From: Bacteroidota bacterium
GTDB lineage: Bacteria > Bacteroidota > Bacteroidia > AKYH767-A > 2013-40CM-41-45
Assembly (NCBI GenBank): GCA_043783155.1
Contig: JAYVZS010000065.1
Coordinates: forward strand, 5,480-69,479
Direction: 5' to 3'
DNA: 64,000 nucleotides
The notes beneath the pieces are model-generated. The model saw only the letters and a list, made by a program, of their open reading frames with translations, was not told the DNA's origin and did not search any database. Below, piece by piece: positions 1-64,000 of the stretch (its first letter is position 1; each line of letters begins with the position of its first letter). The position numbers and the translations under genes were made by a program.

Positions 1-3000
1 GGAATTGTGACAGTGTCACATTCAATACAAAATTCATAACAGCCGGTCGCAATGCAACTCAAATCTGGTAGCGGATGAATCGTAATTGTATTTGATAAAG
101 CACTGCATCCATATTGATTGATTGCTGTCACCGTATAGTCGCCGGTTCTTGCTGTGGTAATGCAATTTCCTATTTGTCCGGTGTTCCAGTTATATACAAT
201 CGGTGGACCAAGCGGTGATTGAACACAAAGCGTATGAAGCACTCCCTCGCATAATGAGCCGGCCGGTATAATGAATGGTGGTGCCGGTGTCGGATGTACG
301 ATCACATATACAGAGTCTATCGTGGTACAACCAAATGCATTCGTAACTGCAACGGTATAATATCCGGAATCGGATAACTGCATATTCGCTTTTATAAATG
401 GATTGGAATTTCCGGCAGCGAAAGGACCTGTCCATACATAACTCGCTCCTCCGACAGGAATCGTTTTCAACTTCATTACATCTCCTACACAAAGCACTGT
501 ATCACCCGCGATTAACGCAGGCGGTGATGGATTGACCGTTATTGTAACAGGAGTAATTGCAGGATATGCGCAGCCGGAAATTGTTTGCACAATCACGGCA
601 TACGTTCCGCTTACTTTCACAAACAAACTATCATTTGCATTTTGAGGAGGAGTGAGTGCTGGCCCCGGTGTCTTCGACCAGAGGTATGTTGCTCCTGGCG
701 GAGAAACGGTGAGTGTTACGGAATCACCATCACAGAATGTCAAAGGAAACCCAACGATCGTTGCGGCGGCCGGAACAGGATCAACAGTAATCGTATATGT
801 TGCCGTCGCAAAGCAGCCATTCAACCCCTGCACAGTTACCTGGTACGTAAACGTTCCTGGAAAACCTTGTCCGGCAGGGGCTGTAAGGTTTGGAGAATTT
901 CCACCGACAGGTGTTGATGGTAACAACACCCATGAAAAATTAATTCCCGCTGCTGATGTTTTAATGTCAAGATTTTCTCCCTGGCAATATTGTGTTTGTC
1001 CGCTGACGGTTGCATTAGGTGATTTGTTAACCGTTACCTGAACGGGTCCTGCTGTATATGGACAGCTACCAACAGGAGTTGATGTGACGGAATAAAATCC
1101 GCTTGTTTTCACGTACACAGGATTCGTTGGAAACGGCGGCGGTGTAATCACATTCCAAGTGAATGGCCCCGGACCTGATGCCTGCAGTTTAACCGAATCA
1201 CATGAGTTGGTAACGGTAATCGTTCCTGTTCCTGCGGGACTCACTATAATAGATTTTGTGTTCGTGTTTGTACATCCGTACTTATCCGTCACCGTTAAAA
1301 ACGGAAAGAATGGTCCTGAATTAATATACACAAGACTGCATGGTGAGAGAGTGGATGTTGCCGCGTTATTATTGTTGAACAAGCGGGATACTTCATCAAC
1401 TACATTGGTGGAAGTATCAATGAATATAGAAGGGGAGCCTACACAAACCGGTGTTGATATACTGAAGTTAGCGATTATAGGAGCAGGCACTATAATAACT
1501 TTCGTGAGTGTACATGTTGATAATGTAACAGGATCGTTTATGTATAAAGCAATCGTGTGTGTACCGGGTGTTAAAAGCTGTGCTGGTGGAAACGCAACAT
1601 TCGAAAGTACGGTGACTGTTGTAAGATCCTTCCATTGCCAGGTATAACTTGCTGCATTACCTAAGTACAGAGATGTGTTCGTTAAAATAGTTTGCATTTG
1701 ATTTGTACCGGTACACTGGAATGAATAATCAAACTTAGCATCAAATGGTATGGTGTCGAGATGAGAGTTAGTTGTTATTTTAGTACAAGGAAGTCCATTG
1801 TTATCAAAACCATGAGCTGTTCCCTGGACTTGCACGAGATACACCCCCGGATAAATATATGTATGAGTGACAGGGTTGGTATTTCCTGCCGTACCACCAT
1901 CTCCGAAATTCCAACCGGTTAATGTATCAGTTCCTGTCTTTGTAAAAGTTTGAGTCAGGCATGTTGCAGGTGTGTGAGTGAAATCAATTTTAGGAACAAC
2001 AAAGCAACCCAATGTGTCAGGTGGCGGACAATGACTTGTATCCACAAGAATAGCATTTGAAATTTGTGAACAGCTAAATCCATTTGTAACGGTCACAAAA
2101 AATAAAGTAGAAGCATTGATTGTTCGCGTAATCGAAGGAGTACCGGAGACAGGAGGTGGTGACCATGCATAGGAATTTCCACCGATGTTTACTGCCGACA
2201 GCGTAACTGTTGCAGGGAATGAACAAACCTGGAAAGGCCCGGTAATCACCGCAAGCGGTAACGGGTGTATGGTGATGCTGGTGTTCGCTGTTCCTGCACA
2301 TCCAAAAGTATTTATGACACTTAATGTAACCGGATATGTATTCGGCAGAGCATACGTAACGGTTGGTGACTGAACTGTAGTAGATGACGGAACACCTCCT
2401 GAAAAATTCCAGCTATAATTTGCAGCTACACCCGTGCTGAATGTTACCGTTGCTCCCTGGCAGGCAGATGAGGGTCCTGTAATACCCGGAGTTGGAAATG
2501 CATGAACCGTCACTATATATTTAACCGTCGTATCTAAACAGGTGGATTGAATGTGCAGTTTAATTGTATCGACTCCCGGTATGCTCCACAAAACATTTAT
2601 CGCAGTGTTGTTGCTGGATGTTATACCTCCTAATGCCGGTGCCGACAACGACCATGTATAACTTGCACCAACAAAAAGTGGTTGGCTGAACGTATGTGTG
2701 GTAGGACTGTTCACGCAGACACTCGAAGGCCCTGTAATGACAGGCACAACAGGAATATCATTCACATGAATACTTGTTTTCGCTGTATCAGAACAACCGT
2801 TTGTATTGGTAACATATAGTTGAACTGTAAAGTCACCCGCAGTTGTGTATATATACGGAGCGGTTTGAGTTCCCGCAATTCCGCCATCTCCAAAACTCCA
2901 GTTCCATAAAGGACCCGGACTCGATGTATTAAAAATAACCAGTGTATTCTTACAAGGATTCAATGGCGAATATGTGATGTTCGGCACCGGTGGCAGAGGA

Positions 3001-5066
3001 AGAAGATTCACCGGTAACAAAACAGAATCTTCGTAGCATCGTGTTATTTTTAATTTCACTTTAGGAGGTGTGGCTGCATTGATCCAGTGTATCGTAATTG
3101 TATTCGTTCCGTTTGCCGTAATAATATTTCCAGCTGTTGCCGGAACCACCGACCATATATACGAGGCATTACTTAGCAAAAGCGGAGGAATGGAATACGT
3201 TACATTGCTCTTGATGCAAACGTTGATAGCGCTTGGCGTAATAACAGGCAACGGAAAATTCGGCCATGTCTTTACCGTGAATACAGCGGATACGAGAGAA
3301 ACACATCCGGGAGAAGTGGAGAGCGTTTGAAGGACGGAAACTGTTCCTCCGCCTAAATTCCATTTGATGAATACTGCGCTGCCGTTCGTTGGACCGATGA
3401 TAGTTCCTCCGCTTACAAACCATGTATATGTTACACCGCCCATGTTGGGAGCAGTGGAATATAATACCGTGTCGTTCTTACAAACGGTATCTGGTCCTGT
3501 TATGTTGTTCGGTGTTTTCATGTCAACCACCTCAACAAGCTTGACTGCTGAATCAGTGCAATAGATATTTGGAGGAGCGTAAGCGGTAACTGTGTAAGTT
3601 CCTGGTCCTGCATTCCAGAAGAATCCTGTGTTGAAAGCGGTGGAGTTTAGAAACGTAAATGTGGAAGGAACAGGTGTTACTACTTTCCAGGTTACTCCGG
3701 GAACAATGGTGTTGTTCGTTAAGTTCATTCCGTTGAACGGAGCACTCAATGCATTCGGACAAACTTTTGAAGGGCCTGAAATTCCAAACAACGGTCTCAC
3801 ATGAATTGTTATTGTTCCTGTACCTCCGCAACCATGATCGCTTGTGCAGCCATTCGGAAGATTACATCCTGATCCGGTCAATACATTTTGATAATTCACA
3901 ACCAACGTAACAACACCGAAGAAAGTCGGTTTCCATTTAATGCAAACTTGGCATGTGCCAAGACCTGTAATCGTATCATACGCATTCGCAGGTAACAATT
4001 CCCAGTTGTGATTATTTCCAGGTATGCATTCAATCGAATAACAAGTCATGCCTCCGGAACAAACAATCGTATCTCCTCTAATCGGCAATGTTGCAGGAAC
4101 AATGTGAACATTTACCGTAGTTCCCAACGGGCAAGTAAGAGGAGGAGTACAACCGGTCACAGTTAATGTGATGGTGCCCATCGGACCGGCTCCCCAGATA
4201 ATAGTTGCCGAATCACTTGTTGCCGTTGGTAGTGTTAAAAAAGTTCCGCCTGTTACACTCCAGGAATAGCCGGTACAACTTGCATGTGTGCGATACGTAA
4301 CGGTATCGCCAGGGCATACAACGGAAATGCAATATATATCAGGGCCGGAAGATGAATCAACTATTACCTGGAAAGCGGTATCATGGGCGACTCCGCAGGC
4401 ATCATATATAGTGAGCGTATCGTAATACGTTCCGGGAGGATAATGTGAAGCCGGTTCAGTGTGTACGGCATTACTGGAATAATAACCGTTACCGAAATTC
4501 CAGAGTCGCCCTGTTGTTCCGATTGAGCTGTCTGTAAATGTTATTGACTGACCGTTACAGATATTGATGACACCACCGATAATAGGAGGGAAAGTGCTGA
4601 ACTTAATGGTATAGGCGGAAGGAGGAGTACGGATAATATTTTCGGTACAGGAATCAAGTTGACCATTGAATATAACATACCATGTAACAACGGTTATACC
4701 TACAGGAAAAACTCCCGGAGAATTATTCCACATCGAATCAAACGGGCATGGTATAAATCCTCCAGCCGGACCCCGATCACCATACGTTGGCACAGGCGGA
4801 TGCACGGCTGAATCGGGCACACTATAACACACAGTCGTATCGCGGCAGGTGAACTTACAATGTTGAATCGATCCTTGCCCCAACGAGAAAGAGGCATTCA
4901 TCAAAATAAAAAAGAGAACCCCAATGCTTTGATAAAACTGCTTCTTTCTTCCTGGTAAAGATGAATGCAATGTTGCAAGCAGGCCGGTGGAAGATTTTTC
5001 AATACAACACTCGGTTGATTTTCTCTGAGCAGATTGGTTTCGGGTGTTATCGAGTAAAGTAATCAT
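1..5066 (-). CDS. Giant secreted PKD/Ig-like repeat surface protein (partial; 3' end lies beyond the window start)
   Basis: Manual translation from ATG at 5066 (MITLLDNTRNQ...) read open to the window edge. It has a hydrophobic signal-like stretch (IGVLFFILMNASFSLGQ), PKD motifs (WNFGNG, WSFGDGG, WNFGDGG) and many Thr/Gly/Pro/Cys-rich Ig-like repeats (ITGPxxVC, YxWxxxG, VTNxxGC). Absent from the ORF track because no stop codon falls in the window. Confidence 0.9.
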   Translation of the reverse strand, partial: MITLLDNTRNQSAQRKSTECCIEKSSTGLLATLHSSLPGRKKQFYQSIGVLFFILMNASFSLGQGSIQHCKFTCRDTTVCYSVPDSAVHPPVPTYGDRGPAGGFIPCPFDSMWNNSPGVFPVGITVVTWYVIFNGQLDSCTENIIRTPPSAYTIKFSTFPPIIGGVINICNGQSITFTDSSIGTTGRLWNFGNGYYSSNAVHTEPASHYPPGTYYDTLTIYDACGVAHDTAFQVIVDSSSGPDIYCISVVCPGDTVTYRTHASCTGYSWSVTGGTFLTLPTATSDSATIIWGAGPMGTITLTVTGCTPPLTCPLGTTVNVHIVPATLPIRGDTIVCSGGMTCYSIECIPGNNHNWELLPANAYDTITGLGTCQVCIKWKPTFFGVVTLVVNYQNVLTGSGCNLPNGCTSDHGCGGTGTITIHVRPLFGISGPSKVCPNALSAPFNGMNLTNNTIVPGVTWKVVTPVPSTFTFLNSTAFNTGFFWNAGPGTYTVTAYAPPNIYCTDSAVKLVEVVDMKTPNNITGPDTVCKNDTVLYSTAPNMGGVTYTWFVSGGTIIGPTNGSAVFIKWNLGGGTVSVLQTLSTSPGCVSLVSAVFTVKTWPNFPLPVITPSAINVCIKSNVTYSIPPLLLSNASYIWSVVPATAGNIITANGTNTITIHWINAATPPKVKLKITRCYEDSVLLPVNLLPLPPVPNITYSPLNPCKNTLVIFNTSSPGPLWNWSFGDGGIAGTQTAPYIYTTAGDFTVQLYVTNTNGCSDTAKTSIHVNDIPVVPVITGPSSVCVNSPTTHTFSQPLFVGASYTWSLSAPALGGITSSNNTAINVLWSIPGVDTIKLHIQSTCLDTTVKYIVTVHAFPTPGITGPSSACQGATVTFSTGVAANYSWNFSGGVPSSTTVQSPTVTYALPNTYPVTLSVINTFGCAGTANTSITIHPLPLAVITGPFQVCSFPATVTLSAVNIGGNSYAWSPPPVSGTPSITRTINASTLFFVTVTNGFSCSQISNAILVDTSHCPPPDTLGCFVVPKIDFTHTPATCLTQTFTKTGTDTLTGWNFGDGGTAGNTNPVTHTYIYPGVYLVQVQGTAHGFDNNGLPCTKITTNSHLDTIPFDAKFDYSFQCTGTNQMQTILTNTSLYLGNAASYTWQWKDLTTVTVLSNVAFPPAQLLTPGTHTIALYINDPVTLSTCTLTKVIIVPAPIIANFSISTPVCVGSPSIFIDTSTNVVDEVSRLFNNNNAATSTLSPCSLVYINSGPFFPFLTVTDKYGCTNTNTKSIIVSPAGTGTITVTNSCDSVKLQASGPGPFTWNVITPPPFPTNPVYVKTSGFYSVTSTPVGSCPYTAGPVQVTVNKSPNATVSGQTQYCQGENLDIKTSAAGINFSWVLLPSTPVGGNSPNLTAPAGQGFPGTFTYQVTVQGLNGCFATATYTITVDPVPAAATIVGFPLTFCDGDSVTLTVSPPGATYLWSKTPGPALTPPQNANDSLFVKVSGTYAVIVQTISGCAYPAITPVTITVNPSPPALIAGDTVLCVGDVMKLKTIPVGGASYVWTGPFAAGNSNPFIKANMQLSDSGYYTVAVTNAFGCTTIDSVYVIVHPTPAPPFIIPAGSLCEGVLHTLCVQSPLGPPIVYNWNTGQIGNCITTARTGDYTVTAINQYGCSALSNTITIHPLPDLSCIATGCYEFCIECDTVTI

Positions 5067-5464
5067 GGTGATTGTATTTTGTGTTGGTGTCTTTTCGGGT
5101 GTCGATTGAATCGTATTTATTTCAGAATTTCAGATCAGGAAAAAATCAGGAGATCAAACCGGGCTTACTCACAAAAAACTGTCGATGATGAAAATGAAAG
5201 TTCTCAGGAAGCAACGGATGTTTCATGTCTCTCTTCTTTAAGCATTCTGATTTCTTACGGCAGGGCAAAAACTTGTTGATCCTCCGAAGTTGCAATACAT
5301 AACAATAGGAAATCAGAAATTCATGACAAGTGGTCGGTTTGGACAACTGGTGGTATGAATTACTTAATAAATGGTAAGTACTGTCCGTTATAAGTTGACC
5401 AATTGCCAATGATCAATTTTCAGAAAAGGGTAATTTGCAATTAAACCATCAACACTCTTTTATG

Positions 5465-5639
5465 GTAGTGACTCTGTTTGAGTCGAAAAATATTTCACCC
5501 AGAGAAATCGTTGAGGCGCAGGGTACGCAGAGAATGTTGTTTGGAAGCGTTCTCCGCGATTTCTCTGCGCCTCTGCGTGAAACAAAATAATAGTTCGGAT
5601 TGAAATATTTTATTGAAAATCGAAACTAAGCCACACTAC
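5465..5639. repeat. GTAGTG...CACTAC-bounded REP/MITE-like element A
   Basis: Left end GTAGTGACTCTGTTTGAGTC (GTAG followed by a GACTC/GAGTC stem); right end TCGAAACTAAGCCACACTAC. Interior has the imperfect inverted pair GGCGCAGGGTACGCAGAGAA / TTCTCTGCGCCTCTGCGTGA. Left end matches the reverse complement of 22841-22881. Confidence 0.7.
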
Positions 5640-5685
5640 TTCTCTTATAAATCAAAAATTTATTGAACATTGTAAATTAATATTT

Positions 5686-6426
5686 TCATTTATGCCTGCT
5701 CATCAATTCAAAAAATTCTTCTTTTTTTCTGCGTGATATTTCTGCAACGGAGCCATCGTCCATCTGAACAAAATATCCGTCGACCCTGTTAAATTGTTTA
5801 ACATGATTCAGGTTGATCAAGTGAGAATTGTGTGAGCGGAAGAAATTAAATTCAAGGAGAAGAGATTCATATTCCTTGATATTTTTCGTTGCCGTAAATT
5901 TATGACCGCTCGAAAAAATATGTGTATAATTTCCATCCGCCTCAAGCCGTATGATTTCGTCCGGAGCCAGAAAAGCGATTCCGTCTTTTATAGGTATTGC
6001 CAGCTTATGAATAGTGCCGGGTTCTAGGTTGTATAGCAACTTATCGTTGTGATTCCGATGATTAAAATGAATTTCGTCTTCAGCTTTTTTAACAGCTGCT
6101 ATCAGGTCATCTACATCGATCGGCTTGAGCAGGTAATCAATCGCGGAAAATTTGATCGCCTTCAATGCATAATGTGCATGAGCCGTAACAAAAATTACTT
6201 TGAAATTAAATTCATTCAGTTGCCTCAGGAGGTCGAACCCGTTTCCATTGGGCATTTCAACATCAAGAAAAACCAGGTTGGGATGATGTTGTTTAAAAAG
6301 ACCAACCGCTTCCTCCGCCGATCCCGCCTCACCGACTACATTTACATGAGGGCAGTTTTCTTTTAATAATTTCCGCAGCGAGTCCCTGTTCTTTTTTTCG
6401 TCGTCAACAATCAGGGCGGTTATCAT
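5686..6426 (-). CDS. LytTR family response regulator
   Basis: Receiver domain (IVDDE, LVFLDVEMP, FVTAH, DYLLKP) plus LytTR domain (LEADGNYT, FFRSHNSHLINLNHV, ISRRKK). Confidence 0.95.
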   Translation of the reverse strand: MITALIVDDEKKNRDSLRKLLKENCPHVNVVGEAGSAEEAVGLFKQHHPNLVFLDVEMPNGNGFDLLRQLNEFNFKVIFVTAHAHYALKAIKFSAIDYLLKPIDVDDLIAAVKKAEDEIHFNHRNHNDKLLYNLEPGTIHKLAIPIKDGIAFLAPDEIIRLEADGNYTHIFSSGHKFTATKNIKEYESLLLEFNFFRSHNSHLINLNHVKQFNRVDGYFVQMDDGSVAEISRRKKEEFFELMSRHK

Positions 6427-6697
6427 AAGTTCGGGCTGCGGTTATTTATCTTTTCAAATATAACCAAAAAAAATTACCACGAGGAAAAGTATGGAGGTCA
6501 TTCTGGAAAAATCTTGCTCGTTAAACGTTGATCTCTTGCAAATAGCCTCACAGCCAACAGGAAAATGCAAACTCTAAATAAACAGGATGCTTCCAGCATG
6601 ACCTTGAGTGGTGAAGAAGCGGAGGGCATCAAACAATACGAAATGATTGTCCTTTCCGTCGTTCGCGCCTTTGCGAGAAAATTGTTTCATGCATAGA

Positions 6698-9610
6698 TCA
6701 AACCCGTATCTCCACCCGCGTTCCAATTCCTTTTCCACTGTCGTCCGTTAAATCAATAACCGTTGCTACGATGTTTTTGTTATACGCTTTGTTGTAAGCA
6801 GTGATCCTGTCGAGTGTAATCGCAGTGCCATGCGAAGTATGTTTCCCGATATGCTCTTTGTTCCATTTTGATGAATCATTTCTCCCTACGCCATTGTCTT
6901 CAACAGCGATTAAAATAGAACCGTTTATCTTTTTGATCTCAATCACAATTCTTCCTGCCCCATTCATTCGGCTGATGCCATGCTTAATGGCATTCTCTAC
7001 AAATGGCTGCAACAACAAGGACGGCAACATGGTTTCGTCCATGTCAATTCCTTCATCACATCGAATGATAAATTCAAATCCGTTTTCAACGCCCTGTCTT
7101 TCCAGTTCAGCATAAATTTTCAAGGCACTCAACTCTTCTTCCAAAGAAATTTCCTGTACCTCGGAATTATCAAGCGTGTTGCGCATGTGTTTGGCAAAAG
7201 AAGTAAGATATTTTTCCGCGGATGCCGTATCGTTGTTTTGCATGTAATGACGGATCGAACTCATCATGTTAAAAATAAAATGCGGATTCATCTGCGCGCG
7301 CAAAGCAGTAAGGTGAAGGGACGCCTGGTTGCGCTCTGTCGCAAATTTTTCGCGCAGCTTCCGTACCTGATTTTTATACACAATATATACGATGGCAACA
7401 ATCAGAATAAAAATCAATGTCCTGAACCACCATGTTTGCCACCAGGCCGGACGAATAAAAAATGCAAGCACAGACGGTTGGCTCATCACACCTGAATTAT
7501 TGATCGCTGAAACACCGAATGTATAATGACCGGGAACAAGCGATAAAAATTCCACGTCCCGGTTAGACGTAAATTCAGAGAGTGTATCGGTACCATCCGT
7601 CAGCAGGTAATGATAAGAAACTTTTTCACTGCTGCGAAAGGATATCCCGTTGAAACCGATCCGGATATTATTTTGGTTGTGCAACAACTCCAGTTTACCT
7701 GCAACTGTTGTGTCTGCATTATTTACGCGGAGCGAAGTAACAAGTACTAAAGGCGCCGTATGATTGACGAAGTCGGCATGTTTGTTAAAAAATGAAATTC
7801 CCGTTTTGGTCGCCACGTAAATCGTATCATGCAATTCGATGATGTCGTTGATTTCATCACTCAGCAAACCATCGCTTGCATGAATGGTTGAAATGCTATA
7901 ATCGAATTTTTTAAAATCGTTGAAGTGAATATGACTGATGCCTTTATTCGTGGAGCACCACACATCATTGCCGTGAACAAATAATTTGGAGACGAGATCG
8001 CTACTGAGTCCTTTGTTTTCATCAATCGCCGTTATCTTTCCATCAACAAGAAACAAAATGCCTCTGCCTTTGGTTGAAAAACAGATGCTGTGTTGAAACC
8101 ATTTGATGTCATCCACTCGAATGTTCAGTTCTTTGTGAAACGCACTCAACTGATCTTTGTGTTCGTTGTAAACCAACACGCCGCTGTTACAACCCAAAAG
8201 CAATTCATGGTTTTCAGTTTCTTCAATACAGTTGATTCGCTGCCAGGCAATTTTAATTTCAGTAAGGGAATCATCTCCTGTTTTAAAAATAAAACTGGAG
8301 CCGCAGCAGTACAAATCTCCATTGGAACGTTTTAAAAAATTCGTCTGAAGTCCGCGCTGCCACTGGTTGTGGAAAAAATGAAAACTTCCTGCTGAAAAAT
8401 ATCCTGATAAACTCTGGCTTACATAAATCCGTTCACGAAGGGTGTCAGCATATAAGCTGTTGATAGAAAATAAATATTCTTTTTCGCCCGCGGGAAGGTA
8501 AATCAATTTTCCTTTTCCTTCTTTCAGCTCAACCAGTGCGCCACCGCGGTAGGCAGCATAAATATTCTTGCTGTTGCCGGCGCCAAGGCAAAGTGGTTTC
8601 TGAAGATATTCTTCGTTGAAGACGATACCATGAACAACATCACCAGGCAGGTAATAAATTCCGTCTTCAAGCGTAGTAAACCAATAACCGCCTTCGTTGT
8701 CGCATGTAATTCCGGTGATACTTTTTTTCTCCAGGTAATGCTGTGAGGGGGATGTAAAATTTGCATTGTCGTAGCAGTACACACCGTTTGATGTTCCCAC
8801 CCAAAGACGACTGGTAGTTTTTTCTTTCATGAGAAATGAAACTTCAAACGGTACATTAGCAAGAAATTTAATTGATTTCTCTTTTACTTCGTACAATGAT
8901 TTTGCGAGCGCATAAATCATTTTGTTATTGCCCCAACGAATAGCATTAAACTTTCCTGTCGACACGATAGGGAAGAAAATAGTGTCTGTATTTTCTCCGT
9001 GGCGGTGGATGATCTTTACCGGGTGTCCCTTTTTATCATTGTAATTATAGCTCGATGAAATTAGCATGGGACCTGAGTCGAAATCATGAATGAAATATTG
9101 CTGAGGAAAAAAATCTGCTTCGGGAAATCTCCAGCTGGGTATTCCGTGGCCGTCAATTTTTAATTCGCCTTTTCCCTGGAAGGTAACAAACACGTCTTCG
9201 TTGTGATCCACAAAAATTCCCAACGGAAGAATGTTCTCGTTCGCATTGTTCAACAGGCTGTTGTATTGATACGAATGTATTTTGTTGTTTTCTAAAATAA
9301 AAATTTTGCCGGAGAATGAGAGCATCCAGATCTGTCCTTTGTCATCTTCGAACAATTTGAAAACGGTATTGTCTGGCAGTCCGTCTTTCGTGGTGAAGGT
9401 TCGGAACTCGTATCCGTTATAACGTGTTACGCCGCGATCGGTGGCAAACCACATCGACCCTTTTGAATCCTGCATAGCGAAATAAACTTCGCTGCTGGGC
9501 AAACCGTCTTCTGTTGTGAAATGCCGGAAGATCGGTGAATTTGTTTGCGCTTGTAAACTAAGGGAGTCGCTTAAGTTGATGAAAAGAAAAAAAACAAAAG
9601 CACGCAACAT
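6698..9610 (-). CDS. LytS-type sensor histidine kinase with periplasmic beta-propeller (Reg_prop) and Y_Y_Y domains
   Basis: N-terminal signal, repeats such as DGLPSSEV / QDSKGSMWFAT / DGLPDNTV, Y_Y_Y-like LVPGHYTFGVSA, TM segment PAWWQTWWF, and His_kinase motifs LRAQMNPHFIFN, LLQPFVENAIKHG, VEDNGVG. Start placed at ATG 9610; the ORF track extends it to 9727. Confidence 0.92.
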   Translation of the reverse strand: MLRAFVFFLFINLSDSLSLQAQTNSPIFRHFTTEDGLPSSEVYFAMQDSKGSMWFATDRGVTRYNGYEFRTFTTKDGLPDNTVFKLFEDDKGQIWMLSFSGKIFILENNKIHSYQYNSLLNNANENILPLGIFVDHNEDVFVTFQGKGELKIDGHGIPSWRFPEADFFPQQYFIHDFDSGPMLISSSYNYNDKKGHPVKIIHRHGENTDTIFFPIVSTGKFNAIRWGNNKMIYALAKSLYEVKEKSIKFLANVPFEVSFLMKEKTTSRLWVGTSNGVYCYDNANFTSPSQHYLEKKSITGITCDNEGGYWFTTLEDGIYYLPGDVVHGIVFNEEYLQKPLCLGAGNSKNIYAAYRGGALVELKEGKGKLIYLPAGEKEYLFSINSLYADTLRERIYVSQSLSGYFSAGSFHFFHNQWQRGLQTNFLKRSNGDLYCCGSSFIFKTGDDSLTEIKIAWQRINCIEETENHELLLGCNSGVLVYNEHKDQLSAFHKELNIRVDDIKWFQHSICFSTKGRGILFLVDGKITAIDENKGLSSDLVSKLFVHGNDVWCSTNKGISHIHFNDFKKFDYSISTIHASDGLLSDEINDIIELHDTIYVATKTGISFFNKHADFVNHTAPLVLVTSLRVNNADTTVAGKLELLHNQNNIRIGFNGISFRSSEKVSYHYLLTDGTDTLSEFTSNRDVEFLSLVPGHYTFGVSAINNSGVMSQPSVLAFFIRPAWWQTWWFRTLIFILIVAIVYIVYKNQVRKLREKFATERNQASLHLTALRAQMNPHFIFNMMSSIRHYMQNNDTASAEKYLTSFAKHMRNTLDNSEVQEISLEEELSALKIYAELERQGVENGFEFIIRCDEGIDMDETMLPSLLLQPFVENAIKHGISRMNGAGRIVIEIKKINGSILIAVEDNGVGRNDSSKWNKEHIGKHTSHGTAITLDRITAYNKAYNKNIVATVIDLTDDSGKGIGTRVEIRV

Positions 9611-9849
9611 CAACCACCGGTTTTTCGCATGGATATTCGCTAAATAGTGTACCCTATCAGACCTCTTCACTATATTTCTTTTCGGAATTCTCAAATATAG
9701 TAAAAACGGGAAATTAATTTGTACCAAAGTATGATTGCGGGAGTGAGAAATATGGGGTAGTTTCGTGTACTAGATCGTTAACGGCAATTTTAACACTACT
9801 AACAAACGAAACTGCAAGTTCAAAGACATTAACCTCAAAAAAAAGTATT

Positions 9850-10128
9850 ATGCACCAAGAAACATTTTTCCACACCTTACCTAAAGGAATAAAATGTAGA
9901 TTCACAATCAGAGATAGAATGATTGGTGATGAGTTATTCTATTATGCAAATTTAATTAACACTGACTTAGAGGAATACTCAAAGTTATATGACTCGGAAA
10001 AAGAATATTCTTTGGGACTATAAATAACAGATGGCAATCAACATTCAATAAATTATCGTGATGCCGTGCGACTGAAAAATGACATTCTTACCAAATATGG
10101 TAACGAATGGTTGCAAACCGAAAAATAA
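9850..10128 (+). pseudogene. Small AT-rich ORF interrupted by an in-frame TAA
   Basis: ATG at 9850, in-frame TAA at 10021-10023, then 34 more sense codons in the same frame (ITDGNQHSINYRDAVRLKNDILTKYGNEWLQTEK) to TAA at 10128. Confidence 0.4.
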
Positions 10129-10147
10129 ACCCAATAAAATAAAGGAA

Positions 10148-10897
10148 ATGTTTTGTATTGAATGTGGAGTGCAAATTACTGCTAATCTAAAGTTTTGCCC
10201 TCATTGTGGAAAAAAGCAAAGCGAAGATGAAGCAGCGTTAAAAGAAAAACTTGCGGATGTTATTGTTGATAAAGAAATTACAAGGCAAATTGTAATAGCC
10301 CACAGACAATCTTTAGATTATGCCTTCCTTAAAAAGGCAATGGGCTGGTATCTTGCTTGGGTTCTTTTACATTTTGGATTAATGCTTATTGGCTCTCATG
10401 GAATATTCGATGGCAGCAATATGGGTGCAGATAATTTCTGGCCTTTTAATTACGACTCAAGAATACGAAAATACGACATAACTGAATTTCTCGTTTACAC
10501 AATTTTTCCTCTTGCAATTTTGATTATTATTAGCATGATAAGAACGCAAAAGGAAGAAAATAAATCAGAGCCCGAATCAGTAGATACAAAAGATGTTTCC
10601 GCTACTCAAATAGAAATTGGTGAACTTTCAAAAAGAACGTTAAGTAAACTTCCTAAACCGCACTTGACAATTGAAGTTGTAATTGCATCTCAAACAGAAA
10701 TCTTAATAGAATATTTACATGAGTACCCTCAATCAATTTGGTTGAATAATTATCCTGGCATTGCTCCACTTTACATTTTCCAAGAGTTAAATAAAAGAAA
10801 CATTTCACTTGATGATAAAGCATTGCAGAATTTGGAAAATTTTGCGAAGCAGCAAAACTTTAATTCATTTAAAGCATTGCTGGACCATTATAACTAA
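10148..10897 (+). CDS. Zinc-ribbon domain membrane protein
   Basis: N-terminal CxxC...CPxCG (MFCIECG...FCPHCGKK) followed by two hydrophobic helices. ATG at 10148 is preferred over the ORF-track start at 10079. Confidence 0.8.
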   Translation: MFCIECGVQITANLKFCPHCGKKQSEDEAALKEKLADVIVDKEITRQIVIAHRQSLDYAFLKKAMGWYLAWVLLHFGLMLIGSHGIFDGSNMGADNFWPFNYDSRIRKYDITEFLVYTIFPLAILIIISMIRTQKEENKSEPESVDTKDVSATQIEIGELSKRTLSKLPKPHLTIEVVIASQTEILIEYLHEYPQSIWLNNYPGIAPLYIFQELNKRNISLDDKALQNLENFAKQQNFNSFKALLDHYN

Positions 10898-10930
10898 ACT
10901 CAAACGGCACGAATTCTAATGAACAACAAA

Positions 10931-11142
10931 GCAGCCGACAATATTGAAGTAAAAACTTTTTGAAGGGCGTCAGTAAGTTAGTAGCATGCAAGTAATAAAA
11001 TTCAACTTGAAAAAATTGCAACTGAGGAAAAAGGAATTTGTAGAGAGTCTATTGTTGCAATTTTTTATGCGAGCAGAATGCTTTCTAATATCTTCAAAAA
11101 AGCTCTTTAATTCCTACATCTTTATGCGAAAGCCGTTGGTGC
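10931..11142. repeat. Long imperfect fold-back, attC-like
   Basis: Nested inverted pairs: GCAGCCGAC(10931)/GTTGGTGC(11135), TTTTTGAAG(10957)/CTTCAAAAA(11092), and a perfect 13-bp pair AAAAAATTGCAAC(11010)/GTTGCAATTTTTT(11054). Confidence 0.55.
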
Positions 11143-11208
11143 TACGAATACCATATATTAACGAAGGAATGTGTTCAAATACTTAAACTAAATTCGAATT
11201 ATCAATTT

Positions 11209-11814
11209 ATGTTTACAATAACCAAAGATGAATTTCTATACCATATAAAAGAAGACCCCAATTGCGGACTATCTACATTTTTAAGATTCTCCGAAATAAA
11301 TGATATTAAAGAAACCTTTTTAAAATGGTATTCAAGTGTAGCATCAACTTTCGCTAATAATAATTCTTTGAAAACAAATTCTACTGATTTTCAAAAACAC
11401 TCTGATAAATTAATCGAAATGGAAGGCGGTGGCATGTGCTACAATAATTCACAAAAAATACTAATTATGGATGATACGTTTTCATACTGTGAAGGATTTT
11501 ATTCTACAAACCATCATTCTACTTTCAAGCCGATTTCAAATCACGCCTTCAATTCTAAATGTTACAAGATAGCAGATTTTACAGTTACGTTAAATGAGAC
11601 GATAACTTCATATTTTTATTTTGGAATTTCAATCCCTAATAAAGATGCGATTAAGTTACTGGAAATTGCGCTTGCGGATTCAAATAAAATACTTGACTCA
11701 AAGAGTGCTGTACTCTCTCTAACTATTCCTTATTTTCTGTTACTAACTGAAGGTGAAGATTTCTTAAGAAATAAAAAGTGGTATTTTACGCCTCCTGACA
11801 TGATAAATAACTGA
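11209..11814 (+). CDS. Hypothetical protein (AT-rich orphan)
   Basis: 201-aa ORF with ATG start; no family recognised. Confidence 0.6.
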   Translation: MFTITKDEFLYHIKEDPNCGLSTFLRFSEINDIKETFLKWYSSVASTFANNNSLKTNSTDFQKHSDKLIEMEGGGMCYNNSQKILIMDDTFSYCEGFYSTNHHSTFKPISNHAFNSKCYKIADFTVTLNETITSYFYFGISIPNKDAIKLLEIALADSNKILDSKSAVLSLTIPYFLLLTEGEDFLRNKKWYFTPPDMINN

Positions 11815-11940
11815 TTGAATAAAATATTTTATTTGTTGAACCTACATATTGAAAATCTAATTATTAAACTAAAACAAAATGAAAAGTAAATTATTTATTC
11901 TTTTCCTTTTAACGGGCAACAAAATGTTAAACAGAACCTG

Positions 11941-12238
11941 GTAGTGTCTCAGTCCGAAATCTTCCTGACTTAAAACATCTTTACATGAAAGGTACAGATT
12001 GAGGCATAGAATAAGAACAAAGAGAAAGATCGTCCCTATGGGACTTTAGATTTCCCTATTTTGTTCTTTACCAAAAGGGCGTCCTTACAGGACTTAATAA
12101 GACAGAATAGCTCCGTAGGAGCGTCCCTTTGGTAATCAATAGAAATACATAAACACAAGTCCCGTAGGGACGGTCTTTTGTTTTTAGTAGCTGGAAAGCG
12201 AGTGAGAACAACATGGAGATTTCAAACTGAGACACAAC
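11941..12238. mobile_element. GTAGTG-bounded REP/MITE-like element B carrying four short palindromes
   Basis: 22-bp terminal inverted repeats with 3 mismatches (GTAGTGTCTCAGTCCGAAATCT / AGATTTCAAACTGAGACACAAC). Internal palindromes GTCCCTATGGGAC (12032), GTCCTTACAGGAC (12081), GCTCCGTAGGAGC (12110), GTCCCGTAGGGAC (12159). Confidence 0.7.
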
Positions 12239-12311
12239 CCGGAACCCTGTTATTTTGTCCTCCGGATTTATTTTCATAGTTTTAATTTCCAAAACGCAAA
12301 AATACCCGGCA

Positions 12312-13133
12312 TTGAAAAAACTGTACTCGTTAATTTTGTTGATGTTGTCATACGCAACAACCCATGCTCAGAGTTTTCAAAACCCTTCATTGGAATCGTG
12401 GGGACCTTCTACTACATGCCCGGTAAACACAGCACCTGATAACTGGACGAATTTCTCGAACACCGGTGTCGGGCCGGACAAAGGCGATTTTCTGATTTGT
12501 CCTTCCACGATACCCACGCATGCGTCAGACGGACATGTGTACGCACGGATGCTTGCGGGAAACAATATTTCAGGAGAAGGAATGTCTCAGACCATTTCAG
12601 GTTTTTGCGTTGGCTGTGAATATACACTCACATTTGATTATGCCGGTTCTAATTTATGGGGAGGAACGGATGATATTCGGTTTCATATTTTCAAAGATGG
12701 ACTTCGGGTAGATTCAACACCCGATTTTCATTCCACAGATACTGCATGGACTACTTTCTATTATTCTTTTAATGCCACTTCTTCAACTCATACGTTTGGT
12801 TTCAGATGTTACACTGCGCATCATCCTTTCGGCGGAGGCAGCGGAGGCATTGATAATTTTAGAATCACAAATCCGACAGGAATAAAATCTCCCGGATCAA
12901 ATGCTGATGTTGATGTGTTTCCAAATCCGTTTCAGAATATTCTGACGATCAAAACAAACCACTCTTCAGAGTATGAGATTACCTTATGTGACATGATTGG
13001 AAGGCCGGTACTGCAGCAATCATTTTCAAATAGCGTTACCTTAAATACCGAAGCACTTGCGAAAGGAATTTATATCTACGAGGTGAAGAATAAAAACGAA
13101 GTTCTTAAAAAGGGCAAGGTTGTGAGCGACTGA
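12312..13133 (+). CDS. T9SS type A sorting domain protein with a carbohydrate-binding-like jelly-roll domain
   Basis: Signal peptide (TTG start, KKLYSLILLMLSYATTHAQ), FQNPSLE...GIDNF jelly-roll pattern, and CTD (VFPNPFQN...LAKGIYIYEV). Confidence 0.85.
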   Translation: MKKLYSLILLMLSYATTHAQSFQNPSLESWGPSTTCPVNTAPDNWTNFSNTGVGPDKGDFLICPSTIPTHASDGHVYARMLAGNNISGEGMSQTISGFCVGCEYTLTFDYAGSNLWGGTDDIRFHIFKDGLRVDSTPDFHSTDTAWTTFYYSFNATSSTHTFGFRCYTAHHPFGGGSGGIDNFRITNPTGIKSPGSNADVDVFPNPFQNILTIKTNHSSEYEITLCDMIGRPVLQQSFSNSVTLNTEALAKGIYIYEVKNKNEVLKKGKVVSD

Positions 13134-13520
13134 TATGTAACTGCCATTTGAATTTACGTTTCAGAATGAGAAGTCTTAGGAATGAGAACAGTTAGCAGAA
13201 ATTGATCTTAATCCGACAAGTGCATCACCTCTTGAAATTATTTCCCTCAGCGTGAAATAAAATAATAGTTTGGATTGAGATGTTTTTAAAAAATCGAAAC
13301 GGAACCCCTACCCGTTTTTCTCCTGAATCTTCCATGAATCCATTTTGTTTACCTGATGTATATCCCTTTTGTGACGGATGTACACCTGATGTCCACCTCA
13401 GAAAATTGCATTTCGCCAAGGTGCTGATGTAGTTTTACAGCGTTCGTTTTTGTAACGAGTAGTGGCAACAAAAAATTAAACAATAAAAATCATTTATCAA
13501 AACACTAAATTTACAAACCC

Positions 13521-14444
13521 ATGAAAAGGCTCTTTACACTCTTAGTTATCGCTTTCACTTTAAAAGCGACACATACACAGGCTCAAACAGTTTTTAACAG
13601 CGGATTCGAGTATCTCAACTACGATGGATCCATCAGCAACTGGGGAAACGTTTACATACTTAATGCCGGTGATTCTATTGTTTGGGACAACCAGTCTTAT
13701 GCTTCTACAAACGATGCTTATAGCGGAACAAAGGCAATGGAACTTAGCAATGCATGGAACTTTACATCGAATACCGGCATTGCAGGACTGGCGGCGGTTG
13801 ATGACGATACTGTTTTCAGTTCATGGTCATCGCTTAATTTAGTGAGTACGAATAGTACGACATTCACTCCCTTCACACCTGCCAACTTCGGTTTTTATTT
13901 TAAATATTTTCCGGTGAATAACGATTCAGCTTGTGGACGCATTACCTTATGGGACAGTCTCGGCAATCAATTGGGAGAAGGGCTGGCAGTGATTACAGGA
14001 ACCTATAACAGTTACACGCAGATCGTAGCCCCGATTGTTTACACCGCGCCCGGCGATGTTGCATTTTACAGCATGAGCTTCACCACGTTTTTTTCTCTTG
14101 CCCCGGGTTCTCATCAGCCATCTTTTGGAACTCGTTTATTCGTTGACAACATTACATTTAACAACACAATCAGTGGTGGTATTGCTGGTATTAAGACGAT
14201 CCTCAACAATGAACAAATTGAAGTTTATCCGAATCCTGCCCTCAATCAAATCAGTATTAAAACGGAGATAGAAACGGAGATGCAGTTTTATGTATACAAT
14301 GTATTCGGGCAGGTTTTGTTACAGGGTTTGATTGACCCGGCACAACCAACCATCTCATTGGAAAAAATAGCCAGCGGATTTTATACAATTGAGGTGAGAT
14401 CGGAGCATAAAATTGGGCGACACAGTTTTGTTGTTAGCAGGTAA
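13521..14444 (+). CDS. T9SS type A sorting domain protein
   Basis: Signal peptide, FNSGFE...LFVDNI jelly-roll pattern, and CTD (VYPNPALN...IASGFYTIEV). Confidence 0.88.
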   Translation: MKRLFTLLVIAFTLKATHTQAQTVFNSGFEYLNYDGSISNWGNVYILNAGDSIVWDNQSYASTNDAYSGTKAMELSNAWNFTSNTGIAGLAAVDDDTVFSSWSSLNLVSTNSTTFTPFTPANFGFYFKYFPVNNDSACGRITLWDSLGNQLGEGLAVITGTYNSYTQIVAPIVYTAPGDVAFYSMSFTTFFSLAPGSHQPSFGTRLFVDNITFNNTISGGIAGIKTILNNEQIEVYPNPALNQISIKTEIETEMQFYVYNVFGQVLLQGLIDPAQPTISLEKIASGFYTIEVRSEHKIGRHSFVVSR

Positions 14445-14519
14445 TCCAAAACTGCACCTCTGCGTGAAACATTTTACCAAATGCGAGTTGGATGAGTATT
14501 GTTGTGGTTACTCCTGAAT

Positions 14520-15131
14520 TTATTCTGTTACAACGATCAATGCATAAATTGCTCCCGGTAACCAAAAGAGTAAAGTCAGCAACAGGCAAATCCAGAATTT
14601 ATCCACGATACCAAATTTTAATGCGACACCAATCGGCGGAATCAGAATACAGAAAAGAATAATGACCCAAAAAGGCGCGCTGCTTGAATTGCGGTTGGCT
14701 TCATCCGATGTTTCATCCGCGGAAGTTGAATAAGGGACGAATGTATATTCTTCTGTTATCTTTTCGGGTTTTACATAATTTGAATTCGTACCCGCATAAT
14801 AATTTATAGCAGCAGGAACATTTTGTTTTTTCTTTTTTTCGGAAACAGGAGCAGGTACCGGAATCTCGTTTGACGTGGTGAATACGTTATTTTCCTGGCG
14901 GGAACTTTTAACATCTTTATGAATTGTTCCCGCTGCCGTTTTAACCGGAGGAAGAGAAGATAATTTCTCCCTCACCTTCGGTTGAACAGGTTTGCTGGAA
15001 CCAAGATCAACAAAATAGCCGCTGCGGTAATGTCGTTTCGTAATAGAGATGTCAGCTAACCGCGCACAGGATGAAAACATCAGGCATCCCGCAACTAATA
15101 AAATCGAATAATAAGTAGTTTTTATTTTCAT
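14520..15131 (-). CDS. YqaE/Pmp3 family membrane protein with a lipoprotein-like N-terminus
   Basis: Lipobox-like FSSC, low-complexity linker, and C-terminal Pmp3 pattern ILIPPIGV...FWICLLLTLLFWLPGAIYAL. Confidence 0.85.
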   Translation of the reverse strand: MKIKTTYYSILLVAGCLMFSSCARLADISITKRHYRSGYFVDLGSSKPVQPKVREKLSSLPPVKTAAGTIHKDVKSSRQENNVFTTSNEIPVPAPVSEKKKKQNVPAAINYYAGTNSNYVKPEKITEEYTFVPYSTSADETSDEANRNSSSAPFWVIILFCILIPPIGVALKFGIVDKFWICLLLTLLFWLPGAIYALIVVTE

Positions 15132-15205
15132 GTTAGATTTTTTTTGTTAGAAACGGTATATAATATAGTTGAAAAAATTAGTGTAGCGCCTGGTTCTTAG
15201 TGAAC

Positions 15206-15269
15206 CTTAGTGTTCTTAGTGTCTCAGTGGTTATTCTTTCTTTACCACTGAGACACTAAGAACTCTAAG
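15206..15269. repeat. 26-bp-arm intergenic hairpin (REP-like)
   Basis: CTTAGTGTTCTTAGTGTCTCAGTGGT / ACCACTGAGACACTAAGAACTCTAAG, 1 mismatch, 12-nt loop. Confidence 0.85.
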
Positions 15270-15400
15270 AGAGTCTCTGATTCTGAATGTAAAATATTTT
15301 AATAAAACACCGAATATTTTTTAGTCATTTAAAGAGTGAGCATTTTAATTTCAGATAATCTTGTATACAGGAGTTAAAATTTATCGCAGACAAAACCGTT

Positions 15401-15991
15401 TCAAAACTCAATTCCCAATCCTAAAATAAACTGATCAGGTGTTTGGAAGGTAGCAGTTGAAGAGGTCGATCCGTTGTTTTTAATTCCTTGGTAACTCGCT
15501 GTCAGGTTCAGTATTCCCAATTTGGCATTCGCTCCGATGCGATAACCCAACCCACCTTTGGTAAGTTCAATTTGATTACCGTTAAAATCCTTCGTTTCAA
15601 AAAGTAGATAATTGTAAACAGGACCTCCTTCCACACTAAGCGCAGGAAAGAGATTGAATCCAAACAAAACAGGAATCAATAATTTCCCGGCATGAAAAGT
15701 TACATCTTGATCTACTTCGTTGGCGCGATATGAAAGGGTTCCTCCCTGGTAATCCAGCAATAATTTTGGTTTCACGTAAAGAGGGCCGATAGGTAAACGC
15801 ATAAATATGCCTGCTTCATAACCGAAGATTCCGCTTCCATTTATAGCATTTGTAAATTCATTCCTGATGTCTGTAATTTTTACAGAGGAGGTTGTAACGG
15901 CAACCTCAAAACCTCCTGAAGCCTGTGCTGTTAAATGTGAGGAGATGAATAAGCACACAGCGACAATCGAAATCCTGATGGATGTTTTCAT
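15401..15991 (-). CDS. Outer membrane beta-barrel (porin family) protein
   Basis: Signal peptide, alternating amphipathic strands (GYEAGIFMR, IPVLFGF, GPVYNYL), and terminal LGLGIEF. Confidence 0.85.
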   Translation of the reverse strand: MKTSIRISIVAVCLFISSHLTAQASGGFEVAVTTSSVKITDIRNEFTNAINGSGIFGYEAGIFMRLPIGPLYVKPKLLLDYQGGTLSYRANEVDQDVTFHAGKLLIPVLFGFNLFPALSVEGGPVYNYLLFETKDFNGNQIELTKGGLGYRIGANAKLGILNLTASYQGIKNNGSTSSTATFQTPDQFILGLGIEF

Positions 15992-16384
15992 GATAATTTA
16001 TTTTTATCCATATTACTTCTAAAATGATTCCAATTGAAAATCATGCTTAAACGAACAAATTACAATTGATGAGTGTAAAAAATTCCCCATTTTGTTGATT
16101 TTTTTTTCGCAATGCTTTTAATTTCAGTGGAACGATAATTTAAGTGCAAAGGTGGTGGTTGGTGAGGATAGATATGTTATAAAATTAAAGTTATAAGTTA
16201 CATGATTTACTGTTTTTTCATAACAGGTGCAGTTCAGGAAATGTGTGAATCATGTAATCTATTTAGGAAATTGTATAACATTTTTCATTCTAAAGACATT
16301 CACTTTTACAGTAAAAATAAGTTGTGATGCACGATGCGTCACATAATTATCTGAAGGAATAGATGTGTCTCAAAATACCAATAG

Positions 16385-17011
16385 ATGAAAAAAGTTTTTG
16401 TGCTTCTGTTTTTATATCTTTTAATAACGTCCATTGTATCTGCACAGGTGGGAGAAAAGAGTCCGATCGTCCGGTTCCTTGCAAAAAGAGGTTATACATT
16501 TCCAGTGTTAGCCGATAAAAAAATTAGTTTGGATACTCTGAAAAAATGGCCTGACACGCTTTACTACAATACGGTTTATAAAGCCAAACTATTAGGATCT
16601 CCCACCATTCCGATTTCATTCAGCCGAATTGAATACATCAATGGCAGTTACGAGGTAAGCCCGACAATCAGCATTGGCTATGGTTATACTTGGTTTACCG
16701 GAGATTTTATTTTCAATGAGAATGATAAAATCACTGTTGATCCTTCGTTTTTCTTTGGAGTAATATCAGATGTGGCCCTCCAAAATAATTTCAGTTTTAA
16801 AAAATTGACGGGATTTTTTACAGGAGGATTTATCGGTTTTGGAAATTTCTCTTTGTTCGCGGGATATGATTTTATCAGCAGTTCCGCTGCTATTGGCCTG
16901 GGTGGAAGAATTGATTTATATACGGTTTCTCAAACGGCCCTTCATCCAATTGGAAAGGTGTATGAGGAAAGAAGGCATAAGAAAATTGCTACTCCAATTG
17001 AGAATGAATAA
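16385..17011 (+). CDS. Hypothetical exported protein, possibly an outer-membrane beta-stranded protein
   Basis: Signal peptide MKKVFVLLFLYLLITSIVSAQ; Gly/aromatic-rich strands. Confidence 0.7.
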   Translation: MKKVFVLLFLYLLITSIVSAQVGEKSPIVRFLAKRGYTFPVLADKKISLDTLKKWPDTLYYNTVYKAKLLGSPTIPISFSRIEYINGSYEVSPTISIGYGYTWFTGDFIFNENDKITVDPSFFFGVISDVALQNNFSFKKLTGFFTGGFIGFGNFSLFAGYDFISSSAAIGLGGRIDLYTVSQTALHPIGKVYEERRHKKIATPIENE

Positions 17012-17353
17012 AATGGGAATTGTTGAGGGCTGAATCCAACGTGTTATCTGCGTAAAATTAGTTGGATGAAGAGATAGGTTTCTGATAAAACAAGTTAAAA
17101 TAAAACGGATATGACAATGGCATGGTGGGGTGGTTTAGCAATTGCAGTTTTGATAGTTGGCTTGCTATACAAGTTGCGTAAGACGAAATAAAAGTTGGTT
17201 GATATTGGTAATTGAAATTCCGGTACTGTCAGGTGTTTCATCCGATAGAGCTCAATTATAATGACGCGTAATTCAACGGGCGACTGCATCGCTTCGTCAC
17301 CCTCAATCTAACATCCAATTTTCAGCTCCCATTTTAATTTCTACTTTTAACGG

Positions 17354-19225
17354 ATGAAATTTATTACCGTTATTCTCTTCTGCCTCGTTGTATTCAACTC
17401 ATGCAACCAGGATCCATCACACCATCAGCAATCAAACGAACAAACCATGCACGTAACCGATCCACATTCTTTCGCGAAACCAGATGAAGTTGTTGTAAAA
17501 CATCTTGCACTTGACATCACCGTCGACTTCGATAAAAAAATTGTTTCAGGTAAAGCCACCTGCGAAATTCAAAACAAACAGAAAGCCGGGCAGGTTATTT
17601 TTGATACGCGCGGTCTTACCATCGAAAAAGTAATGCTCGACGACAAGGAAACTACAACGTTTAAGTTGGGAGAGGAAGTAAAATTCATTGGACAATCCTT
17701 AACTGTAAACTGTAAACCGGAAACAAAAAGTATCTCCATCTATTATTCAACAAGTCGGGATGCTGCTGCTTTACAATGGCTGACGAAAGAACAGACAGCG
17801 GGAAAAAAGTTCCCGTTCTTTTTCACGCAATCGGAAGCAATACTGGCGCGCACATGGGTTCCGATCCAGGATAGTCCCGGAATTCGTTTCACTTATTCCG
17901 CGACCGTTCATGTTCCGAAAGGGTTGATGGCTGCGATGAGTGCGGGAAATCCGCAGGAAAAAAATGCTGCTGGAGTGTATCACTTCGACATGCCGCAACC
18001 GATTCCTGCTTACTTACTTGCGCTCGCTGTTGGTGATTTTGTTTTCAAATCAATCGGTAAACGAAGCGGGGTGTATGCTGAACCTGTTACCATTGATAAG
18101 TCAGTCTATGAATTCGCGGATCTTGAAAAAATGATTGACACTGCGGAAAAATTATACGGACCGTATGAATGGGGACGTTATGATCTCATTGTTCTTCCGC
18201 CAAGTTTTCCTTTTGGTGGAATGGAAAATCCACGACTTACTTTTTGCACACCGACTATTCTCGCCGGCGATCGCTCGCTCGTAAGTTTAGTTGCGCATGA
18301 ACTTGCTCACTCCTGGAGCGGTAACTTGGTGACGAATGCGACATGGAACGACTTCTGGATGAATGAGGGCTTCACTGTTTATTTTGAAAACCGGATCATG
18401 GAAGCACTCTATGGAAAATCGTTTGCCGACATGCAGGCATTGTTAGGATTGGAGGATCTGAAAGAAACAATGGGTGAACTGGGTGATACCAGCGAAGACA
18501 CGCACCTCAAATTAAATCTTGCTGGTCGGGATCCTGATGACGGAATGAACGATGTGGCATACGAGAAAGGACATTTTCTTTTGTTGCTGATTGAACAAAC
18601 TGTTGGAAGAGTTAGGTTCGATGCCTTCTTGAAAAATTATTTCCAGAAACATAAATTTCAAACCATCACCACCGAACAGTTTTTAGCGGAATACAAAAGT
18701 GAGTTGGTGAAAGACGACAGTGCAGAAGCAAAAAAGATTGACATTGAAAAATGGATTTACGAGCCGGGCATTCCTGAAAATTGTCCGAAGATAGTTTCAG
18801 AACGTTTCAATGCAGTTGATTCAATAGTGGAAGAGTGGAAGAAAGGGACTGCCGTGAAAAATCTGAACACGAAAAATTTTGAAAGCAATGAATGGCAGCG
18901 GTTCATCAGAAAATTACCGGAGAACATGACGTCTTCAAAAATGAAAGAGCTTGATGACGCGTATCATTTTACCATTTCCGGTAATTCAGAAATCCTCGGA
19001 GTGTGGCTGGAACACGTCATCAACAGCAAGTACGAGGCCGGTTATCCTGCATTGGAAATTTTTTTAGAAAACGTTGGTAGAAGAAAATTCTGCAAACCGC
19101 TCTACGCAGATCTTGCAAAAACACCTGACGGACTCATACTTGCAAAAAAAATCTACACCAAAGCCCGGATGAATTATCACAGTATTACTCAAGGTACCAT
19201 TGATGAGATATTGGGGTGGAAATAA
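17354..19225 (+). CDS. M1 family aminopeptidase (leukotriene A4 hydrolase-like), lipoprotein
   Basis: GGMEN exopeptidase motif, HELAH zinc motif, NEGFT, YEKG; lipobox-like FNSC. Confidence 0.95.
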   Translation: MKFITVILFCLVVFNSCNQDPSHHQQSNEQTMHVTDPHSFAKPDEVVVKHLALDITVDFDKKIVSGKATCEIQNKQKAGQVIFDTRGLTIEKVMLDDKETTTFKLGEEVKFIGQSLTVNCKPETKSISIYYSTSRDAAALQWLTKEQTAGKKFPFFFTQSEAILARTWVPIQDSPGIRFTYSATVHVPKGLMAAMSAGNPQEKNAAGVYHFDMPQPIPAYLLALAVGDFVFKSIGKRSGVYAEPVTIDKSVYEFADLEKMIDTAEKLYGPYEWGRYDLIVLPPSFPFGGMENPRLTFCTPTILAGDRSLVSLVAHELAHSWSGNLVTNATWNDFWMNEGFTVYFENRIMEALYGKSFADMQALLGLEDLKETMGELGDTSEDTHLKLNLAGRDPDDGMNDVAYEKGHFLLLLIEQTVGRVRFDAFLKNYFQKHKFQTITTEQFLAEYKSELVKDDSAEAKKIDIEKWIYEPGIPENCPKIVSERFNAVDSIVEEWKKGTAVKNLNTKNFESNEWQRFIRKLPENMTSSKMKELDDAYHFTISGNSEILGVWLEHVINSKYEAGYPALEIFLENVGRRKFCKPLYADLAKTPDGLILAKKIYTKARMNYHSITQGTIDEILGWK

Positions 19226-19317
19226 GTCAGTAAAATTTTTTATCTGATCCCTCGTCTTCTGGACTCTTTATCCAACCATTCAGTCATTTTACCTTTATAA
19301 TTTTTTAAATACTATTT

Positions 19318-19478
19318 CACTACTGTCCGACAAAAAAGATACTCACCTCTTGAAACATCTATCGATAGCAGGGATTAGCCCCTCTCCCTCAGAGAGGGGT
19401 TGGGATGAGGTCAATAAGGCAGAAACCAATGGTGACGGCATATTCAAAGCGACAAAAAATATTCCCCGGACAATAGTG
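19318..19478. mobile_element. 161-bp MITE-like element, copy 1
   Basis: Terminal inverted repeats CACTACTGTCCG / CGGACAATAGTG and internal hairpin CCCCTCTC-CCTCA-GAGAGGGG. Near-identical direct copy at 23016-23175. Confidence 0.85.
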
Positions 19479-19693
19479 ATAAATTTTAATGTCATACTAT
19501 TAAAACACGGGATCAGAAGAATAGTACGCTAACCGTTTTGAGAGCTCTTAAAAAAACTTTACAATAAAGATTCTCTCCATGAACCAAAGCGTCAATCGCT
19601 TTGAGAACTTTGTAGTTTCTTCTTTGCGTCCTTTGTGGTAAAGACCTTAATTGTACTTCACGAAAAACCTCAGCCTTCGAAGCAAACTAAGCA

Positions 19694-21733
19694 CTATTTC
19701 AAAACATCTATACCAAGCACCTTCGAAATTTTCATTTTCACTTCTTCGAGTTCTTTGTGGTGTTCCATCAGGTGAATATATTCTTCGCCGCTTGAATGCG
19801 CTTCTTTAATTTTTTTTTGATTCTCCGTCAGCATCCTGATTACCTGTTTGTTCTTGAGATGATAGACTGATTTCTCAACACTGTCTTTTAGGTTTTTTTC
19901 TTCCAGTGGAACAAAAATCTGGTGCATCGCTTCCCAGTTTTCACTGAGCAAATAAATCGGGCTTAATAATTCAACAGCAAGACTGCTGATCTCTGGGTTT
20001 TCATTCGTCAGAAAAATATCAGGATTAAATTCTCCGGAATCTTTTACAACACTTGCAATGTCAGTGAACATTCTCGCACAAACTGCATTTTCAATTCCGA
20101 TGTTGTCGCGCTCTATTTCATCCACGATAAACCGGCACACTTTTACCGAAGTGGTAATGGTTTCTTTTTTTCCTGCATGATCAACGATACCCGTCTCTTC
20201 ATAAAAATGCAATTCATGGTTGCCGAAGTTTAACAACAGCCGCATAATTTCACGCTCCTGGGATTCTGTTCCACCGTCGTGCAACGGCTGCTCAACCTTC
20301 AATACATCGGGAAGCAATTCATCAATGTCGTCGCGCGGCATTTCCTTTTTCAGCTGCGCCCGACGAATTTTATTCAACTCCGTCAGTAACACCTGTTCGT
20401 CAATGTCCATCAGTGAACTGCAATGCTTCACATACGTAGCACGGATAATCTGGTCAGGAATTTTCGCGATGGTTTCAACAACTTCACGGATCAATCCGGC
20501 TTTACGCACAGGATCATTCTTAACTTCATTCAGCAACAAACCTGTTTTGAAAACCACAAAATCCTTCGCGTTGTTCGCGATGAAATCGAGCACTTCACTG
20601 CTGCTGTGTTTCCGTGAATATGAATCGGGATCGTCGCCGTCGGGAAAGAGAACCACTTTTACATTCAATCCTTCTTCGAGTACCAAATCAATTCCACGCA
20701 ACGACGCTTTGATTCCCGCGGGATCACCGTCATATAAAATGGTAATGTTCTTCGTGTAGCGGCCGATCAACCGGATTTGTTCAACGGTAAGCGCCGTGCC
20801 GGAAGAGGCGGCAACATTTTCAATGCCCGACTGGTGAAGCGATATCACATCCGTATATCCTTCTACCAAATAACAATTGTCATGTTTAATGATGGCATTC
20901 TTCGCGAAGAAAATTCCGTACAACACATTGCTCTTGTGATATACTTCCGACTCGGGCGAATTGATGTACTTCGCTGCCTTGTCATCTTTCTTTAGAATCC
21001 GTCCGCCGAAAGCAATCACTCTTCCACTCAGGTTTTGAATCGGAAACATGACGCGGCCCCGGAAGCGATCAAGATACCTCACCCCAACCCTCTCTCCCGC
21101 TTTCATCGGGATAGACTCCGGAGAGAGGGTGCTGTCTCCGGAGGTAGATGAAGTTTGTTCTGTTTTCTCAATTGCCAATCCCGTTTTCACGAGAAACTCC
21201 TTTTGAAAACCATTTGCTAAAGCGGCCTTTACAAAAGCCTCCCATTCACCGAGAGAATAACCGAGTTGAAATTTCTGAATGATCTCGTTATTGAATCCAC
21301 GTTCTTTAAAATAAGACAGTCCAATCGCTTTGCCTTCTTCACTTTCTAAAAGTTGTTCTGAAAAATATTTTTGCGCAAAGGCATTCAACACGAGCATACT
21401 CTCTTTCTCATCGCGCAGCATCGTTTGTTCGGGCGATACCTTCTCCTCCTCTATCTCGATATTATATTTTTTCGCGATGTAACGCAAAGCTTCAGGGTAG
21501 GTAACGTGCTCGTGCTCCATGATAAAATTCACGGCCGTTCCTCCTTTGCCGCATCCGAAACATTTAAAAATATTTCGTGCCGGATTTACATTGAACGATG
21601 GCGTTTTCTCATTGTGAAAAGGACACAAGCCAAGCAAATTCACTCCGCGCTTTTTAAGCGACACAAAATCACCCACCACTTCTTCGATGCGTGCCGTTTC
21701 AAATATTTTATCAATTGTACTCTTGTTAATCAT
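19694..21733 (-). CDS. dnaG: DNA primase
   Basis: Zinc-binding CPFH...CFGC, DRFRGRVMFPI, KYINSPE, Toprim VEGYTDV and YDGD/DPD motifs. Confidence 0.98.
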   Translation of the reverse strand: MINKSTIDKIFETARIEEVVGDFVSLKKRGVNLLGLCPFHNEKTPSFNVNPARNIFKCFGCGKGGTAVNFIMEHEHVTYPEALRYIAKKYNIEIEEEKVSPEQTMLRDEKESMLVLNAFAQKYFSEQLLESEEGKAIGLSYFKERGFNNEIIQKFQLGYSLGEWEAFVKAALANGFQKEFLVKTGLAIEKTEQTSSTSGDSTLSPESIPMKAGERVGVRYLDRFRGRVMFPIQNLSGRVIAFGGRILKKDDKAAKYINSPESEVYHKSNVLYGIFFAKNAIIKHDNCYLVEGYTDVISLHQSGIENVAASSGTALTVEQIRLIGRYTKNITILYDGDPAGIKASLRGIDLVLEEGLNVKVVLFPDGDDPDSYSRKHSSSEVLDFIANNAKDFVVFKTGLLLNEVKNDPVRKAGLIREVVETIAKIPDQIIRATYVKHCSSLMDIDEQVLLTELNKIRRAQLKKEMPRDDIDELLPDVLKVEQPLHDGGTESQEREIMRLLLNFGNHELHFYEETGIVDHAGKKETITTSVKVCRFIVDEIERDNIGIENAVCARMFTDIASVVKDSGEFNPDIFLTNENPEISSLAVELLSPIYLLSENWEAMHQIFVPLEEKNLKDSVEKSVYHLKNKQVIRMLTENQKKIKEAHSSGEEYIHLMEHHKELEEVKMKISKVLGIDVLK
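21077..21130. repeat. Palindromic element inserted in frame within dnaG
   Basis: CCTCACCCCAACCCTCTCTCC...GGAGAGAGGGT (11-bp perfect stem 21087-21097/21120-21130) with an inner TCCCG...CGGGA pair. It matches the reverse complement of the MITE hairpin (GAGAGGGTTGGGGTGAGG). Confidence 0.75.
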
Positions 21734-22734
21734 TGCAATGCTAATTTTTTATACCGCGTGTCCCTGGGTTTTTTCGGAACTGCATTCGCGATAAACTGGG
21801 CAATGGTATTGTAATATTCTTCCCCGCCTGTTTGTTCAATGTTATCATGTCCGGCTTTCTTCACCAAAATTAAATTTTTTTCTTTTGCTCCCGACGAGTC
21901 ATACACAGCATAGGTTTCGATTGGCTGGATAATTTCATCATTGTCACCGCAAATAAACAGACTCGGAATTTTTACATACTTGATCACCTCCGACAGGTTC
22001 AGTTCTGTCAGTTCATATTGAAGTCGTTTTTCCAACGCCCTTTCTAGCACAGGATGAAAAATAAAACTCATCTTGCCCCATTTTCTTTTTGAATACTGGC
22101 TGACATAGGCCGAGAAATCGCTGAAGGGACTTTGTGAAATCAATGCAGAAAATCGTTCGTCGATACTTGCTGCCTGTATCACAATAGCCGCTCCCATTCC
22201 CGATCCGAAAACAGCAATGTGGTTCGTACTCTTTTTTTTCAGTAAGCTGTCGACAATGTTTTTGAAATCAGATACTGCGGCCATGCCCGGAGAAAACTCA
22301 GTGCCGTCACTGTTCCCATGTGCGCGCATGTCAATCGCGCATATATTCAAACCCCTGTCGTTCATCTGCTTCATCATGTTCAGGTAATTAATTTTACTTT
22401 GACTGAGATCATGAATAATGAGCAATGTATTCGCTTCTTCGTCACCGTTCGCAATGTACCAGCCACGAAGAATAAGTCCGTCTGCTGTCTGTACATCAAA
22501 CTTTTCGTACTTCATTCCGAGTGATGATGGATTGAAAAGAACGGGTAGTGCTTTTCCCAGAGAATCGTGAGAAGCTGTCCTGGTGGCCCGCTCAGACTCA
22601 TACTTCACATACAACGAATCGACCCTGACAGGATAAATCAGATCAGGCGCAACGAAGAATGTGCTTGCAAAAATAAATGCAGCGATGAGAAGAAGCAGGG
22701 ATGCAACAGAATAAAAAAATTTGTTCAACGTCAT
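21730..22734 (-). CDS. Alpha/beta hydrolase with an N-terminal membrane anchor
   Basis: TADGLILRGWY, nucleophile elbow GSGMG, ICGDND, GH motif; its stop overlaps the dnaG start by 4 bp. Confidence 0.88.
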   Translation of the reverse strand: MTLNKFFYSVASLLLLIAAFIFASTFFVAPDLIYPVRVDSLYVKYESERATRTASHDSLGKALPVLFNPSSLGMKYEKFDVQTADGLILRGWYIANGDEEANTLLIIHDLSQSKINYLNMMKQMNDRGLNICAIDMRAHGNSDGTEFSPGMAAVSDFKNIVDSLLKKKSTNHIAVFGSGMGAAIVIQAASIDERFSALISQSPFSDFSAYVSQYSKRKWGKMSFIFHPVLERALEKRLQYELTELNLSEVIKYVKIPSLFICGDNDEIIQPIETYAVYDSSGAKEKNLILVKKAGHDNIEQTGGEEYYNTIAQFIANAVPKKPRDTRYKKLALQ

Positions 22735-22751
22735 GATTTGGCGAATAATCG

Positions 22752-22881
22752 GTAGTGTCTCAGTTTGATGTTTGTATGATTACGTTATGCCTGTAGCGAA
22801 TTACGAATTAATACGAATGTACGAATACGCGAATTGATATTCTCAGCGTGAAATATTTCGCTACTTAAACTGAGTCACTAC
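22752..22881. repeat. GTAGTG...CACTAC-bounded REP/MITE-like element C
   Basis: 17-bp terminal inverted repeats with 2 mismatches (GTAGTGTCTCAGTTTGA / TTAAACTGAGTCACTAC); interior has short (A)CGAAT repeats. Confidence 0.75.
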
Positions 22882-23015
22882 AGAATAATCCCCCGGAGAA
22901 TAAAAGTAGTATTTTTTTTTAAGATGGTGGGTATTTGCACCAGGCACGGGCTTAAACCGCTTTTGTTAGAAATAAATTATCAAAAAACAATTGATCAAAA
23001 AATTTTAAATTTTAT

Positions 23016-23175
23016 AACTACTGTCCGACAAAAAAGATACTCACCTCTTGAAACATCTATCGATAGCAGGGATTAGCCCCTCTCCCTCGGAGAGGGTTGG
23101 GGTGAGGTCAATAAGGCAGAAACCAATGGTGACGGCATATTCAAAGCGACAAAAAATATTCCCCGGACAATAGTG
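23016..23175. mobile_element. 160-bp MITE-like element, copy 2
   Basis: Direct repeat of 19318-19478 differing at about 4 positions; ends AACTACTGTCCG / CGGACAATAGTG; perfect CCCTCTCC-CTC-GGAGAGGG hairpin. Confidence 0.85.
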
Positions 23176-23294
23176 AAATTTTATAATTTCAAATTCCTTG
23201 CTTTGAAGAAAATGATAATTATTGATTCGATTTTATTTGATCAATTGTTATTTGATAATTGGTCATTCGTTATGACCGCTGGTCATTAAAACTT

Positions 23295-24278
23295 TCAATT
23301 CTCCCTCTCAATGGTAAACTTCACCAGGTCTTTTAATTTTTCCTTATAAATCCCTTCATCAAAATCATTTAAAATGGTAAACGCTTTTTGTTCGTACTCT
23401 TTCATTCTGCTCACGGCATATTCAATGCCTCCGTTTTGTTTTACGAAAGCGATGACTTCTTTCACTTTTGCATCTTCTGTGTTGTGATTTTTTATGATGT
23501 TGACGACGTGACGCTTCACGCTTCGATCCGCTTTGCTCAACGTATAAATCAGCGGCAACGTCATTTTACTTTCCTTGATGTCGATGCCGGTTGGTTTCCC
23601 GATGATGCCATCGGGACCATAATCGAACAGGTCGTCTTTGATCTGGAAAGCGATGCCGATGCATTCTCCGAAAGCATGCATGCGTTGTACAACCTCTTCG
23701 TTGGCTCCCGCTGAAGCGGCTCCGCAGGCGCAACATGAAGCAATAAGAGAAGCCGTTTTCTGTCGGATGATTTCAAAATAAATATCTTCCTTGATGTCGA
23801 GGCGGCGCGCCTTTTCAATCTGCAGCAATTCTCCTTCGCTCATCACTTTCACCGCTTCGCTTACAATTTTCAGCAGGTTGTGGTCATTGTTTTCAACTGA
23901 TAACAAGAGCCCTTTGCTCAACAAATAATCTCCGACCAGCACAGCAATTTTATTTTTCCACAGCGCGTTCAATGAAAAGAAACCCCGGCGTTCATTTGAA
24001 TCATCTACTACATCATCGTGAACAAGTGTGGCTGTATGGAGCAATTCAATCAATGCGGCAGCGCGGTAGCTGGCTTCGGAAATTCCTCCGCACATGCCTG
24101 AAGAAAGAAACACGAACATCGGCCGCATCTGTTTTCCCTTTCGTTTCACGATGTAATGCGTGATACGGTCAAGCAGCGGCACGGAACTTTTCATGGAAGC
24201 CCTGAACTTTTTTTCAAAGTCATCCATCACCAAAGCAATGGGTGCTTTGATTTCGTCCAGTGTAAGTATTTTACTCAT
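23295..24278 (-). CDS. ispB: Polyprenyl (octaprenyl-like) diphosphate synthase
   Basis: GKQMRP, FARM LVHDDVVD...RRG, KTASL, SARM FQIKDDLFD, GKP. Confidence 0.9.
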   Translation of the reverse strand: MSKILTLDEIKAPIALVMDDFEKKFRASMKSSVPLLDRITHYIVKRKGKQMRPMFVFLSSGMCGGISEASYRAAALIELLHTATLVHDDVVDDSNERRGFFSLNALWKNKIAVLVGDYLLSKGLLLSVENNDHNLLKIVSEAVKVMSEGELLQIEKARRLDIKEDIYFEIIRQKTASLIASCCACGAASAGANEEVVQRMHAFGECIGIAFQIKDDLFDYGPDGIIGKPTGIDIKESKMTLPLIYTLSKADRSVKRHVVNIIKNHNTEDAKVKEVIAFVKQNGGIEYAVSRMKEYEQKAFTILNDFDEGIYKEKLKDLVKFTIEREN

Positions 24279-24282
24279 TTCG

Positions 24283-24302
24283 CCTGTCTGCCGGTTGGCA
24301 GG
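24283..24302. repeat. 20-bp imperfect palindrome in the 5' leader of the prenyl synthase gene
   Basis: CCTGTCTGCCGGTTGGCAGG, 4 nt upstream of the minus-strand ATG at 24278. Confidence 0.55.
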
Positions 24303-24524
24303 GAGTGCGAAAGTAGGGGAAAAAATTGTATCGGGATGTAATGTTTGTCAGTTGAAAATAATTTCGACTACTTAAACAGAGACTTCAAAATGTCGTGGCA
24401 TCGAACTTTTCCCTACGAATATAATTTTGTAAGTTTGATTTCTGGCAACCTCTATTCATATCATCCTTGGAATGATTTATACTTATTATTGCAAAGGCAA
24501 CTTGTACACCTTAATGCGTGTTAA

Positions 24525-26021
24525 ATGAACAATCTTTTCTTTGGAATATTGACAATTACTTTTTGCGCAATCGGATATTTCTTTTCCTGGAAATATCAGG
24601 CAAAGGATAATTTTAAAATTGCTGTCCTGCTGTTGCTTCTTTGCGGATTTGCTCTTCGTCTTTTTACTTCAACCGATTTCTTTCTTCACGTATGGGATGA
24701 AAGATACCACGCCCTTGTTGCAAAAAATCTTATTGGACATCCGATGACCCCAACACTTTACAATGATTCATTTCTTCCGCATGATGTAAAGAGTTGGACT
24801 GCCGGCTATGTCTGGCTTCACAAACAACCGTTACCATTATGGTCAATGGCTTTCAGCATGTGGGTATTTGGCACGAATGAAATTGCCTTGCGTCTTCCTT
24901 CAATTCTTCTCAGTACCATTGGAATAGGTCTTACTTTTCTTATCGGCAGTTATTTTTTCAATAAAAAAATCGGATACCTCGCTGCTTTTTTTTATTCTAT
25001 CAACGGATTGATTATAGAATTAACCGCCGGAAGAGTTGCAACAGATCATATCGATATTTTCTTTTTATTCTTTATTGAACTCGCGATTCTCTTCACCATA
25101 CTGTTTTCACTAAAAAGAAAAACAATTTACAATGTGATGACAGGGATTTGCATTGGGGCAGCCATTTTATCAAAGTGGTTACCTGCGTTAATTGTCTTGC
25201 CCATCTGGTTGTTGATTGTAATTGATTCAGGAAATTTTAAAACCCGTTCCATCATTTTACAATCTATCATTTTACTATTCACCATGATGGCCATTTTCCT
25301 GCCGTGGCAGATTTATACATTCAAAGTATTTCCTGTTGAGGCGAATTTTGAAGCAAGCTTTAATATTAAACATATTACTGAGGTGCTTGAGGGTCAAACC
25401 GGCCCCTGCTATTATTATCTTGATAAAATAAGAATCAATTATGGTGAACTGATTTATCTGCCATTGCTTTGGTTTCTTTGGAAGACAATGAAAGACAAAA
25501 AAAACTATAAACGAATCGCAATATCTATTTGGTTCCTGATTCCTTTTTTTTTCTTCTCATTCGCAAAAACAAAAATGCAGGGATATATTCTCTTTACATC
25601 ACCGGCATTATTTATCATGTCTTCCGAATTTTGGTATATGCTCGCTGATTCCAAAAAGCAACTCAGCTCAAAATGGATTTTCAATTTGATTTTAATATTG
25701 CTGATTGCATTACCCGTCAGATATTCCATCGAACGAATTAAGCCTTTTGAAAAAACCGACAGGAATCCACAATGGGTATCGGATCTGAAAAAACTAAATG
25801 AAAAAAAATATTTGAAAGGTGTATTATTTAATTATCCAAAACCAATCGAAGCAATGTTTTATACTAATCTTACCGTTTATCCTGACTTACCTGACAATGT
25901 ATTGGTGGATAAATTACAGCAAGCAGGATACTACATTCTTCTTAATGACAATCCCAATGCACCTAAAGATATTTCTACCCTCAAATGTTCTGAACATCTG
26001 CACTTAAGTGTGCCGAATTGA
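24525..26021 (+). CDS. ArnT/PMT-like (GT-C) membrane glycosyltransferase
   Basis: Polytopic; WDERYHA acidic first-loop motif, KQPLPLWS, LRLPS, DHID, LSKW. Confidence 0.85.
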   Translation: MNNLFFGILTITFCAIGYFFSWKYQAKDNFKIAVLLLLLCGFALRLFTSTDFFLHVWDERYHALVAKNLIGHPMTPTLYNDSFLPHDVKSWTAGYVWLHKQPLPLWSMAFSMWVFGTNEIALRLPSILLSTIGIGLTFLIGSYFFNKKIGYLAAFFYSINGLIIELTAGRVATDHIDIFFLFFIELAILFTILFSLKRKTIYNVMTGICIGAAILSKWLPALIVLPIWLLIVIDSGNFKTRSIILQSIILLFTMMAIFLPWQIYTFKVFPVEANFEASFNIKHITEVLEGQTGPCYYYLDKIRINYGELIYLPLLWFLWKTMKDKKNYKRIAISIWFLIPFFFFSFAKTKMQGYILFTSPALFIMSSEFWYMLADSKKQLSSKWIFNLILILLIALPVRYSIERIKPFEKTDRNPQWVSDLKKLNEKKYLKGVLFNYPKPIEAMFYTNLTVYPDLPDNVLVDKLQQAGYYILLNDNPNAPKDISTLKCSEHLHLSVPN

Positions 26022-26024
26022 TCC

Positions 26025-27221
26025 ATGAAAAAAATTTCAATTTTATTTTTTTTTAACCTGTGTATAGTAAAAACTATTTTTTCACAATACAATAATTGTT
26101 ATTTAGATCATGTGAGAATGTCGGGCAATGAAATTCCTCCCTGCAGTTATGAGTATACCCGGGAATTTGAAGATGACTTTGATGCCGATTCACTGGATTT
26201 AACTAAATGGAAATTGCAGGATTTTGGCCAGGGAGAAACAAACGGATCCGATAAAGAAGGATATTACTCGTTGGATAATATTTCCCTGTTAAAAGAATCC
26301 GGAATTTCTTTCTGTCGTGTCACAGCAAAAAAAGAAACTGTTATCAGGCGAGCTGTGTCATGGAAGCCGGATAATGAAATTCTCGAAGACGGTCTTCCCA
26401 ATCGAAGAACCTTCTATTATACTTCATCCAACATTTGGTCACAAGATGAATACTTATACGGCAAATACGAAATGCGATGCCGAATGCCTGGTGGCAAAGG
26501 ATTTTGGCCCGCGTTCTGGATGTTTGGCGGTTCTCCTTGGAATGAAATCGATGTGTTTGATAATTATGGGGGAATAACAAAGTTGGAAACCAGCATTGGA
26601 TATGGCGAGAAGCCTCACCACAATGGTTGTCCACAGGAATATTCGAATTTTGATTTTTCAACCTGGCATACTTTCACGTGCTTTTTTACTCCGGCTAAAA
26701 TCGGATGGTTCATTGATCATACCCTCGTAAGAGTAAGTAATCGGTATTACTTCAATACTGATCCGGAGCCCATTTCCTGTGAGAGCGCAGGTGCGAATGG
26801 AAATTATTATGAACTACAGGCATATCCCCGAGGAAAAATGCATATTGTTTTTGGTCTGCAAATAGGTTCGGGCAATGGGCCCTGTGAAGCACCGGATGGT
26901 CAAACACAATTTCCTGCTGCATTTGATATTGACTACATAAAATTTTTCCGCCAGGAAGCCCGATCTTCATTTTGCGATGATGTTTCTATTTCATTGTTTC
27001 CAAATCCAACATCGGGTTTATTCGAGATAAAATTTGACAATAACGATAGTTCCTGTAAAGCAATTTTTGTTTCTGACATGATTGGCAAATCGGTTTGGCA
27101 AAAAATAAATACAACAGAATCCTCCTTTACGATTGATCTTTCTCATTACCCCAGCGGCGTATACATCATTAAAATAATGTTTAAAGACTGCGTAGTAGTG
27201 AAAAATCTGGTTTATTTTTAA
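26025..27221 (+). CDS. GH16-family protein with a T9SS sorting domain
   Basis: FEDDF..LDLTKW, YTSS, YGKYEMR, GFWPAFW, EIDVFD, WHTF; CTD LFPNPTSG...PSGVYIIKI. Confidence 0.88.
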   Translation: MKKISILFFFNLCIVKTIFSQYNNCYLDHVRMSGNEIPPCSYEYTREFEDDFDADSLDLTKWKLQDFGQGETNGSDKEGYYSLDNISLLKESGISFCRVTAKKETVIRRAVSWKPDNEILEDGLPNRRTFYYTSSNIWSQDEYLYGKYEMRCRMPGGKGFWPAFWMFGGSPWNEIDVFDNYGGITKLETSIGYGEKPHHNGCPQEYSNFDFSTWHTFTCFFTPAKIGWFIDHTLVRVSNRYYFNTDPEPISCESAGANGNYYELQAYPRGKMHIVFGLQIGSGNGPCEAPDGQTQFPAAFDIDYIKFFRQEARSSFCDDVSISLFPNPTSGLFEIKFDNNDSSCKAIFVSDMIGKSVWQKINTTESSFTIDLSHYPSGVYIIKIMFKDCVVVKNLVYF

Positions 27222-27281
27222 TTCCATGTTTGTCAATAAGAACCGACGGCTGAAATAATTTTTTTCTTTCCCAATGTTTTT

Positions 27282-27289
27282 TATCTTTG
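27282..27289 (+). promoter_or_regulatory. Bacteroidota -7 promoter element (TATCTTTG)
   Basis: Matches TAnnTTTG, 35 nt upstream of ATG 27325. Confidence 0.55.
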
Positions 27290-27324
27290 ATTATTCCCGT
27301 CACCCCGTCCAACACTAAAACCTT

Positions 27325-28749
27325 ATGAAACCCGCACCGGTCATAGCAATTATAGGAGGAGGTTATTGTGGCACTTTTACACTGATCCAGCTTTTACGAC
27401 AGGCAACTAAACCGGTTCACATCATCCTGATCAATAAAAAGTACCCGCTTGCAAAAGGAGTGGCATACGGCACCAGCGAAGAGAAACATTTGCTCAATGT
27501 GGCTGCCGGTAAGATGAGCGCAATCCCGGATGACACGGAGCATTTTGTGCGCTGGGTGAAAAGTAAAAAATCACTGAAGAAATATGTGAACGATGATTTG
27601 CCGCTGTCTTATTTGCCACGCAATGTATACGGAAATTATTTACAATCGATTTTTGAAGACACCGTAAAACGAAAAGCCGCTTTCGTTCAACACACCGTTT
27701 TACAGGACGAAGCAAAAGATATCATTCCGCAGGTGAATAAATATAAAATCATGCTGCATGCAAACAAAGCCGTGACGGCCGATAAAGTAGTGCTTGCAAC
27801 AGGAAATTTTCCGCCGGCACAACTTCCGATCAAGGACGAAAATTTTTATACAAGTGAGAAATATTTTGGTAATCCGTGGAATACTTCAACAACGGAAAAC
27901 ATTCCTGCCGGAGAAACAGTACTCATCGTCGGAACGGGGCTAACCATGCTTGATACTGCATTAAGCATTGCCGGAAAAAATTTCAAAGGAAAAATAATCG
28001 CACTGTCGAGAAACGGTTTACTTCCGTTATATCACAAACGAAGAAAGCCATACCCGCAGTTGCTCGATGACCTGAAACCTCCTTACCGGCTCGATGATTT
28101 GTATGAAATTTATTTTAAGCACATCCAAATATTGCGTGCCGAAGGAAATCCGGCGGAAGCATTGATGGACGCCATCCGTCCGAAAATTCAGGAGATCTGG
28201 ATGAGTTTTTCACGGGCGGAGAAAGTCCAGTTCATGGAACACGTGAAACCATACTGGAATGTTACCCGACATCGCGCATCGCGACAGGTTCATGATTCGA
28301 TTACGAAACTGATCAAAAAAAATACGCTTTCTGTTATCGCCGGACGACTCATTTCCATTACTGAAACAGACACTTCCATTGAAGTGACTTTCCGTGAAAA
28401 GAAAACGCTGAAGAATAGGACTATTCATGTGAATCGCGTCATCAACTGCACAGGACCGGAAACAGACATCTCCAAAATAAATGATGCGCTGATCAAAAAT
28501 CTTTTGCAGCGCGGGTTCATTTGTCAGGATGAATTGAAACTCGGAATGAATGCATTGCCTTGCGGAACCATCATTCAGCGCGACAATAGTCTGTCGTCTT
28601 TTATGTTCACAATCGGTACCAACCTGAAAGGTATTCTTTGGGAAAGCACGGCAATTCCTGAATTGCGCTCACAGGTAAAAGAACTTGCCGCCGAATTGCT
28701 GAGACAGTTGTCCGTTCCGAAATCATCACAAAGAAAAATCAGGATATAA
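27325..28749 (+). CDS. FAD/NAD(P)-binding protein
   Basis: IIGGGYCG, GVAYGT..HLLNV, VVLATGN, IVGTGLT, INCTG, LWESTAIPELR. Confidence 0.88.
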   Translation: MKPAPVIAIIGGGYCGTFTLIQLLRQATKPVHIILINKKYPLAKGVAYGTSEEKHLLNVAAGKMSAIPDDTEHFVRWVKSKKSLKKYVNDDLPLSYLPRNVYGNYLQSIFEDTVKRKAAFVQHTVLQDEAKDIIPQVNKYKIMLHANKAVTADKVVLATGNFPPAQLPIKDENFYTSEKYFGNPWNTSTTENIPAGETVLIVGTGLTMLDTALSIAGKNFKGKIIALSRNGLLPLYHKRRKPYPQLLDDLKPPYRLDDLYEIYFKHIQILRAEGNPAEALMDAIRPKIQEIWMSFSRAEKVQFMEHVKPYWNVTRHRASRQVHDSITKLIKKNTLSVIAGRLISITETDTSIEVTFREKKTLKNRTIHVNRVINCTGPETDISKINDALIKNLLQRGFICQDELKLGMNALPCGTIIQRDNSLSSFMFTIGTNLKGILWESTAIPELRSQVKELAAELLRQLSVPKSSQRKIRI

Positions 28750-28926
28750 TATTTTTGGTTGCGGGTTCGTGATGTAAAAAAATTGCGTCATGCTGGAAGC
28801 AACTTGTTTATTCGTAGTTTATCTTTTTCCAAATCACACGGATGATGAATTGAAAGAACCAATCTTTTCACGAACAGGATTCTTCGGGAATGACTTTGAA
28901 GTTAGTGCCGTATTTATTCGGAAAAA

Positions 28927-31002
28927 TTATTCTCCTGTCACCATCACTTTTTTAACGGACGATTCTCCGTCTTTCTCAAGCACGATAAAATAAATTCCTT
29001 CTTCCATCTCTTTTTCCATCGCGTACTGATGTTCTCCCGCACGCATTTCCGCATTCACGATTGTTTTCACTTCTCTTCCCAGGGCGTCCGTAATTTTCAG
29101 GATTACTTTTTTATTTTTTTCCAATCCGAATGAGATGAAAAATTTACCCGCTGCAGGATTCGGAAATACATTGTATGATTCTGTTGAAGAGATGATCTCA
29201 GAAGTACCTGCAATAACACCACTGAGATTGATATCATCGATGTAAATGTTGTTTCCTCTGCCACTGGTGTTCCTGAATTTGAATCGCACATCCGGTTGAT
29301 TGTGATATGCAATGATGCTGACCTGTTCCTTTCTCCATTGTGATGTGTCCGTAGGAATAAAATAAGCATTCGTATCGCTCGTTGTCATTAAGCCGACTCC
29401 TGATTTGATGTACCTCGGCGTCCATGTTTCGCCGCAGTTGGTGCTCACATAAATCTGCAACACATCTTTACGGTAAGAATTGCGTTGCGCATAAGCAAGT
29501 TTAAAATCCAATGCCAACGCCGTCGCTCCCGAAAGATTAAAAGCCGGTGTGATGTACTCATCTATTTGTCCGTTTGCATTGCCGGAAAAATTATTGATCA
29601 TGATGCAGGATGTTCCGGTGCGGCCAACAGTGGTATCACGTCTCCACGTATTTCCTCCATCGGGATTCATGATATAACCATCCGTTCCCGGAAAAGTTCC
29701 CGCCACTTCAAAACTTTCAAAATAAGGTGCGAGTTCAGTCGGCGGACCGTTCACCCGGATGAAAGATGTTTTTAAAACTGAATCAGCACCAACTGAATTA
29801 GATATTCTGAGCGATGCATCGTACGTACCCATGAGACCATAATAAACAACCGGTGCAGAGTCAGTGGATGTTGCCGGAACGCCGCCCTGAAAATTCCATT
29901 CCCATGATGTCGGTTGTGATTTCCACGAAAAATCATTGTAGTGAACTGAATCGCCAACGCAAACCTCATGATGAATCGCATTGAAATCCGCAACAGGACT
30001 GCAGGATGGAATTGCGGCAAGACTATCTGTCCCGGTTGCGATAAGATTGGAATTGCTCCACAGACTATCACGATAATCAATAGAATCGGTGAGCGTTGCA
30101 ACCATTCTTATCTTCTGACCTTCTGTAAACATCTTACAGCAATACGAATAGTCCATGTAGTTCTGAACATTATCAACCGCGCTTCCGCATGAGGCACCAC
30201 TTAAATTACAGGTTGTCCATCCCTTTGTAGTCGGTGTATCAAAAACAAGATCATCACCACATGACACACCCGGATTATCCGTATCTCCCCATGTATGCCG
30301 CAGATTCAGGTAGTGACCTATTTCATGTGTGAGTGCGCGCGACCGTGTCAGGGTTCCCTGGCCGATGCTGCCGAGATAGGTCATCAGCATAATCACGCCA
30401 TCAGCACCGGCAGGCGCTGTGCCGGGATAATACGCGTACGCCGCGGCACCCGAAATGGCTAATGATGAAACCACCCAAACATTCAGGTATTTTTCTTTCG
30501 GCCATGGATTCAATTTGGATTGATCATCAGCCGAGTAAGTAAGCATGGATGGAATGCGATCAATTCCGTTGGTGCAATTACCATTCGGATCAATCGTAGC
30601 TAAACGAAATTCAATTTCGCAATCAGCGGCAATGGGTTTAAAGACAGGAAGAATATCAGCGGTATCATAACTCATCTTCCGATAGTCATCATTCAGGATC
30701 CGAACCTGATCCACTACCTGCGCATCAGAAACATTTTCAGGTCCGTAATTATGAATGATATGAAATACAGTGGGAATGATGTATACCACCCCGGACGTGT
30801 CAATATGATTTCCGGACCGTACCCGTGCCGTATGCTGTTGCGTATGACGCTCAAGTTCACCCTGCGTTTGTAAAATTTCAGGATGATCTTTTACTCGCTG
30901 CTTATAAATCTCTGTTGTGTAGCAATGCTTTTCATCCTGCGCATGCAGCAGATTGGAATACAGAAAGGCAGCAGTGGCAACTATCAAAAATATTTTTTTC
31001 AC
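28927..31002 (-). CDS. M43 (pappalysin/ulilysin-like) zinc metalloprotease with PKD and T9SS domains
   Basis: IPTVFHII, HEIGHYLNLRHTW, Met-turn NYMDYS, PKD (WEWNFQGG), CTD VFPNP. Confidence 0.93.
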   Translation of the reverse strand: MKKIFLIVATAAFLYSNLLHAQDEKHCYTTEIYKQRVKDHPEILQTQGELERHTQQHTARVRSGNHIDTSGVVYIIPTVFHIIHNYGPENVSDAQVVDQVRILNDDYRKMSYDTADILPVFKPIAADCEIEFRLATIDPNGNCTNGIDRIPSMLTYSADDQSKLNPWPKEKYLNVWVVSSLAISGAAAYAYYPGTAPAGADGVIMLMTYLGSIGQGTLTRSRALTHEIGHYLNLRHTWGDTDNPGVSCGDDLVFDTPTTKGWTTCNLSGASCGSAVDNVQNYMDYSYCCKMFTEGQKIRMVATLTDSIDYRDSLWSNSNLIATGTDSLAAIPSCSPVADFNAIHHEVCVGDSVHYNDFSWKSQPTSWEWNFQGGVPATSTDSAPVVYYGLMGTYDASLRISNSVGADSVLKTSFIRVNGPPTELAPYFESFEVAGTFPGTDGYIMNPDGGNTWRRDTTVGRTGTSCIMINNFSGNANGQIDEYITPAFNLSGATALALDFKLAYAQRNSYRKDVLQIYVSTNCGETWTPRYIKSGVGLMTTSDTNAYFIPTDTSQWRKEQVSIIAYHNQPDVRFKFRNTSGRGNNIYIDDINLSGVIAGTSEIISSTESYNVFPNPAAGKFFISFGLEKNKKVILKITDALGREVKTIVNAEMRAGEHQYAMEKEMEEGIYFIVLEKDGESSVKKVMVTGE

Positions 31003-31035
31003 AAGTTCAGTTTAGTGTTCAGGAATCCGGAAAAA

Positions 31036-33159
31036 TTATTCGATCACGAGTTTCTTAACCGTTGAAATATCTCCGGCTTTCAGGCGGACCAGGTAAATTC
31101 CCTTGCTGAACTGACTTGCATCTACATTGTATTCGTGATTTCCACCGTTGAGTTGATCTTTCATCACTGTTTTAATTTCTCTTCCGAGTAAATCCGAGAT
31201 CGTGATTTCAGCTTTGCCGGGTTCCATTGTTTCAAATGAGATGTTGAAAGCATCATTGGCAGGATTCGGATAGACATCAAAATTCAAAGAGGCAATTTTG
31301 ATTTCCTCAACTCCGATTGTACAATTGGCAGCGAGATTGATATCATCAATGTACAGGTTGTTGTCGCCTCCGCTGGTGAATTCAAATTTAACACGTGCAT
31401 CCGAATGACCATTTAAACCGGTAATATTACCGAGGGTAATCAACGCCCACTGACTTTGTGAAGTCGGAATAAAACCCGAGTTTACAGTCGGCACTGTTGC
31501 AAGCTGCGCACCCTGAATCTGCCTCCTATAATTACCCCAGGACTTTCCGCAATTCGTAGAAATATAAATTTTAAGAACATCCGTTTTGGTGATATCCTTT
31601 TGGGCATAGGCCATTCTAAATGTAAGTGTGGCACCGGTGCATCCGGTCATATCAACACCGGGAGTTATCCAGCTATCAACAAAACCTGCCTGGCTCTGGT
31701 TATAGTTCAGAATTCTTACGCAGGATGTTCCCGAATAACCCGCATTTGTAAATCGCTGCCATGTATTGCCTGCATCGTTAATAATGTATCCGTTTCCGGG
31801 GAATGTTCCGGCGGTCTCAAAATCATCAAAGTAATTTGGAACGGGATTGGTCGGAGAAGCAACACTAATGATACTATTCTTGGTAATAGAATTAGACCCT
31901 CCGGCATTAGTAACAGCTAATGTAGCATTTTGCGGTCCGGGTGTAGTATAACTCACATACGGATTTTGCAATGTTGAAGTTCCCGGTGTGCCGTTCGGAA
32001 ATGTCCATAAATAAGTCATCGTATCAGAATTATAACTGGTGGAAATATACTGACATGAATCACCGCTACAGATATGATCCTGCTTCGGATAGAAGTCAGC
32101 AATCGGTGCGCACGTTGGCGGAGTTGATCCGTCGGTTCCGGTTGCAATCAGGTTCGACATCGACCATAAATTATTCCGGCCTTCAATGTTTGAATTAAGA
32201 GCCGCTATCATTCTCGCCTTCTGACCATAGGTAAACATACAATCACAATACGAATAGTCCATGTAGTTTTGATAGTTTTCATGAATACCCGCATTGCAAA
32301 TATCGATCGGAACAGAAGGGTAATTCGGGCAATGATCCCATCCTTTGGTAATCGGGGTATCACTCACAAAATCATCACCGCAAACAGATCCGGCCGTATT
32401 GTTATTTCCCCATGGATGACTAAGATGAAAACAATGACCGATTTCGTGCGTTAATGTCCGCGAATTGTTTACATTACTTGTCCCAATACTTCCCACATAA
32501 TTCGCCAACGCGATAACGCCATCAACGGAACCGTAAGGTGGTGGGTTAATAGGAGGAACAGAGCCCGGCTGATATGCATAAGCAGCAGCGGAGGCATGCG
32601 AAGCACCAAATTGAGCGACAGTCCAGATATTCAAATATTTATTCGGAGGCCATGGATTAAATTTGGCCTGGTCGTCACCGATGTGTGTGTGAAAAGAAAC
32701 AATACGTTCGATGCCATTCGTGCAATTGCCAAGCGAGTCTATAGTGGCAAGACGAAACTCAACCCCAATATCAGCCGCCAATGAAATGAAGTCACTGATA
32801 ATGTTTGCCGTATCGGCATTTAATTTTCTGTAATCGCGGTTCAAAATCCTTACGGCATCTCTCACTTGTGCATCGCTGATATTCTCAGGACCATATTCAT
32901 GGATAATGTGAAAGACTATCGGAATGATGTATACAACAGAACTGGTTCCGTTCGGGTTGGTCCTGCGATAGGCAGGATTATTTTGTTGAATGAAGTTCTT
33001 GGTAAATTCTTCAAGCTGCTGCTCTTTCACAAGAAGTTCAGGATGCTGACGGATGGTTTCATGATAGACTTCATCCGTAAAACAACGTTTGCGCTGAGCA
33101 TGCAAAGCAAAAACATTGACAAGGAGAACGGAAAGAATTATAGCGTAGACTTTTTTCAT
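31036..33159 (-). CDS. M43 zinc metalloprotease with PKD and T9SS domains (paralog)
   Basis: IPIVFHII, HEIGHCFHLSHPW, NYMDYS, PKD (WTFPNGTP), CTD VYPNP. Start placed at MKKVYAII (33159). Confidence 0.93.
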   Translation of the reverse strand: MKKVYAIILSVLLVNVFALHAQRKRCFTDEVYHETIRQHPELLVKEQQLEEFTKNFIQQNNPAYRRTNPNGTSSVVYIIPIVFHIIHEYGPENISDAQVRDAVRILNRDYRKLNADTANIISDFISLAADIGVEFRLATIDSLGNCTNGIERIVSFHTHIGDDQAKFNPWPPNKYLNIWTVAQFGASHASAAAYAYQPGSVPPINPPPYGSVDGVIALANYVGSIGTSNVNNSRTLTHEIGHCFHLSHPWGNNNTAGSVCGDDFVSDTPITKGWDHCPNYPSVPIDICNAGIHENYQNYMDYSYCDCMFTYGQKARMIAALNSNIEGRNNLWSMSNLIATGTDGSTPPTCAPIADFYPKQDHICSGDSCQYISTSYNSDTMTYLWTFPNGTPGTSTLQNPYVSYTTPGPQNATLAVTNAGGSNSITKNSIISVASPTNPVPNYFDDFETAGTFPGNGYIINDAGNTWQRFTNAGYSGTSCVRILNYNQSQAGFVDSWITPGVDMTGCTGATLTFRMAYAQKDITKTDVLKIYISTNCGKSWGNYRRQIQGAQLATVPTVNSGFIPTSQSQWALITLGNITGLNGHSDARVKFEFTSGGDNNLYIDDINLAANCTIGVEEIKIASLNFDVYPNPANDAFNISFETMEPGKAEITISDLLGREIKTVMKDQLNGGNHEYNVDASQFSKGIYLVRLKAGDISTVKKLVIE

Positions 33160-33267
33160 CACGATAAGGCGTTTATTTAGTGTGTTTAAGAAAGTAAATA
33201 TATTAGTAATTTTTGTAAAAACCATGAACTAATTTGAGAGCGTAGAATGTTGACAATCCCCTGACAA

Positions 33268-34407
33268 TTACCCGATCGCCTGCTTCAAATCATCAATCAG
33301 ATCGTCGATGTCTTCAACACCCACACTTAGACGCAGCAATGAATCGACCACTCCTGCCTTTTCCCGAATCTCTTTTGGAATAGATGCGTGCGTCATGGAA
33401 GCGGGATGACCGATCAAGGACTCCACACCTCCTAGCGATTCCGCCAGTGAAAATACTTTTGTGCGTGAAGCCATTTTAAAAGCTTCTTCCATCGAATTAC
33501 CTTTCAATGTAAATGAAATCATTCCTCCGAAATCTCTCATCTGCTTTTTAGCAAGAGCGTGATTCGGATGATCAGGAAATCCCGGCCAGTGTACTTTGTC
33601 AACTTTCGGATGCGATTTCAGAAACATAGCAATGGCTTTACCGTTGGTGCAATGACGCTCCATGCGAAGATGCAGTGTTTTAATTCCGCGTAGCACAAGA
33701 AAACTATCCATCGGTCCGGGAACAGCGCCGCAGGAATTGGCAATGAAAGCAAGTTGTTCCTGTATTGAATCATCGTTCGTACAGGTCGCGCCCATAATGA
33801 GATCAGAATGTCCGCTGATGTATTTGGTAACAGAATGCATCACGATGTTCGCACCAAGGTCGAGTGGAGTTTGCAAAAACGGAGATGCAAATGTGTTATC
33901 GACAACAAGAATGAGATTATGTTTTTTAGAAATCTCAGCACATGCACCGATGTCAATAATTTTCATCATCGGGTTCGTCGGCGTTTCCACCCAGAGCATT
34001 TTTGTTTTTGCGTTCACTAATTTATTCAAGGCGCTTATATCATTCATGTCAACAAAGTGAAACACGATACCGAAATGCGCAAACACTTTGGTGAACATGC
34101 GGTATGATCCGCCGTATAAATCATCTGTCGCGATTACTTCATCGCCGGGACGCAATAATTTGATGATGGCATCCGTCGCTCCCATTCCACTGCTGAAACA
34201 CAAACCGTGTTTTGCATTTTCGAGCGAAGCAATACATTTCTCCAAAGCGATACGTGTCGGATTTTTTCCGCGGGCGTATGCATACCCTTTATTTTTTCCC
34301 GGACTTTCCTGCACATAAGTAGAGGTCTGATAAATGGGAGTCATAATGGCTCCCGTTGTTGGATCCGGTTCCTGTCCGGCATGAATGGCTTTGGTAGCGA
34401 ATTTCAT
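33268..34407 (-). CDS. Cystathionine gamma-synthase/lyase (PLP-dependent trans-sulfuration enzyme)
   Basis: PIYQTSTY, Y.R..NPTR, FSSGM, YGGSYR, ETPTNP, VDNTF, HSVTKYISGHSD, SLGGVESL, RLSVGVE. Start placed at MKFATK (34407). Confidence 0.95.
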   Translation of the reverse strand: MKFATKAIHAGQEPDPTTGAIMTPIYQTSTYVQESPGKNKGYAYARGKNPTRIALEKCIASLENAKHGLCFSSGMGATDAIIKLLRPGDEVIATDDLYGGSYRMFTKVFAHFGIVFHFVDMNDISALNKLVNAKTKMLWVETPTNPMMKIIDIGACAEISKKHNLILVVDNTFASPFLQTPLDLGANIVMHSVTKYISGHSDLIMGATCTNDDSIQEQLAFIANSCGAVPGPMDSFLVLRGIKTLHLRMERHCTNGKAIAMFLKSHPKVDKVHWPGFPDHPNHALAKKQMRDFGGMISFTLKGNSMEEAFKMASRTKVFSLAESLGGVESLIGHPASMTHASIPKEIREKAGVVDSLLRLSVGVEDIDDLIDDLKQAIG

Positions 34408-34426
34408 CTTTAACTTTTTGAGTGGA

Positions 34427-34434
34427 CAAATGTA
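34427..34434 (-). promoter_or_regulatory. Bacteroidota -7 promoter element (TACATTTG)
   Basis: TAnnTTTG on the minus strand, 19 nt upstream of ATG 34407. Confidence 0.6.
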
Positions 34435-34549
34435 TATGAATTCAGCAAAGAACAAACGTTAAAGTATGACGTAACGGGAGCATGAAAAGACGGACGGTTT
34501 TAGAAATATTGTTTAGATAAGCCATCAACAACCCGAATCATCTAATTCC

Positions 34550-34557
34550 TACATTTG
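34550..34557 (+). promoter_or_regulatory. Bacteroidota -7 promoter element (TACATTTG)
   Basis: TAnnTTTG 5 nt upstream of the holB ATG, suggesting a near-leaderless transcript. Confidence 0.6.
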
Positions 34558-34562
34558 CATCC

Positions 34563-35690
34563 ATGCAATTCAAACAAGTAGTCGGACAGCAAACTGTTAA
34601 GCAGCGACTGATCAATGCGGTGAAAGAAAACCGTGTGAGTCATGCGCAGCTTTTTTTAGGACCGGAAGGTTCCGGAAATCTTGCCATGGCCATTGCATTT
34701 ACGCAATACCTCGTTTGTGAAAAACCATCAGAAACAGATTCATGCGGAGTTTGCCCGGCTTGTATTAAAATGAATAAGCTCGTTCATCCGGATGTTACAT
34801 TCTCGTATCCTGTAGCGACAAAAGAAAAAATTTCCAAACCCAAAAGTGTTGACTTCGTTGAAGACTGGCGCAAAGCCGTGATTGCAAATCCTTACCAGAA
34901 TTTTAACGACTGGGTGGAATCACTTGAAATTGAAAACAAGCAGGGAATTATTTCGGTGGAAGAAAGCGCTGATATCCTCCGGAGGTTAAGTTTGAAAAGT
35001 GTTGAATCAGGGTATCGGATTGTCATCATCTGGTTGCCTGAAAAACTTCACCCGTCAGCAGCAAATAAATTGCTGAAGGTGATTGAAGAGCCGCCCGACA
35101 AAACTATTTTTCTGTTGGTGGCGCAAAACCAGGAACAGATGATCAGCACAATAACGTCGCGCACTCAACTCATCAAGATTAACAAACTGAGTGATGATGA
35201 TATTCTCGATGTGTTGGTGAATAGACATGAACTTCAACATGAAGCGGCGAAAAAAATTGTGCATCGCGCCGATGGAAATTACCGTGAAGCATTGTTGTTG
35301 TTGAACAATGATCCGGAAGAAGAAGACGATGCAAAACGTTTCCTGGACTGGATGCGGTTTTGTCTGAAGTTTAACCTGCCTGGCATTATAGAATTTTCAG
35401 AATCGATGGCGAAAACCGGTCGTGAAAAACAAAAAATGTTTTTACAGACAGCGCTTCACATTGCCCGCGAATGTTTGGTGATCAACTACGCCGATTCATC
35501 CATGATTCGAATGGAAGGAAAAGAACTCGAAGACTTTAAACGCTTTGCTCCTTTTGTCAATAAAAATAACGCCGACCAATTTGTAGAAGAACTGAATAAA
35601 GCGCACTTCCATCTCGAACGCAACGCCAACACGAAAATCATTTTTACTGATTTATCACTTACAATGAATCGGTTGTTGCAGGTGAAGTGA
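34563..35690 (+). CDS. holB: DNA polymerase III subunit delta'
   Basis: HAQLFLGPEGSG, SCGVCPAC..HPD, AANKLLKVIEEPP, TITSRTQ. Confidence 0.93.
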   Translation: MQFKQVVGQQTVKQRLINAVKENRVSHAQLFLGPEGSGNLAMAIAFTQYLVCEKPSETDSCGVCPACIKMNKLVHPDVTFSYPVATKEKISKPKSVDFVEDWRKAVIANPYQNFNDWVESLEIENKQGIISVEESADILRRLSLKSVESGYRIVIIWLPEKLHPSAANKLLKVIEEPPDKTIFLLVAQNQEQMISTITSRTQLIKINKLSDDDILDVLVNRHELQHEAAKKIVHRADGNYREALLLLNNDPEEEDDAKRFLDWMRFCLKFNLPGIIEFSESMAKTGREKQKMFLQTALHIARECLVINYADSSMIRMEGKELEDFKRFAPFVNKNNADQFVEELNKAHFHLERNANTKIIFTDLSLTMNRLLQVK

Positions 35691-35716
35691 GAGTCTTGTT
35701 AGATAATTATCTTGCT

Positions 35717-36163
35717 ATGAAAAAACGTTCATGCATTTTTTTTTCATTCGTATCTTTTATCTTTTTGCAATCAGTTGCTTTACTTTCTTTTTCTCAGCAA
35801 GTAATCCAATATCCTATTATCATTCAGGGGTCGGTCAGAGACAAAGTACTTAAAACGATTGTTCCATATCCATCAATTGTACTTTTTCAAAATGGTAAAA
35901 TGATAACCGGAGAGGCGGGTGATTCGAGTGGGAATTTTAAATTGAACTTGAAGGAAAGCGATATAACTGATACCTTATTTGATATTAAGGTAACACGCAT
36001 TGGCTATTTTCCAAACAAACTTTCCAAAATAAATTTTCGGGAATTATTATCTTCTAAAATATTTTCAATTGAGATAGTAAAAGATACCTTCTCATATCAT
36101 AATATGGCGCCACCGGATTATCTGCCACCGATTTACATACACAAAAAAGATTCCTTTAAATGA
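35717..36163 (+). CDS. Hypothetical exported protein with a carboxypeptidase-regulatory-like (transthyretin-fold) domain
   Basis: Signal peptide, IQGSVRDK..IVPYPSI, DSSGNFKL, VTRIGY. Start at ATG 35717 (the ORF track begins at 35687). Confidence 0.65.
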   Translation: MKKRSCIFFSFVSFIFLQSVALLSFSQQVIQYPIIIQGSVRDKVLKTIVPYPSIVLFQNGKMITGEAGDSSGNFKLNLKESDITDTLFDIKVTRIGYFPNKLSKINFRELLSSKIFSIEIVKDTFSYHNMAPPDYLPPIYIHKKDSFK

Positions 36164-36326
36164 AAGGCCATTTGTGTTTGATGCAACCGATCATCTCCTT
36201 TTGCCTTATTCAAAAACAATCAGACTCATTGAGAAATGCGACCCTGTTGATACGAATTTCATGAAACCGCTTGCAAACCAATCAAAAAATCTCTTTTCAA
36301 AAGTTGCTCTTTCGGACAACTTGTAT

Positions 36327-36334
36327 TATCTTTG
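36327..36334 (+). promoter_or_regulatory. Bacteroidota -7 promoter element (TATCTTTG)
   Basis: TAnnTTTG 4 nt upstream of the in-frame GTG at 36339. Confidence 0.55.
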
Positions 36335-36338
36335 TATC

Positions 36339-36671
36339 GTGAGTGAATCAAAGAAGCATCGCACAATCATTGTTTACAAAAACTACTTTGAAGAATTCTT
36401 CCTGAAACAAAAACAGAAAGTTAAAGATAAAATCCTCTGGACTTTTAACCTCATTGAAGAATTACCCAGGGTACCTGAACAGTATCTTAAACATATTGAA
36501 GGGATTAATGGACTATATGAAATAAGGATACAACAAGCAAGCGACATCTTCAGGATACTTTGTTTCTTTGACGAAGGTAATTTGATTGCGCTTGCAAACG
36601 CATTTCATAAGAAGACGCAGAAAACACAACGGCAGGAAATCGAAAAAGCAATTTTAATTAAGGAGGAATAG
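36339..36671 (+). CDS. Type II toxin, RelE/ParE (HigB/Gp49-like) family
   Basis: KHIEGINGLYEIR...IFRILCFF...LANAFHKKTQKT. GTG start at 36339 is preferred over the ORF-track start at 36174. Confidence 0.88.
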   Translation: MSESKKHRTIIVYKNYFEEFFLKQKQKVKDKILWTFNLIEELPRVPEQYLKHIEGINGLYEIRIQQASDIFRILCFFDEGNLIALANAFHKKTQKTQRQEIEKAILIKEE

Positions 36672-36672
36672 T

Positions 36673-36978
36673 ATGGCAGGAAAAAAAAATAAAACCCGTA
36701 CTCTTGATCAATTCAAAGACGAACATTACGGCAAGAAAGGGACTAAAAAGCGTGACCAATTTGAAAAAGGTTACCAGGAGTTTAAGCTCGGTGCACTCAT
36801 ACACGATGCCCGTCTTGAACAAGGTTTGACGCAGGAAGAACTTGCAGAAAAATGCGGGACAAACAAAGCATATATTTCTAAAGTGGAGAACAACATTAAA
36901 GATGTTCGGGTTTCTACTTTACGAAGAATCATTGAAGTTGGACTTGGAGGACATCTCCAACTTTCAATCAGATTGTAA
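36673..36978 (+). CDS. XRE/HigA-like HTH antitoxin
   Basis: ARLEQGLTQEELAEKCGTNKAYISKVEN; lies directly downstream of the toxin. Confidence 0.9.
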   Translation: MAGKKNKTRTLDQFKDEHYGKKGTKKRDQFEKGYQEFKLGALIHDARLEQGLTQEELAEKCGTNKAYISKVENNIKDVRVSTLRRIIEVGLGGHLQLSIRL

Positions 36979-37024
36979 TATGGGTTAAGTAATGATGAAT
37001 TTCTATCTTTGTCAATTAGCTTTT

Positions 37025-37112
37025 CCAAATCACCAAATCACCAAATCACCAAATCACCAAATCACCAATTCACCAATTCACCAATTCACCAAATCACTAA
37101 TTCGCCAATTCA
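37025..37112 (+). repeat. Octamer tandem repeat (CCAAWTCA)x11
   Basis: 11 consecutive 8-bp units (6 CCAAATCA, 4 CCAATTCA, 1 CTAATTCG) ending 3 nt before ATG 37116. Confidence 0.95.
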
Positions 37113-37115
37113 ACC

Positions 37116-38654
37116 ATGGGTTGCAGTTCATGTAGTACAGATAAAGACGGAAAGCCGGGCGGATGCCGCAGTAACGGGACGTGTGGAACGGGAAGCTGTA
37201 ACAAGCTGAATGTTTTCAACTGGCTCACGGATATGACACTTCCGATGGGACAGGCACCATACGATTTAGTGGAAGTCCGTTTCAAAGGAAGCCGCAAAGA
37301 ATTTTTCCGCAACAAAGAAAATATTCCCCTTAAAACAGGCGATGCGGTCGCCGTTGAAGCCATGCCCGGCCATGATGTCGGTGTTGTTTCATTAGCCGGT
37401 GAACTGGTTCGTTTTCAACTGAAGAAAAGAGGACTGACGGAAAATTCTGAGCAGATCAAAACACTCTATCGCAAAGCGAAACAAAATGAACTGGAGAAAT
37501 GGTATGAGGTTAAAGAACTCGAACCTTCCACCCTTAGCCGCACACGCACCATCATACAAAGTCTGAAACTTAGCATGAAGTTAAGTGATGTTGAATTCCA
37601 GGGCGACGGAAAAAAAGCCACGTTTTATTACACTGCCGACGACCGGGTTGATTTTCGTGAACTGATAAAAAAATTAGCTGATGAATTTCATGTCCGCGTA
37701 GAAATGCGACAGATCGGAATGCGACAGGAAGCAAGCCGTCTCGGTGGAATCGGTTCTTGCGGAAGAGAGTTGTGTTGTTCTACCTGGCTCACCGATTTTA
37801 AAACTGTTTCAACAAGTGCAGCGCGGTACCAGAATCTTGCATTGAATCCGGCGAAGCTTGCAGGGCAATGCGGAAAATTAAAATGCTGTCTCAACTATGA
37901 ACTCGACAGTTACATGGATACGCTGAAAGATTTTCCGAATACGAACGTCGTCATTGAAACGGAAAAAGGAAGAGCATCTCACCGCAAGACAGACATTTTT
38001 AAACGGATGATGTGGTTCGCCTACGATAACTATGAAAGCAGGGAGCGGAAAGAACCGGGAGAAGGCAGTGGCGAAGGCGGCAACTGGGTGGCGTTGCCGG
38101 TTGACCGTGTGAAAGAAATTATTTCACTCAACAAACAACAAATCAAACCGGTCGACTTAAAAGATTTTGAAGAAGAAGAGGAAATAGAATACACTCCGGA
38201 TTTTGAAAATGTAGTCGGGCAGGATCGCATTGACCGGATGGACAAGAAAGGAAAGAAGAGAAAGAAGAAGAAAAAGAAAAGCGGTCAACCAGGTGATCCG
38301 GCGCAAGCAACGGCTCAACCGCAGCAACCTGCCAATCCCAATCAAGAAAATAAACCGCAGGGACAACAACGAAATCCTCAGCAGCAAAACAGACCGCAAC
38401 AGCAAGGGGGACAACAGCAACAGCGAAATCCGAATCAACAGAATAAGCCGCAAGGACAACAACAAAGAAATCCTCAGCAGCAAAACAAGCCGCCACAGCA
38501 GCAGCAGGGACAGCCGCCGAAAAATCCTCAGCAGCAAAACAAACCTCAGCAACAACCCGGACAAAATCCGAATCAACAAAACCGGAATCGTCCGCAGCGT
38601 CAACAACCGCCAAGGAATAATCCGACACCACCATCAGAAAATAAAACAGAATAA
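37116..38654 (+). CDS. ricT: PSP1/RicT (YaaT) family protein with a Q/N/P-rich C-terminal tail
   Basis: Cys-rich N-terminus, VEVRFK, FYYTAD.RVDFRELIK, VEMRQIG.RQEA, GSCGRELCC, KLAGQCGKLKCCLNYE. Confidence 0.9.
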   Translation: MGCSSCSTDKDGKPGGCRSNGTCGTGSCNKLNVFNWLTDMTLPMGQAPYDLVEVRFKGSRKEFFRNKENIPLKTGDAVAVEAMPGHDVGVVSLAGELVRFQLKKRGLTENSEQIKTLYRKAKQNELEKWYEVKELEPSTLSRTRTIIQSLKLSMKLSDVEFQGDGKKATFYYTADDRVDFRELIKKLADEFHVRVEMRQIGMRQEASRLGGIGSCGRELCCSTWLTDFKTVSTSAARYQNLALNPAKLAGQCGKLKCCLNYELDSYMDTLKDFPNTNVVIETEKGRASHRKTDIFKRMMWFAYDNYESRERKEPGEGSGEGGNWVALPVDRVKEIISLNKQQIKPVDLKDFEEEEEIEYTPDFENVVGQDRIDRMDKKGKKRKKKKKKSGQPGDPAQATAQPQQPANPNQENKPQGQQRNPQQQNRPQQQGGQQQQRNPNQQNKPQGQQQRNPQQQNKPPQQQQGQPPKNPQQQNKPQQQPGQNPNQQNRNRPQRQQPPRNNPTPPSENKTE

Positions 38655-38657
38655 TTT

Positions 38658-38740
38658 CTTAGCGGGCCTTAGTATTCTCAGTGTCTCCGTAGTTAAAAAT
38701 TTACTACTAAGACACTAAGAACACCGAGAAACACTAAGCG
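38658..38740. repeat. Imperfect intergenic hairpin of the same family as 15206-15269
   Basis: CTTAGTATTCTCAGTGTCTCCGTAGT / ACTACTAAGACACTAAGAACACCGAG. Confidence 0.65.
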
Positions 38741-38754
38741 AATTCTCAGAGATA

Positions 38755-39222
38755 TTGAAAACACTCCGCAACATTTCGTTTTTATCACTGCTTGCATTCC
38801 TTTCTTCATGCGACCGTAGCGTTGTGTTTGAAGAAAATGTCAAGTTTCCCGAAAATCGTTGGGAGATGAATAACATCATCAAGCTCGATGCTGAAATCAA
38901 AGACACCGTTGCGCTTCACAATGTTTACATCAACATTCGCAATGCGGGAGGTTATCAATTCAGCAATTTATATTTGTTTCTTTCCACGCGTACACCGAAA
39001 GGCATTGAAGCACGCGACACCGTTGAGTTAACACTTGCAGACGATCATGGAAAATGGCTGGGCGATGGTTCCGGCGACATCTGGGACAACCGCATTTTAC
39101 TCAAAAGAAATTTTCGTTTTCCGGAAGCCGGCTCTTATCATTTCGAATTACAGCAGGCCATGCGTGTGAATCCTCTTCCACAAATTATGGATGCAGGAAT
39201 GCGAATAGAGAAATCAAAATAA
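38755..39222 (+). CDS. gldH: Gliding motility lipoprotein GldH
   Basis: Lipobox LSSC, IRNAGGYQFSNLYLF, DTVELTLAD..GKWLG.G, QQAMR, VGM/AGMRIEK-type ending; follows ricT. Confidence 0.92.
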   Translation: MKTLRNISFLSLLAFLSSCDRSVVFEENVKFPENRWEMNNIIKLDAEIKDTVALHNVYINIRNAGGYQFSNLYLFLSTRTPKGIEARDTVELTLADDHGKWLGDGSGDIWDNRILLKRNFRFPEAGSYHFELQQAMRVNPLPQIMDAGMRIEKSK

Positions 39223-39395
39223 AATTATTTTGTGATACATTTTTATCCAGTCCCATATTCCAACTTCTAATTTCTAACTTCCGGCCTCGCCTCCGGACAT
39301 TTAACTTTCCTCTAACACCATTCTTTGTTCCTGAAACAGAAATATTATCCTATTTTCGTCTCCCTAATTTGAATTCAACCCAAATACAAGATCAC

Positions 39396-40748
39396 ATGAA
39401 AAAAACAATAATGCTTATGACTGCTTCACTTATACTATTGTGCAGCACATTCGCGGGAACCAACAACGAAGAAAAAATTCTTCCGTACCCGATTCACCAG
39501 AAAAAACTTGCCAACGGAGTGAACGTTGTCACGGTTCCTTATGACAGCCCGGGACTTGCGGCGTTTTACGTTGTTATCCGTGCCGGCTCCCGTGATGAAA
39601 TTGAAGCAGGTCATACCGGTTTCGCACATTTCTTTGAACACATGATGTTTCGCGGTACCGAAAAATATCCAAAAGAAAAATACAGCGAAGTATTGAAGAG
39701 TACGGGCGCCTCTGCGAACGCCAATACAAGCGAGGACCGCACATTGTATCACATGACAGGGAGTGCCGACAAGCTTGAAACGATGTTTGAGATGGAGTCT
39801 GACCGTTTTCAAAACCTCAAATATTCAGTGCAGGATTTCAAGACTGAAGCCGGCGCTGTAAAAGGAGAGTACACAAAAAATTCAGCAAGCCCTTACAATC
39901 AGCTGGACGAAAAAGTTTCGGAGACTGCTTTCAAGACACACACATACGCGCACACCACGATGGGTTATTTCAAAGACATTGTTGACATGCCGAATCAATA
40001 TGATTACTCCATCGAATTCTTCAAGCGTTTTTATCGCCCTGAATATGCAACCATTATTGTTGTGGGTGATGTAACTCCGGAACGCGTGGAAACATTGTCG
40101 GAAAAATATTTTGGTAAATGGCAGCATGGAAATTATGTTTCTCATATTCCTCAAGAGCCGGTTCAGACTGAAACGCGTTACACACATATACAGAAATCCG
40201 GCTTCCCCCCTTACCTCAACCTCAATTACAAAGGACCTTCTTTTGATGACAAGTCGATGGACATGCCTGCGCTGGATGTACTCTCTTCTATTTTATTTTC
40301 AGAAAAAAGTGATTTGTATAAAAAGCTCGTGCTTGCTGAACAAAAAGTTCGCAGCATCAATGGCGGTGCGAACGACACCCGTGATCCGAACCTCATCAGC
40401 ATCGGCGCTTCATTGGTAAAAGCGGAAGACATGCAATATGTAAAAGATGAAATTACAAAAGTGCTTGCGGAAGCGAAAACAAAAAGACAGGATCCGCAGG
40501 TACTTGCTGATACTAAATCCCATTTGAAATACAGTTTCGCGATGAACATTGATAACCCGACTGTTATAGCCGAATCGTTGTCTCATTATACCTGGCTCAC
40601 GGGAGATCCTGAATCGCTGAATCGTTTGTATGCATTGTATGATAAAGTTACTGTTGATGATCTGCTCAATGTAGCGAACAAATATTTTATCAACACAGGA
40701 CTTACCGTTGCAACCATTTCTCCTTCAGCAGAAGTAGGTGTGAAATAA
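39396..40748 (+). CDS. M16 (pitrilysin) family zinc peptidase, catalytic subunit
   Basis: GSRDE..GHTGFAHFFEHMMFRGT (inverted HxxEH), NANTSEDRT, ESDR, FYRP. Start placed at MKKTIML (39396). Confidence 0.93.
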   Translation: MKKTIMLMTASLILLCSTFAGTNNEEKILPYPIHQKKLANGVNVVTVPYDSPGLAAFYVVIRAGSRDEIEAGHTGFAHFFEHMMFRGTEKYPKEKYSEVLKSTGASANANTSEDRTLYHMTGSADKLETMFEMESDRFQNLKYSVQDFKTEAGAVKGEYTKNSASPYNQLDEKVSETAFKTHTYAHTTMGYFKDIVDMPNQYDYSIEFFKRFYRPEYATIIVVGDVTPERVETLSEKYFGKWQHGNYVSHIPQEPVQTETRYTHIQKSGFPPYLNLNYKGPSFDDKSMDMPALDVLSSILFSEKSDLYKKLVLAEQKVRSINGGANDTRDPNLISIGASLVKAEDMQYVKDEITKVLAEAKTKRQDPQVLADTKSHLKYSFAMNIDNPTVIAESLSHYTWLTGDPESLNRLYALYDKVTVDDLLNVANKYFINTGLTVATISPSAEVGVK

Positions 40749-40807
40749 AATGATCATTCACAATTGCAGAAACTAAAAACCAAGAACTTAAAACTAAGAA
40801 CCATCCT

Positions 40808-42403
40808 ATGAAAACTAAACTATATTCAACACTTATTCTCCTTTTTATTGTCGGCTGCACAGCTAATAAACAGGAAGGGATTGAACTGAAATTGCCGAAG
40901 TCGAACAAGATTGTTATCAAGTTGATGTTCCGGAACGGCTCTATTTGTGATCCGAAAGGAAAAGAAGGACTAACCGGCTTAACAACTTCATTGATCGCTG
41001 AGGGCGGAACGAAAGAACTGACAAATTCCCAGATCACCGATAAAATATATCCGTGGGCCGCTTCTTATTCTGCTTCTTGTGATAAAGAAGTTTCCGTTTT
41101 TACATTCCAGGTCCCAAAAGTTTTTCTAAGCCAGTTTTATCCGATCATCAAAGGTCTGTTACTGACACCCTCATTTACACAGGAAGATTTTGACCGTGTG
41201 AAATCGAACCAGCAGAATTATGTTGACCAGGTGATCCGGGCTTCATCCGATGAAGAGTACAGCAAAAAAGAGCTGGAAGATTTTCTTTTCCGCGGAACAA
41301 ATTACCAGCATCTAACGGCCGGAACAACGCAAGGATTGAAATCGGTAACCCTCGAAGATGTAAAATCACAGTACAAAAATTTCTTCACACGTAACAACAT
41401 CACCATTGGCATTGCCGGAGATTATACGTCTGATTTTTTTTCAACGCTTAAATCAGACATGGGTGCTTTATCCGAAGTTCAGCCGGTGGTTCCTCAACCG
41501 GATAAAGCAAAAATGCCGGACGGACTGAACGTTGAAATTGTTTCCAAAGAAAATGCTCTCGGATCGGCCATCTTCGCCGGTTTCCCAATGGACATCACAC
41601 GGTCGAACGACGACTTCGCTGCATTGATGGTAGCGAACTCATGGCTGGGCGAACACCGTAAATCATATTCCCGACTGTATCAGAAAATCCGTGAAGCGCG
41701 TTCGATGAATTACGGAGACTATACCTATATAGAATGGTATGAAAACGGCGGAGGTAACATGTTGCCGGTATCCGGAGTTCCTCGGTCATCCAATTATTTC
41801 AGCACCTGGATACGCCCCGTTCAAACAGCCAAAGGATTGAAAGGACAATACCCTGAGCTGAACGATATCAACATCGGTCATGCTCATTTCGCGTTACGCA
41901 TGGTCTTGAATGAAATGGATGCACTCATTCAAAATGGAATGACACAGGATGCGTTTAACCTTACCCGTGATTTCCTCCGCAGTTATATGAAGCTCTACAT
42001 CCAAAGCCCGGAACGACAATTGGGATTTCTGATGGATTCACATTTCTACGGAAGAAAAGATTACATCATGGAAATGGATAAGCTTCTCGCGAAACTTACA
42101 GTAGCGGATGTGAATACTGCCATTAAAAAATACTGGCAAACCAAGAACATGGACATCGTCATCATCACCGATAAAACGGAAGCCGAACCGCTTGCAAAAA
42201 GTTTAAGAGAGAACGCTCCGTCGCCGATGTCTTATTCCAACACATTGAAGTCGGCGTTGTCGAAAGATATTCTTGAGGAAGATAAAACGGTTGAGAAATA
42301 TCCCATGCCCGTAAAGAATGTAAAAGTTGTCAATTCTGATGATACCTTCCGGTCCACTTACAATTCGAAAGACAGTAAAGGCACACTTAGCCAGAAGAAT
42401 TGA
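40808..42403 (+). CDS. M16 family peptidase-like lipoprotein, non-catalytic subunit
   Basis: Lipobox IVGC, GS..DPKGKEGL, LYQKIREAR...YG; no HxxEH. Confidence 0.88.
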   Translation: MKTKLYSTLILLFIVGCTANKQEGIELKLPKSNKIVIKLMFRNGSICDPKGKEGLTGLTTSLIAEGGTKELTNSQITDKIYPWAASYSASCDKEVSVFTFQVPKVFLSQFYPIIKGLLLTPSFTQEDFDRVKSNQQNYVDQVIRASSDEEYSKKELEDFLFRGTNYQHLTAGTTQGLKSVTLEDVKSQYKNFFTRNNITIGIAGDYTSDFFSTLKSDMGALSEVQPVVPQPDKAKMPDGLNVEIVSKENALGSAIFAGFPMDITRSNDDFAALMVANSWLGEHRKSYSRLYQKIREARSMNYGDYTYIEWYENGGGNMLPVSGVPRSSNYFSTWIRPVQTAKGLKGQYPELNDINIGHAHFALRMVLNEMDALIQNGMTQDAFNLTRDFLRSYMKLYIQSPERQLGFLMDSHFYGRKDYIMEMDKLLAKLTVADVNTAIKKYWQTKNMDIVIITDKTEAEPLAKSLRENAPSPMSYSNTLKSALSKDILEEDKTVEKYPMPVKNVKVVNSDDTFRSTYNSKDSKGTLSQKN

Positions 42404-42488
42404 GAATAAAATATCGAACCGTTCGGTTGGTCTTACTTTCATTGAATAAAAGTTGAAACACCATGGTCAACCCTTGGTAAGTAAAGTC

Positions 42489-43490
42489 TTATTTGACTTC
42501 CTTTTTATTTAATGGTTTTACATAGAATGCATCCCCGTGCTCCATTTTATATTTATTGATCAGACTATATAAGTCTTTATAACTCGTTTTCTCTTCTTCA
42601 ATTTGCCGGATAAATTCTACGCAGCCGGGAAAGTATTTCTTTAAGCCATCAACAAAATCAACTTTACTTAAATGAGCGACAAATTCATCGCCTTTAAAAA
42701 TATAATATCCCAGCCCCTCAAATCCCATAAACTTCCTGAACTCCCCGTCGTCATTAACCCCTGTTGCAAAGTAGACCACGAGAAGTTTATAGGCAGTGTC
42801 TTTTATGCAGAGCTGCATGTACGTGTATTTATTCGGCTTCTTCTCCGGCCAAAAAGGATGAGCTTCATAAATTTTATTATAGTGATGGTGCTTATTCAGA
42901 TTTAATAAAGCCCAACTCCGGCTATCAGTTTGCTTAAAGGCAGCCACATCATTATTAGACATGGATTGTCTGCGGCCATTAATGGGTGTATAAAAAACAC
43001 GACCCCATTCATCCCAAATATCCGGTTCACAATAAATCGTATCGTGTTTAAAAGTAATCAGGTAAAAATTATCTTCTGTGTTATAGAAACTCTGCTTATT
43101 TATTTTCTCCGTTGGATTTTGGCCTGACTTCAGTTCCTGCTCATAATATTTTTGTGAATACGGAGTAATTGCTCCCGACCATACATCGATTAAACCACCA
43201 AGAATTGTCGGGATATCTACAATGGCCAGAGGATGTAATCTTTTCTTCAATTGAAACGTTTTCCTTTTATACCCTTCCTTAATAAGTGTCACTTGTTTTT
43301 TTGAAATCGAACGTTTCATTTCGAGTGTTAGAGGGGTCTCCCCTACATATTTTCCATTGATTTCCACTTTTGCATTTTGAGGGAGAGACGCGATGTGTAT
43401 CGTGTCATGAGAACCTGAGTAAAAAGTTGCACAGCCGGGAAGGAGTATTGTCAGGAAAATAATGGTTACGCGGAAAACTCTGTCTTTCAT
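42489..43490 (-). CDS. PEGA domain lipoprotein
   Basis: LPGC lipobox, SLPQNAKVEINGKYVGETP...LIKEGY. Confidence 0.8.
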   Translation of the reverse strand: MKDRVFRVTIIFLTILLPGCATFYSGSHDTIHIASLPQNAKVEINGKYVGETPLTLEMKRSISKKQVTLIKEGYKRKTFQLKKRLHPLAIVDIPTILGGLIDVWSGAITPYSQKYYEQELKSGQNPTEKINKQSFYNTEDNFYLITFKHDTIYCEPDIWDEWGRVFYTPINGRRQSMSNNDVAAFKQTDSRSWALLNLNKHHHYNKIYEAHPFWPEKKPNKYTYMQLCIKDTAYKLLVVYFATGVNDDGEFRKFMGFEGLGYYIFKGDEFVAHLSKVDFVDGLKKYFPGCVEFIRQIEEEKTSYKDLYSLINKYKMEHGDAFYVKPLNKKEVK

Positions 43491-43700
43491 TGGTTGTTAC
43501 ATTAGGTTTAGCAAAATAAGGGAAATAATCTAAAATTTTATGTAAAGAGATTCCATCAAGGAAAAAAAGCGGGAGAATAAAATGAAAGAGATGCGGGGTG
43601 GGAAAAACGGGGCGATATTTCGTAAGCAGACGTTGGAAATAGAAAATTACAGAGAATAAAATTACAGACTATAAGGCTCTATGGTTTACCGATAGAGCTT

Positions 43701-44306
43701 TTATTGGATCGTCAGTAACCCCGTAAACTTCACTTTGTTCTCAAGGAACAACTGAAATGTATACGTTCCGCTTTTCAGTTTTCCTTTTGATAGTTCAATA
43801 GCGTTGCTCCTGATGTTGTTGATCACCTTCACTTTTTTGCCAAGTTTGTCGAGCAGTACAAAATCAAATTCGTCGTTGCAATCGTTTTGAAAATAAAGAA
43901 TGCTTTTATCTTTTATTGGATTCGGTTTCAGCACGTATCCTTTATCACCAAAATCAGTGAACCGAATTTTGATGTAATCGGAAGTGCCCAGGTTCGTTAG
44001 ATCAAGCTGGTAAAAATTGTCAGCGTTTTTTACCGGTGAGATATCCGTAAAAGAATAGGTTTCATCCGTTGCGCTGTTGCCACAAACTCCTGTCAGTTGC
44101 CCGATCTCGGTAAAATCGCGGTCATTTGTTGAACGTAAAATCCGAACTCCATCACAACGGTTACCGGCACGAATAACAAATGTAAGTTGGATCACTTTTC
44201 CTGTCTGAATGCCGTCGAAATGAGCCAACGACTGACGATCCTGTGCATTTACCGAAACGACTGAAGAAAACAAAAATAAAAAAGAGGCAAACAACTTGTT
44301 TAGCAT
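43701..44306 (-). CDS. Small T9SS-sorted protein
   Basis: Signal peptide, RSTNDRDFTEIG...YSFTD...FYQL, and CTD-like KPNP...LKSGTYTFQL. Confidence 0.8.
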   Translation of the reverse strand: MLNKLFASFLFLFSSVVSVNAQDRQSLAHFDGIQTGKVIQLTFVIRAGNRCDGVRILRSTNDRDFTEIGQLTGVCGNSATDETYSFTDISPVKNADNFYQLDLTNLGTSDYIKIRFTDFGDKGYVLKPNPIKDKSILYFQNDCNDEFDFVLLDKLGKKVKVINNIRSNAIELSKGKLKSGTYTFQLFLENKVKFTGLLTIQ

Positions 44307-44427
44307 GGTAGGTAAAGGTAAAAAAATATTGTTGACTACTTCACGTTTTAAGGTCTGGAAACGAAATTCATCCTCTCAGAATTTTATTACTTTTACCTCC
44401 CAATCAGAAATATCCCGCAACATTTTT

Positions 44428-46638
44428 ATGGGTACTAAGAAAGACCATTCGCGCTACAAAAAATACCTCCTTGTTTTCTGGTTGATTGTGCTGCTGCCGT
44501 TTTTAGGAATCACCCTCTTTCTCTTCCTCGTTTCAAACGGCACCTTCGGTGAATTGCCTACGTTCGAAGAACTGGAAAATCCCAAAAGCAATCTTGCTTC
44601 TGAAATTATTTCGAGCGATCATGTCGTGCTCGGAAAATATTATGTACAGAACCGCACCAATGTTCATTACAATGAACTGTCGCCGAACCTGATCAATGCA
44701 TTAAAAGCGACTGAGGACATTCGCTTCGAACAACACTCCGGTATTGATATCCGCGGACTGATGCGTGTACTTTTCAGAGCCGGCACAGCCGGTGGAGGAA
44801 GCACTCTCACCCAACAGCTGGCAAAAAATCTTTTTCATGACCGCCCTAACACAAAGATGGAGCGAATCATTCAGAAGATTCAAGAGTGGATAATCGCCGT
44901 CCGTCTTGAACGAAATTATACGAAGGAAGAAATTCTCGCCATGTACCTGAACACGGTTGAGTTCGGCAGCAATGCTTTCGGAATAAAATCGGCAGCAAGA
45001 ACTTTTTTCAACCAGGTGCCAGGTACATTGAATGTACAGGAATCTGCTGTGCTTGTCGGTTTGCTGAAAGCACCTACACAATATAGCCCCGTGCGCAATC
45101 CGAAAAATTCTTTTGAACGCAGGAATACTGTACTCGGTCAGATGAGAAAATATAGTTTTCTTAGCGAGCATCAGTTTGATTCTCTGAAAGTAATTCCCAT
45201 CAAACTTCATTATCAATCAGAAGATCACAACTACGGAATGGCTACTCATTTTCGTGAATCACTTCGCGGAGAAATGTTACAATGGTGCAAAGAACATAAA
45301 AAGGCCGACGGTCATCCGTATAATCTCTACACCGACGGGTTGAAAATATACACCACCATCGATTCACGGATGCAGCGTTACGCGGAAGAAGCCATGCGTG
45401 AACATCTCTCCGAATTACAGAAAGCTTTTTTTGTTCATTGGAAAGGAAAAGAGCCATGGGCCGAGCACAAAGAGATTATCGCCGACGCAATGAAAAAAAG
45501 CGAACGGTATATAGCGCTGAAGGATTCAGGCCTGAGTGCAAAAGAAATTGAAAAAAATTTCAACAGGAAAGTGAAGATGACTCTCTTTTCCTGGAGAGGA
45601 GATATTGACACAACCTTGTCGCCGCTCGACAGCATCAAGTATTACAAGATGATTCTCCAAAGCGGATTCATGTCGATGGAACCGCAAACCGGTTATGTAC
45701 GCGCATGGGTGGGTGGATTGGATTACCGTTATTTTAAATATGATCACGTGAAAGAAGGAACACGGCAGGTAGGTTCAACCTTCAAAGCTTTTCTTTATAC
45801 GCTTGCTATGCAGGAAGGATATTCTCCGTGTTATAAAATTCCGGATGTAGCTGTTACTATTCCAATGCCTCCGCCTCAACCGGCATGGTCACCTCAAAAC
45901 GCTGATGGAGTGCCATCGGGTAAAATGATGACTTTGAAATACGGACTTGCGGAATCGGTTAACAATCTCTCTGCTTACCTGATGAAACAATTCGGTCCGC
46001 AAGCCATGATAGACATTGCACGCCGAATGGGAATCACCAGTCCGATTGATGTTGTCCCTTCCATTTGCCTTGGAACATGCGATGTATCGGTTTATGAAAT
46101 GGTTGGTGCGTATTCAACATTTGTGAACAAAGGAGTCTGGACAGAACCCATTTATAAAACACGAATCGAAGATAAAAACGGAAATGTATTGCAGGAATTT
46201 GTTCCAAGAAAAGTGGAAGCAATCAGTGAGGAAACAGCTTACCTGATGATCAACCTTCTTGAAGGAGTCGTTCAGTTTGGTACCGGTGCAAGGTTGCGTG
46301 GACAATATAAATTTACCAATGCCATGGCCGGAAAAACAGGTACGACACAAAATCAAAGTGACGGCTGGTACATGGGACTTACACCGAATCTTGTTTCCGG
46401 GTGCTGGGTAGGATGTGAAGATCGTCTCGTTCATTTCCGTTCTCTTGAGCAGGGACAAGGCGCGCGAACAGCAATGCCGATCTGGGCGTTGTACATGAAA
46501 AAGATTTATGCCGATAAAACACTTAAAGTTTCAATGGGTGATTTCGAAAAACCGTCACAACCGATTTCAGTGGAGCTCGACTGTGATAAGTACAAACAGC
46601 CGGGAGAGGATGAAAAAAATTCTGAACACAATTTTTAA
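44428..46638 (+). CDS. Class A penicillin-binding protein (PBP1A-like transglycosylase/transpeptidase)
   Basis: ATEDIRF..H.GID, GGSTLTQQLAKNL, K..E, YLN; transpeptidase STFK, SVN, GKTGT. Start placed at ATG 44428. Confidence 0.95.
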   Translation: MGTKKDHSRYKKYLLVFWLIVLLPFLGITLFLFLVSNGTFGELPTFEELENPKSNLASEIISSDHVVLGKYYVQNRTNVHYNELSPNLINALKATEDIRFEQHSGIDIRGLMRVLFRAGTAGGGSTLTQQLAKNLFHDRPNTKMERIIQKIQEWIIAVRLERNYTKEEILAMYLNTVEFGSNAFGIKSAARTFFNQVPGTLNVQESAVLVGLLKAPTQYSPVRNPKNSFERRNTVLGQMRKYSFLSEHQFDSLKVIPIKLHYQSEDHNYGMATHFRESLRGEMLQWCKEHKKADGHPYNLYTDGLKIYTTIDSRMQRYAEEAMREHLSELQKAFFVHWKGKEPWAEHKEIIADAMKKSERYIALKDSGLSAKEIEKNFNRKVKMTLFSWRGDIDTTLSPLDSIKYYKMILQSGFMSMEPQTGYVRAWVGGLDYRYFKYDHVKEGTRQVGSTFKAFLYTLAMQEGYSPCYKIPDVAVTIPMPPPQPAWSPQNADGVPSGKMMTLKYGLAESVNNLSAYLMKQFGPQAMIDIARRMGITSPIDVVPSICLGTCDVSVYEMVGAYSTFVNKGVWTEPIYKTRIEDKNGNVLQEFVPRKVEAISEETAYLMINLLEGVVQFGTGARLRGQYKFTNAMAGKTGTTQNQSDGWYMGLTPNLVSGCWVGCEDRLVHFRSLEQGQGARTAMPIWALYMKKIYADKTLKVSMGDFEKPSQPISVELDCDKYKQPGEDEKNSEHNF

Positions 46639-46707
46639 TTTGCACGTGTTGCGATTATCGAATCAACCTCTGAACTAAGTAATCAATACCAATCAACTAG
46701 TTTAAAC

Positions 46708-47406
46708 ATGAATAAGGTTGTAAAAAATTCTGAAGAAGCCATTCGCGGTATACAGGATGGAATGACTCTGATGGTAGGAGGTTTCGGGCTATGTGGCATT
46801 CCGGAAAACTGCATCGCCGCACTTGTAAAATCAGGCGTGAAAAAATTAACATGTATTTCCAATAACGCAGGTGTTGATGACTTCGGCCTTGGGTTGCTGC
46901 TGCAACAACGGCAGATCAAAAAAATGATTTCATCGTACGTCGGTGAAAATGCAGAGTTTGAACGACAGATGTTAAGTGGTGAACTCGAAGTTGAATTAGT
47001 TCCGCAGGGAACTCTTGCCACCCGTTGTCTTGCTGCCGGTTACGGAATGCCCGTTGTGTACACGCCCGCCGGCGTGGGAACAGAAGTAGCTATCGGGAAA
47101 GAAGTTCGTAACTTCAAAGGCAAAGATTATCTGATGGAATATGCCTTTGAAGCAGACTTCGCGATCGTGAAAGCGTGGAAAGGCGATACGCATGGCAACC
47201 TGGTTTTTCATGAAACGGCACGCAACTTTAACCCGCTGATGGCGATGGCAGGAAAAATTACCATTGCGGAAGTGGAACACCTTGTCGAGCCCGGTACTCT
47301 TGATCCTGATCATATTCACACGCCTGGAATTTATATTCATCGCATTTTTGAAGGGACGAAATATGAGAAACGCATTGAGCAGCGAACTGTAAAAAACAGA
47401 ACCTGA
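46708..47406 (+). CDS. scoA: 3-oxoacid CoA-transferase subunit A
   Basis: [42 protein letters not shown]. Confidence 0.93.
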
Positions 47407-47438
47407 ATGTTGTTTCATAAAACATTTATTTTCACGCG

Positions 47439-48947
47439 TTGACAAATCATCGTCCTTTTCGCTGGAGTGTTGCAGCTGCAATTGCCATTGCCTGTTTTTG
47501 TTTTTTTTATACGTTGTGTCGCGCGGAGAAATTATCCATGACGTGTGACGAAGCTTATACCTACCAGATTTTTCATGGTAATTCAGATCCGCTGCATACC
47601 GCAAATCATCATATTTTGAATACCTATATGATGCGGGCTTTTTCAATCGTTTTTGGAGAAAGTAAATTCGTCCTGAGATCGCCCAACCTGGTCGCTCATT
47701 TATTATTCCTGTTTTTTGGTTATTTAATTTTAACACGATTAAAAAAACAATGGCTGGTAATTGCTGCATACCTGTCATTGAATCTGAACCCGTTTCTTCT
47801 TGAGTTCTTTTCCCTCGCGCGCGGCTATGGATTGTCAATGGGCTTCATGACAGCAGGTCTCTGGATGTTTTTAATGCATCTTGAAAAACAAACGGACCAG
47901 CAAAAAAAACCCATTCAATTTTTGTACGGCGCATTCATCTGCGCAGCCCTGGCCGTGCTTTCCAATTTTATGATGACTTATTTTTATGTTGGCCTGCTAT
48001 CTCTTTATTTTTTTATGGAAGTAAGAAAATCATCTTCCCCAAAAAAAATTGTTATACATTTAAAAAAGAATGCCGGTTTTTATTTTTTAAATTTTTTGTT
48101 TCTGATTTTTGTTTACCGTAATGTTTCTGTGCTTAACCGGGAACATCAACTTTATTACGGAGGCCAGCTTGGATTTTACTCTGATACTATTTCTTCCTTA
48201 GTGGATGACTCGCTGTCAGAAAAAATAAGGTACTTTAATGTTTCCGTTATTCCCGATCATTTTTTCAGTCTTGCCGTAGTCATTCTTTTCATACTCGCAA
48301 CCCTTACTTTATTAAAAAGCATACTCGTTAAGCAGATAAAGATTGATTTTTCCATTCTCTTTTACCTGCTGAGCATTACATGTTTACTACCCGTTATTTT
48401 GTGGTGGCTTACCGGTACGCTTTTACCAACCAACAGGACTGCCCTGGTTTATTATCCTTTATTCATCCTGATGCTTTTTTTTATGCTGAAAGAATTAACC
48501 CTGTCACAAAAAAAAACAGTAAAGATTTTTTCTCTAGTTTTTAGTTTGTTTATTTGCTCCTTGTTAGTCGCCAACATGGCTTTCAGCGCCAACTTTAAAA
48601 ATACGACTGAATGGAAGTATGACGCGAACGATGAAAATATGATTCAGGCGCTTCGGGATGATGTATTAAAAAGACATGCGTCACGTCAGGTTTCACTGGG
48701 TGTCAATTGGCTGTTCGAAGCCAGCATCAACTACTATCGTGAATACAAAGAATTAACCTGGTTGAAACCGGTTAATCACAATGATTACGACACAACTTCA
48801 TTTGACTATTTTTACATCTTTGCAGATGATTCTTTCCACACAGCTTCAAAAATTGAAATTGACACTGTAAAGAAATTTGAATCAACAATTTTACTTCGAA
48901 AAAAAACTAACTCATGCTTGATAAAACCGGGATCGCAAAAAGAATAG
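47439..48947 (+). CDS. GT-C-like polytopic membrane protein
   Basis: TCDEAYTY acidic loop motif, ANHHILNT, FSLARGYG, about 11 hydrophobic segments, soluble C-terminal domain. Confidence 0.75.
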   Translation: MTNHRPFRWSVAAAIAIACFCFFYTLCRAEKLSMTCDEAYTYQIFHGNSDPLHTANHHILNTYMMRAFSIVFGESKFVLRSPNLVAHLLFLFFGYLILTRLKKQWLVIAAYLSLNLNPFLLEFFSLARGYGLSMGFMTAGLWMFLMHLEKQTDQQKKPIQFLYGAFICAALAVLSNFMMTYFYVGLLSLYFFMEVRKSSSPKKIVIHLKKNAGFYFLNFLFLIFVYRNVSVLNREHQLYYGGQLGFYSDTISSLVDDSLSEKIRYFNVSVIPDHFFSLAVVILFILATLTLLKSILVKQIKIDFSILFYLLSITCLLPVILWWLTGTLLPTNRTALVYYPLFILMLFFMLKELTLSQKKTVKIFSLVFSLFICSLLVANMAFSANFKNTTEWKYDANDENMIQALRDDVLKRHASRQVSLGVNWLFEASINYYREYKELTWLKPVNHNDYDTTSFDYFYIFADDSFHTASKIEIDTVKKFESTILLRKKTNSCLIKPGSQKE

Positions 48948-49573
48948 CAAAGGAAATTAAAGACGGGTACTACGTAAACCTCGGCATTGGAATCCCGACA
49001 CTCGTTGCGAATTATATTCCGGAGGGAATGGATGTGGTGCTTCAGTCAGAAAACGGGTTATTGGGAATGGGACCTTTTCCATTTGAAGGCGAAGAAGATC
49101 CCGATTTAATTAATGCAGGAAAGCAAACCATCACGACCGTTCCGGGAAGTGTATTTTTTGATTCCGCGATGAGTTTTGGAATGATCAGAGCCGGAAAAGT
49201 AAACCTGACCATTTTAGGAGCCATGGAAGTAAGTGAAAACGGCGATATTGCGAACTGGAAAATTCCAGGCAAAATGGTAAAAGGAATGGGGGGTGCAATG
49301 GATTTGGTCGCGTCAGCAAAAAATATTATTGTTGCCATGCAGCATGTAAACAAAGGCGGTGAATCGAAACTATTACCGACCTGCAGTTTGCCCCTTACCG
49401 GAATTCGTTGCGTGAAAAGAATTGTGACAGAACTTGCCGTAATAGATGTACTACCAGGCGGCGGATTCAAACTGATTGAACGGGCACCCGGAATTTCCGT
49501 CGATGAAATCAAAAAAGCAACAGCCGGAAAACTGTTGGTTGAAGGAGATATCCCGGAAATGAATATTCTTTGA
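48914..49573 (+). CDS. scoB: 3-oxoacid CoA-transferase subunit B
   Basis: VNLGIGIP, LQSENG (catalytic Glu), INAGK, ILGAMEV, GMGGAMDL. Confidence 0.95.
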   Translation: MLDKTGIAKRIAKEIKDGYYVNLGIGIPTLVANYIPEGMDVVLQSENGLLGMGPFPFEGEEDPDLINAGKQTITTVPGSVFFDSAMSFGMIRAGKVNLTILGAMEVSENGDIANWKIPGKMVKGMGGAMDLVASAKNIIVAMQHVNKGGESKLLPTCSLPLTGIRCVKRIVTELAVIDVLPGGGFKLIERAPGISVDEIKKATAGKLLVEGDIPEMNIL

Positions 49574-49602
49574 TCCTTTAATTCTAAAATAAAAATTTTA
49601 CA

Positions 49603-50319
49603 ATGATTAAGTTTGATAAGCTCTCTATCATCATTCCGTGTTACAACGAAGAACGGACTGTGCATTTAATTCTCGATAAGGTTTTGAAAGTAAAATTGCT
49701 CAATAACATTCAGAAGGAACTGATCATTGTAAATGATTGCTCAAAAGATAAAACCAGGGAAGCGATCGAAAACTATTTTCGAATTCACCCTGAAATTGAT
49801 CACAAACTTTTCAATCATGAAGTAAACAAAGGAAAGGGAGCGGCCATTCATACCGGTATAACAAAAGCGACCGGTGATTACCTCATCATCCAGGATGCCG
49901 ATCTCGAGTACGATCCGAATGAATACAACCTGTTGCTGCAACCGGTGCTCGACGGTTTTGCAGATGTTGTTTTCGGATCACGGTTTATGGGAGGAAATCC
50001 TCACCGCATATTATTCTTCTGGCATTCCATCGGTAACAAACTCCTCACCACATTATCAAACGCGTTAACGAATCTCAACCTCTCGGATATGGAAACGTGC
50101 TACAAACTTTTCAGAACCGACATCATTCAAAAAATAGATCTCAAAGAAAAAAGATTTGGTTTTGAACCGGAAGTAACGGCAAAAATTTCGAAAGTTCCAA
50201 ACGTGCGCCTGTACGAAGTTGGCATATCCTACTACGGCCGGACGTATGAAGAAGGAAAAAAAATTGGTTGGAAAGACGGGGTTCGGGCCATTTGGTGCAT
50301 ATTGAAATACAACCTGTGA
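49603..50319 (+). CDS. GT2 glycosyltransferase (polyprenyl-phosphate sugar synthase-like)
   Basis: [28 protein letters not shown] (DxD), [26 protein letters not shown]. Confidence 0.93.
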
Positions 50320-52850
50320 ATAATCGCACGATGGCTCCCGGTCACGAAATCACCTCACATACTCTTTTTAAGGGTGAGAAAAAATTTCTACTATTTATTC
50401 TGCCAATTGTCTACGGCATCTTAACCTTTCTTTTCTGGTACCAGTGCAAATCTTTTTTTGCAAGTTATCCCGACAGAATTTATGTATACCTGATTAGTGC
50501 ATTGGACATTGCAGGTGGTAGTTTTGATGTCGGCGAATTTCAGCATCCCGGAACGCCTGTTCACTGGATTGCAGGATTGACTCTTTTTATCACTCATCTT
50601 TTTGCAGGAAGAGGTCCTTTGGCTGAAGATGTTTTCGCTAACCCTGAATTTTATTTAAGAGTCTGCGCTGTTGTAATCACAACACTGTTTTTATTTATCG
50701 TCTATTTAAGCGGGCGATTGGTTTTAAATAATACCCGGAACATCCGGATGGCCGTTCTCTTCCAACTCGTACCGATAAGTTCATACCTGGCTTTACAATA
50801 CCTCATGATTATGCCTGAGGCATTGATATTAATATCTCTTACTTATTATTGTGCTTTCTTATGGGTGCTTTGCTATAACAGGAATAAATTTCCAGAACAT
50901 TCATTCGGCAACCGGAATTATATTTTCTTTTTTTCATTCATGAGTGCGTTGTTAATTACAACTAAAATAACGTGTCTGCCATTTTTAATCATCCCGCTAT
51001 TTTTTATCAGACCACATTCAAAAAAAATTCTGTACCTGTTCTCAACAGTAATTCTTGCGCTGCTCATCATTTATCCCATTTGGTCAAAGATTCCTGCCAT
51101 GTATCACTGGCTGTATGGAGTCGCATCACATTCAGGTCAATATGGAACCGGAAAAGTTGAAGTGGTGAATTCCGCTTCGTTTTTTCCTGACTTAGTCAGT
51201 TTATTCCGTTCCGAATTATTCTTTTCAATCGGCTATCTTCTTATTTCAGGAAGCGTTATAGCCGGTTTGTTAATGAAGAAGAAAGGAAACCCCTTTTTTA
51301 CACTGGCAGTTGCGCTCTGGCTGACAATCACGATTCAGATTTTTCTTACTGTAAAACACTACAGCTATCATTATATATTGCCCGCGCAATTATTAATTAT
51401 TCCCGGTATATTGGCTGCCTTCACATCGCTGATTACCATGAAGCCAAACAAGGTTGTCTGTTATTCCGCACTTGGAATTTGTCTTACGTGGCTTTTGTAT
51501 GAAAGTACCATCAGCGCTAATTTATATAAAGACGGCAATGCAGTATATGAATCAAGCCTTGTTGCAAAAAAATATGCGACGCTTCCTAAAATAATTACAA
51601 CTACGTTCGGCGAATCCTGTTTTGTTGAGTCTGCGCTTAATTACTCTTCTTATTACGCCGGTAAAGACTATACATCCTATTATTATTTTTTAAGAAAACT
51701 TTATCCGAATTCTTTTTTTTATGACATTCCGGTTGCCGGTACTATCAAATGGTGGGATATGCCTGTAACTCCGGCTGAATTATTTCAGAATAATCCTGAA
51801 GTACTTGTCTACTTTAAAGGACTGTTTGAGAATGATGAGCGAAGTACCATGAAGATCCTGACAAATGGAATTGATTCGGCAGTTACCGGTATTCACCTTC
51901 TCAATTACAATGCGGCTACCAGCGAACGGTTTTATATGATTGGTGTGGATACTTCTAAAATAAAAATACAATACGAAGAGAAGATCACCATCAAATATGA
52001 TTTCGAAAAAAAGACGTCCGATCTTTCTGCGTTCCTTTCAACTGACTCAAACTATAAAACAACAGATGTTCAATTCGGTTCAACAGAACAACATTTTTCG
52101 GGGACCCATTCACTCAAACTCCATTCGAATCAATATCCCTGTTGTACTACTTTTTCTGTTAGCCCGGGCGATGCCTTTGATATCTCCGTTAACTATTATT
52201 CGAATGACAGGCCGGTGGGTATAACTCTTTCTTCCGCTCAACCTGGTCTGTTTGACAGATCAAGCGAATCAATTGTTCAGGAATTCGACAACGGCTGGAA
52301 ACGTGTTAACCTGAAGACAACAATACCAGACGATTGTCCTGCAAAAGAACTAAGCTTCTGTCTTTATTATTTTGGTCACAAAACCTGCTTTGTGGATGAC
52401 TTGAATATTACTATTTTTAAAAAAAATAAAAGCAGGTTAGATCCCGATAAAAAAAAATCATACACACTATCAAAATTTATTTTAAAAACGTCTTCCGATC
52501 AATACATATCATATAGCCCGGAAAAATATCAGCTTTGGGGAAATCAACCACAAGGTTCCAGAGCAACAGTATTTGAACCCGTTATTTTAAGAAATGGCAA
52601 GTATGCTTTGAAAGCGTCAAATGGTATGTTTGTATGCGCAGACCGAAGCGACCATTCAAATCTTTTTGCAAACAGAAATAGCCCGGGAGAATGGGAATCC
52701 TTTGAAATTATTTTCCATGACAGCACACACATCAACCTAAAATCATCTGACGGTAAATTTGTCTGTGCCGATCAAAAACTGAATGGCGTACTCGTTGCGA
52801 ATCGAAATGAAGCACAGGATTGGGAAACATTTAGTTTAGTACGCAAATAA
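50316..52850 (+). CDS. GT-C-like membrane protein with a CBM-like domain and a C-terminal fascin-like beta-trefoil
   Basis: About 11 TM segments, QHPGTP, TKIT motifs; jelly-roll (FSGTHSLKL...WKRV...FVDDLNI); three LK..N/D.xxV.AD...L.ANR....WExF repeats at about 52467-52847. GTG start overlaps the GT2 stop (GTGA). Confidence 0.8.
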
Positions 52851-52858
52851 TAATCCGG

Positions 52859-54331
52859 ATGAAAAAATATATTTTCTTTTTTCTTTTTCTTTCTCTTGGG
52901 GGAATTATTTACCTGGCATTTCCCATTCATTCAAAAGTCGGGTTTGTTTCAATGCGTGACAATAAATTTTTTTTGAATGGAGAAGAATTTTACCCGGTTG
53001 CAGTCAACTACTTTGTTTCGGCGCAGGGAGATGAAAATAACTATTGGGCGAGTCCGTGCTTCGATTACAACACCGATCCAAAATATCAATACACATCGAA
53101 AGATTCCAGCTTGAAACAATTACGGGCAGACATGAACCTGATTAAAGAAATGGGATTTAATTCCGTGAGACTTGTCGGGATGAGCGAAGTACAGGTAGAC
53201 GAACAAAACGGAAAACTTGCAATCACTGTCAAAGACCGAAACCATGAAACTTCGATCGCACTTTCCAGCGATGCAAGCTTCAAAAAATATTTAAGCGCTC
53301 TTGCAGAGTTAGTTGACATCGCTGACAAAGCGGGATTAAAAGTCATCCTATTAACAAAAGTGCGTCCCGGGTTTATCTCTTCTGAAGATCTTTTGAGAAG
53401 ACTTGCGATTCAATTCCGGAATGATACAACAATCATGGCCTTTGATTTATTTAATGAACCGTTGTATTTTGATTTAACAGGTAGAAGCAAGAAAGAAGTA
53501 TATGATGCCGTTAGAGATTGGAGAAAAATTCTCCGGATGTATGCGCCCAATCAATTAACCACGATCGGGCTCGAAGGAATCAGGGAAGTGTTTAAGTGGG
53601 ATCCGAATATATTAGATGTTGATTTTGTTTCCATGCATCCTTACGAATACGAACCGGAACAGGTCAGGAATGAAATATACTGGTATAGCAGGCATATAAA
53701 AAAGCCCTGGATATTGGGCGAAACAGCGGTGCCTGCTGACGGAGATTCCGTTGACTATAATGTTCAGAAAAAATTTGCCGTTAAAACTTTAAAGCAAACC
53801 TATAATTGCGGAGGCGCCGGTTATTCATGGTGGCAATACAAAGATGTAAACTGGCTTTCCTTTCATGCGAATTTTATGGGAGTACTTAATTTGAAAGGCG
53901 AAACCAAAGCAGCAAATGACAGTTTTGTCATTCATGGAACACGCAAGGCGGTGTCGGAAGCATTTAAAGAATTTGATTCATCCGCAAAAAAAGACAGTTG
54001 TATTTGTTTATCCAACTACAACGATTATTCTCAATTGCGCGACTGCAGGATAACAGGAAGATTAGTTGATGAAAAAAATAATCCGGTTGACGGAGGCGTT
54101 GTTCTTGCGTGGAATCAATGGTGGTCGCATTCTTATCATGCCATCAGCAAGGCGGACGGTAGTTTTGCCGTAACCGGAAATTTTCCTTTTTATCACTGGA
54201 TGGCATCGGCAACAGAATATTCTATGGTGCGTGGCGATGTATTGCCCGACACCTCAAAAGTTTCCAATGATAAAATTCCAACGTTGAACCTGGGAGATTT
54301 AAAAATAAGTAAATTATCTTTTATCAAGTAA
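52859..54331 (+). CDS. Clan GH-A glycoside hydrolase (GH5/GH2-like), membrane-anchored
   Basis: MGFNSVR, FDLFNEP (acid/base), MHPY, ILGET (nucleophile), WWQY. Confidence 0.82.
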   Translation: MKKYIFFFLFLSLGGIIYLAFPIHSKVGFVSMRDNKFFLNGEEFYPVAVNYFVSAQGDENNYWASPCFDYNTDPKYQYTSKDSSLKQLRADMNLIKEMGFNSVRLVGMSEVQVDEQNGKLAITVKDRNHETSIALSSDASFKKYLSALAELVDIADKAGLKVILLTKVRPGFISSEDLLRRLAIQFRNDTTIMAFDLFNEPLYFDLTGRSKKEVYDAVRDWRKILRMYAPNQLTTIGLEGIREVFKWDPNILDVDFVSMHPYEYEPEQVRNEIYWYSRHIKKPWILGETAVPADGDSVDYNVQKKFAVKTLKQTYNCGGAGYSWWQYKDVNWLSFHANFMGVLNLKGETKAANDSFVIHGTRKAVSEAFKEFDSSAKKDSCICLSNYNDYSQLRDCRITGRLVDEKNNPVDGGVVLAWNQWWSHSYHAISKADGSFAVTGNFPFYHWMASATEYSMVRGDVLPDTSKVSNDKIPTLNLGDLKISKLSFIK

Positions 54332-54609
54332 AGCCCACTCGTTTTAATTGGTTGCTTCTAACTACGGTAATATATGGATTAAATGATTTCCGAAAAAAAA
54401 TGAAACCCTTAAGATATCATGGTCATACTAATAAGGCAGCTTTGATTATACAATCAATATTTACGCGAAACATTTATGGGGTTTGCAGCTTGAAAAACCC
54501 TTGTTCAATTTTAATGATGGATCTTTCCCATCCCCTTATCGAATCATACTCTCAACTATTTACAATCGGTTAAATTATTTGTTAGTGCTTAGTATAAGAA
54601 AACACACTT

Positions 54610-56520
54610 ATGTATTTGTCTGAACAAAAAAAAGGTATCATTACCTACTCTGGCATATTTTTTATCATTTGCTTTTCATTTAGATATTACGCCCCTTGCA
54701 ATTTTGGCTTGTTCAACTCAGATGAGGCTATCCATGTCTTAATGTCAAAATCCTTTCTGCTACCCAGGGATTTTTATTACTGGGGACAAAACCGGCTTGG
54801 AAGTTTATTGCCAATGACGGCTTACGGCTTACGAAAAATATTTCCCATACACTATTTATATATATGTTCTATTGTTCAGTTCTTGTTTCTATTTACGGGC
54901 TTTTATATTTTATCAAGGGAGATTAAGAGTTCTATTTTAAAAGTGTGCCTCTGTTTACTGATCTTCTTACCGGTAAATGAATACAATGCTTTGATCCTAG
55001 TTGGTCACCCTTATTCGTCACAGCTCTTTGCTGGATCACTCTTTATCTATTTTCTCTCTTTGTTAAGAAAATACTTGCTGCGAAATGAAATATTCGGCTT
55101 TTATCAGTTTTTCACTTCTTTATTTATATGTGTTGGTGCGATCATTTTTTTTACAATTGGTATTTGGGTTTCGGAATTTAATGCAGTACTGATTTTAGTA
55201 CCCATTTTCTATATCCTATTCGAAAAGAATTTAAGGTTAAAAATTTTAGTCCAGTCCCGAATACCCTTATTTGTAGTTCTCGAAATTTCATGGATCATTA
55301 TTATTCTTTTAGGTTATTTTTCCTACAGGCAAATTAAACTGTCTGCGATTCAAATTCCAGATTCTGTTCTTTATAATAAATTTTTTGTGGAAAATTTAAA
55401 TGATGTCAAAACAATTTTTGATCAATTTCTGATCAATTTGAAAACCACTTTGTTTTTTAAAGATATATATACATTAGATAGTCTTTTTAATTGGTTCCTT
55501 GTACTGTTAACCATCATTATTGTTTTAATCCGGGTCATTAAGAAAACAAAACGAAGAAATGGTAATGCTACACTGATTAATAGTTTATTACTGGTCGTTG
55601 TTGCATCTTCTCTTGCATTATTTTCTTCTTCCTGGTTATTGAGGGTAGGTTTTAGTTCAAAATATTTTACCCCTGTTTATATTGTATATTGCTTTACCCT
55701 TTTGCTGCTTTTTGATCAATTTCAATATAAAAAATTGCAATTTATAAGCTTGCTTGGCTTTCTTTTTTTTACTGTATTATATTGTTATAACCTTGTCATA
55801 AAATACACGTTAGAGGGTCCATTTAAATTGTACGGAGAGTTTAGAAATTTACCTAAAGGAACTTTAATTGGTGATTACTGGGATGTATATAAAATTAATT
55901 CAGTAGCAATTGACAGTTTAAAATCTCTGCCTTTCGATTACTCAACTGTAAGAACCTGGGATTGGAGAAATGAATCTTTGGCCGAAGACAATTTCTATTT
56001 TTTGGACACTCACAAAATTATTCAAGATACCCTCAGAGAAAATATTTTACAATTTGGGGTATTATTTAACTACGCCGGCAAAAAATACAATTACAATAAT
56101 ATTGATGTATTGCTTTATCACAAATCCAGTTCACAACCTTTGTCCAAATTTATCTTGAAAGCATCCAACAATCAATATGTAACAATTAGTTCCGATAATC
56201 ATTCACTAATTGCAAATGCCTCGGATCCTTCGAAGGCGGAAGTATTTGAGTTGATTGCAGCAAGAAACGGTAATGCAATAAAAACTGCTGAAGGAAAATT
56301 CGTTTGTGCTGATTTCAGCAATCGGACAAATCTTATAGCGGAAAGTAACCGTATTTCGGATTGGGAATATTTTAAAATCATCTTCGTCGGACAATCTGAA
56401 ATTAACCTCGTGTCATCATCCGGTATGTTTGTTTGTGCTGACCGTATTTTAGGTGACAGTATTTTTGCAAATCGGAAGGAAGCCAGAGAATGGGAAACAT
56501 TTAAGTTAGAGCCAAAATAA
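54610..56520 (+). CDS. GT-C-like membrane protein with a C-terminal fascin-like beta-trefoil
   Basis: FNSDEAIHVLM acidic loop, YYWGQNRLGS, many TM segments; trefoil repeats at about 56140-56517. Confidence 0.8.
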   Translation: MYLSEQKKGIITYSGIFFIICFSFRYYAPCNFGLFNSDEAIHVLMSKSFLLPRDFYYWGQNRLGSLLPMTAYGLRKIFPIHYLYICSIVQFLFLFTGFYILSREIKSSILKVCLCLLIFLPVNEYNALILVGHPYSSQLFAGSLFIYFLSLLRKYLLRNEIFGFYQFFTSLFICVGAIIFFTIGIWVSEFNAVLILVPIFYILFEKNLRLKILVQSRIPLFVVLEISWIIIILLGYFSYRQIKLSAIQIPDSVLYNKFFVENLNDVKTIFDQFLINLKTTLFFKDIYTLDSLFNWFLVLLTIIIVLIRVIKKTKRRNGNATLINSLLLVVVASSLALFSSSWLLRVGFSSKYFTPVYIVYCFTLLLLFDQFQYKKLQFISLLGFLFFTVLYCYNLVIKYTLEGPFKLYGEFRNLPKGTLIGDYWDVYKINSVAIDSLKSLPFDYSTVRTWDWRNESLAEDNFYFLDTHKIIQDTLRENILQFGVLFNYAGKKYNYNNIDVLLYHKSSSQPLSKFILKASNNQYVTISSDNHSLIANASDPSKAEVFELIAARNGNAIKTAEGKFVCADFSNRTNLIAESNRISDWEYFKIIFVGQSEINLVSSSGMFVCADRILGDSIFANRKEAREWETFKLEPK

Positions 56521-56768
56521 ATTTACAACCCAAATAATTACATGGTTTTTTTTCGTCTTACGAGACAATTCCCATTAACACTAATAGATTCTATAATTTC
56601 AGTTTCTGTAAAGAGAACTTTGCTGAAATCCTCAGGGGGCTGGTAGTAATAATCATCCTCTGTTTTAAAACCTGATCGGTAAACTTCTTTTAGCCAATCC
56701 AACTTAAAACCAACAAACCTGTCAAAAAATAAAAGGGTAGTCGATTCGACTTTTGCATAACAGTTTTT
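56521..56768 (-). pseudogene. Start-less gene remnant resembling the C-terminus of a GT-C-like membrane protein
   Basis: Open minus-strand frame (KNCYAKVESTTLLFFDRFVGFKLDWLKEVYRSGFKTEDDYYY...) bounded upstream by TAG with no start codon; resembles the 47439 ORF tail (EASINYYREYKELTWLKPV...DYFY). Confidence 0.35.
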
Positions 56769-56821
56769 CTATTTCTGCGCCTTACAATAAAATGGAATTT
56801 CAACTTTTAAAGAACCAAAGA

Positions 56822-58480
56822 TTATTTCCATATTAGTTTGAATTTTTCCTTTCTTCCGATGGATTCACCATCGGCAAAAAGCTGGGATGTCCTTTCATCA
56901 ACACTCAGGAATTTTCCGTTTGTCGCCATAAAAGCAACCGTATCATTTCCAAGTTCGATTAAAGTAAATTTCTCCCAATCATACATGGCTTCTCTTGTTG
57001 CCGTAATTTCATTTTTTTTCGCCAACTCTGCAGTCAAAAATTTATTGGTGAAAGCCGTGATTGCACATTTATTGTTTTCAAGTTTCCACATTGAAAATAA
57101 TTCCCATGGAAAAGCATGATCCTGGTTCGCTACAATCGGATCATTATGCGAATTATCATCGGATACATATCGGCCATTGCAGGCTTTTAAATAAAATCCT
57201 TTCCTGCCCTCATAAATCTCCAACGCTTTTTCTCTGACGAGACTATCGAATTCAAACGAACCCGGTTTGAAGTTATGGGTGTAACTCGAAATCCACATGC
57301 TATCCGTTTTCAAATCCTCAACCAGGTTATTTAGTATTTTGTTACTCACAACGTTTTCTAAATAGTACTCTGTAATTCCGAATGGAAAGCAATTGGTATT
57401 CCCGAGCGAGCCGATCAGTACAACATAATCCGCGCTTTCAATTTCTTTCGGCAAATCCAGCGTTTTCAATGGAATGCCCTGATCATCGTTGAGCGCATAG
57501 GAAGTGGTAGCGAAATAATACCAGTATTTTGATTCATCCGAAAATATATACCGTAGTTTTTTCTGCTCCTTTATCTGCCAGAAAAAACTATCTCCGATAA
57601 TTAATACCCTCGGACGATAATTCCCAAGAGTAGTCTTGTCCATTTCCAATTTACGGTACGCGTAACGCGGCTGATTCAGACTGAAAAATAAATTCAAGGG
57701 CCCTTCAAAGTCAGCGTCAGGCTCCCTTGGTTTATCCGACCACTCAACGCCAGTGTATTTATAGGAAGGCATTGGCTTTGAAACGGTATGTTGTATATAC
57801 TTCACAAGAGTATCCTGCGCGACCGAAGCGGCATACATCGACCAGTGAAAACCGGTTTTTGTGAATAGAGGATACGCGCCTGTATCGCGCAGCGTTTTGA
57901 AGTATGATACAAGATCTATAAAAGGAATATGGTATTTTTGGTAATCCTGAACATCGTCTTCGTAATCCGTTTCCTCCTTGTTAATACTTCTAAAGGATGG
58001 TGGCAAAAAATCGGGCAATACACTTTCTTTGGATGGGACAATGAGCACAAGAAGATGAGCGCCATGTCTTTCTATTCCGTCCTTCATCAGTTTAATTTTT
58101 CTGACGATCGAATCATTCCCGTTTTTCCCGTTATACAATTGTCCCCTTGTTCGATAAACAGAATACACACTGAAAATAAAACCATCTTTTCCGGCAACGT
58201 TGTCATTAACGCTTAATTCCCTGAAGAATATATACTCCAGGCTATTCTTAACTTTTACAAAAAATGCGCGGAAGCCAAAATTACTGTTTTCGTAATCCTC
58301 CGTCTTCTTCTGAAATGAAAGTGATGCTATATCCGTGATAGAAATTGTTGGTTTCTCAGGTTTAACGAATGCTCCTTTCAATTCCGGTTCTTTAAATATC
58401 TGTGTTGCTTGCTGGATTAACGGCACCCATAACAAAGCAAGGAGAAAAACAAAGATCACTGTTTTTATTTTCCTGTCCAT
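56822..58480 (-). CDS. AlgJ/AlgX-like SGNH O-acyltransferase with a C-terminal fascin-like beta-trefoil
   Basis: N-terminal anchor, GKDGFIF, VPSKE, FTKTGFHWS, IIGDSF; trefoil repeats at about 56825-57205. Confidence 0.85.
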   Translation of the reverse strand: MDRKIKTVIFVFLLALLWVPLIQQATQIFKEPELKGAFVKPEKPTISITDIASLSFQKKTEDYENSNFGFRAFFVKVKNSLEYIFFRELSVNDNVAGKDGFIFSVYSVYRTRGQLYNGKNGNDSIVRKIKLMKDGIERHGAHLLVLIVPSKESVLPDFLPPSFRSINKEETDYEDDVQDYQKYHIPFIDLVSYFKTLRDTGAYPLFTKTGFHWSMYAASVAQDTLVKYIQHTVSKPMPSYKYTGVEWSDKPREPDADFEGPLNLFFSLNQPRYAYRKLEMDKTTLGNYRPRVLIIGDSFFWQIKEQKKLRYIFSDESKYWYYFATTSYALNDDQGIPLKTLDLPKEIESADYVVLIGSLGNTNCFPFGITEYYLENVVSNKILNNLVEDLKTDSMWISSYTHNFKPGSFEFDSLVREKALEIYEGRKGFYLKACNGRYVSDDNSHNDPIVANQDHAFPWELFSMWKLENNKCAITAFTNKFLTAELAKKNEITATREAMYDWEKFTLIELGNDTVAFMATNGKFLSVDERTSQLFADGESIGRKEKFKLIWK

Positions 58481-59895
58481 TAGAATTTAAAATAGATAAA
58501 CGGATTAAATCCCATGGAAGTAATTTCACCGATACACAAAGTCATGAAAACGATTACAACCAGCGCATTTAAGGAAGCCCGCCTGACACTCAAGGGCCCC
58601 GCCGGTATCAATTGTGGTATTTTTAATTTTGCATACAGCAACGGAATAAAAGACAGTAGGATCGCTATCACCAATACGAACGTTACATGAGCAGTGAGGA
58701 AATATTCATGTGTTGAAAAAGAAAACATTTTCTTTAAGAACATAAACGCCTGCTGCATATTATCTGAACGAAACGGAATCCATCCGATCACAACGATAAA
58801 AAAAGTAATCAGCATTCTTGGAATCGAGCCCATGCGTTCGGTGAGTTTTAATAAAAACACTCTGTCCAACACCAGAAAAAGTCCGTGGTACGCTCCCCAG
58901 ATAATAAAGGTCCATTGCGCGCCATGCCAGAATCCGGAAATCAAAAACACCACGCATAAATTAAAATACATTTTTGGAACAGATACTTTATTTCCGCCTA
59001 AAGAAATGTATAGGTAGTCGCGCATCCACCTGCTTAAAGACATGTGCCATCTTTTCCAGAAATCAGTAATGCTTTGAGCGATGTACGGATGATTGAAGTT
59101 TTCCGGAAAAGAAAATCCCATCATCTTACCGAGCCCGATGGCCATATCGGAATAGCCTGAGAAGTCAAAGAAAATCTGGAATGTATAACAGATCGCACCG
59201 ATCCAGGCTGAAGATGCTGAAAGTTCGGCATACTCCAAGTGAAATATTTTATCTGCTTCTGCTCCAAGGACATTTGCAATCAATACTTTTTTAGCAAGCC
59301 CGATACTGAAGCGAAATAAACCTGGCAGGAAATTGTCGACGTTGTCAAGAAAGTTTCTTCCCTTAATCTGGTCTGCAATTTCATTGAAGCGAATAATTGG
59401 TCCGGCAATCAACTGGGGGAAAAGAAAAATATAAAGCGCATAATCAATGATGTTTTTCATTGGTGGCTTCACTCTCCTATAAACATCAATGAGATAACTC
59501 ATTTCATGAAAAACAAAAAAGGAAATACCGATGGGAAGTGCAACACGGGTAAAAGAAATTTCATTTTTTCCGACAGCATGCATCAGTACGTTCAGGTTGT
59601 CAACAAAAAAATTGAAGTATTTAAAATAGACCAGGACGGATACATTAAAAATTATTCCGATCGTAAGAATATATTTCCTTTTATTTCCCTCACTTTTATG
59701 GATAAAACGCGCGAGGAAAAAATCCGCGATAACAGCCGAAGATAAAATAAAAACAAATTGCGGAGCTCCCCATGCATAGAACAATACACTTGCAAGAACT
59801 ATAAAGTAATTTTTAAAACCGGCAGGCAATAAATAATAGATGGTAAAAAAGGCCGGCAAAAAATACAATAAAAAAAAGGTGCTGCTAAAAAGCAT
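58480..59895 (-). CDS. MBOAT family O-acyltransferase (AlgI/DltB-like)
   Basis: MLFSS..FL..FLP, LPIGISFF, FPQLIAGPIIR, QIFFDFSGYSDMAIG, ENFNHPY, FWKRWHMSLS, SGFWHGA. Confidence 0.95.
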   Translation of the reverse strand: MLFSSTFFLLYFLPAFFTIYYLLPAGFKNYFIVLASVLFYAWGAPQFVFILSSAVIADFFLARFIHKSEGNKRKYILTIGIIFNVSVLVYFKYFNFFVDNLNVLMHAVGKNEISFTRVALPIGISFFVFHEMSYLIDVYRRVKPPMKNIIDYALYIFLFPQLIAGPIIRFNEIADQIKGRNFLDNVDNFLPGLFRFSIGLAKKVLIANVLGAEADKIFHLEYAELSASSAWIGAICYTFQIFFDFSGYSDMAIGLGKMMGFSFPENFNHPYIAQSITDFWKRWHMSLSRWMRDYLYISLGGNKVSVPKMYFNLCVVFLISGFWHGAQWTFIIWGAYHGLFLVLDRVFLLKLTERMGSIPRMLITFFIVVIGWIPFRSDNMQQAFMFLKKMFSFSTHEYFLTAHVTFVLVIAILLSFIPLLYAKLKIPQLIPAGPLSVRRASLNALVVIVFMTLCIGEITSMGFNPFIYFKF

Positions 59896-59953
59896 GGTTG
59901 TCTGTCAGGTTATGATTCAAAGATGAAATTTTTATTCAGATTCATCCTCCTGT

Positions 59954-61789
59954 TTATTTAACAATAAGCATAAATTTTTCATGCGCCCCGATAGATTCAC
60001 TCTTCGCGAACAACTGGCTTGATTTCTCATCAACACTCAGGTACTTATCATTCGTTGCTTTGAAGGCAACGAGTCCGTTGCCCAATTCCGTCATCCTGAA
60101 TGTTTCCCAGCTTCCTACTGAATTTCTTGAAGCCGTAATCCTGTTTTCATGATTTAACTCACAACAAAAAAAATAATTATCAGACGAACAAATCGCGCAT
60201 TCTCCATTACCAAAAAGAATCAATATAAAAGTTTCCCAATCGTAAGCATCGTTACGGTTGGCAACAACCATGTCCTTTAACAATTGATCGGCACATACAT
60301 ATTTATTGTTCCATGCTTTTAAGTGAATAAGCTTTCTGCTTTCCTCATTTTTATTCGTGTAGGTATTCTGTACTTTACCTGCGGCGACAGACGGAGGAGT
60401 AAAATCCGCCCGCTTACCACCTTTCGCGCTTTCAGAATCCGGAGGTTTCAGATATTTGTCAAAATCCTCAATGGTAGACATCTTACCAAATTGTTTGAAG
60501 TAAAGTTCCTTCGTCATCGAATCCCAATGAAGTGAATGGTATTCGAATTGAAACGTCTGAAAGATATTCAGCCATATAAAAAATGAGACGATGACGATAA
60601 ATGCTCCTTTAACAATCCATTTCCTGCCGGAAACAAATTGTATGAATGACGCAAACGGAATGGCAAGCATCGCGTAACTGTCAATCATCGGGCGTTGTCC
60701 GAAAGTACCGCCATACCACCAGCACCACCATGAAAATATAATGTAGATGTTGGCGATAAAAAATAATACGATGGCCCATCGTAATTTTTTCGCTGCATCC
60801 TTCAACAAAAATATTCCGATCAATGAGAATCCCATCATCGGGGTATACAACAACCAGCCTTTTCGAAAACTAAACATTCCCTGTAATATTTTCGGGTCAT
60901 TGAAAAAAAATCGTTCGTCGGTATACGAATAACACAGGTAATGGCCGGTTACTTTTTTCCAATAAAGAAACTGCGGAATCCAGATCAGGAAAGTAAGAAG
61001 GAAAATAAAGATGAACAGGTACCATTTTTTCAGGAAGAAGAGTATTCGCTCTTTGAATTCAGCCAATTTGGATATTCCGTACAAAGCAAAGAACAGCAGG
61101 ATCACAATGTTGCTGGGTCGTATCAGCGTAATCAAACCCAGCAACAATCCGAGTATCAGAGTATGTTTAATGGATGCTGACTCGTACCATTTAATTGTAT
61201 AAAAAATAAAAACTGCGAACAAGCAGAAATTATATACATGCGGATTGGGCGCCGACTGCGATGCATAACACAACAGGTTTGTCCCTAACCCGATCAGCAA
61301 AATTGTAATCGCAATGTGTTTATCTGAAAAACTGAAATGTCGTAAAATTTTTCTGAGGAATTCCAATCCGACAAATAAATAAAATATGGCACTCAGCAAA
61401 AGAAAAAATTTGTACGGTTCCGAAAAACCATCTTCCGGATAATCGGTGAGCATGGCAAAGCCATGAGCGACAAAGAAAAAAGGAGCATATAAAATTGAAA
61501 GTCCCATGGTTGATTTAATAATCCTCTTCCCTTCTGATGTTTCAACAGTCCAGAATAAATAATAATTATCTCCCTGCTTGTAATCGCTTTTTGATAATGT
61601 GATGTCGTGGTAGATAAATGTAGCAGGAAGATATCCGTAATACCAATGAACATCATGTTCAATGACACGATCGCGCTTTTTCCAGTTCTTTAAATTAAAA
61701 TCAATGGCAACGCTGGCGAATACAACAATGGCAATCGCCAGAGTTGACAATTGCACATTCCACCTTCCACTTGCTTTAAAATAATTCAT
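59954..61789 (-). CDS. GT-C-like membrane protein with a C-terminal fascin-like beta-trefoil
   Basis: HDVHWYYGYLP, GLSILYAPFF, GLGTNL, LIRPSN, KGWLLYTP, FGQRPMID; trefoil repeats at about 59957-60337. Confidence 0.82.
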   Translation of the reverse strand: MNYFKASGRWNVQLSTLAIAIVVFASVAIDFNLKNWKKRDRVIEHDVHWYYGYLPATFIYHDITLSKSDYKQGDNYYLFWTVETSEGKRIIKSTMGLSILYAPFFFVAHGFAMLTDYPEDGFSEPYKFFLLLSAIFYLFVGLEFLRKILRHFSFSDKHIAITILLIGLGTNLLCYASQSAPNPHVYNFCLFAVFIFYTIKWYESASIKHTLILGLLLGLITLIRPSNIVILLFFALYGISKLAEFKERILFFLKKWYLFIFIFLLTFLIWIPQFLYWKKVTGHYLCYSYTDERFFFNDPKILQGMFSFRKGWLLYTPMMGFSLIGIFLLKDAAKKLRWAIVLFFIANIYIIFSWWCWWYGGTFGQRPMIDSYAMLAIPFASFIQFVSGRKWIVKGAFIVIVSFFIWLNIFQTFQFEYHSLHWDSMTKELYFKQFGKMSTIEDFDKYLKPPDSESAKGGKRADFTPPSVAAGKVQNTYTNKNEESRKLIHLKAWNNKYVCADQLLKDMVVANRNDAYDWETFILILFGNGECAICSSDNYFFCCELNHENRITASRNSVGSWETFRMTELGNGLVAFKATNDKYLSVDEKSSQLFAKSESIGAHEKFMLIVK

Positions 61790-61833
61790 TTCATATTTAA
61801 TAAAATCTCACCGGAGAAATTCCGATGAATAAT

Positions 61834-62691
61834 TCAATTTACTCTATACCAAAATGAGCCGCCATGCCTCTCAACATTCCCCAGGTTCTCATGATTCCAA
61901 ACTGATTCCAGTATTTTACTTAACTCAGTATCTTCACTCACGAAGAACCCGGGCATCAGAATCTCATACCGTTCCGGATTCGACAACAGCATGGCCGCCA
62001 GTAAATATTGTTCGGAATAAAACCGGTCGCACATAAACTGCGGATAATCATACGGAAGATAGATATCATGAATGTGAACAATCACTCCCTTCTTTAGCTT
62101 AGGAAGAATTTCGAGGAAACAAACTGTCACATCAGAATTCGGAAAGCAGCGATGCGAATTATCAATGAACAGAATATCATTTTCCTGAAGCGACTGAATG
62201 AATGTATAGTCAGTCATGTCCTCCGCCGGCTGACGAATTACCTTGTCAGCAAGATGATCGATCGACGCTCTTGGAAAAGGATCCACAGAGGTAATCTGCG
62301 TTTGCAATCCTTCGTCGTTGATCGCCTTTCGTGCCACCTTCGTAGAATTACCTGAACCGATTTCGATGTACTGTTTCGGTTTGTACATGCGAATCAAACT
62401 GTACAAAGAAATGATATCAAGACCGGGCAAATATTCATTGTTCCATCTTGGTTCGGCTTCAACCGTTTCTTTGTTATTCGTTTTAATGGCATGAAAAATA
62501 TTTTTGTAATTCAAAAACTGAGAAAGAGATGAAGCATATTCGTTTCGCCTTTTATTTACAATTTGATACAATTCTTTATGCGGCGGCTTTCCGAATCCAT
62601 ATCGTGGTTTAAAGTCGACCTTGTATTCAAGAAACAACGTTTGAAATTTAGGAGAAAGAAAATGATGAACCGATCGGAGAAGATTTTTCAT
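61834..62691 (-). CDS. Class I SAM-dependent methyltransferase (Methyltransf_24-like)
   Basis: YIEIGSGNST, SVDPFP, LFIDNSH, VHIHDI..PYDYP, SEQYLL. Confidence 0.9.
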   Translation of the reverse strand: MKNLLRSVHHFLSPKFQTLFLEYKVDFKPRYGFGKPPHKELYQIVNKRRNEYASSLSQFLNYKNIFHAIKTNNKETVEAEPRWNNEYLPGLDIISLYSLIRMYKPKQYIEIGSGNSTKVARKAINDEGLQTQITSVDPFPRASIDHLADKVIRQPAEDMTDYTFIQSLQENDILFIDNSHRCFPNSDVTVCFLEILPKLKKGVIVHIHDIYLPYDYPQFMCDRFYSEQYLLAAMLLSNPERYEILMPGFFVSEDTELSKILESVWNHENLGNVERHGGSFWYRVN

Positions 62692-62751
62692 TTGACCAAT
62701 TTATAGCTTTAATATCATTCGACAAAAAATGTTAAAACAAATATTCTATCT

Positions 62752-64000
62752 TCAGATTCTCCGGAAAACAACCACTCTGAATCGTTCTTTATTGCCCGGT
62801 GTTACGACGATCGCAGATAAAAATGAATTGAGCATTTTGAAATTTTTATTGCCTTCCAATTTTTGCAACGGTATCCTTCCTTCATTCGGGCCGAAGTGCG
62901 AATCCCAAATCACCAATTCGCCCGGCGCTACGCTTATTTCAGGAGTTTCCGGATTTAAAGCATAAAATTCCACGGCAGAATTTTTATCAAATGGATCTTT
63001 GTTTAATTCATACACAACAAAGGGATGAGCGTAAAATATTTTCGCAGAAGAAAGATTCTCCCGCTGTATCCAGGTATCTGCCTGGTGTAAGGTAGACTCT
63101 TCATAATCGAGATGTTCAGGAAACGTATGTTGTCTGAAAGGAATCGCAATTATCAAAATCAGAAATACAGCTTTGATAATAACTGAATTCTTAACACTCA
63201 AAACGGCATTCGCCCCACGTAAAGCAAGTAACGCAAGCAAGGGCGTTACCGCCGCCATTACGCGAATCAATCCGTCGGAGCCAAACCATCCTTTCCACCA
63301 GAAAATAGAATGTGCAACAAAATAAATGACGAAGCTTCCGTATAATAAGAGCGATTCTTCGATTCTGATTTCATTGAAAAAAATTCCCTCCTCTTTCTTT
63401 TTTACGAACAAACTAATTAGTCCTGTTAGTATAAGGACAACGAGTGCTGTTCCGAAAATAAATTCATTTTGGCTGAGGAAGAAAAATAAACTGCCATTGC
63501 CATAGATATTTTTTCCCGATGTATAAGGATCCTGGTGAGCCAGCCAGAAAAAATCATGAAAATAAATCAAGCCAATCAGACTATACACGATTGTTCCCGT
63601 TACCAGCCAGGGAACTGCCGAAATTTTTTTTCTGTATAGCAGAACAAAAGCAAAAAGCGGAAGCAATAAATATCCTTCACTTCTGATGAATGGAAGGAAT
63701 GACAACGTGATCGATGACAGAAAATATTTTTTTTCCACGAAAAGAAAAATGGAAAATACCAGGATAAAACCAAAAAATATTTCCGTAAGTCCTGAGAAAA
63801 TAACAACAAAATAAACGGGTGCAAACAAACTCATAAAAATCACCAGCCAGGAATTTTTAAAACTGAATTTCTTCGCAAGCAGATACATCAGATACGCAGT
63901 ACTCAATGCACAGATGGTGTTAAAAATATTCATTCCTAAAAACCCGAATTGAGCGAACGGGGAACTGACAAGAATAAAAAAGGGTTTACCCCAATGATGC
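62752..64000 (-). CDS. GT-C-like (ArnT-related) membrane protein (partial; 5' end beyond the window)
   Basis: Frame stays open upstream of the track start to the window edge (HHWGKPFFILVSSPFAQFG...), followed by SGLTE, RSEG and multiple TM segments. Confidence 0.78.
   Translation of the reverse strand, partial: HHWGKPFFILVSSPFAQFGFLGMNIFNTICALSTAYLMYLLAKKFSFKNSWLVIFMSLFAPVYFVVIFSGLTEIFFGFILVFSIFLFVEKKYFLSSITLSFLPFIRSEGYLLLPLFAFVLLYRKKISAVPWLVTGTIVYSLIGLIYFHDFFWLAHQDPYTSGKNIYGNGSLFFFLSQNEFIFGTALVVLILTGLISLFVKKKEEGIFFNEIRIEESLLLYGSFVIYFVAHSIFWWKGWFGSDGLIRVMAAVTPLLALLALRGANAVLSVKNSVIIKAVFLILIIAIPFRQHTFPEHLDYEESTLHQADTWIQRENLSSAKIFYAHPFVVYELNKDPFDKNSAVEFYALNPETPEISVAPGELVIWDSHFGPNEGRIPLQKLEGNKNFKMLNSFLSAIVVTPGNKERFRVVVFRRI

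Follow-up and report, generated by a model that had tools for sequence, protein, structure and literature searches.

A BoxC/PIT/TMECO repeat very probably inserted in frame into the DNA primase gene of a Bacteroidota bacterium

The window, a 64,000-nucleotide stretch of contig JAYVZS010000065.1 from an uncultured Bacteroidota bacterium, contains a complete dnaG gene between two copies of a MITE (Table 1). Searches against Pfam found the zinc ribbon, DNAG_N, Toprim, and DnaB_bind domains in its product, which also matches primases in the PDB with E values of 1e-66 to 1e-35, and a genome search showed that this is the only dnaG copy in the genome. The Pfam match to DNAG_N is split in two stretches, the second of which begins at residue 218, directly past a peptide that an initial annotation, made from the sequence alone, had described as an insert; its placement at 21074-21160 is exact and corresponds to residues 192-220 of DnaG.

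Table 1. Positions in the window of dnaG, its repeat-derived segment, and the flanking MITE copies
Feature	Position	Strand	Basis
dnaG, DNA primase, 679 aa	19694..21733	-	ORF and Pfam domains
Extended DnaG loop, residues 192-220 (EQTSSTSGDSTLSPESIPMKAGERVGVRY), between strands 187-190 and 219-222	21074..21160	-	Alignment with 19 relatives
Putative BoxC/TMECO-derived element, 53 nt; coding strand CCCTCTCTCC - 22 nt - GGAGAGAGGG - TT - GGGGTGAGG	21077..21129	-	Regex family search; exact 18-mer
Block 3, G-rich tail GGGGTGAGG, codes G-V-R, stops two codons short of the DRF motif	21077..21085	-	
Expanded first loop, 22 nt, holds competing TCCCG/CGGGA pairing	21098..21119	-	
Second palindrome CTCCGGAGAGAG / CTGTCTCCGGAG, 11/12 complementary, overlaps the first	21116..21143	.	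Repeat search; within DNA minimum-energy fold
MITE copy 1, 161 bp; triplex-motif core 19380-19410	19318..19478	+	
MITE copy 2; triplex-motif core 23078-23107; sole other genomic site of the exact 18-mer	23016..23175	+	

In an AF2 model of DnaG, pLDDT values fall below 50 at residues 193-216, which are flanked by two strands, and the insert is predicted to be a disordered, surface-exposed stretch at a beta-hairpin tip that immediately precedes the DRFRGR motif. Primases in the PDB have 1 to 2 residues at this position; the chain of the Bacillus subtilis enzyme (5guj), for instance, passes from residue 83 to 85 where the DnaG query runs from 191 to 217. In this family the loop is hypervariable, with lengths of 8 to 44 residues and a mode of 10 across Bacteroidales. 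In the window's genus the loop was long and variable already before any insertion. The number of residues gained, put at about 20 to 25 in the initial annotation, is 17 by comparison with the nearest repeat-free congener, G001, and reaches about 25 only against short-loop homologues such as 5guj. We also found long loops without a palindrome in distant relatives (27 residues in G018, for example), which partly matches the outcome that had been named beforehand as evidence against insertion. Such loops do not refute an insertion here, since the window's DNA has the repeat and its congener G001 lacks it.

The protein and DNA of the insert are identical in five independent assemblies, which rules out an assembly artefact as its source and indicates that the insert is fixed. 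The protein read from the element has the form ...LSP...GERVGVR..., and the peptide spanning the segment is ...LSPESIPMKAGERVGVR.... That the loop is translated is presumed solely from its open frame in a gene that is essential and present once, and the loop is probably functionally neutral and tolerated.

The 11-bp hairpin stem reported for this segment is real, with ACCCTCTCTCC at 21087-21097 complementary to GGAGAGAGGGT at 21120-21130, and it is also the stem of the RNA centroid fold. The TCCCG...CGGGA pair that was said to be nested within it (21095-21099 and 21107-21111) instead has three bases in common with the outer stem and is thus a competing pairing, and a third palindrome, CTCCGGAGAGAG/CTGTCTCCGGAG, likewise competes. 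Folding energies of the hairpin, as DNA and as RNA, were no better than those of shuffles (z = -1.1 to -1.8), so the case for the element rests on its sequence identity to a repeat family. The 18-mer CCTCACCCCAACCCTCTC is found at 21077-21094 (+) and again, without a mismatch, at 23090-23107 (-) but nowhere else in the window, where shuffles predict no occurrence, and these are also its only two exact matches in the whole genome. The second of these lies in MITE copy 2, whereas the core of copy 1 differs by one additional G and a G-to-A substitution, so that only one of the two flanking MITEs has the 18-mer exactly. The 22-nt first loop has no other copy in the genome, with up to 3 mismatches allowed. 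A second repeat family formed by the 21-nt loop filling and the upstream palindrome was rejected, as no further copy was found in the genome.

A regex search of the genome for the pattern CCCTCTCC-N3-6-GGAGAGGG-N1-3-GGGGTGAGG identified 47 copies, about 22 of them within the 161-bp MITE and about 25 of them solo, while a reversed-pattern control gave 0 matches. The canonical copies read CCCTCTCC-N4-GGAGAGGG-N2-3-GGGGTGAGG, an example being CCCTCTCCC TT GGGAGAGGG CCG GGGTGAGG at C112 and C121, with blocks of 8 to 9 nt, and the copies are flanked by AGC or ACT on the 5' side and by TC on the 3' side. At least 7 of the roughly 25 solo copies are internal to conserved protein-coding genes; the in-frame copies are those in DnaG, HemW, LeuRS (two), PolA, pyruvate carboxylase (Pyc), and LpxH. 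These genic copies have a constant 30-nt core with ACT/TC flanks and comprise a whole number of codons, and five of the six reading frames of the element are free of stops. The repeat was present in 10 of the 31 genomes compared, with a patchy distribution between close relatives. No Rfam family matched positions 19000-23400 at E values up to 1.

Searches for a transposase or nuclease, and for a target-site duplication or target motif, gave nothing that would explain the mobility of the repeat. The genome has six matches to Y1/RAYT transposases, none of them linked to solo copies; the repeat nearest to any Y1 gene is a MITE copy 532 bp off, and the other Y1 contigs are without copies. None of seven matches to small GIY-YIG nucleases adjoins a repeat copy, and neither a target-site duplication nor a common target motif was seen when filled and empty sites of dnaG, leuS, and polA were compared.

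The family has the three-block architecture, in which a C-rich arm and its complementary G-rich arm precede a second G-rich block that could serve as third strand, and nearly the sequence, of BoxC/PIT/TMECO, an intrastrand triplex motif (Holder et al. 2015, NAR 43:10126, PMC4666352) known from earlier work (Bachellier, 1990s; Hoyne & Maher 2000, both as cited in PMC4666352) and having the TMECO consensus CCCTCNCCC-N3-6-GGGNGAGGG-N3-GGGNGAGGG (PMC4666352). One Escherichia coli copy of BoxC, CCCTCACCCCAACCCTCTCCC ACA GGGAGAGGG TTGGGGTGAGGG, includes the window's 18-mer. The canonical copies in the genome fit the consensus, and their TT(N) and CCG types of second loop match the TMECO types A and B. 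The dnaG copy retains the three blocks (CCCTCTCTCC ... GGAGAGAGGG TT GGGGTGAGG) but departs from the consensus in that each arm is lengthened by one CT/AG unit, to 10 nt, and the first loop is 22 nt rather than 3-6 nt long. The repeat is multi-copy and patchy here as in E. coli, where it is strain-variable, and no mobility gene is known for it. A census found the strict TMECO consensus in 262 proteobacterial genomes, and all 23 copies in E. coli K-12 are intergenic (PMC4666352). In contrast, the host here belongs to the Bacteroidota, about 22 of the copies ride in a MITE, and the solo copies in coding genes would be read through. This genic location indicates that the behaviour of the repeat differs from that of E. 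coli BoxC, while its sequence does not.

Among the relatives, G001 and G002 have no repeat in dnaG, and the congener G003 has a canonical copy, TCCCCCTCC-TTTG-GAGAGGG-TC-GGGGAGAGG, in the same codon phase as that of the window; the DnaG tree is (G001,(G000,(G003,G002))). Decay is visible in the G003 copy, where one arm is mismatched and the tail has a T-to-A substitution, and no exact match to the motif was found anywhere in that genome. We also found a canonical copy at exactly the same dnaG position, orientation, and frame in a Flavobacteriales MAG whose DnaG is 51% identical, where it is the sole exact motif match in the genome and is missing from the MAG's own relatives (73-77% DnaG identity). 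The copies in G003 and the Flavobacteriales MAG have 4-nt first loops, which makes the window's copy a derived, rearranged member of the family, and in both of them the junction between block 3 and the DRF motif is identical. The synonymous positions of six codons (GAG AGG ... GGG GTG AGG TAT) are the same in the window and in the Flavobacteriales dnaG. Because the flanking protein is just 51% identical, we rejected the idea that this dnaG segment was recently transferred from one order to the other, and the loop appears, from these sequence comparisons, to have gained the repeat independently in two orders; G011 may represent a third independent gain. In LeuRS and PolA the same loops were also struck more than once, and the corresponding sites in G001 are empty. 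The left arm of the copy at LeuRS site 1 corresponds to a TTTTCC that G001 already has, so the G-rich half alone looks inserted. Part of block 3 in dnaG (GAG AGG) could be ancestral Glu-Arg codons (GAA CGG in G001), and the loop has diverged too far for the ends of the insertion to be placed exactly.

We consider it highly probable that a BoxC/PIT/TMECO repeat inserted in frame into dnaG, lengthened the loop, and was later remodelled in the window's lineage. The insertion would have occurred in an ancestor common to the window's lineage and G003, after G001 had split off. The inserted repeat would have run from a C-rich arm over a short loop to a G-rich arm, followed by a loop of 2-3 nt and a second G-rich block, and would have landed in the codons of the beta-hairpin tip, directly ahead of the conserved DRFRGRVMFPI motif. 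The stop-free frames and whole-codon length of the repeat would have kept the primase frame open, and the element would be transcribed and translated, its last codon, AGG, providing the basic residue found in relatives three positions ahead of the DRF Asp. Remodelling would then have added one CT/AG unit to each arm and brought the first loop to its present length. The central claim of the initial annotation, that a dispersed palindrome of selfish type has entered the primase gene in frame, extending a surface loop of this essential enzyme, is supported by this analysis.

It is extremely unlikely that the insert is instead a remnant of the 161-bp MITE, transposed into dnaG and then trimmed to its central hairpin. 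This origin would explain why the exact 18-mer is common in the genome solely to dnaG and a MITE copy 2 kb away, and the MITE is recent and mobile, with 21 aligned copies that are nearly identical throughout and a 9-bp target-site duplication at each. However, MITE arms, the terminal inverted repeats (CACTACTGTCCG / CGGACAATAGTG), and the 9-bp duplication are all absent around the dnaG element; the other solo copies, some of them in other genes, also lack MITE arms, and the dnaG copies in G003 and the Flavobacteriales MAG are of the solo type. Since 161 bp is not divisible by three, the insertion would also have needed exact trimming back into frame, which is much less parsimonious. By its sequence, the dnaG element appears to be a BoxC/TMECO triplex motif standing alone, and not a fragment of the MITE, in which the motif also occurs. 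A quite unlikely alternative is that nothing was inserted and that replication slippage or template switching made the palindrome in place, in a hypervariable, low-complexity linker, converging on CT/GA-rich blocks that do no more than resemble the repeat. The exact 18-nt identity to the family consensus argues against this, as it includes the non-palindromic tail GGGGTGAGG, which lies beyond what hairpin templating would produce, as do the six codons that are synonymously identical to the Flavobacteriales copy despite the protein divergence, and the constant core and flanks of the genic copies, which a discrete unit would show. Local generation is nonetheless consistent with the wide range of loop lengths across Bacteroidales, several of the long loops being palindrome-free, with the G-rich half-insertion at LeuRS site 1, and with traits of the dnaG copy itself, namely the matched CT/AG expansion of its arms, its genome-unique loop, and an overlapping CTCCGGAG palindrome.

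We also judged it very unlikely that the hairpin is kept in dnaG for a function, whether as a DNA or mRNA structure that pauses replication, transcription, or translation and thereby tunes primase levels, or through a role of the peptide. The same element occurs in many unrelated genes and in spacers, so there is nothing dnaG-specific about it; close relatives manage without it, the G003 copy is decaying, and the insert peptide is predicted to be disordered. For the motif in general, the literature reports that no promoter, terminator, in vivo effect, or in vivo triplex was found (PMC4666352), although in vitro TMECO oligonucleotides do fold into stable triplexes and DNA polymerase is blocked by PIT elements (PMC4666352). 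A function in dnaG would fit the independent gains at the same codon position, orientation, and frame in two orders, the presence of the only exact copy of the Flavobacteriales MAG in this gene, and the compensating expansion of both arms, which preserved their pairing.

In-frame insertion of a BoxC/PIT/TMECO repeat resembles what is known of Rickettsia palindromic elements (RPEs; Ogata et al. 2000/2002, summarised in PMC10969869) and their Wolbachia counterparts, palindromes that lie in frame in unrelated housekeeping genes and are translated into surface loops that the fold tolerates (PMC10969869). The likeness to RPEs drawn in the initial annotation holds for the in-frame palindromes at surface positions of unrelated housekeeping genes, with translation presumed here, but the element itself differs. 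RPEs are about 100-150 bp long, are confined to Rickettsiales, and specify a conserved peptide 30-50 residues in length (PMC10969869), whereas the repeat described here is about 30-36 nt (10-12 codons) long, or 30-53 nt over all forms, has a Bacteroidota host and a BoxC/TMECO sequence, crosses phyla, is readable in five frames, and has a tail that is not palindromic and would form a triplex. RPEs and the dnaG element are unrelated in sequence, and the latter would by analogy work like an RPE while being a different, cross-phylum element. The REP/BIME/REPIN repeats with their RAYT (TnpA-REP, Y1; PMC3733652) are also dispersed, GC-rich hairpins of 20-40 nt in high copy, and the genome encodes Y1 transposases; unlike REPs, however, the dnaG-type repeat has no GTAG or CGTC tag and no linkage to Y1_Tnp genes, and REPs are extragenic by definition (PMC3733652).

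We suggest only tentatively, and with more doubt than confidence, that BoxC/TMECO moves in Bacteroidota as a discrete unit of about 33-36 nt (11-12 codons), entering coding sequence with a site preference. In favour of such a preference, the DnaG position two codons before DRF gained the repeat independently in at least two lineages, and insertions in the LeuRS and PolA loops were repeated.

BoxC/PIT/TMECO is among the most conserved short bacterial repeats and is treated as intergenic in its published description, and we found no published report of it in frame in genes. The present copies would extend the concept of "selfish DNA inside proteins", known from Rickettsia, to a far smaller, cross-phylum element, and would mean that conserved enzymes routinely acquire loop insertions from the repeat. 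In annotation and structure modelling, sequences of the type PSPxERxGVR, LSxGEGxGE, and SPxPSPKGEG should be recognised as products of the repeat. Genes, unlike spacers, offer filled and empty sites that can be aligned precisely and are thus well suited to defining what inserts and where. If the site preference is mechanistic, and not a survival filter, a comparison of occupied with unoccupied sites in essential genes would open a first way to the insertion mechanism of this cross-phylum element.

The window carries the only primase gene of this 3.3-Mb, 153-contig genome, and we found that the repeat-bearing peptide EQTSSTSGDSTLSPESIPMKAGERVGVRY occupies residues 192 to 220 of its product (21074-21160), exactly where the initial annotation had placed it. 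The coding strand reads ...ACC TCC GGA GAC AGC ACC CTC TCT CCG GAG TCT ATC CCG ATG AAA GCG GGA GAG AGG GTT GGG GTG AGG TAT CTT GAT CGC. The Pfam DNAG_N match to this protein is split in two, with the second stretch beginning at residue 218, directly past the insert. An 11-bp stem had been claimed, and positions 21087-21097 are indeed complementary to 21120-21130; the TCCCG/CGGGA pair exists as well, but it has three bases in common with the 11-bp pairing and is an alternative to it rather than nested within it. There is an additional palindrome at 21116-21143. Folding energies of the dnaG element were no better than those of shuffled sequence, and its significance comes from sequence identity, namely, the recurrence of the 18-mer CCTCACCCCAACCCTCTC, which occurs twice in the window compared to 0 expected and just twice in the whole genome. 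The exact occurrences (21077-21094 and 23090-23107) are only the dnaG element and a MITE copy 2 kb off, and the 18-mer has GAGAGGG-TT where MITE copies usually have GAGAGGGG-TT; this sharing could have come about by local gene conversion or, by chance, through the loss of one base from a G run. The DNA is identical through the element at five loci from five different assemblies, and the same 679-residue protein is encoded on nine contigs.

DnaG proteins sampled at genus, family, and order level (20 in all) were aligned, and loop lengths were tabulated for 113 Bacteroidales-type primases from a protein collection. The KTGL-to-DRF segment is hypervariable, its length running between 8 and 44 residues and most often being 10, and the window's segment, at 35 residues, is the second longest in the table. 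Solved primases have a minimal turn here; over the stretch that takes the query from 191 to 217, B. subtilis 5guj advances from chain residue 83 to 85. In an AlphaFold2 model built from the 20-sequence alignment (mean pLDDT, 79), strands are present at 187-190 and 219-222, and pLDDT is below 50 at residues 193-216. Alignment and model bear out the lengthened loop that had been proposed, with a longer loop than in the congener G001 and a low-pLDDT hairpin tip, and the insert is predicted to form a disordered extension of a beta-hairpin tip, immediately ahead of DRFRGRVMFPI, in the N-terminal subdomain of the catalytic core. The loop is presumably translated, because the frame is open in an essential, single-copy gene. 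The longest loop at this position, 44 residues, is found in the DnaG of a Prevotellaceae MAG (P0018); within it the peptides SPSKGELGD and SPPEGDLGS, both hairpin-like, suggest at the protein level that a related motif has inserted there two more times.

A pattern search of the genome found 47 copies of CCCTCTCC-N3-6-GGAGAGGG-N1-3-GGGGTGAGG. About 22 of these form the center of a 161-bp MITE with terminal inverted repeats (CACTACTGTCCG / CGGACAATAGTG) and AT-rich, 9-bp target-site duplications; these MITE copies are nearly identical to each other, and no matching transposase was identified for them. Two of them, in direct orientation, bracket dnaG plus a hydrolase gene. The remaining copies (about 25) are solo, with unrelated flanks, and the dnaG element, which has no MITE arms around it, is therefore a solo copy. 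The initial annotation's observation of a repeat within dnaG is confirmed, and its interpretation is supported, with the correction that the repeat is a BoxC/TMECO-type triplex motif rather than a MITE fragment. The element works like a Rickettsia palindromic element, yet lies outside that family.

BoxC (also PIT or TMECO) is a three-block intrastrand triplex motif with the TMECO consensus CCCTCNCCC-N3-6-GGGNGAGGG-N3-GGGNGAGGG, in which the second loops are of the TTA and CCG types (Holder et al. 2015, PMC4666352). In the same study, E. coli K-12 had 23 copies, every one intergenic, and the census gave 3610 across 262 proteobacterial genomes; the motif showed no connection with mobile elements, and earlier work cited there had seen neither promoter nor terminator activity (Holder et al. 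2015, PMC4666352). The literature gives the motif no mechanism and associates it with local instability, deletions, and replication stalling. By direct check, an E. coli copy, GCCCTCACCCCAACCCTCTCCCACAGGGAGAGGGTTGGGGTGAGGGCA, includes the window's 18-mer exactly, and the dnaG element is a member of the BoxC/TMECO family in a rearranged form; Rfam has no family for the motif. Whereas the published description is of an intergenic motif in Proteobacteria, the motif lies here inside coding sequence of Bacteroidota, and we found no report of it within coding sequence in the literature searched. Its occurrence among relatives is patchy, with exact matches in 10 of 31 genomes (own genome plus 30 relatives): G011 has 28, the own genome 18, and G014 13, and the congeners G001 and G003 have none. 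A reversed-pattern control gave 0 in all 31 genomes.

Solo copies occur within long ORFs whose identity we took from NCBIfam, and the genome scan for in-frame copies found repeats inside the HemW, LeuRS, DNA polymerase I, and LpxH ORFs.

Features in the window and host ORFs of solo copies elsewhere in the genome
Feature	Position in window	Strand	Description
dnaG	19694-21733	minus	complete DnaG, 679 residues; zinc ribbon, DNAG_N, Toprim, and DnaB-binding domains
dnaG element	21077-21129		53-nt hairpin repeat
MITE copy 1	19318-19478		flanks dnaG and hydrolase gene
MITE copy 2	23016-23175		flanks dnaG and hydrolase gene
HemW			repeat peptide PSPLERAGVRS
LeuRS site 1			repeat peptide ALSKGEGLGEAS
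LeuRS site 2			repeat peptide SLSSGEGRGEVF
DNA polymerase I			repeat peptide SLSFGEGRGEAP and degenerate PSPSPKGERGAA
LpxH			antisense copy; repeat peptide LTPALSIGEGE
MiaB			copy in N-terminal extension or leader
DUF559 protein			copy makes up C-terminal tail
Putative pyruvate carboxylase			1151-residue ORF with family hallmarks; repeat peptide PSPSESVGVRS

The canonical unit is free of stop codons in five of six frames, being closed just in the sense frame reading GGGG TGA GG. All seven canonical copies in coding sequence have a 30-nt core, and coding-sequence copies are mostly flanked by ACT 5' and TC 3', giving about 36 nt or 12 codons; cores of intergenic and MITE copies are mostly 31 to 32 nt, with AGC 5'. 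A discrete unit that was inserted and then filtered for frame would leave such a pattern. At LeuRS site 2, G001 reads AGT ACT/TTC TTT and the own genome is 36 nt longer, while site 1 is six codons shorter in G001; in the PolA linker, G001 is without both copies and the congener G003 keeps both, decayed. These empty sites in LeuRS and PolA confirm insertion outside dnaG. Nothing that could mobilize the repeat was identified: no target-site duplication or common target motif was seen at three filled/empty comparisons, and none of the six Y1-transposase and seven GIY-YIG matches in the genome was linked to solo copies. On own-genome contig C141, the NCBIfam MiaB match to miaB falls in two stretches, leaving about 40 residues (221-262) unmatched between them. 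A canonical copy in G014 (L025:416-444) lies a few bases beyond one end of the dnaG match (450-1832, minus strand).

The dnaG of G003 (84% identical outside the loop) reads CCA TCT CCC CCT CCT TTG GAG AGG GTC GGG GAG AGG CTA CTT GAT, a copy of canonical size with a 4-nt loop, one mismatched arm, and a T-to-A change in the tail, in the same phase as the window copy (ERVGERLL-DRF versus ERVGVRYL-DRF). The motif is absent from the dnaG of G001 (83%), which reads ...GAT GAA AAA AAC GAA CGG CTG ATT GAT, and from that of G002. The DnaG tree is (G001,(G000,(G003,G002))), where G000 is the own genome and the G002 branch is long. In the simplest history, the motif would have been gained in dnaG after the G001 split, the G003 copy would then have decayed, and the window copy would have been remodelled by addition of one CT/AG unit to both arms and filling of the loop with 22 nt, a filling with no second occurrence in the own genome. 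Such remodelling and decay fit the instability reported for the motif, including deletions and replication stalling. The net gain is 17 residues compared to G001 and about 25 compared to short-loop homologues, with insertion boundaries that are not exactly fixable, as the final two codons of block 3 (GAG/GTG AGG) stand in place of G001's GAA CGG.

We also scanned 185,579 species, one genome each, for the junction of block 2, block 3, two codons, and GAY CGN TTY and found 13 loci, G003's contig among them. In Kiruna3_bin-3741, an uncultured Flavobacteriales MAG, dnaG carries a canonical copy (GCA CCC TCT CCT TCA GAG AGG GCT GGG GTG AGG TAT TTT GAT CGT, giving SAPSPSERAGVRYF-DRF) with position, orientation, and frame exactly as in the window, and this is the sole exact motif in that genome. 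This copy was gained independently: its primase shares just 51% identity with that of the window, and in its relatives with 73-77% identity the loop is 12 residues long, TIQNEEDKEKYF, and free of the motif. Six codons (GAG AGG ... GGG GTG AGG TAT) agree between the two copies at all synonymous positions, which protein-level selection alone would not produce. Bases outside the core are also common to window 21070-21135 and the Flavobacteriales locus L056:4380-4520 (GCA 5' and TAT 3'); TAT (Tyr) was pre-existing in the Flavobacteriales lineage, and the window's genus relatives have Leu there. In G011, from a sister clade in the same family, a motif-like CTCTCTCCGCC-AATT-GGCGGAAGAG-GC-GGAGAGGGG ends two codons ahead of DRF. 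The junction scan also matched copies on five contigs of a MAG labelled uncultured Streptomycetaceae (L052, L053, L059, L062, and L064) and, at L054, L055, L057, L060, L061, and L063, further copies in Proluteimonas and in MAGs labelled Phycisphaeraceae, Isosphaeraceae, Opitutus, Desulfuromonadales, and Binataceae, so that its range extends well outside Proteobacteria.

LeuRS of the relative G006 has copies at both sites used in the own genome, one in another frame and one in the opposite orientation, so these events were certainly independent. The leuS of G021 has an antisense copy (L037:2525-2552) at a third site, near query residue 293, that differs from the own genome's two, and motif-like peptides occur at PolA site 1 in G010 and G011. 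Repeated use of the same sites fits a survival filter, in which few loops accept 10 to 12 extra residues and, in DnaG, the terminal AGG takes the place of a conserved Lys/Arg at position -3; the differing frames and orientations in LeuRS favor this explanation. A true target preference at recurrent sites fits as well, and the identical DnaG junctions would allow for such targeting.

Recurrent insertion at the same site is the aspect most worth pursuing. The BoxC/TMECO family is a known one, and its behavior inside genes goes beyond the published intergenic and proteobacterial description.

Follow-up and report, generated by a model that had tools for sequence, protein, structure and literature searches.

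A recurrent gene island of uncultured Bacteroidota with a possible role in extracytoplasmic glycan assembly and tailoring

Closest described systems

In three-component periplasmic glycosylation (GtrA/GtrB/Gtr*, CsbB/GtcA/YfhO, GT136 ORF12-15; PMC11127046), as in the island analyzed here, a GT2 of the polyprenyl-phosphate-sugar-synthase class adjoins GT-C-fold transferases, and the described GT-C ORF12 binds its acceptor glycan through an attached CBM. The island differs in having five sequence-unrelated GT-C families per GT2, a GT2 without the transmembrane (TM) hairpin, and an anchored GH5 together with an MBOAT/AlgX pair; moreover, no GtrA, SMR or MATE flippase gene was found in the locus, and no GtrA-family flippase in the whole genome. 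Mycobacterial LM/LAM and arabinan assembly (Ppm1, PimE, MptA-C, EmbA-C, AftA-D; PMC3044687) is alike in that one lipid-phosphate-sugar donor serves many GT-Cs and a polymer is built and branched outside the cytoplasm. In addition, EmbC and AftD have lectin-like CBMs, as three of the island GT-Cs do, and GT-Cs with acceptor-binding CBMs have precedent in GT136 ORF12, EmbC and AftD (PMC11127046, PMC3044687). In contrast, the island belongs to a different phylum with a Gram-negative envelope, contains unrelated GT-C sequence families, and has as its CBM a CBM92 beta-trefoil that is shared by an O-acyltransferase.

Other parts of the island resemble further systems. CBM family 92 (CpCBM92A/B, PDB 7ZOH/7ZOI; PMC11039641) has the same beta-trefoil and, within it, WExF motifs that are repeated and preceded by an Arg, whereas the island tails keep two of the three sites and share 21-25% identity with this family. 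Nearly all multi-modular CBM92 proteins are reported to include a GH or PL (PMC11039641), while the partners in the island are membrane glycosyltransferases and an acyltransferase. In alginate and acetylated-cellulose O-acetylation (AlgI/AlgJ/AlgF/AlgX; WssH/WssI), an MBOAT is likewise translationally coupled to a periplasmic AlgX/AlgJ-type SGNH-like protein, and AlgX has a C-terminal CBM of its own; the island, however, lacks AlgF/AlgK-type partners, carries Gly for the Asp of the DxH motif, and uses a CBM92 that is common to glycosyltransferases. Finally, BcsZ (GH8) and PslG (GH39) are periplasmic, membrane-tethered endo-type hydrolases encoded among synthesis genes; the island hydrolase is a divergent GH5, for which a processing role is suggested by this analogy. 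No description of a system of this kind was found in the searchable literature.

Layout and known or probable glycosyltransferases of the island

The window, a stretch of 64,000 nucleotides, comes from a 99.9%-complete genome of an uncultured Bacteroidota, and its last part (46.7-64 kb) comprises two convergent gene blocks meeting at 56520-56822. The plus-strand block contains, in order, scoA, M1, scoB, GT2, M2, GH5 and M3, and the minus-strand block contains M5, a methyltransferase, M4, MBOAT and the AlgX-like gene. ORF and profile searches recovered in place all of the genes named in the original prediction, with M2 starting from an ATG at 50331 rather than at 50316. That prediction had not included the CBM92-type tails on four proteins, the position of M1 between scoA and scoB, or the permease-less ABC ATPase. 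The 3-oxoacid CoA-transferase subunits scoA (46708..47406, plus strand; Pfam CoA_trans, 258 bits) and scoB (48914..49573, plus strand; TIGR02428, 318 bits, cut-off 243) are separated by the inserted M1, and the position of scoA beside the island is conserved across many MAGs. On the other side, beyond the window, lies the double-NBD ABC ATPase, which overlaps the start of M5 (ATGA); scoAB and this ATPase may be merely syntenic with the island. Many T9SS cargo proteins are encoded nearby, and 25 kb upstream there is a GH16 gene whose product has a T9SS signal.

The GT2 (49603..50319, plus strand) is a protein of 238 aa with no TM helix (Pfam Glycos_transf_2, 110 bits). Its best PDB matches were P. 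furiosus DPMS 5mlz (1.8e-15, residues 6-231), GtrB 5ekp and ArnC 9bhc; among NCBIfam models it matched AglJ, PpgS, ArnC and dolichyl-P-hexose transferase, every one below cut-off, and ArnC scored lower than DPMS and AglJ. The protein is therefore a probable polyprenyl-phosphate hexose synthase of the DPM1/GtrB/ArnC class. Of 40 long loci, 15 have a GT2 orthologue scoring 340-450 bits next to an M4-family gene. On a single contig, P0123, GT2 and M2 are fused in frame, which may be a sequencing error; Ppm1, which has no TM helix, is fused to its membrane partner in some species.

The original prediction held that five membrane proteins are GT-C-like, and the evidence differs among them. Part of it was gathered by comparison with 12 PMT_2 paralogs of the same genome in hhalign (MBOAT control, at most 1.7%) and by searching 1663 ORFs of this genome, including 13 PMT_2 proteins, for the best match outside each family. 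M1 (47439..48947, plus strand; 502 aa) is a GT-C of the PMT_2 (GT39/GT83-like) type, scoring 28.2 bits against a Pfam cut-off of 26.1, 31.3 bits in the genome search, and 97.3% in hhalign when M1 itself was left out of the paralog set. M2 (50331..52850, plus strand; 839 aa) consists of a GT-C membrane domain (~1-415), an alpha/beta domain, a CBM_4_9-like jelly roll (~545-700; CBM_4_9 was matched in 3 of 21 homologues) and a CBM92 trefoil (713-839). According to its AF2 model (pLDDT 83.9), M2 does adopt the GT-C fold: Foldseek matched ALG12 9s6t (3.4e-5), AglB 7e9s, Pmt4 9i5k, PglB 5ogl, AftB 9dlf and DPY19 7zli, with GT-C E-values from 3e-5 to 5e-4, and hhalign gave 93.7%. M3 (54610..56520, plus strand; 636 aa; GC low, at 0.322) and M5 (minus strand; 468 aa) are both probable GT-Cs from profile comparison, each at 96.2%. 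In the M3 alignment SDEAIHVLM falls on WDEQFHALV, and the best out-of-family match of M3 is M1; that of M5 is a PMT_2 paralogue. M5 occupies 62752..64000 of the window and continues into the contig flank (full extent 62752-64158), where it is translationally coupled to the upstream ABC ATPase. M4 (59954..61789, minus strand; 611 aa) belongs to the commonest GT-C-like family of the islands, but for this protein the assignment is probable only. PMT_2 was matched in 2 of 46 family members (best 4.3e-6), the NF047440 'putative glycosyltransferase' model at 4.3e-10, and hhalign gave 40-75%; the best out-of-family match is the top PMT_2 protein of the genome. In the AF2 model (pLDDT 89.2), TM1 (14-33) is followed by a long loop with two short helices, and trefoil matches filled the Foldseek list.

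No relationship among the five membrane domains was detectable by hhalign. The acidic first-loop motif noted previously for several of them proved real, and all five families have an Asp conserved in the first extracytoplasmic loop, 10-20 residues after TM1: M1 D37-E38 (6/6), M2 D48 (19/21), M3 D38 (53/58), M4 D46 (45/46) and D62 (46/46), and M5 D34 (13/14).

CBM92-type tails and putative tailoring enzymes

M2, M3, M4 and the AlgX-like protein have in common a C-terminal CBM92-type beta-trefoil, which is absent from M1, M5 and the GH5. A search of the whole genome found four DUF7910/CBM92 domains, all of them within 10 kb. Against CBM92 structures the tails reached TM-scores of 0.83-0.91 and sequence E-values of 1e-8 to 1e-13; compared with 7zoh/7zoi, the M4 trefoil scored 0.88-0.91 and the M2 trefoil 2e-7, and DUF7910 matched M3 with 40 bits. 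Each tail keeps two (A)NR(N)xxxxWExF motifs and has lost one of the three sites, in the pattern x/W/W for M2 and M3 and W/W/x for M4 and the AlgX-like protein, whose tails are 50% identical. Tails from different enzymes within single loci cluster with each other (M4 with AlgX in L029, 99/98; L031, 100/99), and therefore exchange or concerted evolution has occurred within the locus. The WExF sites of characterised CBM92s clamp the terminal glucose of beta-1,6/1,3-glucans, and, read from these distant relatives (22-25% identity), the island tails would bind a glucan-type ligand. Their occurrence on three GT-Cs and an acyltransferase, and nowhere else in the genome, argues for a common glycan substrate.

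The O-acylation pair of the AlgI/AlgJ type was part of the original prediction and is supported. The MBOAT (58480..59895, minus strand; 471 aa) is AlgI/DltB-like, with 128 bits to Pfam MBOAT and 157 bits, below cut-off, to TIGR04091 DltB; its stop overlaps by 1 nt the start of the AlgX/AlgJ-like SGNH O-acyltransferase (56822..58480, minus strand; 552 aa; Pfam ALGX, 49.7 bits, cut-off 26.5; DUF7910, 46 bits). The latter has an N-terminal anchor in addition to its trefoil. H212-W-S214 and D297-S298 were invariant in 10 orthologues, while Gly replaces the Asp of the DxH motif, so that the protein is without the Asp of the canonical Asp-His-Ser triad. Methylation, which had been placed in the same periplasmic tailoring, fared less well. 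The Methyltransf_24 class I SAM methyltransferase (61834..62691, minus strand; 285 aa; Pfam, 51 bits) had no PDB relative and no homologue in about 100 related loci; on this sequence comparison it is a strain-specific accessory gene, and its part in periplasmic tailoring is doubtful because no membrane segment is predicted.

The GH5-like clan GH-A hydrolase (52859..54331, plus strand; 490 aa; Pfam Cellulase, 37.5 bits, cut-off 23.5) combines an N-terminal signal-anchor of one hydrophobic helix with a C-terminal CarboxypepD_reg-like beta-sandwich. N199-E200-P201 and G287-E288-T289, which hold the catalytic Glu residues, were invariant in 12 orthologues. Its PDB links, to endocellulase E1 and beta-mannanases, are weak, and no close characterised relative was found.

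Proposed pathway, alternatives and recurrence

Overall, we lean towards reading the island as a system that assembles and tailors a glycan outside the cytoplasm, with a lipid-linked monosaccharide as its donor; the glycan would most likely be glucose-rich, with the CBM92 tails as address tags. Homology, fold, profile comparisons and genomic neighbourhood are the grounds for the steps proposed. First, in the cytoplasm, the GT2, maybe held at the membrane by M2, would charge polyprenyl phosphate with a hexose, probably glucose or mannose, drawn from a housekeeping nucleotide sugar, and the product would be flipped across the membrane. Second, at the periplasmic face, M1-M5 would each add the same sugar in a different linkage or position, extending and branching a glycan on a primer made elsewhere, by analogy with the PPM- and DPA-dependent GT-Cs of mycobacterial LM/LAM and arabinan. 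The lectin domains, with two Trp-Glu WExF sites each, would hold M2, M3 and M4 on the growing glycan. Third, an acyl group, probably acetyl, would pass from the MBOAT across the membrane to the CBM92-tailed AlgX/AlgJ-like protein, which would O-acylate the same glycan, and the anchored GH5 may trim or release beta-linked chains in the manner of BcsZ or PslG; the methyltransferase would be a strain-specific extra. The GT2 relatives and GT-C matches support the logic at the core of the original prediction, namely that a GT2 makes a polyprenyl-phosphate sugar, GT-Cs use it outside and an AlgI/AlgJ-type pair O-acylates.

A different possibility, the one favoured in the original prediction and to which we give a minor but real chance, is pure decoration, in which every GT-C would attach one side-chain sugar to a finished glycoconjugate (LPS O-chain or core, protein O-glycan or T9SS A-LPS anchor) and no chain would be built, as in Gtr-type serotype conversion. 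Three-component decoration systems are typified by a GT2 together with a GT-C (PMC11127046), gene content differs between strains like that of serotype loci, and Bacteroidota O-glycans are commonly acetylated and methylated (PMC12871550). The ORFs at 17-64 kb and 2.2 kb of contig past the window include no Wzx, Wzy, ABC exporter permease, priming phosphoglycosyltransferase or nucleotide-sugar gene, which agrees with what had been noted for the window; a standard Wzy/ABC polysaccharide cluster is absent as far as the contig reaches, and no acceptor or outer-membrane export route is visible in the locus. However, Gtr systems pair donor synthase and GT-C one to one, here the ratio is one to five, and the genome lacks GtrA. 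The anchored GH5, with intact catalytic residues, is among the most recurrent island genes and has no role in simple decoration, and the CBM92s that have been characterised make multivalent contacts with polymeric beta-glucans (PMC11039641). Extension and branching of a glucan-like chain would account at least equally well for a set of five GT-Cs, a single donor synthase, a conserved anchored GH5 and polymer-binding tails.

It is improbable, in our estimate, that the PMT_2-like enzymes instead act on lipid A (ArnT-like) or, by O-mannosylation, on proteins that are secreted or belong to the envelope (PMT/TMTC-like), with the CBM92 tails doing something else, for instance capturing beta-glucan from the environment. 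PMT_2, a family that includes ArnT and protein mannosyltransferases, is the only sequence-level family link of M1-M5; two of the five lack a CBM, and the genome has 13 PMT_2-type genes besides the neighbouring T9SS cargo. Against this stand the tail shared by an acyltransferase and three GT-Cs, the glycan targets of the GH5 and MBOAT/AlgX genes, and the GT2 score, which is lower to ArnC than to DPMS and AglJ.

We consider it very improbable that a recombination hot spot has simply brought unrelated genes together, although relatives differ greatly in gene content, only the source genome has the methyltransferase, and scoAB and the ABC ATPase are probably no more than flanking genes. Neighbouring genes overlap at start and stop (MBOAT/AlgX, ABC/M5), and tails are exchanged within loci. 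The grouping goes beyond chance because the only four CBM92 domains of the genome lie together and the gene set recurs in distant MAGs. The least credible alternative is a catabolic or scavenging locus, with the CBM92 and GH5 proteins binding and cleaving beta-glucan from outside and the membrane proteins serving as transporters or sensors: in the literature CBM92 nearly always accompanies a glycoside hydrolase or lyase (PMC11039641), and both a GH5 and the upstream GH16 are present, but no SusC/SusD pair, transporter family match or regulator was found in the locus, the GH5 itself carries no CBM92, M2 has a modelled GT-C fold, and MBOAT/AlgX and a DPMS-like GT2 are biosynthetic.

Returning to glycan assembly and tailoring, neighbourhood conservation across MAGs, one of the checks first suggested, was observed: MAGs of uncultured Bacteroidota in NCBI, JGI and Logan carry the island too, bounded by scoAB/PBP1a on one side and the ABC ATPase on the other. 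GT2, an M4-family gene and the anchored GH5 form the most frequent trio, and the other cassettes vary. In a genome of the same genus (G003), a carbamoyltransferase, an SxtJ-like protein and a GDSL protein replace the methyltransferase and the MBOAT/AlgX pair, and the genome G002 carries a GtrB-like GT2 along with nine polytopic proteins of other kinds. The island occupies a fixed chromosomal site, its cassettes are swapped between close relatives, and such swapping would give strain-specific surface glycans.

Gene Content of the Island

The window (G000:C65:5480-69479) belongs to a 3.3 Mb, 99.9%-complete MAG whose nearest relatives are uncultured Bacteroidota, and every gene that the original prediction had listed for the island was recovered in the ORF list and in the Pfam/NCBIfam scans. 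The plus-strand block comprises scoA (46708-47406), the PMT_2 GT-C gene M1 (47439-48947) lying between scoA and scoB, scoB (48914-49573), a GT2 gene (49603-50319), M2 (50331-52850), a GH5 gene with an N-terminal anchor (52859-54331) and M3 (54610-56520). Converging on it, the minus-strand block comprises an AlgX/AlgJ-like gene (56822-58480), an MBOAT gene (58480-59895; Pfam MBOAT, 128 bits), M4 (59954-61789), a Methyltransf_24 gene (61834-62691) and M5 (62752 to past the window end; 468 aa at full length). M1 to M5 are five polytopic GT-C-like proteins, and M2, M3, M4 and the AlgX-like protein carry a C-terminal trefoil tail. At 0.322, the GC content of M3 (54610-56520) lies below that of its neighbors (0.38-0.41) and of the window as a whole (0.40), and this low value suggests that M3 may be a recently acquired cassette. 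Promoter and terminator scans returned sites no more numerous than in shuffled sequence.

The contig ends 2.2 kb beyond the window. This flank holds a double-NBD ABC ATPase of the oligo_HPY type (596 aa; window-equivalent positions 64155-65945, corresponding to 2635-4425 of the fetched locus L002) that is not accompanied by a permease. The start of M5 overlaps the 3' end of the ATPase gene (ATGA), so that the two are translationally coupled, and an ATPase of this type borders the island in many MAGs. Elsewhere in the window, a polyprenyl synthetase gene (23295-24278, minus strand) is followed by a second PMT_2 GT-C (24525-26021, 57 bits) and, 4 nt downstream of the latter, by a GH16 gene (26025-27221) whose product has a C-terminal T9SS sorting domain; across 23295-27221, a GT-C is thus again paired with a beta-glucanase-type hydrolase. 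In addition, positions 28927-33225 hold a tandem pair of M43 metallopeptidase paralogs that carry PKD domains and T9SS sorting tails.

The Membrane Proteins and the GT2

Evidence on the nature of the five membrane proteins came from several lines. First, M1 clears the Pfam PMT_2 cut-off, and the same family matched 2 of 46 members of the M4 family and 1 of 21 members of the M2 family; M4 also matches the NCBIfam "LA_3751/LA_3752 putative glycosyltransferase" family. Second, the AF2 model of M2 (21 homologues, pLDDT 83.9) matched ALG12 (9s6t, 3.4e-5, TMt 0.51), AglB, Pmt4, PglB, AftB and DPY19 in Foldseek, in a list that additionally held trefoil and jelly-roll matches. ALG12, AglB, Pmt4, PglB, AftB and DPY19 are GT-C enzymes that use polyprenyl-linked donors. 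The model of M4 (46 homologues, pLDDT 89.2) matched only beta-trefoils among the 50 PDB matches listed, its membrane domain being unrepresented there, and only unnamed viral membrane proteins in BFVD. Third, a reference profile built from 12 PMT_2 paralogs of the same genome, with M1 omitted, was aligned by hhalign to M1 (97%), M2 (94%), M3 (96%), M5 (96%) and M4 (40%, rising to 75% once M1 was included), and the MBOAT control reached 1.7% or less. In this alignment, the M3 motif SDEAIHVLM falls on WDEQFHALV of the PMT_2 paralogs. Fourth, when the membrane profile of each family was searched against all 1663 ORFs of at least 250 aa in the genome, the best match outside the family was one of the 13 PMT_2 proteins for each of M3, M4 and M5. 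Fifth, an Asp lies 10-20 residues past TM1 in all five families and is conserved in at least 90% of members; the acidic residues of loop 1 are D37-E38 in M1, D48 in M2, D38 in M3, D46/D62 in M4 and D34 in M5. A hallmark of GT-C enzymes is an acidic side chain in the extracytoplasmic loop that follows TM1.

Other searches of the membrane domains were uninformative. Single-sequence and profile searches of PDB sequences with M1, M2 and M4 left the membrane domain unmatched, and Pfam at E<=10 gave nothing useful for membrane-only M2, M3 and M4 or for full-length M5. No significant relation among the five membrane domains was detected by hhalign (under 1-13%), and in the alignments of A1 against A2, the trefoil was the sole aligned part.

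Together, the M2 fold, the Pfam match of M1, the hhalign results, the proteome search and the loop-1 Asp led to GT-C assignments of graded strength: M2 is shown to be a GT-C by its modeled fold, the assignment of M1 from its profile match is sound, M3 and M5 are well-supported GT-C candidates and M4 is a probable one. Hence, the GT-C folds proposed in the original prediction held for M2, which superposes on GT-C enzymes; for M4, where trefoils filled the matches listed, the fold is a probable one. The first-loop acidic motifs that this prediction had noticed in several of these proteins extend to all five families. In total, the genome carries 11 PMT_2 genes above the cut-off and 2 just below, as well as four copies of the M4 family (on contigs C65, C105, C107 and C9), which together with M2, M3 and M5 amounts to approximately 20 GT-C-like genes. 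On contig C119, a paralogue of M1 (348 bits) adjoins the top PMT_2 gene. The middle domain of M2 was CBM_4_9-like in 3 of 21 homologues.

The GT2 (238 aa) has no TM helix, unlike GtrB, which bears TM helices at its C-terminus. Its best solved relatives were the P. furiosus dolichol-P-mannose synthase, over nearly the whole length, followed by GtrB and ArnC, and by these similarities it is predicted to belong to the polyprenyl-phosphate sugar synthase class. One protein from a Logan contig (P0123, 933 aa) fuses GT2 and M2 in frame, with residues 2-235 matching the GT2 at 61% identity and residues 254-933 matching the membrane and middle domains of M2 at 54% identity. This fusion, a single observation from one contig only, recalls Ppm1 and its membrane partner.

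CBM92 Tails and Predicted Tailoring Enzymes

A beta-trefoil of about 125 aa (Pfam DUF7910/Fascin/FRG1) forms the C-terminus of M2, M3, M4 and the AlgX-like protein, a feature that had been overlooked in the original prediction. These tails matched the CBM92 modules whose structures have been solved from Chitinophaga pinensis, with sequence E values of 1e-8 to 1e-13, and have the beta-trefoil fold of CpCBM92A/B, with TM-scores against 7zoh, 7zoi and 7zon of 0.88-0.91 for M4 and 0.83-0.87 for M2 (0.83-0.91 overall). CBM92, also described as the "bacterial fascin-like domain", binds beta-1,6/1,3-glucans at a maximum of three WExF sites that each include an Arg, and natural members with a site missing exist (PMC11039641). 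Each tail of the island keeps two of the three (A)NR(N)xxxxWExF motifs, with the Arg in most of them, in the pattern x/W/W for M2 and M3 and W/W/x for M4 and the AlgX-like protein. Almost every multi-modular CBM92 protein described includes a glycoside hydrolase or lyase (PMC11039641).

When the whole genome was searched for the DUF7910 family, these four genes alone matched, and because of this restriction, the GT-like proteins and the acyltransferase would appear to share one common substrate, for which it constitutes the strongest evidence. Among genomes of the same order, DUF7910 occurred in 26 of 121, in 1-4 copies, most of them borne by frames 600-700 aa long. In a tree of 29 tails, those of M2 and M3 grouped with the stand-alone tails, and those of M4, AlgX and others formed a second clade (support 93/94). 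Within this second clade, tails of different enzymes from one locus paired up (99/98, 100/99), which shows tail exchange or homogenization within loci. In two related loci (L029 10001-14911 and L031 10019-13882), long near-identical stretches are shared between the tails of different enzymes, for example WDWETFIVEKQKNNTVALKASNGKYV, which is common to the M4 and AlgX tails of L029; such near identity indicates gene conversion or recent domain swapping. Furthermore, relatives encode beside the GT2 a CBM92 protein that stands alone, is about 160 aa long and in most copies shows one hydrophobic segment (L028 18978-19469, L029 18936-19418, L030 15159-15650 and L037 8776-9249); none was found in the host genome.

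The GH5 scored above the Pfam Cellulase cut-off, and its acid/base site N199-E200-P201 and nucleophile E288 were invariant in 12 orthologues. It is rare, being present in 2 of 151 genomes sampled evenly across the phylum, and no GH5 subfamily emerged: the single sequence had no PDB relative, profile matches were weak and no close characterized relative was found. Of the acylation pair, the MBOAT carries the FWHG His motif, and the AlgX/AlgJ-like protein scored 49.7 bits against Pfam ALGX (cut-off 26.5). In its SGNH-like AlgX domain, the His (His212) and Ser (Ser298) of the Asp-His-Ser triad are invariant and the DxH Asp position is occupied by Gly210 in all 10 orthologues. The methyltransferase returned no NCBIfam match, no PDB match and no predicted membrane segment, and no homologue of it was detected in about 100 related loci.

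Variation of the Island and a Proposed Assembly Pathway

Conservation of the neighborhood across MAGs, proposed earlier as a check on the system, was observed, as the gene set recurs around M4 homologues in the same arrangement in NCBI, JGI and Logan MAGs. Members of the M4 family are also present in Draconibacterium, Vicingus serpentipes and Bacteroidales bacterium 6E. In the MAGs, the order is the ABC ATPase, at least one M4-type gene (many with a trefoil), MBOAT with AlgX-trefoil, GH5, M2, the stand-alone 160-aa CBM92 protein, GT2, scoB/scoA and PBP1a. We fetched 80 further loci with the M4 family as query, and in the 40 longest loci centered on an M4-family gene, orthologues of the GT2 (15), GH5 (13), M5 (11), MBOAT (7), M2 (7), M3 (3) and methyltransferase (0), and trefoils (16), were counted. 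The island is hypervariable and its site is fixed. In a genome of the same genus (G003), the island holds a GT2, an M4-like gene, a GH5 and two trefoil-tailed membrane proteins, followed (L014 9567-13376) by a small membrane protein resembling SxtJ, a carbamoyltransferase of the NodU/CmcH type (323 + 242 bits) and a GDSL-like protein. This last set occupies the place that the methyltransferase and the MBOAT/AlgX pair have in the host genome. These look like swappable tailoring cassettes, putatively for O-carbamoyl groups in the former and O-acyl/O-methyl groups in the latter. Another genome (G002) carries nine different polytopic proteins and a GtrB-like GT2 of 309 aa, and one MAG has the MBOAT and AlgX-trefoil pair twice in succession (L034 3208-9163). 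A GT-C-like gene splits scoA and scoB in the window (46708-49573), and GT-C genes of other kinds do so in further Bacteroidota lineages (L091 2780-5976 and L019 10017-16829); this repeated association of a 3-oxoacid CoA-transferase with the island could reflect synteny or acyl-CoA supply.

The best-supported reading of the island is an extracytoplasmic line for glycan assembly and tailoring, whose mechanistic steps we infer as follows. The DPM1/GtrB-class GT2 would make one polyprenyl-P-hexose, and the five GT-Cs would attach that sugar in various ways, extending and branching a glycan on a primer supplied from elsewhere. The CBM92 tails would tether three of the GT-Cs and the MBOAT-fed AlgX-like acyltransferase to this glycan, and the anchored GH5 would trim or release chains. 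The observation behind the original prediction was confirmed and extended, and its interpretation as an envelope glycan-tailoring system is partly supported: the GT2 class, the GT-C fold of M2 and the ALGX and MBOAT matches agree with it, and a role of the methyltransferase in periplasmic tailoring is doubtful, as it has no predicted membrane segment. That prediction had the island only decorating a glycan; the island may do so or may build chains. As to the product, a glucose-rich glycan with beta linkages is weakly suggested by the tails with their WExF sites, by the CBM_4_9-like domain and by the presence of a clan GH-A hydrolase; we offer this as a tentative identification, somewhat short of an even chance.

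Several conventional identities were considered. A standard capsule or O-antigen locus was rejected since no Wzx, Wzy, Wzm/Wzt or priming phosphoglycosyltransferase turned up among those ORFs of the window and of the end of the contig that were put through Pfam. Nucleotide-sugar genes did not turn up among them either; the absence of Wzx/Wzy, an ABC exporter and nucleotide-sugar genes noted originally was upheld for these ORFs, and the 2.2 kb of contig past the window revealed no standard Wzy/ABC cluster either. The ABC ATPase was rejected as a glycan exporter, being a Dpp/Opp-type double NBD lacking a permease and part of the conserved flank. A polysaccharide utilization locus was dismissed, as SusC/D are absent and the chemistry is biosynthetic.

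In the island, traits of Gtr-type three-component systems meet those of mycobacterial LM/LAM/arabinan assembly, and GT-Cs bearing CBMs are known from mycobacterial LM/LAM, arabinan and three-component systems (PMC11127046, PMC3044687). The common CBM92 tag, the GH5, the TM-less GT2 and the missing flippase set the island apart from either. There are five GT-C-like genes per one GT2, the one-to-one Gtr-type pairing being absent; no small polytopic ORF that might serve as a flippase was found in the locus, and the GtrA family (PF04138) had 0 matches at E<=1 in the whole genome. The coexistence of so many GT-C-like genes with no GtrA-family protein genome-wide points to a lipid-sugar flippase of an unrecognized kind. 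Literature searches on Bacteroidota that combined GT-C with MBOAT, CBM92 or fascin-like domains returned no description of the system.

A wider and rather unlikely proposal is that of a widespread Bacteroidota pathway in which GT-C sets would make a strain-variable envelope glycan wholly in the periplasm from one lipid-phosphate hexose, with no need of a GtrA-type flippase. All polymer-acting enzymes, transferases and O-acyltransferase alike, would be addressed to their own product by interchangeable CBM92 tails exchanged and homogenized per locus, a CBM family of glycan degradation thereby acting as a product tag in biosynthesis. If true, Gram-negative Bacteroidota would possess a mycobacteria-like, GT-C-driven assembly of envelope glycans outside the cytoplasm, and its siting in a hypervariable island would make it likely to diversify the cell surface in the face of phages and grazers. 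In addition, CBM92, hitherto a module of degradative enzymes, would gain a biosynthetic role as a common address tag, and enzymes acting on one glycan could then be found by a simple rule, a tail held in common within a locus.
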